Assembly (NCBI GenBank): GCA_002633005.1
Contig: NMRA01000653.1
Span: 1-64,000 of the forward strand
DNA length: 64,000 nucleotides
From: Phoronis australis
Lineage: Eukaryota; Animalia; Phoronida
Direction: 5' to 3'
In this document: in pieces, positions 1 through 64,000 of the stretch
Position numbering within the stretch: the first letter of the stretch is position 1
How the letters are laid out: each line of letters opens with the position of its first letter
Notes under the pieces: generated by a model
What the model was told of the DNA's origin: nothing
The model's input: the letters and a program-made list of their open reading frames with translations, nothing else
The model's database searches: none
Made by a program: the position numbers and the translations under genes

Positions 1-90
1 TCACCAGAGCCAAATAAAATTAGAAATTGATGAAACTTTAACCACTACCTGAACATAGTTCTTGATCACAGTTAGGCTGCAGGGCAATAA

Positions 91-393
91 CTACCCATAC
101 GAAAAAGAAAGTGAGAATCTCACTGGATTCCAGTTAGATTCCAGCTAGATTCTCACTAAATCACCAATTATAGTTAGAAATGCCAGTGAGAACCCAGTGG
201 GAATTGAACAACAGGGGCAGTCAGTGAGAATGAGTGAGAAAATGTTATGTAACAGTGAGAATCCAGTGAGAATTTTGGTCTTAGAAAAATTCTGAGTGAG
301 AATCAGTGAGAATTTCAGACTTAGGAAAAATCTTAGTGAGAATTGAGTGAGAATTTGGACTTGCCAAAATTGGAGTGAGAATTCAGTGAGAAT
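91..393. repeat. Array of about a dozen AGTGAGAA(T) motifs, probably subterminal repeats of a non-autonomous DNA transposon
   Basis: AGTGAGAA recurs near 110, 185, 223, 234, 254, 266, 295, 305, 336, 347, 373 and 385, with inverted TCTCACT copies near 118 and 152. The transposon interpretation is inference. Confidence 0.55.
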
Positions 394-1304
394 CTAAGAT
401 AAACAAACACCCTGATTGGCTGTAACTGTAGAAATTTCAGTTGAACCAGATTTCTGAATTCAAACTAAAATGGCATCAGGAATGAGCAGTTGGAGAAACA
501 GCTTGAAGATTGTTGATGTTTTTCTCACAAATATTCTGAAATTACTGAACAAAATTTAATCATAAATGATCAGTAACCATTTACTGAACCGCCAATAGGT
601 ATCGTGTGTTCCCCCATACTTGTTCAACAAAGTGGATCTTAATACTTTTGTGAATTCATTAAGGTTGATGGGTTGCTGTTTGAAAGTCTTGTTATTTGTA
701 GTTTAGATTTGGCTATTAAAGATTTTTGAAAACACATCTGTTGCTTTTCTTTCAACGTATTGTTTAGTAGCCAATGGAATGAAAGGACTCTTTGGAAATC
801 ATTTTTGTGGTTTCTTGATCTAGCCGCAAATTTGGGGGACATGTGTTGCCGCTGATGTATCTTTCCTGCTGGCAGTTTCGATAGCTCATTATACTACACT
901 AGCTGCGGTCTTAAACATCACTTAATGGGTTGGTTTTGGACAGTTCTTTGTGTACCAAAGTTTTACTGTTATCAGGTACTTTCCAAAATGCTTACTTTCC
1001 GCCATCATCAATTTGACACTCGGCTCTGTGTGAGAGCTCAGTAGACGCAAAAGTATTATTGAGTGTGGTATTGCACTGTGTAAATTCTAATATCATATCA
1101 ATTTTTTACTTCGATTTCACACTGAATCTTGCGATACCTAGTATACCACTTATATCAGCTGGCGACAATCCAGTTGTGTATGAACTGTCCTACCCTTGCA
1201 ACTTTAGGTCAAAAAAACTAAGATTTGCTCATCTAACAAACATTTATATACAAAGACAAAAGGCAAGACCCTTATCACATATTATAACGTTTTCTTTTCA
1301 ACAG

Positions 1305-1676
1305 GGCTTGGAAAAGACCAACACTGAATTAAGGAAAACGATAGCTAAGCTTGACAGTTCGTTGGAGGAGTGTGCCAACCCAGAAGGCTATTACTTGCAC
1401 CTGCCCTGCAACGCGGAGTTGTCTCCTCCGAGCTACGAGGATCTCGAGGGTTTTGATCCGAAAAGTGGCACGATTGCTATGAAGATTCCTTTCATGAGTG
1501 TGGGTCAAGTTTGCCTCTTCTTGAATACTCTCGGTCTTCAAGAATACACTGAAAAGTTGCGTTCAGAGCTAAAAGATGGCAGTATGTTACTGCACTTGGC
1601 TAAGGAGGTCATGGTGGAAGACATGGGAATGAGACCTCTGTATGCTATCACACTTTTCTCGTGGAAAGATAGATAA
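1305..1676 (+). CDS. Terminal exon encoding a C-terminal SAM (sterile alpha motif) domain; upstream exons not identified in the window; possibly decaying
   Basis: Strong acceptor ttttcttttcaacAG ends at 1304, in phase 0 with ORF 1059-1676. IPFMSVGQVCLFLNTLGLQEYTEKLRSELKDGSMLLHLAKEVMVEDMGM fits the SAM pattern (V..FL..LGL..Y...F....IDG..LL.L....L..LG). Stop TAA at 1674-1676. Confidence 0.6.
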   Translation, partial: GLEKTNTELRKTIAKLDSSLEECANPEGYYLHLPCNAELSPPSYEDLEGFDPKSGTIAMKIPFMSVGQVCLFLNTLGLQEYTEKLRSELKDGSMLLHLAKEVMVEDMGMRPLYAITLFSWKDR

Positions 1677-2996
1677 TTGTATTGAAGAGCCACAGGGTTT
1701 TGAGTAAGCCGGTCACGTTTCGTTTTTGTTTGTACGAGTTGCCTGCACTCGGTGCGTTTTACTCAAAGGCCCGACCGTAGCCAGAGGAAGTCAAAGTGTA
1801 AAAACGCAACCAGTCAGCAGTCTGTCATTATCTCGCGTGTTTCCCAATTTTGAGGATATTTGTTAGCCAAAGGTTTTCGAAGAAGTGTGGAAAGAAGTGT
1901 TTTGAAACACACATAGATTTGATTGCTATCCATCTTATAACTGCTATTAAGCCAACGTTACAAGATTACTACTGACCCACTGTCGATGATCACTTTGTAA
2001 GACTTCATTGCAGGTTTGTGTCATTTGACAGTAGGCTATACTGCACTTATCTCAATATGTGTGTGTCTCGCATAAAGTACCGTGCAAAAGTATTTTGACG
2101 CAGTGCAGTTTCTAACATGGCCCATGTTTCTTCCAGATTGGCTCACTATCGGCTTGAAGACGTACATGTATATGTCAACTTCCCAGTACCCACGTTTTTT
2201 CTAAACTGATCCTAGTTTTTTGGAAAGCATGGCGATATTGCGGTTCCAAATACATAGACATACCCTTGTATGAAAATTTCTTTCCAGTGTGTATCGTTTT
2301 GCATTTTATACGACCGTCCGTAGCCCTGCTGTTAAATTAATAAATCATTACCTTTGGTATGCGTGTGGTCGGTTCATTTGCAGTCGGGTAGTGACGTAAA
2401 ACATCACTCCGTCACGCGGATGTTATCTTTTCCATCATTCAGCCACTTGGTGTCACTTCGCTACATCTTCGTGCTAATATCTACCAGAACTGGACTGTTT
2501 TCTGTACACTTTCTTTTTTTAGAAATGCACTGAACCCCAAGCGAAATTACGCGAGTGAAAAGCGATTTTTTCGCGAAAATGTGTGGGAGTGGTTTGGCTG
2601 GCCTTAGCAAAATGGCGATCACTGAAGTACTTGGTCGGCGAGGTAGAAGAGTCGAGTTGTGCGATTAACTGTTTTCGTTTCGAAAGCACTGATTTTTTGT
2701 CGCGAGTGCAATTTGTTGTCTAACGCTCTACTGCAATCTGTAACGTTTTGAGTTCTAGTTTGTCTGATCTGTCAAACAATTAATTAAAGATTATTTACAT
2801 GTACGAGTTTCTGGTACCTTAGTCAGTCCTCCGCCAAATTGGCTTAAACCTGTGGAGTGATCATCAAAAAGATCAACATATTCCATTGACAGTGTGGTCA
2901 TTCTAGAAACGACCTCTTTTATATTACGATACATTCCAAACACGTTCAATCTGACATGGCAAAATTAAACAAGTGTTGAAGAACAGCTTAACTAAG

Positions 2997-5900
2997 TTAC
3001 TGATCTGCCTTCTTTAGTACATCTCCGTGTCCATCCCAGCATTTTTTCGAGCCATCGCACAACACCACAAGGTACCCTTTCCATTTTTTGTAAGCAAGTG
3101 TTAGGGAGTGCGCATGCCCGTTGTCGATAGTCGTCGTAACAGTTACTCGCTTCCCCGCCTTCAAATCTTTGATGTCGTCAGGTGACAAAGTCAACAGATG
3201 CGAATGCTCACCAGGAGGATCTCTGACAGTCACAGGAAGCTCATAAGTTAGCGAATCCTAGCGGGAAGAAAAATGTGCCAAAATGTGATTCTTGATGAGG
3301 TCAAAGTTTTACAAAGTGCCTGGATACTGTCTAGCAAACCATGTTATGTTGTGGAATTTTGAGTGGCTACTTCCCATCGTCAGTCGACACTCCTGGCCCT
3401 AGCTCAAAGGTGGGACACGTCCTTTCCCTTGACATAAGCTACAGTGTAAATAAACACCAGTAGAGCCCAACCAAACTTCAGTAAACATGGTCAATATTTT
3501 GATTTATTTCAATTAAACAAATTTGATTCTTTCACAACAAAACATCCGTGTTTTTTCACATGACCACAGTAGGATATATAGAAGCCGCTGCTTTAGTTGT
3601 TTTTTCACTTGTATTTCGTGAGTTACGATAATCTAGTTTGTCATTTTTTCTTACGTCAGTTCCGTTAATTTTCTGCCCGGATGTAAAAGTAGGAGCTTTA
3701 TAAAGCATATGGCCGTAGCGAGAAAGATCCATGACAACGTCCTTCAAAGCGTCAATTTCCTTCCATATAGCACTACCTGAAAGAAGCATCAATGGCAAAC
3801 GATTTCATGAACAACTTTTTTGAGAAAATTCTCTTAGACGATATGTTAACCAACAATCATCGTATCAGTTCCTAACTTTATTTAAGAAATAGTGGTAAAA
3901 ATGCACTCATGATCAACCGTAAATCAATGTTCCAAAACAAAAATGTCTCTATCTCTTACAAAGGTTTTTATATATGGTAGTTCAACGTTAATTACAAATT
4001 TAACAGGTGTCTGACGCATTTAGAGCCCAAAACTCTCTGTACTTCAGGTGTGCATCATAACAAACAAACTACACAGTTTGAAATTTTCTTACCTTCTGCG
4101 TGCACCGGCATGATGGGATACCTTGTCCTCAATGAACCCACGCCAGGAATGTTGGGTAACATAGCTCTTGTACCGGCGGCTCTGACAGCTCGCAGGTTAC
4201 CTTTGCGATCCAGCACGCCATATGCGCCACCACGTGTTGTGTCGGCAGGATCTTTCAGAAGCTGGAAGAGTCGCACACACAGACAGGATAGGATTTCACG
4301 TGAGATTTGGAAGGTAATAATAATTTTAGATGCTCTCAGAGCCCTCAGAATAAGCAATAACCTTTATCTGGCAACAGTGCAGGTTGGCACGATCTATATT
4401 ATTTAGAGACTAGTTTAAGAAGCCAAACCACTACGACAGTTACCACTTATGATGTAAACATGTTTAATACAAAACAAAAGTTTCACCTATATCACCGAAA
4501 GGAACTGATAGACTTCGTGGCCAAAAGGAGGCCTCTCATGAGTTTCACCGTGTTTGTCAGTGCTGTAGTGGGGCGTAGGCTTACGTAAACGGAACCAACC
4601 ACCTTTTGGCATGTGTGCGTAGCGCCTACTCACCGTAAGTTACGTTCCGTGCTCAAGGTGATGCGGTGGGCTCTGGGCGCCTACTTACTTCTAATTTTAC
4701 CACTACAGCACTGGTGTTTGTGCATAGGGGGAGCGGCTTTTTGACCTTTCTAGTTTGATGACCAGCAAACGATACTGTACCACATTCACTCTATTACCTC
4801 TTTACCGCTGTAGAACTCGTCTGGGGTGATGATGTGCAGTTTGCTGTGAGTTCCGTTGTAGGCGAGTTCGGGCTTCAACCCCCCATTGCGTCTACCACCG
4901 TTGCTCTTCGGCCCTCCGGCATACACAGTCTCGATGGTCTTAGATTTTTTGCTGTAGACTCCCTTGAAGTAGTACACCAATACTCAAATTTAACGTATAT
5001 ATTAGAATTCCTTAGGAGGAAACTCGTTCCTCGAATCTAGCTTTTATAGACTACTAATTGGTTATGCTTAATCTGTTTGAAATTCCTGTCAATTTGGAGG
5101 TACCGACGACGTTTCAGGTGGTCATTCTTCAGCACAATTGCCTTCCTGCATAAAAAAGATCTCTTAATGGATTGGTTCTACTTGCAAAGAACTTTTGAAT
5201 AAGAAAGTCTTTTAGTGGTATAAAATGCTAATCCAGCAACAGTAATACATAAGAACTGCTTGGAAGGTTTTGGGGTGAAAGTACTGAAAAGAGGCAATTG
5301 ACACAAGGCATTCTGAGAGCTTGACAACCAATTTTTTCGATATTTTCAGTTCTTCGTGTACGGTTTACAAGTTGTAACCATATGCCCGGTGTGCAAAGAT
5401 GCTGTAGCTTATAAACCAAGTTCGCAAACGACACATGGCGAGGTGATACTAAGACTCTCCAACTAGAACTCGATTTTATAACTGTACATGGGATTCAAAC
5501 GCATTCTTCTTTGCAAACCATTGCATATAATCGTGCACACCACCAAACGCACTCTCATCGAGTTTGCATTTAAGGGGAGGGGAGGGGGTAATCGCCGCTG
5601 CTTTGCTGTCAGCGTTAAATTAACAACGGAAGCACTTTGTTGTTTAAAAACATTGCAAGGTCGGGAGGCAGAGAAGAGTATTAGCCAGGATTTTGCCAGT
5701 CAGACATTCGCACCCCCGAAATGTCAAATGGAATAAGGGAGAAGTATAGGGGGTGGGCATGCCCCCCTTGCCACTACGTTGCAACGTACCAGTATGATCA
5801 ACGTAACTAAGCAAAGTATGCAGTTATATGTAACGATTCGCCATCAAGGAAATTCCTACTATCATTGCAGTAATTCCCGGCTGGAATATCACTATGTATA

Positions 5901-8900
5901 GCTAAACATTAAATCATATTCGTTTGTCTACGTGTACCTTATATTTAAGATTGTATGGGTTCCACTTGTAGAGCGGCGTCAAGTATATGATTTCCAACGG
6001 TATGGCATAGGTCCAACGTTGAGAGATCTCTGTGCACTTGCCTCGCCGGGGACAATCTCTATACTTCATTGGTGCCACCTACAAGACAAAGCTAACATTA
6101 TCACGAGAAACACGATTCGCAATTTTTTTCACGTATTTGCTGTGATATAACTCCATGGGTCATTAGAAAGCTTTACAAACGGGGAGGATTCATACAAGGG
6201 TGGACTTGCACTGGATATTCGTCTTATAAGCCTACTACGGGATTATATGACAGCGCGCTGAACGTTGTGATCTGTTCCACGTAATGGCATATTTGCGCTA
6301 GCCAGTTCAGTGACAGGTTGCAAGCGAGAAAAGAGGTTGGTTTGGCCTAGATTGGCAAGCTAAGACGTTAAAACCCGACAGTTGGGTGAAGGCATGCACT
6401 CGAGGTTAGTTGGTTGATACCTACGACGGTTCTGTAGTCGCAATGTGTACTCTTCTGGACAGCCATATAGTTCTGACTGTCTTTTTGTCTGCCTACCTTC
6501 TAACCTGTGTGCATTGCATTGTGGAACATCAACGTAAGAACAAGAAGATGTAACTGAATAACTGTACATGTATATGTAGAATCCAGGGTCTTGAGAATTA
6601 GGGTCCATTTGTGGCGGGCCGGGAATCAATGGGTCTCTCCATAGGGTATTTTCGGACTTACGCATCGTTGTACTAATAAATGGATCCGATTTTTAGAGCT
6701 TATCCCGCGCGTCCACTTCAAGAGTACCCGTTATCTATGGAATATCCTCAACGTCTCCTCGGGACATTGTTTATTGTTGTCAGATGTCCAAACAAACCCC
6801 CAATATTTTAGACATTCATGTATATTATCCTAAAGCTAAACACACAAAAAGTGTTGGTTAAACGTTAACGGCACGTGACGTTGACGCTTTCAACGCGTGC
6901 ACAGCTACTGTAGATGCCTGTAGCTGTCAAAACTACTCTCAGACGCATTCATTTGGAGTCGTCACACACGCCGACGCTAAAAGTGCTGCATAGTTACAAC
7001 CCTTGCGCTTACCTTCGGCTGAGTCGTCATTGCAGCCCACATGTTTACGTCGGCATACCCGCGTGAACGCGTCTTCAGTCCCATCGCTCCTCTCTTGTAC
7101 GACTTAAAGTAGCGATGGTAGTAAGCTTGGAATGGATCAAATACATTTTACTTAGTTCCCTGGTAATACCAAGTGAAACACGAGACTTATATTGTATCCA
7201 CCTCCAACTAAAGTAGAAACACGCTGGAGGTTGCATCAGCATAAACGTGGCACGTTAAATTGACACTATGTTAAACATGGGGAATCAAAATTCATTAATC
7301 GTTGTGACTCTTCTATGGGACCATCTTTATTTCAAACACCTCCTAGTTTTATAAAAATGAAAAGCAGCTAATTGTACTTCCTAATATTCCAAAAAATATA
7401 TTTTAACAAAAAGAAAGCATTCAAAGTTCTTCTACCGCTGAAAAACTTAGACGTTTGGGCTATGACATTACGGTGTTTTCCCGTTGCTCCCAACTTGTTC
7501 GATTCTATAGCCCAACAATGAGTTGGGAAGTTTACCCCAGTAGCCAATATTTTACACGACTGATTTACTCCATTCTGGCATTCATGGTTAGAGGGCCAGC
7601 TCTCTTTTATTCGATAATTACTCTAATCTTCAAGAAGGTCGTATCTAGTATGACTGTGCTGGGCTGTTAAAAATAAAAGTTAAATTATAATATATTTGAA
7701 CATAAACCAATGGCATTTCTGAAATCCTCGTCTAGTGGTGATCATGTTTACTTTTTGAATCGCAAAAATCGCCCAACTGCAGAGGAAAGTTACGATAAAC
7801 AATTCTTACTGAATGTACCAATTCACTCTAGGTTTGAGGGTGTTCACACGTGGTCTATAATAAGCCTGGAATACAAATGGCCTGCCTGTTGTCATAACAG
7901 ACAAAGGACTTTGCTTGGCAGTTAATAAAGAACTTTCGTCTGGTAAAGGCACTGAACGGGAAAACGCTGTCATGAAAAGTGGTAATCGTGGTGATGAATG
8001 CCGCTGACAACGAGGCTATTGACGGCGGAGGTGGGAACGGTGATAAAATGATTGACAGCTTACCTGCGTTTACAGGCTGATCAGTTTTCAGATGATAAGC
8101 GGGGTCTCCCATGGCGTTATCAGTCAATTTAGCACCAGCGTTGTCTTTGCCTGGTATCTGTTCCATGAGTCTGTCCATGAATCCATACCTGTTGAAAAAC
8201 TCAGGCAATTACGGCACCAGCAAAAAGAACAATGAATAGTCACGGCAAGGGTTACCAAGATTGCAAATAGGTGAAATTGCCTTTGGTGACTTAGCTCCTA
8301 GGGAAACACATGATTTCCACCACTGTTCTGTCAACTTTCCCACTCTTTGTTCATGACTATGGTTGCTCCTCCACTGTTCTCTACCACTGTGCTCAGATTC
8401 ATCTTAGCCTCTTTTCCAGTGTTCATTTTTACACATAGGTGGCGCGGTGGCATAGGTGAGACTCATCTCTATATTTTATTTTTGTGGATTCTATTAAAAT
8501 ACTTATGTGTTCGCTGACCATTGTATCCTATGTTAGGCCGTAATTCGCGGCAGTCAGGTTTCGTGAGTCAACGCAGGAATTCGGCGGTACGCCACTGGGC
8601 AGCCATGTCTTAAAGCTGATGGCTTGAGTTTGGGGTACAGTTAAATTTCAGATTCAACCTACTTTTGTATGTTGTAATTCTAAACAAATTATGATCTTTG
8701 ATCCGCGTAATAAACATTAAAAATATTTGATCCGTGTGCAAAATGTCCTTGATCCCATGCCCCTGCAGTCTCTAACAAAAACCACGATTATTTTTTTGGA
8801 GGATCCAAATTATTTCAGCAACATTACGCGATTTCGACACTGGCGACAAAAATCAATGACAATGAAACCCATGGATTCAACGAAAACAGACCCAGTATGT

Positions 8901-11900
8901 TACATGTTTTGCAATCAAGCAGGTGTCCATGAAGACTGGTTCTGAGTCAAATTTTCATGTATTTTCTCCAGGTAACACTTGCATTGGCATCACTTGCCTT
9001 TAATGCTGATTTACTAAAGGTACAGAGTAGGTTTGACAAAACTGCAGTCCATCAACTGGTCATAGCTTTTTTAGAAAATGAACTCTCAACTCACTGCGAT
9101 GAACCCTCCGAGTCCGTCCACGGCTTGTCGTTCGAGTTGAGCTGGAATCGCGCAGCACGTGAATTCCGATGGTTTGCCATCGAGCTACCGAACGCCATGC
9201 GGGCACCGAGATCATTCACAACCCTGAATCTATTCAGAGGAATATCGTCCTTAAGCGGTTGGCATAAGATGCGGTAGTTCCACTGGGCGTAAGATGGGAC
9301 ACCTTCATCGCTGACGTCCCACAATGTTGTGGGCAGGTAAGCAAGATTCTCATTTCCACTTTTGCGACCTTCAACGCAAATTCAAAAAATTCCAAAAGAA
9401 TATTAACCAAAGAACATTGTATTGCCGCCAAGCAACTGAGGGATAATGATGACATTGTTATTAGAAAGTCTAATAAGACCACTGCGCAAGTCATAATGAA
9501 TAAGAAAGAGTACAAAGAGAAGTCTAAATAACATCATAGCTGACAAGTCAAAGTTTGAGAGTATAAATCTTAACCCCGTAAATAGTCTTAAGAAAGAGTT
9601 AAACCGTTTCATTACACTAGCTAATGTTGACAAAAAGTATTTCAAAATTGTTGAGGGTGATTATCAGAACGATACTTGTACGGTAACCCTAAAACACATA
9701 AGCTAGGGTACCCACTAAGACCCATCATTTCTCAAGTGTTAACCCCCTACCTAGGAACCAGTCTCTATCGGATTCCTAGCCCCTACCTATGAAATTGCTA
9801 AAACATTAGATAAACTTATTAAACAATACTTACCTTATAAGTACTATGTGAAATCTCGTGATGAATTTTTAGATTTGTTAAGATCTATTGACGCAACACT
9901 AAATTCCTACCCTGTATATCTTGACGTTGAAAGTTTATTTACTACCGTCCCTCTTGTCGAAACAGTAGAAATTATAATATCTTCAAAGCATAGCCATTTA
10001 ACTGTCGTCGCACCAACGGATTGGTGCGCACGTATAGAAAATGCCCAGCAGGGCTCTAGCAACTGTCAAGGGCTATAGTTAATACCTGAGTAAGACATGT
10101 ATCTTATCTTGTCTTGTAGTTCAAACCACGTGCTTGCGTCGATAAAATGGCGGTCACTTGTGAACGACTCCTCAATCTTGTCACCTGACAGTGTCCATGC
10201 GCCTACAACGTGACACGAAGGTCAACGGAAAGCCAGCTGCAGTCACTCCAACATATTTGTGTGGAAAGAAGGCGATATTTTAAGATATATGCTAAAGTGC
10301 CTGTGCCCATGTCAAGTACCAGATTTCTCGTTTGTTTGTTAGTTATTTAGGCATGAATATCCGCTTAGGTAGCTACAGTTCAAACATTTAGTTTGTCTTA
10401 TAACAATATTTTTGCGCCTTGAAAGACACCGAGAAATTTAAAATTGATGTGATTTTTTTTCGAAGGTCCATAACAAATGTCAAAAAACAAATAAACTATG
10501 TACAAGATGAACTTTACCTCTGTTTCTTAAAGACATATTTAAATTGGTTGAAGAAGCAAAAAGATGTTTTAAACAATTCCTGAGGAAAATACCATGTCGC
10601 AAGGACTAATACAGTGAAATCCAATTTCCCTGTGACTGCCAATATTTCCAAAACAATCACAAAGCTCACGGTTTTCGAAATACTCGTGAGGGAAATCCTC
10701 TGTTGTTACCACAGAATTTCTAATCTCTCCCCGCGCTTATGGTAAATGCACGCATGCGCTTACAGTCAGTTCCTTGACGTCAGATTTTCCATGTAAGGGG
10801 AACATGTTACGTCTATTTCTTGCCATACAAAATAAGGAGACGTGCTTTGCCGTGGGGAAGAAAAATCGACAAAGTGTTAAACAGGTGACAGATCTTTTTT
10901 GAAATTTGAAACTAAAAGAAAATGCTTTGATATGAACAGACATTAAAATAGCACTGCGCGAGGTTTGTGGTATGAAGTTGTATCTCCTAGCGTGCGCAGT
11001 GTAAAAAGGCCGTTTCCGATTTCGGGAACTGAACGAAGGACTGCTCGAATGAAAAGTTTGATAACGGGAGTATTTTTTCGAGTTTGAAGGGATGTGAGAC
11101 ATTGACGGTCCCCTAATGTGTAATTCATGCGCAACAGGTAGACTACTTTGATGTTTTAATCAGGGTGATGCATAATTCGCCGAAAAGCTCCCGGAGTATA
11201 GACCTTCACAGTTTCTACAGGCTAGCTAGAGACGGTAGTCAGCGTCTAATATAGCATGCGCTAAAATTACAAAAGAAGGGAGGCGGAGTCGTCGGACACA
11301 CTTATCGAGTGTTTCTGGCAGTCTGCTTTCCGTAACAGGTATTCTGTTGGATTGGATTTGGATTAGCAAACTAAAATATAACTCCAAAACGTAACCGTGT
11401 AAATTATGAGCTCGCCCGGTAAACATTGTTTAGTGATCGGATGGTAGACACGAAAATTTCTATTGAATGGCGGAAGCAAACAGCTTTGGATAGTCTGATG
11501 CGCAATGCGTCTCTTAAAGGTATTGTATATCGCAATACCCACAGGAAGTGGTGGCGTGTATACGGGAGAAATGGAAATGTTACGCGTGATTTTAAATAAC
11601 AATGACCGCTACACGAGGTTTTTTCGACCTCCTGTTTGGCGACCTCAGAATTCATTTTCTCTAAGTCACATTTAGCGAGTTAGCGTCAAGCTACTAGAAT
11701 TGAGCATTAACTGCGGGTTCAGTGTTTGAAAAAATATATTTGGATGCCAATATCACCCACGATATCATATATTCATCAAGTCCTGGCGATAATGCAAACG
11801 CGTTTTGTGCGTGAAAATGACGCCTTAATGAAAAGTTGAATTTTTCGCTTTTGGAATCGAGTCCATTTTAACTGTTCAATTCACAAAAAACGTCCTGATA

Positions 11901-14900
11901 ACAAACATCCGCTTTTTCAGCTACATGTAAATAATACGATTCTATCATCACACCCAAAAGCGGTGTTGGTTGTCGGCATACATGTACACTTGTATTGCCG
12001 ATAATTTTGAGTTGATGTTAAAGCAAGTGAAAAGATGCTATTCGAAATAACCTTAAATATCGGAAATATATGTATGTAATTAATCTTTGAAATTTCTTGG
12101 ACGTCCTATCTGCATTCTCTAAAAATGACTCAAACCACCTACCCTGACGAATCTGTCAGAGTTCCGTAGACGCAATGAACTGAGCACCTACTTCGCTTGT
12201 AATACATGGCGATATATCGCAGACGTGCCTGATTTTGCATTTCTCGACGTTCTCGCACATCTAATCTCACCTTGTTTCTTTTACACATTACAGTGCGTGT
12301 CATTTCTAGGCTTGGAAAGAACTTGTAGTTCGCTAGTGTTTGGAGGTGTTTCTAAGTCACGTGTCGTAAATTACCAGGCGGGTCAAAGCAACTTATTGAG
12401 CGTGGCATGCTTTGTGAAAACCCGAAAACCTGGTAATAACGCAAAATTTCTCGAGGTGTCGCCATGCATTACAAGCTAAATATGTAATCACACTTGCTTC
12501 AATCGCAAGAATCTTATGTCTACCTGCCTACCTGGTCAAGATTGACAATTTTTGCAGCAGGCGGTTCTGTAGCAGCTTCAGTGGTAAAGGCTTTCTCAAA
12601 AAATTTGGCGATCTGGGTCTGAGACCGACAAGCTTTTCTAAAGAATTGACTCGTACGATGGCGCCAATATTGCCCGCTTTAAAAAAATGTACAATTCCAT
12701 AGGCAATTTTGGTTGGTCTTAGTTTATCCACACGATTGATTAGAATTCAATAGCTTCAGCATACCTTCAAGGTAACAGAGAACTGGTTTGAAGTGTTTTC
12801 TGTAGTCCCGTTTGCTGTAGTCCTGATTCTTCCACGCTTTGAACCACTCCTTCATTTCCGCAATTTGAGCTTTCACCGTAGGTTGTTGTTTTACCTGGGC
12901 AAATGGTTGTGATCATTGTGTAAGCCCACGAGGGCTTTTTCCTTATTTGGTAAAGGATGGATACAATTAAAAACTCTGATGGAGGCATTTGAAATATTAC
13001 AGAAAAAAATCGAGAATTTACGAGTGGAATCAATTCCATGGCCGTTAGAGGAATCCGTGCCCCGTTGCATGAAACAGTCCCAAATAGGGGCTCAACTAAG
13101 TTCCCTAAGTCTTTGGCACATTTGCTTCGTTCTTCACTCGCAGATGTTAAATTTTTCTATTGCTTTATCTTGATTATGAGCTCCTCGTCGTCTATAAGGA
13201 CATTTTCAATAATATAACTAAAAACTGAGCTCTATAATAATTAGGGACTTAGTTCTTAAATTTGGTGCGTTGCATGAAAAGATCCCCTGTTAATTTCACT
13301 AATATTGAGCATTCAACAAAGAGTTCACTCAAGATTTGTATCAAAGTCTAAAATTGACTTGGTAATGAGACTCAAACAGCATAAGACGGGACTATCAGTG
13401 TTTTCACAAGCACAAAAATATGCAGTACATTAAGGGAAATTTATTGTGTCCCTGTTTGAGACAGTTTTATGCAACCAGGCACTGGTTACCAGGACTAGAA
13501 CTTAAGCACCAGCAAGGTACAGTACATGTAGCATTTCCGGCACGTGGCTAAGCCCACGCTGCAGAAACCATAAACGAGCCGAGCAGATGATGTCGGTACG
13601 TCGCAGCAGGTGAGAACAAGCTAATCTGTCAGAGAAGAGAAAATCAGTGGTTGCGCAATAACACAGACCGATCCCTCCGGTTATCTTGTCATACATGTAT
13701 GGACATCAGTGCATGTGTTAAGACAACTCCCTCTGGATCGACCCATTATGGAAATGTCAACCACGGGATCTGTCCAAATTATGTATGGGGCCATATATTC
13801 TGATGTCACACTCGGGATCGGTCCATAGCCGTACAGTAGATAAATCCCCATACGCATGATAAGTAACAAAAGAGGCGATATTTGTCACCTGGAAATAACA
13901 ATGTTAATACCTGTGTATGACCTGGAAGATAACGTGTTTACAAGAATGGCAAAGGCCAATATCGATGAATAAATGGTCATTATAGGTCTACTTATTCAGC
14001 GACATTACCCGAATGACGGTTGCAAATTCAGATTCAGACAATCGAATTTATTCAACTTACAGCGTAAGGTACTTCAGGGAATGGTATTTCTTCAATGGCA
14101 CCCCATTGTTTGCTCTTCGTGCTGGGCATGCGCAAACCATAGTCGTTGTGCCTCGTTCTGAATTCGACGCCATTAAGGACAGCAACGAATTCTCCCAGCC
14201 CCACTGTGCGGATGTTGTTGGCGTGATCGTGTATTGAAGCTACCTTTCTCCCAACCCACGTATCTGCGTGGTAAGGACGCGTGCCGCCGCTGCCTATCCG
14301 AACTTGCTTAATGCCTAAACATCCAAGAAAAACAAAAATAAAGACGATGAGGTTGGCCAGCAATGAAATATGTCAAATAAACACAGAAAAATCAGGAACC
14401 CGAAGTGGGAGTCGAAACACAGATCTCTAGATTGCCGGTCTAGTGCTCTCACTACTGAGCTACTGAGCACAAACGTCTCCATAAGCATTGGTTGTACATT
14501 GGTATTGCACTTTTTCTCCATTGCAGTTATTGTTGTGAAATCACATGCTTAAGGAGCTGAGAGTTTTACAGAATGTTTCTAGATTCAACAAATTGACTGT
14601 GTGATAGTTGTTTCACTGGACTAAAACAAACATTGAACGAGGTAGAATCTTTCAATTCAGTGAAACTGCACGAGCAATAGTTTTGGTCTGCTAAGAACTC
14701 ATTCCAAAGGTGACCCAAGAATGTCCTCGCGCGTTTCTTTATTAATTATCTCGAGATCCCGTGAAGCTTTTCCCCAGTGTGTCGCTGTAGGTTTACAGTC
14801 GTCTGGCGCGTTGCACTGCCACGCCACCTGCATTGACTGCAGAAAGAATGATTCGCACAGTTTTTCGTTTCACCACGAAGTCACTAGTAATACTTTTGTG

Positions 14901-17900
14901 GTGCAAGAATCTATAACCATATTGCTGTCCTAGCATCGATATTTGTCGGTCTATGAAACCAATTTTTGATATCATCATTGTCTGAATAATTGCTACGACG
15001 TGCGAGCCATAGTCTTGACACCAAACGCCGAAGATGCCTAACGCTAATAATAGTACCAAAGTGATGCCTGAGCATGTCTATAGTTTCTTTTTGCGGCAGC
15101 CCCAAATTTAAAAGATTTCTAACAGATTCATCTTTATCCAAAGTGGAATATTCTTGGTAACAGAAATAAAGCTTATCACGTGACAATAATAGATCTAACT
15201 CTGTTTTTGTTTTTCAGCCAGCAAAACTTTTGTCTAGTAGCACTGCAGTTTTAAGCGGAAAGAGTATTTTTAAAATCACCCCATTAACATCTGACATATT
15301 AACATCATACACGTAAATCTGTCGTGTCGTGATGAATCTAAGTTCTGTCCTTAATCCCAAACGCGTTGAATCTGATGAGTGCAATACGGCCATGTGATAT
15401 TGTTTTCCCTATTCATATCCCGCACTACTTCAACAGTGACCTCTGACATGGAAAGTTCAAAACGTAGGTCAACGTCGACTCGACATCGTTAGCCGGTTCA
15501 ATCATCATACTTTCCGAAATTAGTTTAAGTAATACAATTGCAGCAGTGCAAATGACACTAAACATACAACCAGATCCAAAACGTAACACCTAGAACAAAA
15601 CTGTTAATTATAAGACCCTTCTGTCTAAGTTTTCAATGGGTACATATTTTATCGTCTTTAACTCAGGCGTCGATTCCTCGTATCTAAAATATGAAATATG
15701 GTTGTTATTTAACTATTTTCAGGGAAATATTACAAGTATTGCGAGTTCAATGCAGAGTTATTGTTGTTTTCATGTTTGTTATCTCTTTTCAAGTAATAAA
15801 CCCTTACATTTAAAACTGTTCTTTTACTAGAGAAAACTTTGCAACCTAACGTTTAATTACATACATAAAAGATGTGATTCACCACTTGAACTATTTAAAA
15901 ATCTGCAGAAAAAATGAAAGAAACTAAGGAATTCGAAGGCTAGGGAATAAACACAAAACGTACCCTGATTGACGTAGATGAAGTAATATCCCACTCGACA
16001 TTATTCCGCGATACGAAGAATAATTTGTCGTGGGATATTACTTCATCCACGCCATTCTCGGTACGTTTAGTGTTATTCGTCAAATCATGTTATCTGATCT
16101 GTTGGCAGATGGAAGTTCTAAGCAAAAGCGTTGTCATTGATGTTTTGTTGCAGTAATATTGCTTCCTAACATCTCTACTGATTGTGTGGGTTAAGATTGA
16201 GGATGGCCCTGATTACTTGTCCTGATGATGATGTTTGAGACTTCGAAACATGTTGAAGTTGAATAATATGACTTGCTTTATTATTGTCACTTACTTTTCT
16301 TCGTTGAGACCACAAGCGTTATATCGGGTTTCACGCCAGATAGGATCGCATGTGCACGTTGAAAGGTGAATTATTTATCTTATTACGTTAAATGTTGAAA
16401 CTTTTCTGGTACAACAGCCATTTGAATTATTTGATAAAATGAAATGCACATCAGGGTGTCATGGCTCAGAACAATGGGGTTTTAAGGAGACGCACTTGCG
16501 TAGAATTATTTTTGAAGTACAATGTAAGGAGGAACCGCCAGCTTTATTATTACAGTTTTGTTGGAGTGGTACAAGCTCAACAACATTTCGGTAAGGATGA
16601 CGCCGAAATCTTAGTTTACCTGGAGAACATTTATTATCTGACAGAACTTGCCTGCAGCCCAAATTACATGTATATGCTGTTGTGCAAGAAAATTCGTGAT
16701 CTACATCGTCTCTTCCTTTAACAGATTCAACAGTGAGACACAAGTACATAGGCGGATTTAGGGGGGGGGCCCAGGGGGCCCGGNNNNNNNNNNNNNNNNN
16801 NNNNNNNNNNNNNNNNNNNNNNNNNNNNNNNNNNNNNNNNNNNNNNNNNNNNNNNNNNNNNNNNNNNNNNNNNNNNNNNNNNNNNNNNNNNNNNNNNNNN
16901 NNNNNNNNNNNNNNNNNNNNNNNNNNNNNNNNNNNNNNNNNNNNNNNNNNNNNNNNNNNNNNNNNNNNNNNNNNNNNNNNNNNNNNNNNNNNNNNNNNNN
17001 NNNNNNNNNNNNNNNNNNNNNNNNNNNNNNNNNNNNNNNNNNNNNNNNNNNNNNNNNNNNNNNNNNNNNNNNNNNNNNNNNNNNNNNNNNNNNNNNNNNN
17101 NNNNNNNNNNNNNNNNNNNNNNNNNNNNNNNNNNNNNNNNNNNNNNNNNNNNNNNNNNNNNNNNNNNNNNNNNNNNNNNNNNNNNNNNNNNNNNNNNNNN
17201 NNNNNNNNNNNNNNNNNNNNNNNNNNNNNNNNNNNNNNNNNNNNNNNNNNNNNNNNNNNNNNNNNNNNNNNNNNNNNNNNNNNNNNNNNNNNNNNNNNNN
17301 NNNNNNNNNNNNNNNNNNNNNNNNNNNNNNNNNNNNNNNNNNNNNNNNNNNNNNNNNNNNNNNNNNNNNNNNNNNNNNNNNNNNNNNNNNNNNNNNNNNN
17401 NNNNNNNNNCTATGCGCATCTACAATCGTGGTTCAGTTTGCGCAAATGCTTCCAGCCGGACAAAATGTTGGGCCCCCCCTTGTGATATCCTAGATCCGCC
17501 ACTGAAGTACGCAGCAATTTTAAACTGTTTCCATCAGTTTTTGAGGGCCATTCGCGGGTTTCTGAGTTTTTGTCCTAGTCCAACTGAGGTGACCGGCTCA
17601 AACGTTTTGAACGTTTATTTTTTGTTGCGACGTTTTTTTCATCACCGACGGGCCCCCTTCACTGCCACGTGTCTTGGGGTTGTGGGCCCTCCTGTCCACC
17701 TCCTCTCGACGCCCCTGGCCATGAATTCAGTTTAGTTTGCAACGAATGTTTATTCCAACTAGTTCGAGTATTCGTTGTGAAAACCATGATTTACTAGTTA
17801 AGAACGCTGAGATATGAAAACAGACTGTGTTGATAGAATCGAGATATGTCAAGATAATTACGCCGGGCCTCTCGTGATTCCAAAATAAATAAGATTGGGA

Positions 17901-18857
17901 TCTCGCGGTCCCGAAATAAATATGCCACGATTTCGAGCTCCTGATGTCCCAAGATAATTAAGTCGGAATCTCAAGATCCTGAGATACATAAAAAAGAATG
18001 CGCGATGTCATCTTTGTCATGTCGAAACATTTCCATCTTCGTTCTAATGTCAAGGGGTCAGTTTCACGAACGGTGGCTCGAGAATTAAGACAGAAATTTG
18101 ACCTGACACTCCACACAACTATTTTAAAAGGTAATTATATGTCACTGTTTCAGTGTTATTTAGATTGTTTCTGTAAATGCTTCCAGACTGTGGAACGCTC
18201 ATTACTTGGCTAAACGTTTCTTCAAACCTGCGAAGTGGGGGAGTATGAAATCAAATTTCTTTCTGGGTCCCTAAAGTTAGTTTTAAAAGAAACAAGGCCA
18301 TGGGTTGTGTTCAAAAGATTTTAAACTCTTTATAACAAAATAGGTTATCAATGGAAACGAACTTTTCATACGCATATGCATGAGCGGCGTACCATAGGGG
18401 ACTGGGGGGCTACAACCCTCCCCCAGTCCCCTATCTAGCCCCACTTGTTCAGTGCAGCACCGCCCACGGTCTAGGGAATGAAGTTCTTATACGCACACGC
18501 TTTTTTTTCTATTGAATTTACACTGTATGTAACGAATCGACATAAAACTAAGCAGCTCGTGGTTCTGTTTTCACTTTATTTTCGAGATTTGAAAGAGTAA
18601 AAGGAAAAGCTGTTAGTTTGTACCTATTACTTCAACTAAATTTTTATGCTCAGATAAGTTGGGAATTGTTTTCATAAATAACCTGAGTCGCCCTCTGATC
18701 GTATTCTTTCTTCGATGGCAAGTTGTTGCAGAATCAATTGGCGTGCTAGAGACTTGATGACGTCCGTCTGTTTCTTGTCCACGTCATTCTTGCTTATGGC
18801 CGCCGGTGAGCACATGCCCACCAGAGCAATGACAAATGCCAGGATTGAGAGCGACAT
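2997..18857 (-). CDS. Paralogue A: uncharacterised secreted protein, 12 coding exons, 681 aa, C-terminal HxH/Cys module
   Basis: Exons (minus): 18857-18683, 14314-14061, 12894-12765, 10202-10086, 9368-9095, 8188-8064, 7125-7013, 6078-5938, 4962-4798, 4261-4093, 3776-3655, 3257-2997. All introns are GT-AG and phases are consistent (1,0,1,1,2,1,0,0,0,1,0). Total 2046 nt with no internal stop seen. Signal peptide MSLSILAFVIALVGMCSPA. Every exon has a homologue in copies B and C. Confidence 0.9.
4558..4713. mobile_element. hAT-type MITE (156 bp) in intron 9 of copy A
   Basis: Perfect 14-bp TIR CAGTGCTGTAGTGG...CCACTACAGCACTG with 8-bp TSD GTGTTTGT (4550-4557, 4714-4721). Absent at the paralogous site in copy B (~32180). 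Confidence 0.88.
7466..7974. mobile_element. ~510-bp non-autonomous TIR element specific to copy A
   Basis: Imperfect TIR CATTACGGTGTTTTCCCGTT / AACGGGAAAACGCTGTCATG. The empty site ctatgaaaagt is seen in copy B (~34886). The TSD is not clearly resolved. Confidence 0.6.
9380..10000 (+). mobile_element. Penelope-like element (PLE) reverse-transcriptase fragment, degenerate, antisense in intron 4 of copy A
   Basis: Translates across frameshifts as LTKEHCIAAKQLRDNDDIVIRKSNK..VIMNKKEY, LYGNPKTHKLGYPLRPIISQV, TYEIAKTLDKLIK and LDVESLFTTVPL. These are the PLE RT N-terminal motifs (YGxPKxHK..PLRPIIS; DVxSLFTNVP). Confidence 0.85.
9751..9779. mobile_element. 29-bp palindromic micro-insertion with 7-bp target duplication
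   Basis: CTAGGAACC...GGATTCCTAG flanked by CCCCTAC at 9744-9750 and 9780-9786. Absent in copy B (36661-36676). Confidence 0.6.
14396..14468 (-). mobile_element. tRNA-derived SINE head / tRNA pseudogene (copy A-specific)
   Basis: Minus strand reads GCTCAGTAGCTCAGTAGTGAGAGCA-CTAGA-CCGGCAA-TCTAG-AGATCTGTGTTTCGACTCCCAC. It shows an A box, an anticodon-like stem-loop and a degenerate B box, but a poor acceptor stem. Absent in copy B. Confidence 0.6.
14770..15186 (-). mobile_element. Degenerate N-terminal fragment of an IS3EU-like (integrase-core) transposase in intron 1 of copy A
   Basis: Two frameshifted ORFs give LGLPQKETIDMLRHHFGTIISVRHLRRLVSRLWLARR and GQQYGYRFLH...VKRKTVRIILSAVNAGGVAVQRARRL. 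This resembles the HTH / 'GYR.M...V.RETVR..L..LDP.GV..R..RRL' region preceding the DDE core of such transposases. The catalytic core is absent. Confidence 0.6.
15945..16078. repeat. ~134-bp imperfect palindrome (hairpin) inside a copy-A-specific insertion
   Basis: GAATAAACACAAAACGTACC..GATGAAGTAATATCCCAC..TTATTC pairs with GAATAA..GTGGGATATTACTTCATC..GGTACGTTTAGTGTTATTC. Confidence 0.8.
16747..17504. mobile_element. MITE/DNA transposon with CA(T/G)(A/T)GGCGGAT(T/C)TAG TIRs and 5-bp TSD; interior is an assembly gap
   Basis: Left end CATAGGCGGATTTAGG, right end CCTAGATCCGCCACTG. TSD AAGTA at 16742-16746 and 17505-17509. The empty site gagacac-aagta-cgcagc is in copy B at ~43813-43830. Confidence 0.85.
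16784..17409. other. Assembly gap (N run)
   Basis: Run of n characters. Confidence 0.99.
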
Positions 18858-19512
18858 CTACAATTGAAACCATTAATATGGGAGCATTACATGCGTGAAA
18901 TCTGGAAAAAGCTACTTTTTAAAATCTCGTTTTGTATGTCGTTTGATAAAAAATAAGGAGGTTATTTGAAAGTCAAATGCGATAAACTAACTCCTAATTT
19001 TACTGAAGGCGATGCAAAATTTCGTATTTGTGGAAAGCAAAAACGGAAACGGTCGGTTAAAGTCCTATAAAAACATGCTCCCGCAGTTGCCAAGAAAACA
19101 AGCTCTTCTCTCACCTTTCGCCCTCCGAATGATAGCTCTCCAACATGTTCCCTGCAATAAAGCGTCATGCGAGCGTGATCCCACACAATCGCAGCCGCCC
19201 ATCATAACACTGAATTTTGATAATTGTGATTAAATTTCAGGGGCGTCGCCGTCATACATGCAAAGTCACACGTGCCTACTACAGAATTGGGCGTGGCGAG
19301 GACTCGAAAAAATTCGAGACTGCGCGTTCTTTCAGATGCTGTAGGCCAACTATAACTCTAGCCTGCTCACATGCAAACTAAGTTTCTTTTCCCTTTGGCT
19401 TCGAGTTGTAGACTGATTTAATAATTTTAAACCTTGGACTGATTTCGTCAAACACGGGGCTCATCCGTCCGTACATTCCGTGTTTAGTCTAAAGACAATG
19501 AACTATTGTGAC

Positions 19513-19567
19513 ACTTACTTGTAAGAACTGGTTCCTAGCACGTAGAATTTGCTCTGGTGTTATATAT
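19513..19567 (-). promoter_or_regulatory. Putative core promoter and very short non-coding first exon of copy A
   Basis: Minus strand: TATATAA (19566-19560), Inr-like CCAGTT (19531-19526), then donor GTAAGT (19518-19513). The block is nearly identical in copy B. The ATG of A is immediately preceded by an acceptor (ttgtAG|ATG). Confidence 0.5.
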
Positions 19568-21429
19568 GTCTAGTTTTTCTCAGTATTTAGTAAGATGTTC
19601 CTACTTAATATCATCCGTGAGTGTGTTAACATTATTCTGCGAATTAAAATTCTCAGCCATAAAGAATGGGATCTTGCCTACAAATGAAGTTCAGTTTGTG
19701 CGTGCACATGTATATGACACACTTGCGCGTGTTAGAGATTTTCTTCAGATTTGTCAATGAAAAAATTAAGTCACGCTAAATCATGAGCATGTTGGCCACC
19801 ATCGTTGTTTTCGCTTTCTCTACTACCATTACGCTCGTCATTATCGAGTAAAGTTAGTTCTAATCCAAATGTAACCAGATCGGAACACATGCGCCGTGAG
19901 AACTGACATCTGGTCACGTGGCTTATATCAACATCCACAGATAAGCTGTCACGACCTACGCCTATGATTATATATCCAGGTAGGGTTTGGTTTGTAATTG
20001 AGGAATTGTGAGCAAATGTTCTAGACAATAACAATGCTGTTGGCTTCCATTTGAATTTCAGTGCACAAACGTTTTGAAAGTGCCTTACACATTGTATTAA
20101 ATTGTGCACATAATTAAGAATGGTGAGTTTACCTCTCCAAACACAGTCTATGGTCGAATTTGGAAGTACGCTCGTTTCAAGGCTTTCAGAAGATTGTACT
20201 AAACATCGGTGAATGTATTTTTCCTACCACTGTTCACTACGAGTCTCAGTAGTTTAAAATCACTTTCACTGACGAAACTTAGGATTTAAAAAAATATTGC
20301 TCTGTGCTAATATTCTGCAGAAGAAAGACTTCAGACAATATCTTCCACAGGCGTAACGTAAAAACCTGCAAAAACTAAGCTCACGTATTCGCTAATTGCA
20401 TGCATATCCTGTAAGATCCAGTTACATTTCACTGCGGTATTAAGTAATACGTGCGACAGATAGGATCATCTCACAACGGAATGTGTGTCGTTGTAAACGT
20501 ATGCGACACGAGAACATGGGCGGGTGGACAATCGTTTCCCTTTTGAAAACCATAGCTCAAAGTTTAGATTTTTGCAATTTTGTGAAAATGTCACTTCCGC
20601 CACCATAGTTTCACTTCTTACAAGAGTTCATTTTTATTCCGTTTATTTTTTTCGTCTTCCACCGTTTGTTGATGAATTTCAAGATATTTCGGCAAAATGA
20701 ATCTAATTTGTGCAGACTGATACCCTCATATTTTTAAACAAAAATGTTTCAACAAAGCGAGACAATGAGGTACAACCGAATCCTGAAATGGAATCAAAGC
20801 AACATCGAGGTCAATTTCTGAGCTCGTTTGCATAAAATTTGGATAGCAGCAATGACAACGCACGAGTCTGAACAATGTACTAATTGCCCCCTCCTAACAA
20901 TTTATTCAGGGGATAAATTTTGAAGTTGTTTGCATCCCAATCCGGACGGATTAACTTTTACTCATTCCGCTATTGACTACCATCGTCTATAGCAAAGTGT
21001 CTATCTAAATGACGCAAATGACGTTAACGGACACAATTTTAACGAATAATATTTAAAGTTACATTTTGCCTTGCTGGCTAAAAACAAAATCGTGTTCGGC
21101 ATTGAATACCAATACAACCAGTCTCGTAATGTTCCTTGCAGTGAGGATTCCATTTCGTTACCATTATAAACGGTGAAACCATCGGTGTCCCAAAAAACGC
21201 TCGAGACTTTATTGGGGATGGCTAAACTTGAAATTGTGAGTGGTGCATATACAGTATATTCATTACCTGTGGGTTGAGTTCATAGAAATGAGAATCCAAT
21301 CATAGTAAGGAATGTAATTAGACCAATTTTATGAGAGTAAGTAAAAGGTTTAAATCCATTTTTTGTCTTTAGCCAGTTAAATAAGGTGGAATACAGCTTT
21401 TCAGTCTCCTAATATTGTATCGCATTTAG

Positions 21430-21750
21430 ATGAAGGTTCTATGCTCTTCTTGTCGCCCTTGTGGTCGTAGTGTCGTCTACTTCAGCGCAGAATGCTGAGA
21501 ACTTCTCGAAGACGGGTGTGATCAAATCTCTAGCCAGACAAACCATCTTACAGCAACTTTACATGGAGGAACGCATCCGGACTGAAAGGGATTTGGTGAG
21601 AAATTGAATACACACGTCTGTTTTGTTACAAACACGGTGGAAACTGTCTTTCTTGCGATTTGATTCTTTTTAATTTTAGGAGTTATATCCGTGTGTTCAG
21701 TTGTAAAGTCAATTATTCTCGTTTTGCTGTAGTAATGACTGGGACGTTTT
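21430..21750 (+). pseudogene. Truncated, frameshifted duplicate of exon 1 (plus start of intron 1) of paralogue C
   Basis: Aligns to 47723-48062. A 2-nt deletion after ATG AAG GTT CTA shifts the frame to an early TGA, and there is a 1-nt loss before the GTGAG donor. No exons 2-12 follow; similarity ends at 21750. Confidence 0.88.
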
Positions 21751-22230
21751 CGGCACTAAACAGAAAAAGCGGTCCCATTTTAAACCACCCTAACTTCTTT
21801 AATTTTTAACTCAGAATCATAATTTCAGTATCCATATGTTCACTAGGTAGATAGAAATTGGTTTGTATTGTTGGTTTTGTCAAACTTTTACTCAAATTTC
21901 AATTAATCGATCGACTTTGAATTCAGATTTTTGCCAACTTTATCACCAGTCGGTTACTCGTACAGTGACGGCTTCGAGATTCTTGACGGCGGTTGTGTGT
22001 ATCCATTTACATGGTAAGAGATGCATCACAATGACACAGAAGGAAAATCCGGATAAACCTCGTCGCTTTGTGCATCGATACTTAACTCATTTGTTTCGAG
22101 TCCCAGTTGGGGTTCCTGATTTGTGTGTGTTTATTTGAAAAGTTTTACTGTTATCAGGTACTTTCCAAAATGCTTACTTTCCGCCATCATCAATTTGACA
22201 CTCGGCTCATTGTGAGAGCTCAGCAGACTA

Positions 22231-22455
22231 GGATCTCGAGGGTTATGATCCCAAAAGTGGCACGAGTTCGATGAAGATTCGTTCTATGGGTGTGGGTCAA
22301 GTTTGCCTTCTCTTGAATACTTTCGGTCTCCAAGAATAAACTGATGAGTTCCGGCGTTCAGAGCTAATAGATGGCAGTATGTTACTGCACTTGGATAAGC
22401 AAGTAATGGTGGAAGACTTGGGAATGAGACCTCTGCATGCTATCACTCTTTTGTC
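22231..22455 (+). pseudogene. Broken duplicate of the SAM-domain exon
   Basis: Matches 1439-1660 but lacks ~390 bp including the splice acceptor. It has an in-frame TAA (caagaaTAAact), indels, and is cut off at ~22456 by an insertion. Confidence 0.8.
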
Positions 22456-22485
22456 GCCCGGCTTATGACTGACGGCTTACATGTA

Positions 22486-25400
22486 TAGTCCAGTCATTCT
22501 ACGGATAACCCGGAAAATTGCAACAGAAGGTTTTATTGCATAAATCGTATCCTTTCACACCACTTAGTGGGAAAAAAGTCTACCGGAATCGGAGTGGCGG
22601 AAGTTGGTTTTTCAAGATGGCGGACAAAATGGCCGCCAGATTTTCTGGTGCTCAATATAACTCAAGAGTGGAATGTGATAGAGTAAAAATTCAAAAAAGG
22701 TTTACTTATGTTTTGTGGGTAAACAAATGCATTGGAAATGGTTTTGCCTGGCTGTGGTGACACCGTTAGCCATTTTCCAAGATGGCCGCCAAATCTTCTT
22801 GAGTCACACAACTTCGCACGAACAGATTAGTGTGTCGTCTAGCTTCAAACGTCGCAATATAGGTTTTCTGGGTCGTCTAATCCATTGAGACACATTGAAT
22901 TTGGCACTAATGATTACTTCCATTTCCATGATGGCGGACAAAATGGCCGCCAGATTTGAAGATGATCATTATAAATCGAGAGTGGAATGTGATAGAGTAA
23001 GAATTCAAAAAGGTTTACCTATCTTTTGTGGGTCAACAAATTCATTGGAAACGTTTTTCATGGCTGTTGTGACACCATCAGCCATTTTCCAAGATGGCCT
23101 CCATAACTATTTCTAATCGCTTAACTTCGCACAAACAGATTAGTGCGTCTTGCTTCAAACATTGTATCATAGGTTTTCTGGGTCGACTAATCCTTTCAAA
23201 CTCATTGCGTTTAGGCTCTAATGATTACTTCCACCATTTTCTAAGATGGCCACCATATAAATTGCGTCGTGTGAGAACTTCAGATTCCAGAGACACGCCA
23301 TATCCTGAGTTTTTTTTTTTAGGTCAGCATGTCCATTACAATAAGTTTTGTCTGGCTCTTGATGATTACTACTACCATTTTCAAGATGGTTTAACGAATA
23401 ACTTATTTGGGTCAAAAACATCAGGTTTGCCTGGACTGAAGGATCATTCTCCTCCTGAAATAAATGTGCAGTATTGAAAATAACTCTCTGCAATTAATTC
23501 AGTGATCTACTATCCACACTGTCTATGTCACTTACAATTAGTTGTAAATGCTAGTGAATCTATACATAATGAACCAGTATTTACACAACTAATCTCTGTC
23601 AACTGAGAATGAATTGATGCAGCTAAAACCCCGGCATTCTCCACATGCAACCGAGTACGGCAATCCTAACTTCTTGCAAGTACATCTCTTGGAACTGCAG
23701 TTGGTCTTACACGAACATCTCACTACTTTCACCAGGTTCTCTGGTGCTGCTGACTGGTACGTCGTCGTGGGAATGAATTTTGCACCTGCCAGCATCCATC
23801 CCCAATACAGCGAGTCTAGGCCACTGCCACGGAAACTTGACCGCTCTTGCTCTTGATAATATGTCCCGGCAGCATGGAATTTAGCTACTGAAGAAAGTTG
23901 GACTGTGGCTAGTCTGACACCTCATCCACAAGTCGCCTGTATCGCAAGTCATCCAAATTTCCAGAGCCAGTACCACCATCAAGCACTGATACAACTCTTA
24001 TCAGCTTCAAATATGTCTTGCTTCAGCTGCATGTGTCTAGTGAACAATCTTACTAGAGTTTTTGCAGAATTCTCGATCACGCAGTTTCTTGAATGGGAGA
24101 GCCTTTGCTAATACCGAACAGCTGTAATGTTGTGTTGCAACCACCTATTGCATGCGCAAATGGCAAAACTGCGCAAGTTTTGGCACCAAGATACAACTGT
24201 AGTTCCTTGATTACCCAGACTCTCCTTTTGCTTTGGTGCCTCTTGTCAAATTTCATGAACATTGGAATTTCTTCTGAAGTAGCATGGTAACGCAAAAGAA
24301 CCAAGTCTGTATCGTCTGCAATAAGTGTAGTTGGACCTTGTGCTGCGTTCTCTACTGCTGTTTCTACAATTAAAACCTCTGCATCACTTTGAGCTTGTAC
24401 CACTGTGCAACCAGCATTTCCTAGCAAACTTGACAAGAAGTGAATGAATCGTTGTTTGTTTTTGCTCTTTGCCAAAAATGACCTTTTTTACTTGATCACC
24501 ATGTCACCATTGAAGTGAACTTCATTTCCAACCACCCCACCCAGTCTTAGAATATGAGAGACATCTTTAGTTGATGGTCCATCTCAGTAACCATCAAAAA
24601 CAACAGTAGGCTGGGTGCACTTGCTGATGTAATCCACATAAGCTTTACCAAATGACTGAAACATTGCACCTCCAGCCCATGGAATACGGTGAAGGAGAGA
24701 ACAGCCGTCGATTACATGCATCACCGTGTTTTCTGGAAATTGAAATCCTCAGGTAATCCCCCACTGGACCAGATTGCATCAGCTCATATTGATTTATTAG
24801 CGATTTTGGGAAGACCAGATGTATCAACTAGAGCAGGGGAACCAACACACAGCTCAAACTTCAAAAGGCTTGATGAACTTTCACTGCTGTCTTTTGCAGC
24901 TGTCAGGATTTGCTGAAATAGCAGTCATGGATCCACTTTTAGCAGCATGAACTGATTGACTTGACATTGCCACAACCTTGTCTTTCTTTCTGAATGTGAA
25001 GTCTTTCACACTTGACCCCCCATAGACAAGCGAACCGCCTTCCCCACTTCTCTTGCATTTTCGGCACTGACGCATGTGCCTGCAGTCACACCAGTGGCGA
25101 TGTTCTGTAATGTTTCTCTTTAAAATGGATTACTGTTCTGAAGGAATTCAACAGGGCTGCGGATGTCTTTGTCGTCACGCGACTGTCTTGCATGGGTACA
25201 TTCTTTATGCTGTTGACTTGTTTCACAACTCAAGTTTGTCACAGTCTGCATGGCACCATTTATACTTGAGCATGCCGGCAAGGAAAGCAGCCACTGTGCA
25301 CTCTGTGTATCTCCCATTTCGCAACCTCTAGTTAAACCTCCTGTTGTTTTAATACTTTTCATGAGCGTTTGTTCAATTACAAGATCATATCTCATTATGA

Positions 25401-27614
25401 CAAGCCTGCCCAGAATCTGTCACTTTGTCTTATGGTGTGTTGGCCGTAGACGTCTGGACAGGTGTCTTCGAGTTGCTACGTCTGCTGCAAGTATATGTAT
25501 GAAGATTTTGCATAAGAGTTGTGACCAGCAGCTACAAAGTAAGGCAGCACTTCAGAAACTGCTTTTAAGTGATGCTCCCAATCTGACTTTATTTCTGCTT
25601 TTAAAAATGTCGAAGGATGTCAATCATCTTCATATACTGTAGCCAAAGACTAATGATTCGACTTTGCAAGGACAAGTCTGATTTATGTGCTTCAATTTTT
25701 ATGGATACCCACAAGACACTCCGACGAGCATACATCATCGCACATGCAGACGTCATGTCAGCAATAAGATCGTCATACTGCTTCAGACCAGCTCTCAAAT
25801 CTTCATGAAGAATATCATTGGCCATTGATTCTTCTAATGAACTATTCTCTGTCTCTGCGAATTCTGAAGACCTATACTCTGATTCAGTCGTGTTTGAATA
25901 TACCAATGGCAGTAGGTTGGAAGCCAAAAGTGAACTCTCGTGAGGGCTTTCCACTGTAATCCAAGGTTCAGAATCGGAAGACACTGGCTAGGCATGGCAT
26001 GCCCCAGAGTATACATCTATTTATGTGATCAGTTGGGATGTCTGGGATGTCTGAAGCATCTGTCTCCATATTTTGACGAGCCAAAATTTGTGTACAAGCA
26101 TTGAACTGCTCTACCTCTTGGCATGGAATCTGTGTGTTCTGTGTTGGTGACGTTTCGGACTCCTGGAATTTCTGAAGAACCTGAATTTCTTTCTTCATTG
26201 GTTTTGGATTGGCGTTACTTGATCTGTCAATGTTTGGACGTGGGATGTTGAATGTTCCGGCTTTTATGATACATGTAGCATTCAGTGCTGAGTCTACTAG
26301 CATATGCCCCCTCACTGCTCTATCCACAATTTTTCCATTTAACATAAGGATCACACTGTTTAATGCATGCACCGTCTCAAGAACTTCTTGAAGCCCTGTG
26401 CCTGACATTACATATCCAATACATCCCAGAAAGCTCATCTCAGTATGAAATCTTAAAAGCCTGGCTAAAAACAAGTGACTGCGGATCACTGTGACAGTCG
26501 TTTTGTTTGCTGGCACTAATTTCCTCTAAAATCAGTTACCTATGTTCATAAAAAACATGCACGTTAAAGTGAGTCATAACTGTTAAATTTTAATTAATAA
26601 CTTTTTGTTACACAATCGTATTTGCTTTTCATCAAATTCAAGGGGAATCAGCAGCCAAATTCTCAATACATGCCAGCACCAGATGAAATCGATGCTTGGG
26701 AACAACTAATAATATCTCCAATAGCAGAGAAGAAAGCCACTTCCTGCCCAATTTTAGTAAGGGTTTGTGTAATGAATAAGCCAATAAATCCACCAGAATA
26801 ACATATTTTTCTAACAAATATTATTTTTGATACCTCAAATGAATATATTTTACAGAAAAATATTTGAGTTTGTGAAAGTTATTATGAAAATTTAACTAAA
26901 GCCTTTTCTGAAAAACACACCAACTTTTATGTTATATAATATAAAATGTGATTAAAATTCCACATTTAGCATCTAAATCTTAAAAACAAATTATAAAAAC
27001 AATCAACTCATTAACCCTAACTGTAGATTGTAAAATTTTTTTGTGTAAATGCATATCAGGTTACAGACAAAGTCTGCAGAACGTAAATGCGGTAAATTGG
27101 GGTTTGTGAATTGGTAGCCATTTTGGCGGACATTTTGTCAGCCATATTGATTTTTTTCTCGCAAACCAGTGACCAATTGTAAGGTCCAGATATTTTCAAT
27201 TGTCTAACTTACAAAAGAATAAAACTTTTGCCATTTTCAGGGCAAATGTAAAAAGAAATCTTGCAACATGTACTAAATTGCCGATTCGGCCGCCATTTTG
27301 TCGGCCATATTGGTTTTATTTTAAGGAAAATTGGCATGTTTTGATTGGTAATCTTGTTATAAAAAGTATGTAATCAATGACAAACTTTATTGTTTTATTT
27401 TTAGCTGTTACATAAGAGTAATATGCCAGAAAACAGTAAACACCGGTTTTGTCGGCCATTTTGACCGCCATGTTGAAAAACCGACTTCCGCCACTCCGAT
27501 TTCGGTAGATTTTTTTTCTGACACCAAGGGATGTTCGAAGATGCCATTTATGCAAAAAAACTGTTGCAATTTTTTCTAGGTTGGGCCCTCTGGACCCCTA
27601 GAATGACTGGACTA
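22486..27614 (-). mobile_element. Academ (AcademX-type) DNA transposon, internally deleted and degenerate, ~5.1 kb
   Basis: Termini 5'-TAGTCCAGTCATTCTA...TAGAATGACTGGACTA-3' with ~150-bp imperfect TIRs and a 3-bp TSD GTA (22483-22485, 27615-27617). Minus-strand fragments: FHTEMSFLGCIG..MSGTGL (transposase), DLVIEQTLMKSIKTTGGLTRG, XPG/FEN1-type nuclease motifs DAEVLIV / DDTDL / HAIGGCNTT..LFGISK, and a Cys-rich end CSCKTNCSSKRCTCKK..ACGECRG..C. TAG..CTA ends, a 3-bp TSD and XPG plus Cys8 finger are the established AcademX hallmarks. Confidence 0.85.
23589..26460 (-). pseudogene. Fragmented Academ transposase / XPG nuclease / Cys-rich finger ORF
   Basis: ORFs 25968-26516, 25601-25984, 25120-25395, 24881-25075, 24077-24475 and 23589-23795 are successive pieces of one protein broken by stops and frameshifts. 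The N-terminal part is missing. Confidence 0.8.
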
Positions 27615-30485
27615 GTAACTAACCAACCACATCGCAGCATTCTCGACACATCTTCGTCTGCGTTTCTAAACCACCATTTTACCCGACAAACAATGTCGTT
27701 GTCGGTAAAGCTTATTTTAGTCTATAGCTAAAAAATTGTGAGATTGGAATAGCGAAACGGTATTGATATGGCGTGTGTAGATCTGACAGCCGTTATACGT
27801 CTCGCTAAGAATTTCCCGTCATTTTTTGGGCATTCCCTGAGTCGAAAAGTATTGTCGACTGTGTAAACGATGGATTAAACTGTGTGGATGACCAGACCGC
27901 ACACGGGCAGCTAAACTTAACAATGTTGCTGGATTGCTCAAAGGTTAATCACAAATATACTAGTTCCAAGATACGTACTTTTCAGCTTGGAGGCTATACT
28001 GTTGACCTAACTGATTTTGACTCCGGAGTTTCACTCTGTCTCGGCTTCTGCTGGATCCCAGCACTAGTCTAGCGGTAGTCCCCGGAAAGTTGCTTTTAAG
28101 GACATTTTTATTATTTTCCTTTATTTCCACCTACATTAGACATCGTTCTGTTTCCTAGCAAAGGTACATTTTTGTTATTCGTATACCTGTAAGCGGGCGT
28201 TCTCACCACAATTGATAGATTCGATCGCACATATGCTGGGAGGGCGCTAAATTACTGAACCCAAAGCTTTTTTCGAGCTGCTGTCACGAAAAAATGAACA
28301 GTTGAGTAACTTTTTGATGAGAATTTCTAGTATACACTGCGCCTGTAGAGTTAAGGAGAGCTCATTTTGTAATTGCTCAAACGCGATACGTGGATTTATG
28401 AAGCTTTAAAAATATTTTAGTTACTTTTGTCAATGACCACGTTTTGCCACTACACCAGACTCGTCATCTTTTGTTACCATAGCACAGCTTAGTGACCATG
28501 CCAAGTTTAAAATTAAATGCAAACTATCTTGAACTTAAATGTCTTTATGGTCCACTAAATTACGGCCAATTCCATGCGTAAATTTGACTTTTGCACACAG
28601 CCCTAGACCAACCAGAACTAACTGCTCAGTTGCCTAGGATAAGATGAGTATGTGCCTGAGCCACCGACCTGATTTTTTAATCAAAATATTTCGCTCGAAG
28701 ATCAGAAAAGTATAAACAATGCTATCGACTAGACCTACTTTACTTGGAGAACACAATCAGTTGTGACCTACTTTTCTTTTGGCGGAATTTAGCAGACGGC
28801 AGGATAAAAAAATTGGCGGATCTTCACTGATTTTGCTCGAAATATCCTGAAATCTATGCCATCGTACAGATAATTCGACTTTAAGGTAAATACCCAGCAT
28901 TACATGGACATATCGGATCTGTGGTCTTGTCAATTTTCACACGGGGTTCTTCAGATATTTGCTGGCTCAGAGATACTTTCCTTGAACAGTTTTTTCTATC
29001 GTCGCAGCTTTACAAAATCCCAAGTCATGAACGTGTGATTCTCAAATGAAAAATACTGCCTTGTTATCTTTGTCAAAACGTTTTCGGAAAGTGCACCCAT
29101 CAATTACAACAAGAACGTAGTTTATCGACTGTGTATTTGCCTCTGACATCTTGCTTTTTTGTCGGGTGTCACGTGACTTTTCGCAAGGAGGCTGAGCTTA
29201 CAATAGGTCAATTGTATTGAAGAGCCACGAGATTGTTTTGGAGTTTTGAAAAAGCCAGCCACGTTTCTTTTCCGTTTGTATGAGTTACTTGCACTAGGTG
29301 CGTTTTACTTTAACGCCCTACCGTAGCCAGAGAAAGTCAAAGTGTAAAACGCAACCAGTCAGCATTCTGTCATTGCCTCGCCTGCTTCCCAGTATTGGGG
29401 GGTATTTGTTAGCCAAAGGTTTTCGAAAAAATGTGGACTAAAGTGTTTTGAAACATACAGAGATTTGATTGCTATCCATAGTATAAGTGTTATGCAGCCG
29501 ACGTTTCACGATTACGACTGAACACTGCCAGTAATTCATTGTAGGTTTGTGTCATTTGACAGTAGGCAATACTGTTCATATCGATATGTGTGTGTCTCGC
29601 ATAAATTTCGCAGAAGTATTTTGACGCATTGTGGTTTTCAAATTGGCTCACTATCGGCTTGAAGACGTTCATGTATATGTCAACCCACCAATACCCACGT
29701 TTTTCTAAATTGACCCCAGTTTATTTTGAAAGCATGGCGAGATTGCGGTTCCGCATACATAATCTTGTATAAACAATTCTTTTCAGTGTGTAACGTTTTG
29801 CATTTCATACGGCTGTCTATATCTGCTATTAAATTGATAAATTATTACTTGTGGAATGCATGTGGTCGGTTCATTTGCAGTCGGATAATGACGTAAAACA
29901 TCACTTTGTCACGCGCCTGTTATCTTTTCTATCATTCAGCTTCGTGCTAACATCTACCAGAACTGGAGTGCTTTCTGTTTACGTACTTCCTTTTAAAAAA
30001 GCTCTGAACACCTAATGAAAAGCGAAATGTGTGGCAGCGGCCTGTCTGGCCTTAGCAAAATGGCGACCACCGAAGTACTTGGTCGGTGAGGTAGAACATT
30101 TGAGTTGTGGGATTAACCGTTTTCGTTTCGTAAGCGCTGATTTTTGGCGAAAGTGCAATCTGTTGTCTCACGGTCTACTGAATTCTGGAATGTTACGTGT
30201 TCTCTTTTGTCTGATTTGTAAAACAATTAATGTACCATCGATTTAAGAGCGGTTACATCTACGACTTTCTGGTACCTTAGACAGTCCTCCACCAAATTGG
30301 CTTAAACCTGTGGAGTGAACATTAAAAAGATCAACAAACGAGGAGTTTAGGAGACATATATTTCATCGACAGTGTGGTCACTCCCGAAACGATCTTTTAC
30401 AATATATTCCAAACATTTTCAAACTGACATGGCAAAATTGAACAACTGTTGAAGAACAGGTTATAAGTAATGTCAAACATTTCAG

Positions 30486-33400
30486 TTACTGATCTGCCTT
30501 CTTTAGTACATCTCCGTGTCCATCCCAGCATTTTTTCGAGCCATCGCACAACACCACAACGTACCCTTTCCTTCTATTGTAAGCAAGTGTTAGGGAGTGA
30601 GCATGCCCGTTGTCGATGGTCGTCGTAACAGTTACTCGCTTTCTCGCCCTCAAATCTTTGATGTCGTCAGGTGACAAAGACAACAGATGCGAATGCTCAC
30701 CAGGAGGATCTCTCACAGTCACAGGAAGCTCATAAGTTAGCGAATCCTAGCGGGAAGAAAAATGTGCCGAAATGTGATACTTGGTGTAATCTTTTGCAAT
30801 GGTTATATTGTCGCGGTACCGGGGTTACTGAAACTTAAACGCCTAGTAGGTTTTCTTTTCCAAGCAAAAGTCTTCAAAATCATATAAGCCCTCCAGAATA
30901 TACAGCCTAGTAACTTATCCTAACTAATCCGATAAGATCAAAGGTTTAAAAAGTGTCTGGATACTGTCTAACAAACCATGCATTTTCAGTGGCTGCTTCT
31001 TATCGCCAGTCGACACTCCTGCCTCTAGCCCAAAGGTGGGACAGGTACTTTCCCTTGACATAAGGTAAATAAACACCAGTAGAGACCAACCAAACTTCAG
31101 TAAACATGTTCAATGTACTGATATAATTCATGATTTAAAAGAAGTTCATTCTTTCACAACAAGACATCTGTGTTTTCCCATGACCTCAGTGAGATATATG
31201 GAAGCCGCTACTTTAGTTGTTTTGTCACTTGTAATACGCAAGTCACAGTTATATAGTTTGTCTTTTTTCTTACGTCAGTTCCATTAAACTTCTGCCCGGA
31301 TGTGAAAGTAGGCGCTTTATAAAGCATATGGCCGTAGCGAGAAAGATCCATGACAACGTCCTTCAAAGCGTCAATTTCCTTCCATATAGCACTGCCTGAA
31401 AGAAACATCAATGGCAAACGATTTCAGTTTTGTGAGAAAAATCTGTCAGACGATATGTTAACCAACACTCATCGTGTCAGTTCCTAACTTTATATCAAGA
31501 CATGGTTTAAAAATTCAACCATGATACACCGTAAAACACTGTTAAAAAACAAAAATGTCTTTATCTCTTACAAAGATGTACTCTACATGAATGCTAGTTG
31601 AACGTTGATTTCAAATAGAACAGTTGTCTGACGCATTTAGAGCCCAAAAACCTCTATACTTCAGGTGTGCATCATATCAATAAACTACACAGTTTGAACT
31701 TTTCTTACCTTCTGCGTACACCGGCATGATGGGATATCTTGTCCTCAGTGAACCCACGCCAGGAATGTTTGGTAACATAGCTCTTGTACCGGCGGCTCTG
31801 ACAGCTCGCAAGTTACCTTGGCGATCCAACACGCCATATGCGCCACCACGTGTTGTGTCGGCAGGATCTTTCAAAAGCTGCAAGAGTCGCACACACAGAT
31901 AGGATCGGATTTCACGTGGGGAGGAATTTATGTCTCGCATGTACATCTCAGTGGGATTTAGAAGGTAATAACAAGTTTACATGATCTCGGAGCCCCCAGA
32001 ATCAGCATTAACCTTTATCTGGCAACAGTATATGTTTCCACGATCTATATGATTTCCTGTCTGGTTTAAGAAGCCTAAGCTCTACACCAGTTACCACTTA
32101 TAAAGTAAACATGCAAAACAAAAGTTTTACCCATATCACCGAAAGGAAGTGACTTTGCGGCCAAGAGGAGGCCTCTCAAATGTGTTTGTGTTTGTGCATA
32201 GGGGAGGCGGCTTTTTGACCATTCCAGTATTTGATAACCAGCGAACGGTATTGAACCACATTCCCTCTATTACCTCTTTACCGCTGTAGAACTCGTCTGG
32301 GGTGATGATGTGCAGTTTACTGTGAGTTCCGTTGTAGGCAAGTTCGGGCTTCAACTCCCCATTACGTCTACCGCCTTTGCTCGTCGGACCACCAGCATAC
32401 ACGGTCTCGATGGTCTTAGACTTTTTGTTGTAGACTCCCTTGAAGTAGTATACCAACATTCAATTTTAACTAATATATCAGCTTGTCTTAGGAGGAAACC
32501 CGATCTTCAAATCTAACTTTTATACACTACTAATCGTTTATGATTAATCTGTTTCGAATTCCTGTCCTTTAGAGGGAGGTACAGACGACGTTTCAGATGG
32601 TCATTCATCAACACAAATGTCTTCTGTGCATAGAACAGATCTCTTAAGAGATTGGGCCTACTTACAAAGAACTTTTGAATAAGAAAGTCCAGTCGTTTAA
32701 TGGTATAAAATGCGAATCGAACGACAACGATACATAACCACTGCTGGGAAGGTGTTGAGTGTGAGAACTACTCAAAAGAGGCAAGTGACAAAAGGTAATC
32801 TACGAGCTTGACATCCAGATTTGTTTCGATTTTTTCAGTTCTTCATGTACTTTAGCTTTAACTCTAGAAAAGAGTATTTGGTTCTCAAGTTGTACCCAAG
32901 CGCCACATGGCAACTCCACGGATAATGTTTCACGTTGATACTAAGACTCTTGAACAAGAACTCGATTTTTTAAATTATAGGGGGTATATCGCCGCTGTTT
33001 TGCTGTCAGCGTTAAAATATCAACAGAAGAACTTTGTTGTCTAAAAACATTGCAGGGGCGGGCAGCAGAGCAGATTATTAACCAGGATTTTGCCAGTCAG
33101 ACATTTGCACCCACGAACTGCCTAATGGTACATGAGATATCTTTACGGGACGGGGGCATGGCCACCTTGCCACTGCTTTGCAATGCATATGTATGATCAA
33201 CGTAAATAAGCAAAGTGTACAGTTATGTGTAACGAGTCGCCATCAAGAAAATTCCTACTATAATTGCAGTAACTCCCTGTCGAAATATAACAATATATAG
33301 CTACATATTAAATCATAGTCGGTTGTCTACATGTACCTTATATTCAAGATTGTATGGATTCCACTTGTAGAGCGGCGTCAAGTATATGATTTCCAACGGT

Positions 33401-36400
33401 ATGGCATAGGTCCAACGTTGAGAGATCTCTGTGCACTTGCCTCGCTTGCATTCTCTATACTTCATTGGCGCCACCTGCAAGGCAATGCTAACATTATCAC
33501 GAGAAACAGGGTTCGCATTTTTTTCACGTATTTGCTCTGACATGATCCTATGGGCTCATTAGAGAGCTTTACAAGCGGCGGGGAGGATTCATACCCGGGT
33601 AGGCTTGTATTGGATATAAGCCTACTATGGGATTATATGTCAGTGCACTGTTGTGATGTGTTCCTCATGATGACATATTTGCGCTAGCTCGTTCAATGAC
33701 AGGTTGCAAGCGAGAAATGAGGTTGGTCTGACCTAGAAAGCTAAGACGTAAAAACCCAACAGTTGGGTGAAGGTATGCACTCGAGGTTAGACGGTTGATA
33801 CCTACGAGGGTTCTGTAGGTCGCAGTATGCATTTTTCTTGGCAGCCACATATTTCTGACTTTATTGTCTGCCTATCTTCTAACCTGTGTGCATTTTATTG
33901 TGGGACACAGACGTAAGAACAAAGACAAACTGTAATTGAATAGCCTAACTGTACAAGTAGAATCCAGGGTCTTGAAGATTACGGTCCATTTGTCGGGTGG
34001 CGGGCCGGGAATCAATGGGCCTCTGCATAGCGTATTTTAGGACATACGGATCGTTGTACCAATAAATGGATTCGAATCTAAGAACTTTTCCCGCGCGTCC
34101 ACTTCAAGAGCACCCGTTCTCTATGGAATGTCTTTAACGTCAACTTGTAGCGACTATGATGGAATCACTCCGTCTACTCGAGACAATGTTTACTGGTGTC
34201 AGATGTCCAAAGAAACCCCCAGTATTTTAGACATCCATGTTTATTATCCTAAGGCTAAAACACATAAACACGTGTACTAATTGGTTAAATGTTAACGGCT
34301 CGTGAGGTTGACGCTTTCAGCGCGTGCACGGCTAGATGCCTGTAGCCGTCAAAACTACGTTCATTTGGAGTCGTTACGCACGCTGACGCTAAGGGCACTC
34401 CATAGTTGCAACCCTTGCGCTTACCTTCGGCTGAGTCGTCATTGCAGCCCACATGTTCATGTCGGCATACCCGCGCGAACGCGTCTTCAGTCCCATCGCT
34501 CCTTTCTTGTACGACTTAAAGTAGCGATGGTAGTAACCTTGGAGTGGAATAAATACATTTTACTTAGTTCCCTGGTAATACAACGTGAAACACAAGACTT
34601 AGATTGTATCCGGCTCCAACTAATGCAATAACGCGCTGGACGCTGAAACATCGTAACAATAGGTGGCACGTTTACATCGACACTATCTTAAACATGGCAA
34701 ATCAAATTTGGTTAATCGTAACGACTCTTCTAATTGACCATTTTCATTTCAAACAAATATTAGTTTTATAACAATGAAAAGCAGCTAATTGGAAACAATA
34801 CTCCCTACTGTCCCAAAGAAAATATTTTAACAAAGAAGGAATCATTCAGAGCACCTCTACCCCTGAAAAACAATGAAGTTTTGGCTATGAAAAGTGGTAG
34901 TGGTGGTGATGAATGCCACTGACAACGAGGCTATTGACGGCAGAAGTGGGAACGGTGATAAAATGATTGACAGCTTACCTGCGTTCACGGGCTGATCAGT
35001 TTTCAGATGATAAGCGGGGTCTCCCATGGCGTTATCAGTCAAGTTAGCACCAGCGTTGTCTTTGCCTGGTATCTGTTCCATGAGTGTGTCCATGAATCCA
35101 TATCTGTTGAAAAAGTCAGGCAATTACGGCACCAGCAAAATGAACAATGAATAGTCACGGCAAGGTTTACCAAGATTGCAAATAGGTGAAATTGCCTTTA
35201 GTGACTTTAGCTCCTAAGGAAACACATGGCTTCGACCACTGTTGTGCCCAATTTTCCACTCTCTGTTCATGACTATGGTTGCTCCTCCACTGTTCTCTAC
35301 CACTGTGCTGAGATTCACCTTAGCCTCTTTTCCAGTGTTCATTTTTCCACATAGGTGGCGCGGTGACACAGGAAAGACTCATCTCTTTGTTTTATTTTTT
35401 GTGGATTCCATTAAACTACTGATCTGTTGGCTGACCACTGTATCCTACGTTAGGCCGTAACTCACTGCAGTCAAGTGTCGTTAGTCAACGCAGGAATTCG
35501 GCGACACGCAACTGGGCAGCCATGTCTTAAAGTTGGTTGGCTTGAGTTTCGAGTATAATTAAATTTCAAATTAAACCGACTTTTGGTATGTTATACTTCT
35601 AAACTAATTATGATCTTTGATCCGGGTCATAAACATTAAGAAATCCTTGATCCGGATGCAAAAAATACCATATCCCATGTCCTTGCAGTCTGTAATAAAA
35701 TCTCGATTAGATTTTTCGGGGGATCCAAAGTATTCCAGCAAAATTAAACGATTTCGACACTGACAAAAAAAAGAAGTGACAACAAAACCCATGAAGACAA
35801 CGAAAACAGACCCAGTATGTTACTTAATTTGCAATCAAGCAGGGGTCCATGAAGACTGGTTCTGAGTCTAATTTTCATGTATTTTCTCCAGGTAACACTT
35901 GCATTGACATCACTTGCCTTTAATGCTGATTTACTAAAGGTACAGAGTAGGTTTGATAAGGCTGCAGGCCATGAACTGGTCATAGCTTATTTTTAGAAAA
36001 TGAACTCTCAACTCACTGCGATGAACCCTCCGAGTCCGTCCACGGCCTGTTGTTTGGGTTGAGCTGGAATCGCGCAGCACGTGAATTCTGATGGTTTGCC
36101 ATCGAGCTACCGAACGCCATGCGGGCACCGAGATCATTCACAACCCTGAATCTATTCAGAGGAATGTCGTCCTTAAGCGGTTGGCACAAGATGCGGTAGT
36201 TCCACTGGGCGTAAGATGGGACACCTTCATCGCTGACGTCCCATAATGTTGTGGGCAGGTAAGCAAGATTTTCATTGCCACTTTTTCGACCTTCAACGCA
36301 AATTAAAGAAATTCCAAAAGAATATTAACCAAAGAACTTTGTATTGCCGCCAAGCAACTGAGGGATAATGATGACATTGTTATTAGAAAGTGTGATAAGA

Positions 36401-37151
36401 CCACTGCGTATGTCACAATGAATGAGAAAGAGTACAAAGAGAAGCTGAATAATATCCTCGCTGACAAGTCAAAGTTTGAGAGTATAAATCGTAACACCGT
36501 AAACAGTCTTAAGAAAGAGCTAAACCGTTTCATTACACTAGCTAGTGTTGACAAAAAGTATTTCAAAATTGTTAAGGGTGATTTTTCAGAACGATACTTA
36601 TACGGTAACCATAAAACACATAAGCCAGGGTACCCTTTAAGTGCCATCCTTTCTCAAGTGTTAACCCCTACCTATGAAATTGCTAAAACATTAGATAAAC
36701 TTATTAAACAATACTTACCTTATAAGTACAATGTCAAATCTCGTGATGAATTTTTAGATTTGTTAAGATCTATTGACGCAACACTAAATTCCTATCCTGT
36801 ATATCTTGACGTTGCAAGTTTATTTACTAACGTCCATCTTGTCGAAACTGTACAAATTATAATATCTTCAATGTTTAGCCATGTATCAATGGCTCCCCCG
36901 TATTCCTACATTGCACTATAAAAGTGCCTTTTAGAAACATCGATGGCAAACTGTATTTACAAACCAATGATGTATCCATGGGATCACCCCTCGGACCATT
37001 TTTTGCTGATTTTTACATGTGCAACCTTGAAAGTAAGGTTATTGATAATCTTCAAGAAAAGCCGAGCATGTACTGCAGGTAAGTTGATGATATTTTTATG
37101 ATTTTCAACCATCATATGCTGATAGAGATCAAAATCGAACACACAGACACA

Positions 37152-37201
<50 letters not shown>

Positions 37202-40200
37202 CATTTCACTTTACTTCCGTTTTCTATTGAGAAATTGAGAAAGGATGTGATTAAATCAGAATACAGTAGTTCAGTCAATCCATTATTGTTGTTTTATTTT
37301 AATAAATCTTTGGTCCATCAACAGTACCTTTCAGAGGATCTTAATCACCTCACTTAATTTCAAATTTATTTTCTACCCAGATTATATGAAATGAAAGTAC
37401 GTTTGCAAGTTACCCCATGTAAGTTCTCGTATGTGAACAACACAGTGTGTGAGCATAGTCTATTACAAAAATACCAAAAGGATGACAAAGCTGAAGGTGT
37501 ACACAAAAGAATCAAAGCAGGTACGTACATGTATGTAACCTACAGGTTGGCAAACACGACCGCGCGTTCTGTGTTTGTTCAACAAAATGAGTGGTACTTT
37601 TGTGTCTTGTGATTTCTGTCCATTTTTTATGAACAAGGCATGTACCGATTGACATTCAGGCTAGGTACTGTGACCACGATGTATGGTACAGGTATAGTCT
37701 TAAGAGCTACAAGTCACACCAACGGATTGGTGCGCACATATAGAAAATGTCCAGCAGGGCTCTAGCAACTGTAAAGTGCTATAGTTAATACCTGAGAAAG
37801 ACATGTATCTTATCTTGTCTTGTAGTTCAAACCACGTGCTCGCGTCGATAAAATGGCGGTCACTTGTGAATGACTCCTCAATCTTGTCACCTGACAGTGT
37901 CCATGCGCCTAAAACGTGACACGAAGGTCAATGGAAAGTCAGCTGCAGTCATTCTAACACATTTATGTTCAAAGAAGGCGATATTTTAAGATAAATGCTA
38001 AAGTGCCTGTGCACATGTCACCTACCAGATTTCTCGTGTGTTTGTTTGTCATATAGACATGAATATCTACTTAGGAAGCTACAGTTCAAACATATCGTTT
38101 GGCTTATAACAATGTTTTTGCGCCTTCAAGGACACCGAGAAATTTAAAATTGATGTGATTTTTCCGAAGGTCCATAACAAATGTCAAAAAATAAATAAAC
38201 TATATACAAGATGAACTTTACCTCTGTTTCTTAAAGACATATTTAAATTGGTTAAAGAAGCAAAAATATGTTTTAAACAATTCCTGAGGAAAATACCATG
38301 TCGCAAGGACTAATATAGAGAAATCCACTTTCCCTGTGACTGCCAATATTTCCAAAACAATCACAAAACTCACGGTTTTTGAAGTACGCGTGAAGGAAAC
38401 ACTCTGTTGTTACCACAGAATTTCTAATCTCTCCCCGCGCTTATGGTAAATGCACGCATGCGCTTACAGTCAGTTCCTTGACGTCAGATTTTCCATGTAA
38501 GGGGAACATGTTACGTCTATGTCTTGCCATACAAAATAAGGAGACGTGCTTTGCCGTGGGGAAGAAAAATCGACAAAGTGTTAAACAGGTGACAGATCTT
38601 TTTTGAAATTTGAAACTAAAAGAAAATGCTTTGATATGAACAGACATTAAAATAGCACTGCGCGAGGTTTGTGGTATGACGTTGTATCTCCTAGCGTGCG
38701 CGGTGTAAAAAGGCCGTTTCCGATTTCGGGAACAGAACGAAGGACTGCTCGAATGAAAAGTTTGATAACGGGAGTATTTTTTTGAGTTTGAAGGGATGTG
38801 AGACATTGACAGTCCCCTAATGTGTAATTCATGCGCAACAGGTAGCTTACTTTGATGTTTTAATCAGGGTGATGCATAATTCGCCGAAAAGCTCCCGGAG
38901 TATAGACCTTCACAGTTTCTACAGGCTAGCTAGAGACGGTAGTCAGCGTCTAATATAGCATGCGCTAAAATTACAAAAGAAGGGAGGCGGAGTCGTCGGA
39001 CACACTTATCGAGTGTTTCTGGCAGTCTGCTTTCCGTAACAGGTATTCTATTGGATTGGGATTGGATTAGCAAACTAAAATATAGCTCCAAAACGTAACC
39101 GTGTAAATTATGAGCTCGCCCGGTAAACATTGTTTAGTGATCGGATGGTAGACACGAAAATTTCTATTGAATGACGGAAGCAAACAGCTTTGGATAGTCT
39201 GACGCGCAATGCGTCTCTTAAAGGTATTGTATATCGCAATACCCACAGGAAGTGGTGGCGTGTATACGGGAGAAATAGAAATGTTACGCGTGATTTTAAA
39301 TAACAATGACCGCTACACGAGGTTTTTTTGACCTCCTGTTTGGCGACCTCAGAATTCATTTGGCGACCTGAGATTTTCTCTAAGTCACATTTGGCGAGTT
39401 TATGTCAAGATACTAGTGTCGAGCACTGTGCGGGGTTTCAGTGTTTGAAAAATTATATTTGGGTGCCAATATCACCCACGATATCATATATTCATCAAAT
39501 CCTGGCGATCATGCAAACGCGTTTTGTGCGTGAAAATGAAGACTTAATGAAAAGTTGAAGTTTTCGCATTTGGAATCGAGTCCATTTTAACTGTTCAATT
39601 CACAAAAAACGTCCTGCTAACAAACGTCCGCTTTTTCAACTACATGTAAATAATACGATTCTATCATCACACCCAAAAGCGGTGTTGATTGGCTGCATAG
39701 ACTTGCATTGCCGATAATTTTGAGTTTATGTTAAAGCAAGTGAAAAGATGCTATTCGAAATAACCTTTGATATCGGAAATATATGTATGTAATTAATCTT
39801 TGAAATTTCTTGGACGTCCTATCTGCATTCTCTGAAAATGACTCAAACCACCTACCCTGACGAATCTGTCAGAGTTCCGTAGACGCAATGAACTGAGCAC
39901 CTACTTCGCTTGTAATACATGGCGATATATCGCAGACGTGCGTGATTTTGAAATTCTCGACGTTCTCGAATCCACGGAACACACATCTAATCTCACCTTG
40001 TTTCTTTTCCACATTACAGTGTGTGTCATTTCTAGGGTTGGAAAGAATTTGTAGTTCGCTAGTGTTTGGAGGTGTTTCTAAGTCACGTGCAGTAAGTTAC
40101 CAGCCGGGTCAAAGCAACTTATTGAGCCTGGCATGCTTTGTGAAAACCCGAAAACCTGGTAATTACGCAAAATTTCTCGAGGTGTCGCCATGCATTACAA

Positions 40201-43200
40201 GCTAAATATGTAATCACACTTGCTTCAATCGCAAGAATCTTATGTCTACCTGCCTACCTGGTCAAGATTGACAGTTTTTTGCAGCAGGTGGTTCTGTAGC
40301 AGCTTCAGTGGTAAAGGCTTTCTCAAAAAATTTGGCGATCTGGGTCTGAGACCGACAAGCTTTTCTAGAGAATTGACACGTGCGATGGCGCCAATATTGC
40401 ACGCTTTAAAAAATGTAGAATTCCATAGGCAATTTTGGTTGGTCTTAGTTTATCCTAGGAATTCGTATGAATGGTAACACACGATTGATTAGAATTCAAT
40501 AGCTTCAACATACCTTCAAGGTAACAGAGAACTGGTTTGAAGTGTTTTCTGTAGTCCCGTTTGCTGTAGTCCTGATCCTTCCACGCTTTGAACCACTCCT
40601 TCATTTCCGCAATTTGATCTTTCACCGTAGGTTGTTTTTTTACCTGGGCAAATGAAAATGAGCACTGTATAAGCGCACGAGGGCTATGTCCTTACTTGGT
40701 AAAGTATGGATACGAGTAAAAGCTCTGATGCAGGCAATAAAGTTATTGAAATATTTCAGAAAAAAATCGAGAATTTAAGGGTGGACTCAATTCCAGGGCC
40801 TATGGAGGAATCCGTGCCCCGTTGCATGAATCAATCCCAAATAGGGCTCAACTAGTAAGTTTTCTGCATATTTTCTGCGTTCGCAGATGTCAAATTTTTC
40901 TGTTGCTTTATCTTTATTATGAGTTAGTCGTCGTCCATAAGGACATCTTTAATAATAGAACAAAAAACTGAGCCCTTAATTAAGTCATTAAGATTAGAGA
41001 CTTAGTCCTTAAATTAGATGCGTTGCATGAAAAGATCCCTAGTTAATTTCGACAATAGTGAGCGTTCAGCATAGAGAACTGTCTAGATTTGCATCAGCGT
41101 CTAAAATTAACTCGAGCAGCATAAGAAGAGACTATCTGTGTTTTCACAAGCCCAAAAATATGCAGTAGATTTAGAAACATTAGTTGAGTCCCTAATTGAG
41201 ACTGCTTCATGCAACCATGCACTGGTTCCCTGGACTAGAATTTAGTCATCAGCTATGTACAGTACAGGTAGCATTTCCGGCACGTGGCCAATCCCACGCG
41301 GTAGAAACCATAAACGAGGCAAGCGCATGATGTCGGTAGGTCGCAGCAAGCTAATCAAATACTGTAAGACGAGAAAATCAGACGTTGCGTAATAACACAG
41401 ACTGATCCCTCAGAATATCTTGTCATATGGACGTCGGTCCATGTGTTCTGATACCACCCTCTGGATCGGTCAATATTTATGAAATGTCAACCACGGAATC
41501 TGTCCAAATTATGTATGGGGCCTGCAGTTGACTGACCAGCCATGAAATGTCGCATTCTGCCCGGACATATGCTGTACATGTAGGTCGCTATTTGCGTTGT
41601 GACCAATAAAACGGCTGAAACCATGAACCCTGACAACCGTAATTAAGCGACCAAAATATAAAACCTGGTAAAAACACACTGTTAGGAGACAAAAATCAGA
41701 GGAAACTCATCCTTGATCGAGAAAGGAAATGAATGCAGAACGATTGCTCTACCCTCCATCGGTCCATAGTCGTACGGTAAAGAAATCCCCATACGCATGA
41801 TAAGTAACAAAGGAGGCGGTATTTGTCACCTGGAAATAACATAATGTGTATGACCTGGAATATGACGTTTTGGCATGTCTGGCAAACTTAAGGATAATGT
41901 CGCTGTACAAATGGTCATTATAGGTCCATTTATTCAGCGACATTACCCGAATGACAGTTGCAAATTCAGATTCGGACAACTGAATTTATTCAACTTACAG
42001 CGTAAGGTACTTCAGGGAATGGTATTTCTTCAACGGCACCCCATTGTTTGCTCTTCGTGCTGGGCATGCGCAAACCATAGTCGTTGTGTCTCGTTCTGAA
42101 TTCGACGCCATTCAGGACAGCAACAAACTCTCCCAGCCCCACTGTGCGGATGTTGTTGGCGTGGTCGTGTACGGAAGCTACCTTTCTGCCCACCCACGTA
42201 TCTGCGTGGTAAGTACGCGTGCCGCCGCCACCTATCCGGACTTGCTTAATGCCTAAACATTCACGAAAAACAAACATCACCAGAAGCATTGGTTGTACAT
42301 GTACACTGGAATTGCACTTTTTCTCCAGTGCAGCAAGTGTTATGAAATCACCAGTTTAAGGAGCTGAGAGTTTTATGAAATGTTTAGATTCAACAAATTG
42401 ACTGCGTGATAGATGTTTGACTGAACCAAAACACGCCTTGAACGAGGTACTCAATTCAGTGTAACTGCACGAGCAATGGTTTTGGTATGCTAAGAGCTCA
42501 TTCCTACGGTGACTCAAGAATGTCATCGCACGTTTCTTTATTAATTGTCTCGAGATCCCGTGAAACTTTTCCTCGGTGAGTCGCTGTACGTATACAGTGG
42601 TCTGGCGCGTCGCACTGCCACGTCATCTGGATCGACTGCAGAAAGAATAATTTGCAGTTTTTCGTTTCACCACTAAGCCATACAGTGACACATTTTTGGT
42701 GCATGTATCTATAACCATATTGCTGCCCTGACATCGATATTTGTTGGTCTATAAAACCAATGACATCATCACTGTCTAAATAACTGCTACGACGTGCGAG
42801 CCCTAGTCTTGACACCAAACGCAGAAGATGCTAATAATGATACCAAAACGATGCCTGCGCTTGTCAACACTTTCTTTTTGCGACAGCCCTAAGTTGAAAA
42901 GATCTCTAACAGCTTCATCTTTATCCAAATTGGAATTTCCTTGGTAACAGAAAACCAGGCCTATCATGTGAGACCGATTTTGTAACAATAAGAGATCTAA
43001 TTCCATTTTTGTTTTTCAGCCAGCAAAACTTTCGTCTAGTAGTAGTGCAGTTTTAAGCGAAAAGCGTATTTTTAAAATCATCCAATTAATATCAGAGATA
43101 TTAACATCGGACACTTAAATCTGTCGTGCCGTGATCAATCTGAGTTCTGCCCTTTCCTCAGATCATCCTCTCTGAATTATTGTTGACAGGTGGAAGTTAT

Positions 43201-45104
43201 TGACAAAAGCGTAGTCATTGATGTTTTGTTGCAGCTACGATGCGTCATGAGAGCTCTACTGACTGTGTGGGTCAAGACTGGAGACGACCTTGATTATCAT
43301 GAATGAAACATTGAAATATCTTGCTGTTGAAAAATCTCCTTGTTCGTATTGTTACTGTCATTTACTTTTCTTCGTTGAGACCATAAGCGTTATGCCCGGT
43401 TTCACGCCAGATCGGATCGCATTTGCTCGTACAAACGTTGAAAGTTAAGTCTTTTGTCTTATTGCGTTAAATGTTGAAAAAATTCCAGTGCAACTGCCAT
43501 TTGAATTATTTGATAAAATGAACTGCCCATCAGTGTCTCATGGTCCAAAGAATGGGGTTTTAAGGAGGCGCATTTGCTTCAAATTATTTTTGGAGTACAG
43601 TATGAGGAGGTCCGGCCATCTTTTATTATTATTATTAGTTTTGCTGGAGCGGTGCCGGCTCAACTACTTTTCGGTAAAGATGACGTCGAAATATTAGTTT
43701 ACCTGGAGAACATTTATTTTCTTGTACAACTTGCCTGCAGCCCATATTATATGCTGTTGTACAAGAAAGATTCTTGATCTACTTCGTCTGTTCCTTTAAC
43801 AGATTCAACAGTGAGACACAAGTACGCAGCAATTTTAAACTGTTTCCATTAAAGTTTGAGGGCCACTCGCGGGTTTCTGAGTTTTTGTCCAATTCCAACT
43901 GAGGCTGACCGGCCCACAGGTCTTTTTCTTTTATTTTTTGTTGCGACGTTTTTTTTTGCTTTTTTTTTAATCACCGAAAGACCCCCTTCGTTGTGTACCC
44001 TCCTGTCCACATCCTTTCGACGCAACGAATTTTTATCCCAAGAAGTTCGAGTATTCGTTGTGAAAACCATGATTTACTAGATAAGACCGGTAGGGATTTA
44101 AAAACAGACAGTGTTGATAGGCATGTCAAGATAAGTAAGCGAGGTCTCTCGCGGTTCCGAAATAAATAAACAACGATTTCGAGATACTGATATGCCGAGA
44201 TAATTAAGTCGGAATCTCAAGATCCTGGGATAATTAAAAAAAGAATGCGCGATGTCATCTTTGTCTTGTCGAAACATTTCCATCTTGGTTCAAGTGTCAT
44301 GGGGCCAGTTTCACGAACGGTGGCACGAGACTTATGACCGAACTTTGATCTTACTCTCACACAACTATTCTAAAAGGTAATTATATGTCACCTGAAAAAG
44401 TGTAAGTATGTTAAAATGTGCCCAGTGTTATTGAGATCGTTTTTGTGAATGGTTCCAGACAGTGGGACGCTCATTACTTGGCTAAACTTTTGTTCAAAAA
44501 CTGCCAACTGGGGGCGTATAAGAACAAATTTTTGTCTGGTTCCCTAAGTTAGTTTTCATGAAACATCACCATGGGTTGTGTTCATAAGATTTTAAACTCT
44601 TGATAACAAAAGAGGTTATCAATGGAACCGAAGTTTTTATACGCATATGCATTGGCGGCACACCATAAGGGATTGGGGGGCCATACCCCTCCACTTTTTT
44701 TAGTTCTGCACCGCTCATGATCTATGAAAACGAAGTTCTTGTACGTACATGCTTTTTATCGCCACTGCATTGATGTAACGATTAAACATAAACCTAAGCA
44801 GCACGTGGTTCTGTTTTTATTTTCCTTTCGCGATACGAAAGTGTAAAAGGAACAGCCGTTAGTTTGTACCTATTACTTCACCTAAAATTTTTATGCTCAG
44901 ATAAGTTGGGAATTGTTTTCATAAATAACCTGAGTCGCCCTCTGATCGTATTCTTTCTTCGATGGCAAGTTGTTGCAGAATCAATTGGCGTGCTAGAGAC
45001 TTGATGACGTCCGTCTGTTTCTTGTCCACGTCATTCTTGCTTATGGCCGCCGGTGAGCACATGCCCACCAGAGCAATGACAACTGCCAGGATTGAGAGCG
45101 ACAT
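30486..45104 (-). CDS. Paralogue B: uncharacterised secreted protein, 12 coding exons, 680 aa
   Basis: Exons (minus): 45104-44930, 42252-41999, 40643-40514, 37908-37792, 36290-36017, 35103-34979, 34537-34425, 33474-33337, 32438-32274, 31877-31709, 31395-31274, 30746-30486. All introns are GT-AG with the same phases as A. Total 2043 nt; exon 8 is one codon shorter than in A. Confidence 0.9.
36302..37110 (+). mobile_element. Penelope-like element RT fragment, antisense in intron 4 of copy B (longer than in A)
   Basis: ORF 36418-36921 contains LYGNHKTHKPGYPLSAILSQ...LDVASLFTNVHL. It continues in another frame as DGKLYLQTNDVSMGSPLGPFFADFYMCNLE...YCR*VDDIF, i.e. the catalytic YVDD with the Tyr codon changed to TAA. 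Confidence 0.88.
37138..37202. repeat. (CA)n(TA)n microsatellite
   Basis: Directly visible at the 3' end of the PLE fragment. Confidence 0.95.
42560..42960 (-). mobile_element. IS3EU-like transposase remnant in intron 1 of copy B
   Basis: LFNLGLSQKE...RHRFGIIIS and VSRLGLARRSSY..DVIGFIDQQISMSGQQYGYRYMHQKC; paralogous to 14770-15186. Confidence 0.6.
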
Positions 45105-45771
45105 CTACAATCGAAACCATTAATATGGGATAAAAATATGCGTGAAATCAGGAAAAATCTACTTTTTAAAATCTCATTCATTATGTCGCTTGATCAAAGA
45201 AAAACTACGGATGTTATTTTTAAGTCAAATTGCGATAAACTGCATGTAACTCCTCATTTTACTGAAGGCGGAGCAAAATTTCGTATTCTTGGAAAACAAA
45301 AACGGAAACTAAATCAAGGCAGGTTAAAGTTATACAAAAACGTATTCCCGCAGTTGCCGAGAACACAAGCACTTCTCTCACCTTTCGCCTTCCGAATGAT
45401 AGCTCTCCAACATGTTCCCTGCAATAAAGCGTCACGTGAGCGTGATCCCACACTAATCGCAGCCGCCCATCATAACACTGAGTTTTGATAATTGTGATTA
45501 AATTTCAGGGGCGTCGCCGTCATACATGCAAAGAAGCACGTGCCTATTACAGAATTGGGCGAGGCGAGAAAAATTCGAGACTGCGCGTTCTCTCAGATGC
45601 TGTAGGCTAGCTATAACTCTAGCCTGCTCGCAAGCAGACTAATTTTTTCCGTTTGGCTTCTAGTTGTAGAATGATTTACTAATTGAAAACCTTAGACAGA
45701 TTTCGTGAAACACGGGGCTTATCCGTCCGTACATTCCGTGTTTAGTCAAAAGACAATTAACTATTCGCGAC

Positions 45772-45826
45772 ACTTACTTGTAAGAACTGGTTCCTAGCAC
45801 GTAGAATTTGCTCAAGTGTTATATAT
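45772..45826 (-). promoter_or_regulatory. Putative core promoter and short non-coding first exon of copy B
   Basis: TATATAA (45825-45819), Inr-like CCAGTT and donor GTAAGT (45777-45772). About 43 bp are identical to the copy-A block. Confidence 0.5.
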
Positions 45827-47298
45827 GCCTAGTTATTCTCAATATTTAATAAAATGTTCCTACTTAATATCATCCGTGAGTGTTAACATTATTCAGCGAA
45901 TTAAAATTCGCTGCCATAAAGAATGGGATCTTGTCTGCAGATAAAGTTCAATTTGTGCATGCACATGTATGTGTACATGTACACATACGCGTGTGAGATT
46001 TTCTTCATATTTGTCAATAAAAGATTTAAGACACGTCTAATAATCAGCATGTTGGCACCATCATTGTTTTCGTTTTCTCTACTACCATTACGCTCGCCAT
46101 TATCGAGTAAAGTTAGTCCTAATCCAAACGTAACCACATCGGAACGCATGCGCCGTGAGAACTGACATCTGGTCACGTGGCTTATATAAACTGTCAAAGA
46201 TAAACTATCACGACCTACGCCTACAGTAGGATTATATATCCAGGTAAGGTTGGGTTTGTATTTGATGAATTGTAAGTTTAGCAAAAGTTTTGAACAATAA
46301 CAATGCTGTTGACTTCCATTTGAATCTCAGTGCACAAAGGTGCTGAAAGTGCCTTACACAATGTATAAAATTGTACACATGATTAAGACTGATGATTTAA
46401 CCTCTCCAAAGGCAGTCTATAGTCGAATTTGGAAATTTAAGATTGTGATGCGTCGATGATATACGCTCCTTTCAAGGCTTTCAAAAAATTCTACCAAACA
46501 TCGGTGAATGTATTTTCCTACCCTTGTTCACTACAAGTCTCAGTAGTTTCAAATCACTTTCACTGACGAAACTTACGATTTAAAAAAATAGTGCTCTGTG
46601 CTCACTTTCTGCAGAAGTAAGACTGTAGACAATATCTTCCAAAGGCGTAAAGTAAAAGCCTGAAAAAACTAAGCTCACGTATTCGCTAATTGTATGCATG
46701 TCCTGTAAGACCTGGTTACATTTGACTGCGGTACCAAGTAATACCTGCGACAGATAGGATCATCTCACAATGGGATGACACGTACGCGACACAAGAACAT
46801 GGCCGGGTGGACAATTGTTTCCCCTTTGAATGTCCATAGCTCAAAGTTTAGATTTTTCGCAATTTTGTGAAAATGTCACTTCCGCCAATAAAGTTTTACT
46901 TCTTGCAAGAGTTTATTTTTATTCCGTTTATTTTTGTTTTCGTCTTTCATCGTGTGTTGTTGAATTTCAAGAGATATGAAATGAATCTAATTTGTGCAGA
47001 CTGATACCCTCATGTTTTCAAACAAAAATGTTTTAACACAACGAGACAGTGGGGTATAACCGAAACCTAAAATGGAATCGAAGCGACATAGAGCTCCATT
47101 TCTGGGCTCGTTTGCATAAAAGTTGGGTAGCAGCAATGACAACGCATTGGCTTACGCATCACGTGTCTGAACAATATACTAATTGCCGCCTCGCAACAAT
47201 TTATTCAGGGGATACGTTTTGAAGTTTCTTGCATCCCAAACGGGGCAGATGAACTTTTTCTCTTTCATTATACCGCCCTTGACTACCATCGTCTAAAA

Positions 47299-47334
47299 CA
47301 AAGTGTCTATCTAAATGACGCAAATGACGTTAAC
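47299..47334. promoter_or_regulatory. Tandem bZIP (CRE/ATF-like) sites TGACGCAA-A-TGACGTTA in the B/C divergent intergenic region
   Basis: CAAAGTGTCTATCTAAATGACGCAAATGACGTTAAC is identical in both duplicate units (also at 20993-21028) while the flanks carry substitutions and indels. Function is inferred. Confidence 0.35.
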
Positions 47335-47722
47335 TGACACAACTTTAAGAAACTATATTTTAAGTTACATTTCGCCCTGTTTAGCTGTCTAAAAATAATA
47401 TCGTATTGGGCATTGAATATTAATAGAACCAGTCTCATAATGTTCCTTGTAGTGAAGATTCCATTCCGTTACAATCATAAACGGTTAAACTGTCGGTGTC
47501 CAAACAAAACTTTATCGGGGATAGCTAAACCTGAAATTGTGAATGGTGCATGTATTGATTACCTGTGGGTTGAGTTCATAGGAATGAGAATCCTGTCACA
47601 GTAAGGAATGTGATGAGACCAATTTTATAAGAGTAAGTACATGTAAAGGGTTTAATTCCATTTTTGTCTTCAGTCAGGCTGGAATACAGCTTTACATTCT
47701 TCTAATTTCGTATCGCATTTAG

Positions 47723-50700
47723 ATGACGGTCCCATTGGCTCTTCTTGTCGCCCTTGTGGTCGTAGTGTCGTCTACGACCGCACAGAATGCTGGGAATTTC
47801 TCGAAGACGGGTGTGATCAAATCTCTAGCCAGACAAATCATCTTACAGCAACTTTACATAGAGGAACGCATCCGTACTGAAGGGGATTCGGGTGAGAATT
47901 TAGAACCATACGTCTGCCAATGGTTTGTTACAAACACGGTGGAAGTTGTCTTTCTTACGATTTGATTCCTTTTAACTTTAGCAGTTATGTCCGTGTGTTT
48001 TCTTAAGTTAATCATTCCCGTTGTGCCATCACCCGCTGCAGCAGTAATGACTGGGACGTTTTATTTATATTTCTTCAAGGAAGACAGACAGGTGCCACCT
48101 CGACACTGCCAACGTAGTTACCCAACTGTTACCAAGAAATTCCGTGAGACCTCGGGAAATTTGCTAAACGTCTGCTTGTTATTTTGTATAGGCCTGAAAC
48201 AGACACGTCTTGGAAGATCTGGTACACGGACATATTACGGCAACACGTGGGTTGGGAGCAACATTGCTTCCATGCACAACCATGCCAACAATATTCGCAC
48301 AGTGGGACTCGGCGAGTTCATTGCCGTCTTAAATGGCGTCGAATTCAGAACAAGACACAATGACTACGGACTGCGCATGCCCAGCATCACTAGCTCCGCC
48401 TACGGTGCTACGACACCTGTGCCTTTCCCAGAGGTTCCCAAAGCGGTAATACAACCAGGTCTTACGGATTTCCCAATACTCATTTTTCAAAATAAACGTA
48501 GTGAAATGTAATAACATGTAATACTGTGCCAACAGTATAATTATTCCGGCCAGTGAACTAAAGTTAATGATCTTTGGCTCAAAATCCAAACAGTAGGGTA
48601 GGTCGATCCAACGCCTGTAGGCGCTGGTATCAAAGAATTTCAAACAGGACGATGTATGTGCTAAATATTCATTTTACCTAAATTTTTGGATGAGATCATC
48701 GGTTTTCAGTTGTGCCCAGATATACATGTTATTGGTACACTTAATTCAGACCATTTTGTATAGGCCTACAGCGTTACGTTAGGCGACTTTCCAAAATCGT
48801 CATTTTGCCATTGCCTAGTCAGTCCATTTCATCGTGATCATCATTGCCGTCATCCCCAATGCTCTTATCAGCGTTAATAAAAGAAAGGTTTTGTAGGATC
48901 TCTGCGAAACTTTCCTGGTACCAAACATTCCTTTTAGGTTCTTGATAAACCGACCGTGGCCGAGCAAATTGCGGAAATGCGAAAGTGGTTCAAAGCTTGG
49001 AGGGACCAAGATTACAGCATTAGAGATTACAGAAAGCACTTCACCCCAGTACTCGTGTTCCTTGAGGGTAAGAAGATGTAATCAGCCGAGCTTTTATTAG
49101 AATAAAATTCGTATGCATTCCTGGTTCACTGGTACACGCAAGAAGCTTAATTGGATTGTGGGATATCTGCAATGGATTGCAGGACACGGATCTTCCTAGT
49201 GGAATGACATCAACAAATGAAAGCAGTACACTTACACTTACATACTGCATAATAAGACGAGGGAAATGTATATTCCACGTGAAACGAAAACCAATTTGTT
49301 CTGATTTTGCGTTTGGCAGACGAAAATTCAAATTCTGAAAAGATGATAACCACTAAGTTTGAGTTGGTAAATTATTGGACAAAATACGCTGAATTGGCTC
49401 CAGTGGCCAAACGGTCAGATCTGTAACAACTGTTGTGTAGACAGTTGTTCTAGTAATGTTGAAAAGTTTAAAAGACTTAGTTGCGCCGTGTGTTGATACC
49501 TCGTTGTTCTCATTCTACACAAGTAGATACATGTATTTCCGTGGCATCAAGTGACGTTTTTCAGTGTTGTTCTCTAAAATGACCCATCTCTCCAACGAAT
49601 TTTGGGTTTCAGTTTTCAAGCCTTTGTTTTTCAACATTTCATCAATCACTATACGAAACTACTGTATAGTGTTTGAAACCTCATCACAGTTGTTGCTAAC
49701 ATTCTCTATTTACATATTTACGTGATTCCTGCGTTTCGGCAAAATTTAACTCATCATTCTCAAGGAGTTCACCAAATCCAGGGTCACATGTAATAAAATC
49801 AACTGCACCAAAAAACCACGTGTAAAGCAGCCACATTTAAAGGTCAAATCTATGCCCAAAGAGTGAGCTCAACCGAACAAGGTTGCCTTTCAGCGAAGTC
49901 CTAGCATGCATGTAGATCCACAAATATGGCAAGGCTCTCCTTATCCAAATCTACTGTATTTACATCACTGAGAATGAAGAAATTGATTTTCGTAGAAACG
50001 TTGGATTTGTGTAAGTATAGAATGTTAGCAGCAATTGTTGGGGTTTCTACTGTTTATTTGACCCAAAACCAACATCGTCAAGAAACTAGAAGTGATTATA
50101 CTGTTCTTATTCAGAACTTGTACCGTAATATTGACACATGAACCTGTTCGTCGTCCTCCAGATTTGTAGCCATTTTCTTAACTTCAGGGGCGTGGACACT
50201 TTCAAAAGGAAAGATAGAAGAGTCTTTCAAAAGCGACCGCCATTTTCTGGACGCCAAGAGTTGGTACGACATGCAAGAAAAGATCAGATACACTTCCTAT
50301 TCCGGTTGGTATGGGTTTTGTGAGGAAACACTACAGCTGGAGACGTAATTACCAGAATGAGAGCTTTTGATTTCACTTTCAACCTAGTGTGACAAAATAC
50401 GCCAGACATTTGAATCTCTTGTTATGCTTACCTCTTTGTTTTCGACTTTGTAACGAATTTCCAAGAAACATTCACGGTTGCGTTCCGTAGACGTAAAAAA
50501 ACCTCGCGATTATAGCAAGTGTGAGCACATGTTTCGATTCTAATTCATGGAGATATATTGTGTAGGGTTGCGCGATTTCTCGTTCATGCGCGTGTCTTCA
50601 GGCTACGGAACGCAGCCCTGTGATACATATGCAACAGGTTATCCGTTCCTTGTTCAGGAAAGCTGACCTCCGCATGGGCGGCGCAGCACTGAAAAAAGTG

Positions 50701-53700
50701 GGTGGCTAAAGCCCCCTCAGCCCCCTGTGGTGAACCGCCAATACACCATTTGCGGCGTAGCACTGAAGAAAGTGGAGGGGCTATAGCTCCCCCCCCCCNN
50801 NNNNNNNNNNNNNNNNNNNNNNNCCCCCCCCCCCCCACCGCCTCCTATATTGCGCCGCCCATGCTCTGTATCTATAAACGTTCATGCAAGGTTTACTTTG
50901 ATATGATTAAAACCACTTGACTGTTTTCAAAAATCTTATTTTAGGGCGCAAAAGTGGAAAAGAAAATTTTGCATACCTCCCAACCGCATTGTGGGACGTA
51001 ACCGACGACGGTACCCCCGTATACGCGCAGTGGAACTACCGTATCCTGTGCCAACCTCTGAAAGACGACATCCCGTTGAACCGACTCCGATTGGTCAACG
51101 ATTTTGGTGCTCGCATGGCTCTTCGTAACTCCGTGGCCAAGCACGTGCATTCTCGTGCTGCCCGCTTTCAAATAAACCCCTTCAACAAACCGTGGGATTC
51201 GTCATCTGACGGAACCGTTCAGTACGTAATGAAAAATGTTTTATCATAAGTGAAGGGATGTCCTGTGACCCTTGGTTTAAGCAAAGGAAAGTTGGTCTTG
51301 ACACTTGGTGAGAAACGGGCCACATTATCTGAAAAGGATACTAAACCGTGTTTTGGCCTATTGACATACATGGGCAACCGTAAGACACATTTAAGTTCAA
51401 AGTGAATGCTCTGTTATCCTCGTCAACACTTAAAGCACGCTTGAAACTCCTCGTAAAAGCTGCTAAGTAGATTACCGTGACTAACGCTTGAGTCGATATA
51501 TGTGTGGGGAAAGATTAACCCACGTCGAACCATGCGATTCACGTTGAGACAGTGGGTAAATGTTTTAGGAGAAGAATATTTCAAATCTCGAGAGAACCAC
51601 CAGTTGCACAACCGCAGGTAGCGCAACTAATTTCGAGTGACGTCATTAAACCAGTATTGACAACCGTGGCGGCCACTTTGATGGTGCCTCAAGAGAAATT
51701 CGAAAATAAAAATTGAATGATGCAAACTAAAATCGGTTTATTTTGAAAAAAGAATGTCATGTTGATAGAGCAGGGAGTATGCTTTGACTAGTTTGGATTG
51801 GTGTTGAAACTCGTCAACCAAGTTTTCAACTAAAATGAAACGAAAACGGTACCTTAATGTGGTCAACGCCTAAGAAGCAGAAGACAATATGGTTAGAGGG
51901 CGGTAACCAATTTACGCATTGAGTTATGGAGGTTGTCTTCTGTGAACACGATCGCAATGTGACGTTCTCACTAGGTATGGGTTCCTCGACAAGCTGATGG
52001 GCCAGGTACCGGGTAAGGATAACGCCATGGCTAACTTGACTGACAACGCAATGGGTGATCCCGCCTATCCCCTTGATTCGAATATTGATCGACCTCTAAA
52101 TGTGGGTGAGTGCGTCTGTGTGTAAGAAATAACATCCTACGACCTGCGGCAGTTATTGATATTGTTAACAGGCTTTTTAATAGTTTTCCTGCTGTATAAG
52201 TTTGTATTTAATTTTTTTTTGTGGGCGTAAATCCAGTTTTCATATTAAAAGCTATGTATAAAATTATACATGTATTTCTTAAGAATACATTTAAGACAGT
52301 TAATATCTTCAGTTAAAAAGCCGCCCTTAATTTGTTGCTGGGAATCAAGATTTGCTCAGAGATGAATTGACACAATTTCCCAGTGTTTAAGTCAGACGAT
52401 CGTCATAATTCGTAAATATATACATCTGTGGAGAAGGCTCAGAGAAACTAATGTTTTCATCCAATGGACATGATTTGATATAAGAGGGTAAGTATTAGCG
52501 AGATATAAACTTGCTTTTTTATAATCTGTCCCTTGCCGGTAGTTGTAGGACTGGACGAGGCTCAAAATATTCGTTCTCGTTTTGTCTCTTTTCATTGAAT
52601 ATAACATTCATTTCCGAGTTACGACAGCGCCTTTTTACAGGTTACTACCACCGCCGGTTCCGATCTTACCAAAAAGGAGCGATGGGGCTCAGGTCTCGCC
52701 ACCGTGGTTACGCCGATGAGAATATGTGGGCTGCCATGACAACTCAGCCCAAAGTATTAGTCGAAAATTTGTGATTGTCGGTCACACGGGACACCTTTAT
52801 CAGAATTTGAACTGTATTAATTCGTTTTTATTATTTTAACCTAGCCACCTCAGCTCCATCTTCCACTGAACAAAAAATCATTTTGGAACTCCCATCTTTC
52901 TACAAGAACTTTGTTTTGTAGCTGGAAGTTTTTACTGTTATTTGTCTTGTTTCATAAACTCTGACTATTCATGTCTTAACAAGCGTTCCCCATTGCAAAA
53001 TTAAAGTAACATTAAATAACACGGTTTAATGCAACTTAATATGGCCGCTGTCATGAGTGACAGCTTAGTCATGTACTATGTGTACTCACTCAGCTGCCGC
53101 CATATGCAATGAAGTTTCGACGGAAACAGCGCCCTCTTTTTGATAGTAAAGTAAGGCAAACACGAACAGGGCTGAGTTACGAAATGTTAACAAAAAGTCA
53201 TTTTAGTTCAACTGCCGAATCTCATCTTGAATTATAAATTGGTGGATGTTTAAGGAAGAGTAGCTTTAAAGTTATTTAGTAGTGGGTGTTTTAAATGCAC
53301 TCTTTCTCCGTAGGTGGCACCGACGAAGTACAGGGAATGCAAACGGGTCAATAAAAACGAAGTGTGCACGGAGACCGAGCAGAGATGGTCCTACGCCATC
53401 CCGATGGAGATTATTTACCTGACACCACTCAATGCATGGAATCCTTACGACATTGAATATAAAGTAAGCTGCACTCGTGTCGTTATCGTTTTTATTTCAT
53501 GTAAATTTCATTGTTTTTTTTTTCGTAAAAATGAAAAGGTCCTATTTTGGTAGCCCCTAGTGCAAAAACGGACCAATAATCCTACCAGCGTTTTGCAGAA
53601 CATTGCATAGTGGATAGTATATAGTGTCATGTGAATCAGATCAGACATTTTCCTAGTCGCTCCATACACATTTGCAGCCTACCGTTTATTTTCATGATTC

Positions 53701-56700
53701 AATATTCTAGCATACACTGTAGTCGTCAGGTCACTTTCAATTGGAGTCATTTTGTTAGTAAGGCGAGAAAGGTCGCGACATCAATCTTTCTCTGCGCGCC
53801 TCTGAATAAATCTGTCAGCTGTGCAATTCAGATCACACATTGAAATTTATCTCAATTAATAGACGTGAATGTATCCACGTACATTGTAATGTTTTTAATT
53901 TTCAGGGTAACAAGGGAAAACTCGCTCAGAGAACTGTTTATGCCGGAGGTCGTAATGGAAAATTTGAACCAGACAAGGCGTACAACGGCACAACAACCAA
54001 ACTTTACGCCATTACCCCTGATGACTTTTTCAGCGGAAGAGAGGTGCGTATTTAAAGATTTTGGAAACGCAGCACGACCACGGGGCTCTTTGTTTTTTTC
54101 GCGTGTATTTTTGTAACAAAATTGCATGTTTTTGCGCAAATGGGCTTTATCAACTCGTCATTTCTTTTGAATTATAGTCCAAGTTAATGCCTGATATTGT
54201 TATCGTCTCCAGGTGAAGCCCACTTCATATATGTTTGTAGAACGTCTCTTTATCTGCCTGTCTATCCGTCATAACGCAGCATGCTTTTTTAAAGATAACA
54301 TATCACGTTCTCAAAGCTGAGGTTTTTCACGAGCTCATTTCATTGATTAGCTGGAGAAAGATAAAGCCGACACGACGCGATCAGGGGCTTACGGGGTACT
54401 GGACAGAAAGGGAAATGTACGTGCAGTCCGGGCGTCGGGCACGCGTATCACCCTGCCGAAAATCCCCGGTGTCGGCGTGCTGAGAACGAGATACCCAATC
54501 ATGCCGGTGCATGTAGAAGGTAGGGCACTATGACTTTAAACCAATGAGCCTCTGTTTGAAATAATGCGCATTTTTTCAAAGACTGTAAGTGATTTTCATA
54601 AAAGCGCCTACGTTTGAGGTTCTTGTACATGCGAGAGCGGCTTTCTCTTGTATACGTGCACGATTTTAACTGGGTAGCCTAATAGTAGTGTTTTACCCAC
54701 TTTTAATACGTTTCATTAACATTTACTTTACACATCTCCTAAACGTCCACCATGATTCTTCTATGTGTACAGCAAGTTTCACTGCCATAAAATTAGTATA
54801 GTTCGTTTACACAAACTTCGTTAAAAACTCGACTAGACTTTTTGTTAGCGAGCTTGATACTGGTACGTTCGTAATTTCGGAACAGTCTCCTTTCTTCTGG
54901 TGTACAGGTATGAAGTAAATGACCGAGAGACATAACAAACAAGTAAAAACAGTAGCTATATTTCGTGACTTCATGTCACATCACCAGGCGGAATGAACAT
55001 ATACAGAGCGAAATTAGCAGTAAAATACACGTGACAGCGAGAAGAGGGGCATACAAGCAGAGAGTGTGAATGTAACACACGGTAGGAAGCCCGCAGCCCT
55101 ATCGAAACATAGCCAGCGTGCGATACATGTACACACCTGTGAGCTGTTCATTCAATACAGATTTTTCGTGTGGCTTGCGATACACACCTGTGAGCTGTTC
55201 ATTCAACACAAAAAGTCTAGTCTTGTCTTTATAGAAGTTTGCCATACTATTTTAGAATTATGCTCATCAGTGTTTGATCACATACATGTATATGGCCATT
55301 CATCTAATCCTGGATATTGAGACAGCTTTTGGAATACAAACCTGTAGGAGCACTAAATACGCTCGTGTACGACAATGAAGGAACACCGCCACAGAAAACA
55401 TTCGCTTAATAAGTTATTCAAACACTAATTAAGATGGAAATTCACAGATTGTGAAACTGAAAGACGTTCACATACATGTAAACTTTTTATCCGTATTCTG
55501 TTGGGGTCTGTTGTACCAACAATAATAGCATTTGGATTAAGATATACAGTCGTGAGGTGCTCTTGAGTCCCTAGTAAGTCACGGTTATACTACGTTCTGC
55601 GGAAATGATAGTGCATTCGATAATCAACAAACTTGAAAATACTGAAAATAGTCATCGATTTTGCTTTTATCATTGAAAATGGACGCTTGAACAACAAACT
55701 GTGATTTTGCTTCCCTGAATACCAACGAGTAAACAATTTTTTACTGTTATGTAGGACACTATAAGAAAAGTTGAATTCGAAACTTCGTATATCAAAAATG
55801 GCCTATTGGATTAATATGATACATTCAGATACTGTGTTTTATCCATTGTAATCCAAAACGCTGTTAGTGGTTGTTTTTCAAACGTATCGCTTTTGCCGAG
55901 GGCTGACAAAAATTAGACTCATATGATTTTCATGAAAACACCATGAAGTTGCGTAAAAACGAAAGCGAGTAGATATCTATTAGAAAATTGTAAAACTATT
56001 TTTGAGCTCTCATCTTGAAAAATTTGTATCAAGTAAAGCTTAATCAAGTTATTGGTACCATGCTTTTGTTATCAAAGAACCAATATTTTTGCTGAATGTT
56101 ACTTGGCAATGTGACCTAATTAATGTCAGATTGGTAAAAGTCAAAAAGCAAACTGGACAGTTTTTCTAATTTCAGAAGATGTGTATTTTAGCGGATTTCA
56201 AAGCAATAGCGTTGTACAATTTTGACTAAATGCGTAGAGTTGTCAATAACGTCCTACATAAACATAACTCTCGAACATTATTGAACCACTTTAAGACTTT
56301 GTTTTCTTCTATTTCCGTTTACGCTTTTATATTGGCAAATTTCTGAAACATCCAAATATAATACGACACCTAGAAATCAACTGTTTCATCAGACCTATTT
56401 TGCTTTCATGGTTAGATCTAAATAAGAATTACGTTGCTCATTTTGGTGCTTGAAAATTTTCATGTTGAATATTTTTGCGAAAAAAAACTAATGAGATATA
56501 CCATACAGAACAAAAAGCCAAGTTAACTTACACATTGTGGTTGGAAGACATTGGAGAAATTGAGTAGTAAAATAAAATGAAATTATTCCAAACAGTCTCT
56601 AATTGTGTTATTTTAAGGCAATGCCATGTGGAAAGAATTAGACGCTTTGAAAGATATTGTGATGGACATGGAGAAATATAGTCACATGTTGATTCGACCA

Positions 56701-57642
56701 CCATTCTCCGCAAACCAGGTTAACCACACAGAACAGGTCGGTACGATGACCAGCTTGCTACAACAGTTTTTCTGACGTGCTACCTACCTTAAAGGCAGTG
56801 TTTTCTCAGAAACCATGCTTCAAAAACACACGTCTTATAAGTGGACGAAAAGTGAATAGTAGCCGTCATTGAATTTTTAAAATCGATGCATCATAAGAGA
56901 AATTGGCGAATAGGTTTTCTTCAGCATCGTGGGTAAGCCTCGACCATTAATGTGTGAATCGATTAAGACGGGTTAGTCACAGTCAGTACGTCTTAGGCTC
57001 GCTTAGGCGTTGGAGTAACAAAACCACACACGTTTGCGTAAGCATTTTCTCGTGCAATTTAAAGTCATGGTATGCTCATTAAACTACTTGAAATTAGGCT
57101 TGCGTACATCTCGTTTCCGCCTAATCTCGGCTTTTGTCTAAGGCTTGGAGTTCATAATATTTTAGAGACTGAGGAAGAAATGATTTTTAATTTCCAAAAT
57201 AAGTCAGGAAGCACTTACAAATTTAAGAGATTTATACGTCCTGACCGATCTTGTTCATAGGCGGAGTATTAAACTGTCTCAATATTTTAATCATATAATT
57301 ACTGATGTTGACTGTTGTTTACCCGAAATCACGGTCAAGCTCTCGTTCTTTGGGACCTAATTTGTTATATTTTATCCCCAGGGTTCCGTGACTCTTGAAG
57401 TACCAGTGACCGTAAGAGACCCGCCAGGTGAGCACACGCATATGTTCAGCCTGTCGCCAAATCAAGTGAAACAGCTCAAGGGAGGGAATTTAGTTACCGT
57501 GGCAACCACCATTGACAACGGGCATGCACACTCCATACAAATTGCTTGGAACAATCGGAGGAAGGTCTTCGCCATTGTAAAGTGTGACGGTCAGCGGTCG
57601 TGCTGGGACGGTCACGGTGCAACTCTGACCGTTACAAACTAG
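47723..57642 (+). CDS. Paralogue C: uncharacterised secreted protein, 12 coding exons, 675 aa, head-to-head with B
   Basis: Exons (plus): 47723-47891, 48192-48445, 48938-49067, 50188-50304, 50945-51221, 51975-52105, 52641-52753, 53314-53463, 53906-54043, 54351-54519, 56618-56736, 57382-57642. All introns are GT-AG with intron positions and phases identical to A/B. Total 2028 nt. Signal peptide MTVPLALLVALVVVVSSTTA. AATAAA at ~57715 and ~57974. Confidence 0.92.
50673..50863. mobile_element. MITE with CATGGGCGGCGCA TIRs and near-perfect 5-bp TSD, intron 4 of C
   Basis: CATGGGCGGCGCA...TGCGCCGCCCATG flanked by CTCCG / CTCTG. A second left-end-like copy lies inside at ~50747. Decayed relatives occur at ~18379-18468 and ~44650-44720. 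Contains a short N gap. Confidence 0.75.
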
Positions 57643-59466
57643 AGTCTTAGTGTCAACATGTAAAGTATTGTATTTGACCAAAATTCGTTCATTTCATGGA
57701 AATATTCCTCTTTTAATAAATCGCTCTGAATCAAATAGCCCGGTAGTTGTCGAGCTTCACTAAAAAGTGAAAATCTTTAAATGCTTTGAAATCGAGGCCT
57801 GGTAACTGTTTTAAAGGAATTCTCATTTACTCACAATTAACTTAAATTCTCGTTTGTATACATCACCAATCATAACTTGGTTATAAGTTTTTTTATCACA
57901 TATGCCTTTCCTAATTGGGATTATATTTTAAAATGTCCATAGGCATAATGTGTACCAACACATTGTACATGTAAATAAAAGCGACTATGAAAGGTAGCAG
58001 GTGATCTGCAATCGCCACTTACCACATTTTGAGAACCGATTTCTACACTGAATAATGGGTGTCAAACTGGTTCTCAATGCCCGAAACTCACTAAGTGACT
58101 ATTGCCGGAAATGATTCATGGGCGAAAGTGGTTACCTGGTCATGTTCTTATTTAAGATTTATGATTTTCGTCAAGATTGCAGATGTGAAGCTTAAGAGTA
58201 ACACTTGAGAATTTCGTTTCCTACTTCATTCACTGAAACAGTCTGCCTTTACTTCCTAAAACCGATCTACGTAAATGAATTTTTAAAATTTTTATATTAT
58301 CGTGAACCCATAAGTTAGATATTTTTGAAATCCCCGAAATCTTACGATGAGCATGAAAGTAATGTCAAGATGTTCGTGGTAGTTGATATTTCCCAGAAAT
58401 CATGATTTTCGTTCTTGTAAAAGAAAATCATCGTGTTTTTACTAACATGAATTTTTTCACGTGAAAAATTGCAAATTCGGTTTCTTTATTCTGTTAGCTA
58501 GAAAGGCGTGTCTGGGATTTTTAAGCAGTTTTAGAAAATTTCGCCTGTCTAAAAATCAAGAGTTCTGTCTGTTTCCATGGGCATGTTCATTCTTAATATC
58601 GGAGTTGTAGGCCAAAAAGCCTTAAAAGAGAATCCTCGGCATGCTTTTTATAAAACATAATTTGCACATTTCGTGCGAAAAATCATGTTTTGTGAAAAAT
58701 ACGGCGATCTCCGAGACAGTTCAAGCTATTTTAGAAAAAACAGTCCCCGCTAAAACTTAGCGAGCAGAGGTCTTGTGATGACCCTAGCACTTCGAAAAGT
58801 AAAAAGTGAAACAAAAACAGAAACTTCATTCCAATTAGATACAAATCAGTCACAATTTAAGAAATATACATTCTTATTCATTGGATGTGGATGCCAGGGG
58901 TCTTTTTGTTCCGTCCCCCCACCCCCCCCCCCTCCTTCNCCCCCCCCCCCCCCCCCCCCTTCTGCACGTTACTGTTTTAACAGGTTAAAACCTGTCTTGT
59001 TGATGAAACCACGAGCGAGTCATGACTTGTGTGTAGAAGCGCACCTCCCGGGAGCAAGTATAGCTGGGTTCACTAACAGACTGTTGGGTGGGGATGGTCT
59101 TTAACTATTGATGGCCAGGTAATTAAGCCTATACCAAGAATTTTTTGTAACCAAGTTTGAAGTTCAGTCGTGGTGGGAAATTGGGAGGGGTTGATTTTTG
59201 CACACATCCATCTGAGTCACTGAGTAAATAACTGATAAAACAACGTAATTTTATCTATACTGACCTATTTTTCTACATGCAATGGCTTCAGCTTCCGTGG
59301 ATAACATTTAGATACGTTGACGTTTTTATTTCAAGACTGTAACATATTTAGAAACATTCTATATCTGAGCTGGTGGCGAACAATTCAGACCCCAGAATAA
59401 ATTCACCGCGGCCACAATAAATAAATATACTTCAGCTAAGAATACCATTTAATAGATATCCTTTGG

Positions 59467-59874
59467 TCATAACAAATCATCATCGTCAAATAAGTCTATG
59501 AAGTCGTTTTTAAAATTGTTGTGCACAAAAACACAATCTCTCTCCGCCTCATGATCAGATATTCCACTTACTAATCCACCAAGATTAACTGATGCAACTG
59601 CGGGCATAGAGCGCCTGTCATTGCCCTTGGTTGTAACTTTGTTGATTCCAGCTGCTCGCAGAGTACCGAGTCTGCCTTTGGCTCTCGTGGTGCTGTAGTT
59701 GTAAAGAGCTGACGACAAGTACTCTATGGGATCAGCTGGGCGTCTCATGCAGACAGTCGCCAAGAGATTTGGCAGAATTTCCCCTAGTTCCCGCATGAGA
59801 TAATTTGAATCTTCTTTCGATACGCCTTTATATCTATCGATAAGGTGGCTAACTGATTCGTGTCCAGACACCAT
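59467..59874 (-). CDS. Dpy-30/RIIa-like dimerisation-docking motif protein (DYDC-like); terminal exon or small single-exon gene
   Basis: DSNYLMRELGEILPNLLATVCMRRPADPIEYLSSALYNY matches the Dpy-30 motif pattern (YL...G..L...L..V...RP.DPIEYL...L..Y). Convergent with gene C. The 5' structure is unresolved because of an in-frame stop at 59953-59955. Confidence 0.6.
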   Translation of the reverse strand: MVSGHESVSHLIDRYKGVSKEDSNYLMRELGEILPNLLATVCMRRPADPIEYLSSALYNYSTTRAKGRLGTLRAAGINKVTTKGNDRRSMPAVASVNLGGLVSGISDHEAERDCVFVHNNFKNDFIDLFDDDDLL

Positions 59875-62503
59875 TCCGCTTCCTGAACTGTTTTCAAACG
59901 TACACGTCTTTTGCTGCTTTTCGAGCGTTACAGGCTGAGTCGATGACGCCGATTACACTTTTAAAATTGAAGGGCAGTGGATTTTCATTGCCAATTTAAT
60001 GGTAAAATTATCAACATGGGAGTGTTAATTGACAATGAATATGACAGAATTGACACTTTCCTCCACATAACATACATTAAGAACGCCTTCTATCAAGCCA
60101 TAAGTTTTGCCACAGCAACAGTGCACTCCAACGTTGATACAGGTCGTCCATGTTGTTTATACGTCTCCATGATTTCATAGTCTCTAACACAAAACATTTG
60201 AAGATCAAATAGTACAATGAACCATTAGTTTCAATTTTATGAATTTGAGAGATGTTGAAATCAAAATTTCTTAAATTCTGTATCCAAATACAATAAAACG
60301 TATCATGACGGCTCCCTTTTGTTGACTTTTGTTCATGTATATTCCGAAAGGGTTCGCCTGTTGCACTTCCGTCTTCAGCACTAATCAAGAATCGTCCCGG
60401 TTGGTTGTGGTCATAAAATATTGTGAAATGTCTGTCCGTGTTGCAGTTGTAAGTATTGCTGTCGTGTGATTTTGACGCCATTTCGTGAGGAATGTGGATC
60501 TGTATAGGTCTCAGACTTAGTCCGAACTTGTCTACGCTATGATAACTGCATTGCAGCTGTAGTAAATTTGCAGGTCATGCCGGTGTCGCGGCCACACTGT
60601 ACCCATGGCCATGGTATAGTTTACCAGTACCTTGTTGGGCGGTTTTGTGGGTACAATATTTCTCGTCTGAGGTGTGAAATATTGAAGTAGTGTACCAGGA
60701 ATTCACTGAATCGTATGATGTAAGGATCCATCCCTGGCCATTTTATTTTTTGTATATTTCATCTTTTATGTTCGTTCGGGAATGTGTCAAGAATATTCAA
60801 TCAATCACTATCAGTACGCCTATGGGCCAATATCATTTGTAGTTGTTTTTCAAACGAGAAGACGTAATAAGTCAAAAATAAGTGAAAAAATTTGGAAAAA
60901 TCACTTGCTCTGTGTTGCTTCACTGTGAAACAAATTAACATTGATGATGAAACATCAACTGTAAATTTAATCTTAAGTGATCAAGATTTACTTAACTATA
61001 CTATTTTTGCCGTAATAGGGCACGTCAAGGAATTGAAATGCAGTTGGAACTTAAATAATATTATACCTGCCCTCAATCCCTTGATTGTGGGGCAGAATTA
61101 ATCGGTCCCATCCTCTGTGAAAACTATTGAAAAATCATGTGAAATTCCCGGCCATGATGCCCAAATATTCCCCTCAACTTAATTATTGAAAAATTCCCCT
61201 CGAGGTTCAAGTTACTTCTCACAAAGGTGACAATTTGAGTACAAATTGTTAGTTTTGGCTACTAGAAGCATCTAGCCTATGAGAGCTTGCAACATGGTGG
61301 GAGTGCTGTTGATGGTGATCGGGAGCTAGAATTTCCCCTCACCCCAAAATATTGTGCTCTCGAAAGGCGCAGGCACCTTTCCTCTCAGATAAAAGAGCTT
61401 GCACCGTGTTATGTTACAGAACTGTCAATAGGTATGGCGCATTCTCCAATGCATGTTCAACAAAGTGTGTGTTGTAATGCTTTTGTAAATTCATAAAGAC
61501 TATTGTTTTTTCTTGACTGAGGAATTCTTTGAAGATCTCCTGAGACAATTGTCCGTGGCTGGGTACCTTACTCCTAAGAATTAAGTCTCCTATTGTATGT
61601 TAATCAACGTAGATGTTGTAACTATAGTTTGACGATTGAGAAAACAAACATTTCCTCCAAGCCACTGCCAGGACTAACAAACCAAAGACAAATCTACAAA
61701 TTTACTTGAAACATGTGGTGCTATTGGTCAGTTTTGGAGTACACAGAGGTTATGTCCTTGGCCCAATGATGTGCCTAGCATACTCTTGAGCAACAACAAA
61801 ATATGCTAGTTCTTTCCAAGCCCAAAAATAACATTTCATTTGACTTAGACCAGTCATATTGTGGTGACTGAGTGGTCAAAATCTAAGGCTCATACATTTG
61901 ACAGAACATAACAAGTTTAAAGTACCTTTAAAGTCTAGAGTAAGCGACTACAAGCCCAGCTTCCATGACAAAAAACAACTTTTAGAAAACTGGAGTCAAA
62001 TTGTTCCTTAGTCGAATTAGAAGACTTGTGATTTTATGCAAATAAGGATTTTGAAATAACCAACAGCTCACTTTAATTTGCTTGAGACTAGACTCTAAAA
62101 ATTGGCTTGTCATGGTCTGCCTTCTTGCACGTTGAGCATGGTCCCGCCAAATAACAGACTCAGCTCTGTACAAACCCCTTAATCATTTCTCATCTAAGTA
62201 AGGAACAAGTTGAGACCAATGTTATAAAGGCACCTAGTGGTCTAAATCCTAAATACACTTCATCTATGGAAGGTGACTCTGTAGCTGCCATAACTGGTAA
62301 AGCCCCCAGCAGCAATAACATTCCGAAAGCGCAAACACTTTATATTGTTTTATTGTCTGAGGTAATAACTTCAAGAAGTCAAATTATCCAACATTAATAC
62401 CAAAAATGTAACTTCTTCAACCCTAAAATGGATTGTGAATGGTAAACTAAATTTTTTTGATATAAAAGAGACAAGTTCTGTACTACCTGTAGATTCAGTT
62501 AGA

Positions 62504-62920
62504 GTTCTGTCGTTTCTCGGAACACAGCTCATTATTGTTCTTAAAATCATGAACAAGGTTACCATTACAGGAAAATTATTGATGACTGCAGTTCTCTCAT
62601 TTTCCATACCGAAGCTCATTACTGTTCAAAGTAATGAACAAAGGTACCAGTACCGGGAAAATCATTGATGATTACAGTTTTCTAATTTCCCAGAACACAG
62701 CTCGTTGTTGTTCAAAGTAATGAACAAAGGTACCAGTACCGGGAAAATCATTGATGATTACAGTTTGCTAATTTCCCAGAACACAGCTCGTTGTTGTTCA
62801 AAGTAATGAACAAAAGTACCATTACTGGCAAAATCATTGATGATTACAGTTTTCTCATTTCCCGGGACACTGCTCATTATTGTTCAAATTAGTGAACAAA
62901 GCATTACAGGAAAATCATTG
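62504..62920. repeat. 86-bp tandem repeat, about 5 units
   Basis: Units start at 62504, 62591, 62677, 62763 and 62849. Consensus GTTTTCTAATTTCCCAGAACACAGCTCGTTGTTGTTCAAAGTAATGAACAAAGGTACCAGTACCGGGAAAATCATTGATGATTACA. Confidence 0.92.
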
Positions 62921-62941
62921 CAGCAGTAACACAACACTTAC

Positions 62942-63014
62942 CGTCTTCTCTACTTGCTGATGATTTATGTGTCTGGAATGTTGTACTAATTGAATCGTAT
63001 GATTCATGTCGGTC
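62942..63014 (-). CDS. Candidate 73-nt internal exon of a minus-strand gene
   Basis: gtctttAG|GAC CGA CAT...GAA GAC G|GTAAGT, with open frame DRHESYDSISTTFQTHKSSASRED. No homology support. Confidence 0.3.
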
Positions 63015-64000
63015 CTAAAGACAACCATTTGTTTTTCCGTTAGCTTGGTGATGTTTTATGCTGGCACTTGCTAATATTGAGCTTTAATGCTGGTGCAAAT
63101 TTCTCTAGGTTATTGTATCATTTTACATCCCCGCAAGATAAAGCCAGGTTTTTTTGTAATATAAGGACAGACTGTCCACAAGTTGCAATCATTCGGAAAT
63201 CGGCATTGGTACATGGCAACATTTAATTTATAATTGGATACCTAAAAAGACTTTTTAGGCCCGATATCTTCAAAATGGTTGTTCTGGCGCAGTGTCAGCG
63301 AACAATCGAGAGAAACACAGGTGATTCTACGTACAGCATAATTCTTTTATTCGTGTGCCGTCAGTACATAGACAAACCGGTAAACTGAAATAAACAAAAC
63401 CCTCAGTCACTACTACGAAATATAATACAAGCACAGGCAGTGACAATATATACAAAACCGTTATTTACATCAACGAAGAAAATGTACAAGTAACGAAATG
63501 GCTATATCAGATAAACTGAATCTTATATGAAAATACTATATACAAAAACGAACCTAATTCATACACAATTCTGCCGTGAGACCGTGACGCAAACTAGATA
63601 TCAAGTCACGCTAAACTTTTACAATAATATGAGCTAGAAACAGACTGGTTTGTGAATTGCAATCTCAAGGTCGCAGCGAACAACGCCCAAACCCTCGACA
63701 CGAACCACGAAGGACGAAATACGGCAAAGTAAATAAAGCGAAAATACTGAAACTACACGGGACACGAGAGAATGCATTGCACAAACCAGAATATAACGAT
63801 AAGCAAAAGAACACTACTTACATCATGAAAACCCTGCAATCTCGACGATGAAACCAATGAGATGCATACACTGCACACAGATACGAAATACGAATGAATG
63901 GAACTGGCGGGTAAAACGCTTTTAAATGTCAGTACCACGTGACAAGTTCACAATCTGCGGGGTACTTGAAAATGAGTACAACAGGAAACAATACTTAATA

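Follow-up and report, generated by a model that had tools for sequence, protein, structure and literature searches.

Predicted secreted proteins from a three-gene cluster in Phoronis australis have a core homologous to the tip domain of phage tail fibres

What kind of protein is encoded by a cluster of three similar genes in the phoronid Phoronis australis, and where did it come from? The DNA analysed (64,000 nucleotides, contig NMRA01000653.1, positions 1 to 64,000; here called the window) contains scattered short open reading frames, which a preliminary description had joined into three complete genes (A, B and C). Splicing by coordinates gave three open frames (Table 1) with 0 internal stops and one common string of intron phases (1,0,1,1,2,1,0,0,0,1,0), and each of the motifs quoted in that description occurs three times, at the expected places. 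The proteins were identical at 645/680 (A/B), 448/668 (A/C) and 455/667 (B/C) positions. The coding sequences of A and B were 95.8% identical (86 differences in 2043) and all 11 of their introns could be aligned (78–93% identity), but none of the 11 introns of C aligned with those of A or B, as had been noticed before. An assembly gap of 626 N (16784–17409) lies within intron 1 of gene A.

A remnant of a further gene was located head-to-head with A. It carries a frameshift just past the ATG and is not followed by further exons, and is the onetime head-to-head partner of A. This fourth, dead exon 1 of C type had been overlooked in the earlier reading. The B–C spacer has a duplicate at about 18858–21429, between A and the remnant, and the blastn block joining the two regions (17505–21750 versus 43820–48062) was 82% identical. 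Thus, the cluster is a head-to-head pair that was duplicated, leaving three intact paralogues in the 64-kb window. The spacer is probably a bidirectional promoter region common to B and C. The cluster as such is an ordinary local expansion; its interest lies in the protein family and its origin.

Table 1. Positions of the genes, coding exons and other features in the window
Feature	Position	Strand	Description
Gene A	18857..2997	minus	681 aa, 12 coding exons, 11 GT-AG introns, spliced by coordinates
Gene A coding exons	18857-18683, 14314-14061, 12894-12765, 10202-10086, 9368-9095, 8188-8064, 7125-7013, 6078-5938, 4962-4798, 4261-4093, 3776-3655, 3257-2997	minus	
Gene B	45104..30486	minus	680 aa, 12 coding exons, 11 GT-AG introns, spliced by coordinates
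Gene B coding exons	45104-44930, 42252-41999, 40643-40514, 37908-37792, 36290-36017, 35103-34979, 34537-34425, 33474-33337, 32438-32274, 31877-31709, 31395-31274, 30746-30486	minus	
Gene C	47723..57642	plus	675 aa, 12 coding exons, 11 GT-AG introns, spliced by coordinates
Gene C coding exons	47723-47891, 48192-48445, 48938-49067, 50188-50304, 50945-51221, 51975-52105, 52641-52753, 53314-53463, 53906-54043, 54351-54519, 56618-56736, 57382-57642	plus	
C exon 1	47723..47891	plus	hydrophobic leader, then predicted long helix ending in R-x-x-G-x-S-G
C exon 2	48192..48445	plus	H85-x-H87 and R111-H112-N113-D114, kept from phage to animals
C exons 4-5	50188..51221	plus	S200-x-R202-H203, K226, E230-N231 and R256: candidate active-site residues, with E184
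C exon 12	57382..57642	plus	distinct domain of 86 aa; invariant His at five positions (HxH, HxH, H), plus two Cys
Pseudogene remnant, C-type exon 1 only	21430..21595	plus	50 aa matched at 90% by tblastn; also aligned by blastn
B-C spacer	45105..47722	none	2.6 kb between divergent start codons

RNA evidence was taken from three raw-read runs (X2, X3 and X4) of one study. All 11 junctions of gene C were covered in X2 (28–98 reads) and X3 (28–96 reads), and the last junction alone in X4 (4 reads). Similarly, both X2 and X3 had reads across 11/11 A/B-type junctions, against 1 read in X4, confirming the splice models. Expression of the two types thus coincided in two samples and was off for both in the third, which agrees with the probable co-regulation suggested earlier. 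Gene B was the dominant A/B transcript: its letters prevailed in reads aligned to A, and its exon 1 and 5′ UTR were directly covered. A-specific junction forms were also present among the reads, and A letters made up ~13–26% of X2 reads at 20 of the 30 sites diagnostic between A and B. The dN/dS ratio was 0.21 for A-B (dS 0.11) and about 0.07 for A-C (dS saturated); A, B and C are under purifying selection, as expected of maintained genes. The N-termini of all three proteins were hydrophobic (Kyte-Doolittle 11-residue maximum 3.1–3.6) and a later membrane span was not detected by the same scale (19-residue maximum 0.85). The proteins are therefore predicted to be secreted; they also have invariant His residues, and both points agree with the preliminary description.

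The family comprised 1,382 clusters at 50% identity, with members in corals, anemones, jellyfish, brachiopods, annelids, molluscs and probable protists. Judged by names, some came from vent and seep animals. Neither the core nor the C-terminal five-His domain has a Pfam, PHROG or NCBIfam model, in agreement with the preliminary description, which recognised no named domain in the core. Searches by gene ids, accessions, motifs or topic found no published description of the family, although members may be present in proteomic or single-cell supplements. The accession of a Lingula member occurs once in a preprint on collagen-associated domains (bioRxiv 10.1101/2021.10.08.463732), in which the core may already be defined as one such domain. 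Family genes on coral-like genomic contigs had no introns, and among 16 intron-bearing loci mapped, 1/11 of the window intron positions recurred elsewhere; intron positions in eukaryotes are lineage-specific. The window proteins grouped together in a lineage-specific clade separate from other members (support 1.0 in one tree; A with C 100 in another), and therefore the two proposed subtypes, A/B and C, are not ancient; a family-wide ancient split was rejected.

Relatives outside eukaryotes were found among phage tail proteins. With Foldseek against BFVD, the best match was gp431 of Bacillus phage G (G3MAH2, AEO93689.1, 1013 aa; E 2.5e-30, probability 1.0, TM 0.59, 588 columns), and the runner-up stood at E 3.7e-3. 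The same protein was matched by tblastn (E 1e-29, 25% over residues 45–581). It is annotated as “Hypothetical, unknown function” (PMC12484599 supplement 2), and its gene is distant from the principal tail genes of the phage. A “phage tail protein” of Tistrella pTM2 (TMO_RS29830; E 7e-46, 32%) is encoded in a tail cluster, downstream of gpJ and gpI and upstream of sheath and tube; its N-terminus is the tail-collar fibre domain PF12571 and the core is at the C-terminal end.

A strict pattern, made from an alignment led by the Tistrella protein, detected 10 prokaryotic loci among 185,579 genomes (GTDB), and the core was found in one phage among 50,697 records. Animal-biased patterns (25 and 2 stretches) had returned no prokaryotic or viral relatives, a false negative. 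All 10 loci were in P2-like tail modules with a gpI-family gene upstream: the core was fused to PF12571 in four, occupied the slot directly after gpI in two and lay behind a free PF12571 gene in four. One of them (L093) was a complete P2-like prophage including capsid. A, B and C matched 10/10 prokaryotic proteins tested by blastp (24–35% identity), and a core HMM matched them at E 1e-43 to 9e-105. These results showed homology between a ~520-aa core of A, B and C and the domain at the distal end of phage tail fibres. The patchy marine-invertebrate and bacterial spread suggested earlier is thus real; that its prokaryotic side consists of tail proteins from phages or prophages had not been foreseen. 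At several phage loci a separate, variable gene follows the core gene; the core domain may be accessory, because that downstream gene resembles a real receptor-binding protein. Nothing in the window or among the eukaryotic members matched the genes downstream of the fibre.

Which parts of the protein have been kept? Forty-nine positions, four of them His, were conserved on both sides of the family (in ≥94% of the 34 eukaryote-side sequences and ≥9/10 of those on the phage side). H85, H87, H112, H203, D114, E184, K226, E230, N231 and seven Arg were kept from phage to animals, and polar conservation of this kind would be more in line with chemistry than with a receptor tip that varies. The R-x-x-G-x-S-G motif marks the start of the core and, in phage fibres, comes after the coiled coil; a helix was predicted at residues 2–49 in the model of a homologue, and residues 45–108 were of low confidence in the monomer model. 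The five-His domain was modelled at pLDDT 97.6. It was missing from 33/105 full-core representatives and from 7/10 phage-side proteins tested, and was inserted inside the core in Pseudoalteromonas fibres (three by HMM, E 4e-4 to 6e-4 with library size set to 1e6, and a fourth by alignment). No stand-alone relatives of this domain (46–172 aa) were found among 166 candidates. Net charge was positive in 23/36 named and window proteins and negative in 9/10 phage-side cores; a general cationic character was rejected, since charge is not conserved.

Searches of PDB sequences by phmmer and hmmsearch gave nothing significant, and neither the whole model nor the His domain had a PDB match by Foldseek at E ≤0.001. 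VIA-align gave Z ≥5 for none of 48,161 chains with either model, nor for any of 988 re-aligned chains. The whole-protein model used had 692 aa; these nulls neither exclude a known fold, catalytic ones such as beta-helix, SGNH or propeller included, nor show a new one. A search of the ESM Atlas with P0015, whose Atlas model was poor, gave no usable match. A trimer prediction (three copies of residues 22–345 of a homologue, without alignment) scored 0.04 with an uncertain fold, and carries no weight either way.

We tentatively favour, as a real possibility, a core derived from a phage fibre that forms a coiled-coil-led trimer, with a metal-binding head binding and probably attacking a microbial surface polymer. 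The predicted secreted A, B and C proteins would form such trimers, because phage fibres are trimeric, the core comes behind a coiled coil or collagen, and in the monomer model the HxH region has little order. The HxH could bind metal on the three-fold axis; T4 gp37 and R-pyocin fibres are known to have iron sites of the HxH kind. Judging by residue conservation, RHND, E184, SxRH and KxxxEN might make up a catalytic pocket, and the target of the head may be a microbial surface or matrix polymer. The family would have entered eukaryotes from a phage in a single ancient transfer, later gaining introns and duplicating locally. Against this explanation count the rarity of the family in prokaryotes, the position of the gp431 gene, the unconserved net charge, the receptor-binding-like gene downstream of the core at several loci and a tree that gives no direction of transfer. 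A broader proposal is doubtful, namely that early marine eukaryotes domesticated a phage fibre enzyme once, that it has persisted for hundreds of millions of years, and that corals, molluscs, annelids, brachiopods and protists now secrete it from multi-gene families as a metal-dependent weapon or sensor that recognises and remodels bacterial surfaces, its fold being without any solved relative. If true, invertebrate innate immunity or symbiont control would have an arm of phage origin that has not been described. No result here supported the biomineralisation, adhesive or metal-transport roles offered in the preliminary description, or a joint action of A/B with C.

Other explanations were weighed against the same evidence. 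The history may have run the other way, an old eukaryotic surface protein having been captured by phages for sticking to animal mucus or biofilm, in which case the animal role need not involve microbes. The family is common in eukaryotes and rare in prokaryotes, a spread also compatible with capture by phages, and the tree has two sides (phage versus eukaryote, SH-aLRT 100); it does not give the direction of transfer, because it is unrooted and the eukaryotes are not nested within a phage subgroup. Surfaces of marine invertebrates are a known habitat of several of the phage hosts (Ca. Rhodobacter oscarellae, Tistrella and Pseudoalteromonas). However, divergence is greater within the phage side (median core identity 0.34, versus 0.50 on the eukaryote side), which covers Pseudomonadota, Aquificota and a Bacillus phage, including non-marine sources, and the eukaryotic intron positions are lineage-specific; we consider this history somewhat unlikely. 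A far smaller chance is given to A and B being two alleles set in tandem by the assembly, so that there would be two genes and not three. Their coding identity, the N gap in intron 1 of A and the absence of A's letter from all reads at 4/30 diagnostic sites would fit. Against it stand the dS of 0.11, the divergence of the introns, a dead partner beside A and an intact one beside B, and A-type reads at about one fifth, not half. Two sites also divide the B-type reads roughly in half, indicating at least three haplotypes, which pooled samples could mimic.

Three further explanations concern the function. In one, judged unlikely, the protein is structural, in extracellular matrix or mucus, and the core serves as a head for trimerisation or assembly, like C1q or the C-terminal domains of collagen, with His that cross-link or stabilise, no catalysis and no microbial target. 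P0243 has a collagen repeat immediately N-terminal of the core, many homologues have long coiled-coil-like stalks (judged by eye), the expression is strong and sample-restricted, and the Lingula accession appears in the preprint mentioned above; but the Pfam collagen repeat was found in just 1/38 long representatives scanned, and the invariant Arg, His, Glu, Asn and Lys common with phages would exceed the needs of a scaffold. Rather unlikely is a secreted protein that sequesters or delivers Cu, Zn or Fe, for nutritional immunity, detoxification or the supply of extracellular enzymes. It would suit the invariant His (four in the core, five in the C-terminal domain) and the vent and seep members, but the five-His domain is lacking from many full-core and most phage-side proteins, and a metal store would have no obvious use at a fibre tip. 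A copper-dependent enzyme, taking electrons from a cupredoxin partner and oxidising an extracellular polymer, appears improbable. L057 and P0247 each have a fused PF00127 domain (cupredoxin-like) scoring over the curated cut-off, 6/150 representatives carry a phytocyanin-like motif (simple pattern), one further representative has a weak PF02298 match and two have DOMON-like N-termini (by eye). The cupredoxin-like fusions count against our best explanation and suggest a redox role instead, but they were confined to long protist-like proteins also carrying EGF, ShK, PAN and other promiscuous modules, and were seen in no named animals or phages. One Owenia member had an extra N-terminal lectin-like domain, below cut-off.

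The family is unannotated, conserved, multi-copy and strongly regulated in reef corals, molluscs, annelids and brachiopods. The link to fibre tips makes its function testable from both the phage or tailocin side and the animal side. If the link holds, it would be a large addition to the short list of domains common to phages and animals, hint at a new class of fibre-tip enzymes and supply a candidate effector in the handling of surface microbes by marine invertebrates.

Among known systems, a faint likeness (a helix, then a beta-sandwich) was seen to TssK and receptor-binding-protein shoulders, with VIA Z 3.1–4.5, rmsd 4.2–7.1 and 143–183 aligned residues; it covers about a quarter of the model at Z within chance range and is a lead only. 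The matches were the shoulder of the lactococcal phage 1358 receptor-binding protein (4l92; Z 4.5, rmsd 4.2, 143 aligned), IglD (Z 3.4, rmsd 5.9, 156 aligned) and TssK (Z 3.3, rmsd 6.2, 176 aligned), all weak. Over about 520 residues, phage G gp431 resembles the window proteins in its motifs and in the fold predicted for it. It has no five-His domain, however, and its core is preceded by an ILEI-like domain (E 2e-5, short of the curated cut-off). Phage tail fibres are trimers, and in fibres of the P2 gpH/R-pyocin type the order is the same, coiled coil then head; the core is the C-terminal part in Tistrella, Ca. Rhodobacter oscarellae, Dechloromonas, Hydrogenophilales and Oceanospirillaceae. 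The window proteins have a hydrophobic leader where these fibres have PF12571, which was found in five prokaryotic homologues but in no window exon or animal homologue (Pfam), and they are encoded by spliced eukaryotic genes, whereas the fibre genes sit after gpJ and gpI. The head has no Pfam, PHROG or NCBIfam match and is therefore not a described fibre tip.

Collectins, ficolins and C1q-domain proteins are secreted stalk-and-head recognition proteins. The window proteins are like them in leader, coiled-coil or collagen stalk and globular head, but the core contains no C-type lectin, fibrinogen or C1q domain (Pfam), and its invariant residues, in a head of about 520 aa, are like those of an enzyme. 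Events of the same kind, a fibre-associated module in both phage tails and animals, are seen in MYRF, which has the tailspike intramolecular chaperone domain (Peptidase_S74, with Ser-Lys autocleavage), and in ALK/LTK, whose glycine-rich domain is another such module. The domain of MYRF is a different one, with no Peptidase_S74 match in the family members scanned (Pfam), and in the window proteins, in contrast to MYRF, nearly the whole protein is the module in common with phage.

Joining of the exons by coordinates gave three complete genes, A, B and C, as the preliminary description had proposed, each with 12 coding exons, GT-AG introns and the same phases throughout; each motif that it quoted was present three times in the window. 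Protein identity was 94.9% for A/B, 67.1% for A/C and 68.2% for B/C. All 11 A/B introns were alignable (78–93%), whereas the introns of C gave no alignment with those of A or B, bearing out the dissimilarity already noticed. Nei-Gojobori dN/dS was 0.21 between A and B and about 0.07 between A and C, dS being saturated for the latter pair; both values agreed with the earlier idea of a maintained family. All three proteins start with a hydrophobic leader, and no later membrane span was present.

The RNA data comprised four runs, namely three raw RNA runs from one study (X2, X3 and X4) and one contig set, and they confirmed the splice models. For C, 11/11 junctions were covered in X2 (28–98 reads) and X3 (28–96 reads), but in X4, with a similar read total, only the last one (4 reads); the contig run spanned 8/11. 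On A, 11/11 junctions were covered in X2 and X3, and one read was found in X4. Most reads mapped on A came from B. The best-supported 40 of 857 difference rows on A were considered, six being dropped (UTR, intronic or contig-only), and 30 of the 34 checked carried B's letter. At these 30 sites A's letter made up 13–26% of the X2 reads at 20, 5–10% at four, none at four and 56–61% at two, and A-specific junction forms had 60/39 and 44/29 reads, indicating that A provides about a fifth of the expression of the A/B pair. A, B and C were switched on and off together across the three raw RNA samples.

B and C were arranged head-to-head, 2.6 kb separating their start codons. The block holding this arrangement recurred around the start of A and there carried a frameshifted C-type exon 1, after which no further C-type exons were found. 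The simplest reading is a tandem duplication of an A/B-C pair followed by loss of the second C; that A and B are instead alleles misplaced by the assembly is unlikely. In trees the window proteins grouped as a single clade whose position, close to lophotrochozoan sequences, was weakly supported. Of the neighbouring frames, the one with a Dpy-30 motif is probably an exon of an unrelated gene; the transposon-like and reverse-transcriptase-type frames, so classed by eye, had no Pfam match.

Features of the window and of homologue-bearing loci
Feature	Location	Strand	Description
Gene A	18857-2997	minus	681 aa
Gene B	45104-30486	minus	680 aa
Gene C	47723-57642	plus	675 aa
Repeated block	43820-48062		repeated at 17505-21750 (82%)
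Remnant	21430-21595		frameshifted copy of C exon 1, inside repeated block
SAM-domain frame	1017-1673	plus	PF00536, E 9e-8; portion repeated at 22139-22456, immediately after remnant
Broken frames	23500-26600	minus	several, between A's block and B; decayed-DNA-transposon-like
204-aa frame	36307-36918	plus	within B intron 4; resembles a reverse-transcriptase-type element
Dpy-30 frame	59470-59952	minus	PF05186, E 6e-7
Tandem repeat	62513-62901		86 bp unit, 4.5 copies
Tail cluster, Tistrella mobilis pTM2	L079:15348-29241		P2-like, Mor-like activator upstream
Post-fibre genes	L079:21456-22265, L085:11623-12435, L088:11407-12270, L090:11818-12774, L093:11643-12572		at least two unrelated types, short helical N-terminus
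Plastocyanin- or phytocyanin-like fusions	L057:91-4164, L050:79-3303		protist-like

A query with one C exon retrieved full-length relatives of ~690 aa (42–54% identity to A or C), and a profile search yielded 725 proteins with clustering at 90%; at 50% there were 1,382 clusters, of which 150 were listed. The named members, all annotated as "uncharacterized", came from stony corals, anemones, an octocoral, a jellyfish, Lingula, Owenia, siboglinid worms, bivalves and gastropods; no vertebrate or arthropod names were among the matches listed. Long unnamed members, which appear protist-like (unnamed entries being presumed eukaryotic), bore cupredoxin, EGF, ShK, PAN or collagen modules. Plastocyanin- or phytocyanin-like fusions occurred in protist-like members, at two loci and in representatives P0247, P0245 and P0257, some membrane-anchored. 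The core matched no Pfam model. For the Owenia homologue, the AlphaFold2 model (80 sequences, pLDDT 80, pTM 0.72) had an N-terminal helix and a C-terminal domain besides a large mixed core, with residues 45–108, containing HxH, poorly ordered. The window's C-terminal domain modelled alone reached pLDDT 97.6; its five His were invariant in 29/29 sequences, and this His domain was found in 72/105 full-core representatives.

Relatives were also found in phages. A Foldseek search against predicted viral structures gave a single significant match, Bacillus phage G gp431 (E 2.5e-30, TM 0.59, 588 columns), supported by tblastn (E 1e-29). PMC12484599 lists gp431 as hypothetical; the protein has an ILEI-like domain and an atypical context downstream of large BNR-repeat proteins. 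A plasmid search gave Tistrella mobilis TMO_RS29830 (E 7e-46), with an N-terminal tail-collar fibre domain (PF12571), in the order gpV, PAAR, gpW, gpJ, gpI, TMO_RS29830, two hypotheticals, sheath, tube, tape measure, gpD-like. The 30-kb region covered contained no capsid gene, and this cluster, preceded by a Mor-like activator, is a candidate tailocin. Rescanning with a TMO_RS29830-led alignment gave 10 GTDB loci and four IMG/VR loci (three Tistrella-like plus phage G). All 10 GTDB loci lay in tail modules, one being a P2-like prophage with a capsid (L093); PF12571 was fused to the core in 4/10. The core gene immediately followed gpI in 2/10, with near-identical proteins, one on a 4-kb contig. 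In the four Pseudoalteromonas loci it stood a few genes past gpI and a free PF12571 gene, and the His domain was inserted within the core. These loci (L089–L092) also had repeated gpI and tail-collar genes plus several fibre genes, with siphophage-type tail genes near L090. Post-fibre genes varied as expected for exchangeable side fibres. Two near-identical tail loci, L087 and L088, belong to MAGs that carry the labels Thermococcus and Thermovibrio; assignment of the 4-kb contig to the archaeon is probably a binning error.

Over 34 eukaryote-side and 10 phage-side cores (near-copies L087 and L091 excluded), 49 positions were conserved, including (C numbering) R51, R62, H85, H87, E98, N104, R111, H112, N113, D114, E184, S200, R202, H203, K226, E230, N231, R256, D385, E429, D500, R538 and R540. 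An unrooted tree separated the two sides (SH-aLRT 100, quick search). Median core identity was 0.50 within eukaryotes, 0.34 on the phage side (8 cores, two Pseudoalteromonas omitted) and 0.30 between sides. Coral-like genomic contigs had uninterrupted frames, and by a simple mapping script only 1/11 of the window's intron positions recurred in 16 intron-bearing loci, favouring an intronless ancestor and a single old phage-to-eukaryote transfer. The reverse direction, for which the rarity of the domain in prokaryotes and its abundance in eukaryotes speak, is the less probable course.

Phage tail fibres are trimers whose tips touch the host surface. In T4 gp37 and R-pyocin fibres HxH reportedly binds metal on the axis, and by analogy the present proteins may form a trimer with metal held likewise. 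In the animal protein the position of the baseplate anchor is taken by a predicted secretion leader and a short helix; other eukaryotes have long coiled coils or collagen there. The invariant RHND, E184, SxRH and KxxxEN might form a catalytic pocket acting on an anionic polymer. Tentatively, the leading proposal is that the proteins act at an epithelium or in mucus at its surface, where they would bind and modify microbial surface or matrix polymers; against it, net charge was not conserved, and the separate variable gene downstream of the fibre may be the true receptor-binding protein. A structural matrix head is unlikely, metal sequestration less probable again, and a copper redox enzyme the most doubtful.

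In the literature covered, neither the family nor the phage link was described under the identifiers, motifs and topics searched, with one possible exception: the core may already be noted in a preprint about collagens and their associated domains (bioRxiv 10.1101/2021.10.08.463732), which contains the Lingula accession XP_013383323 once. The A/B/C family is a real case of modules that phage fibres share with eukaryotes, a kind already known.
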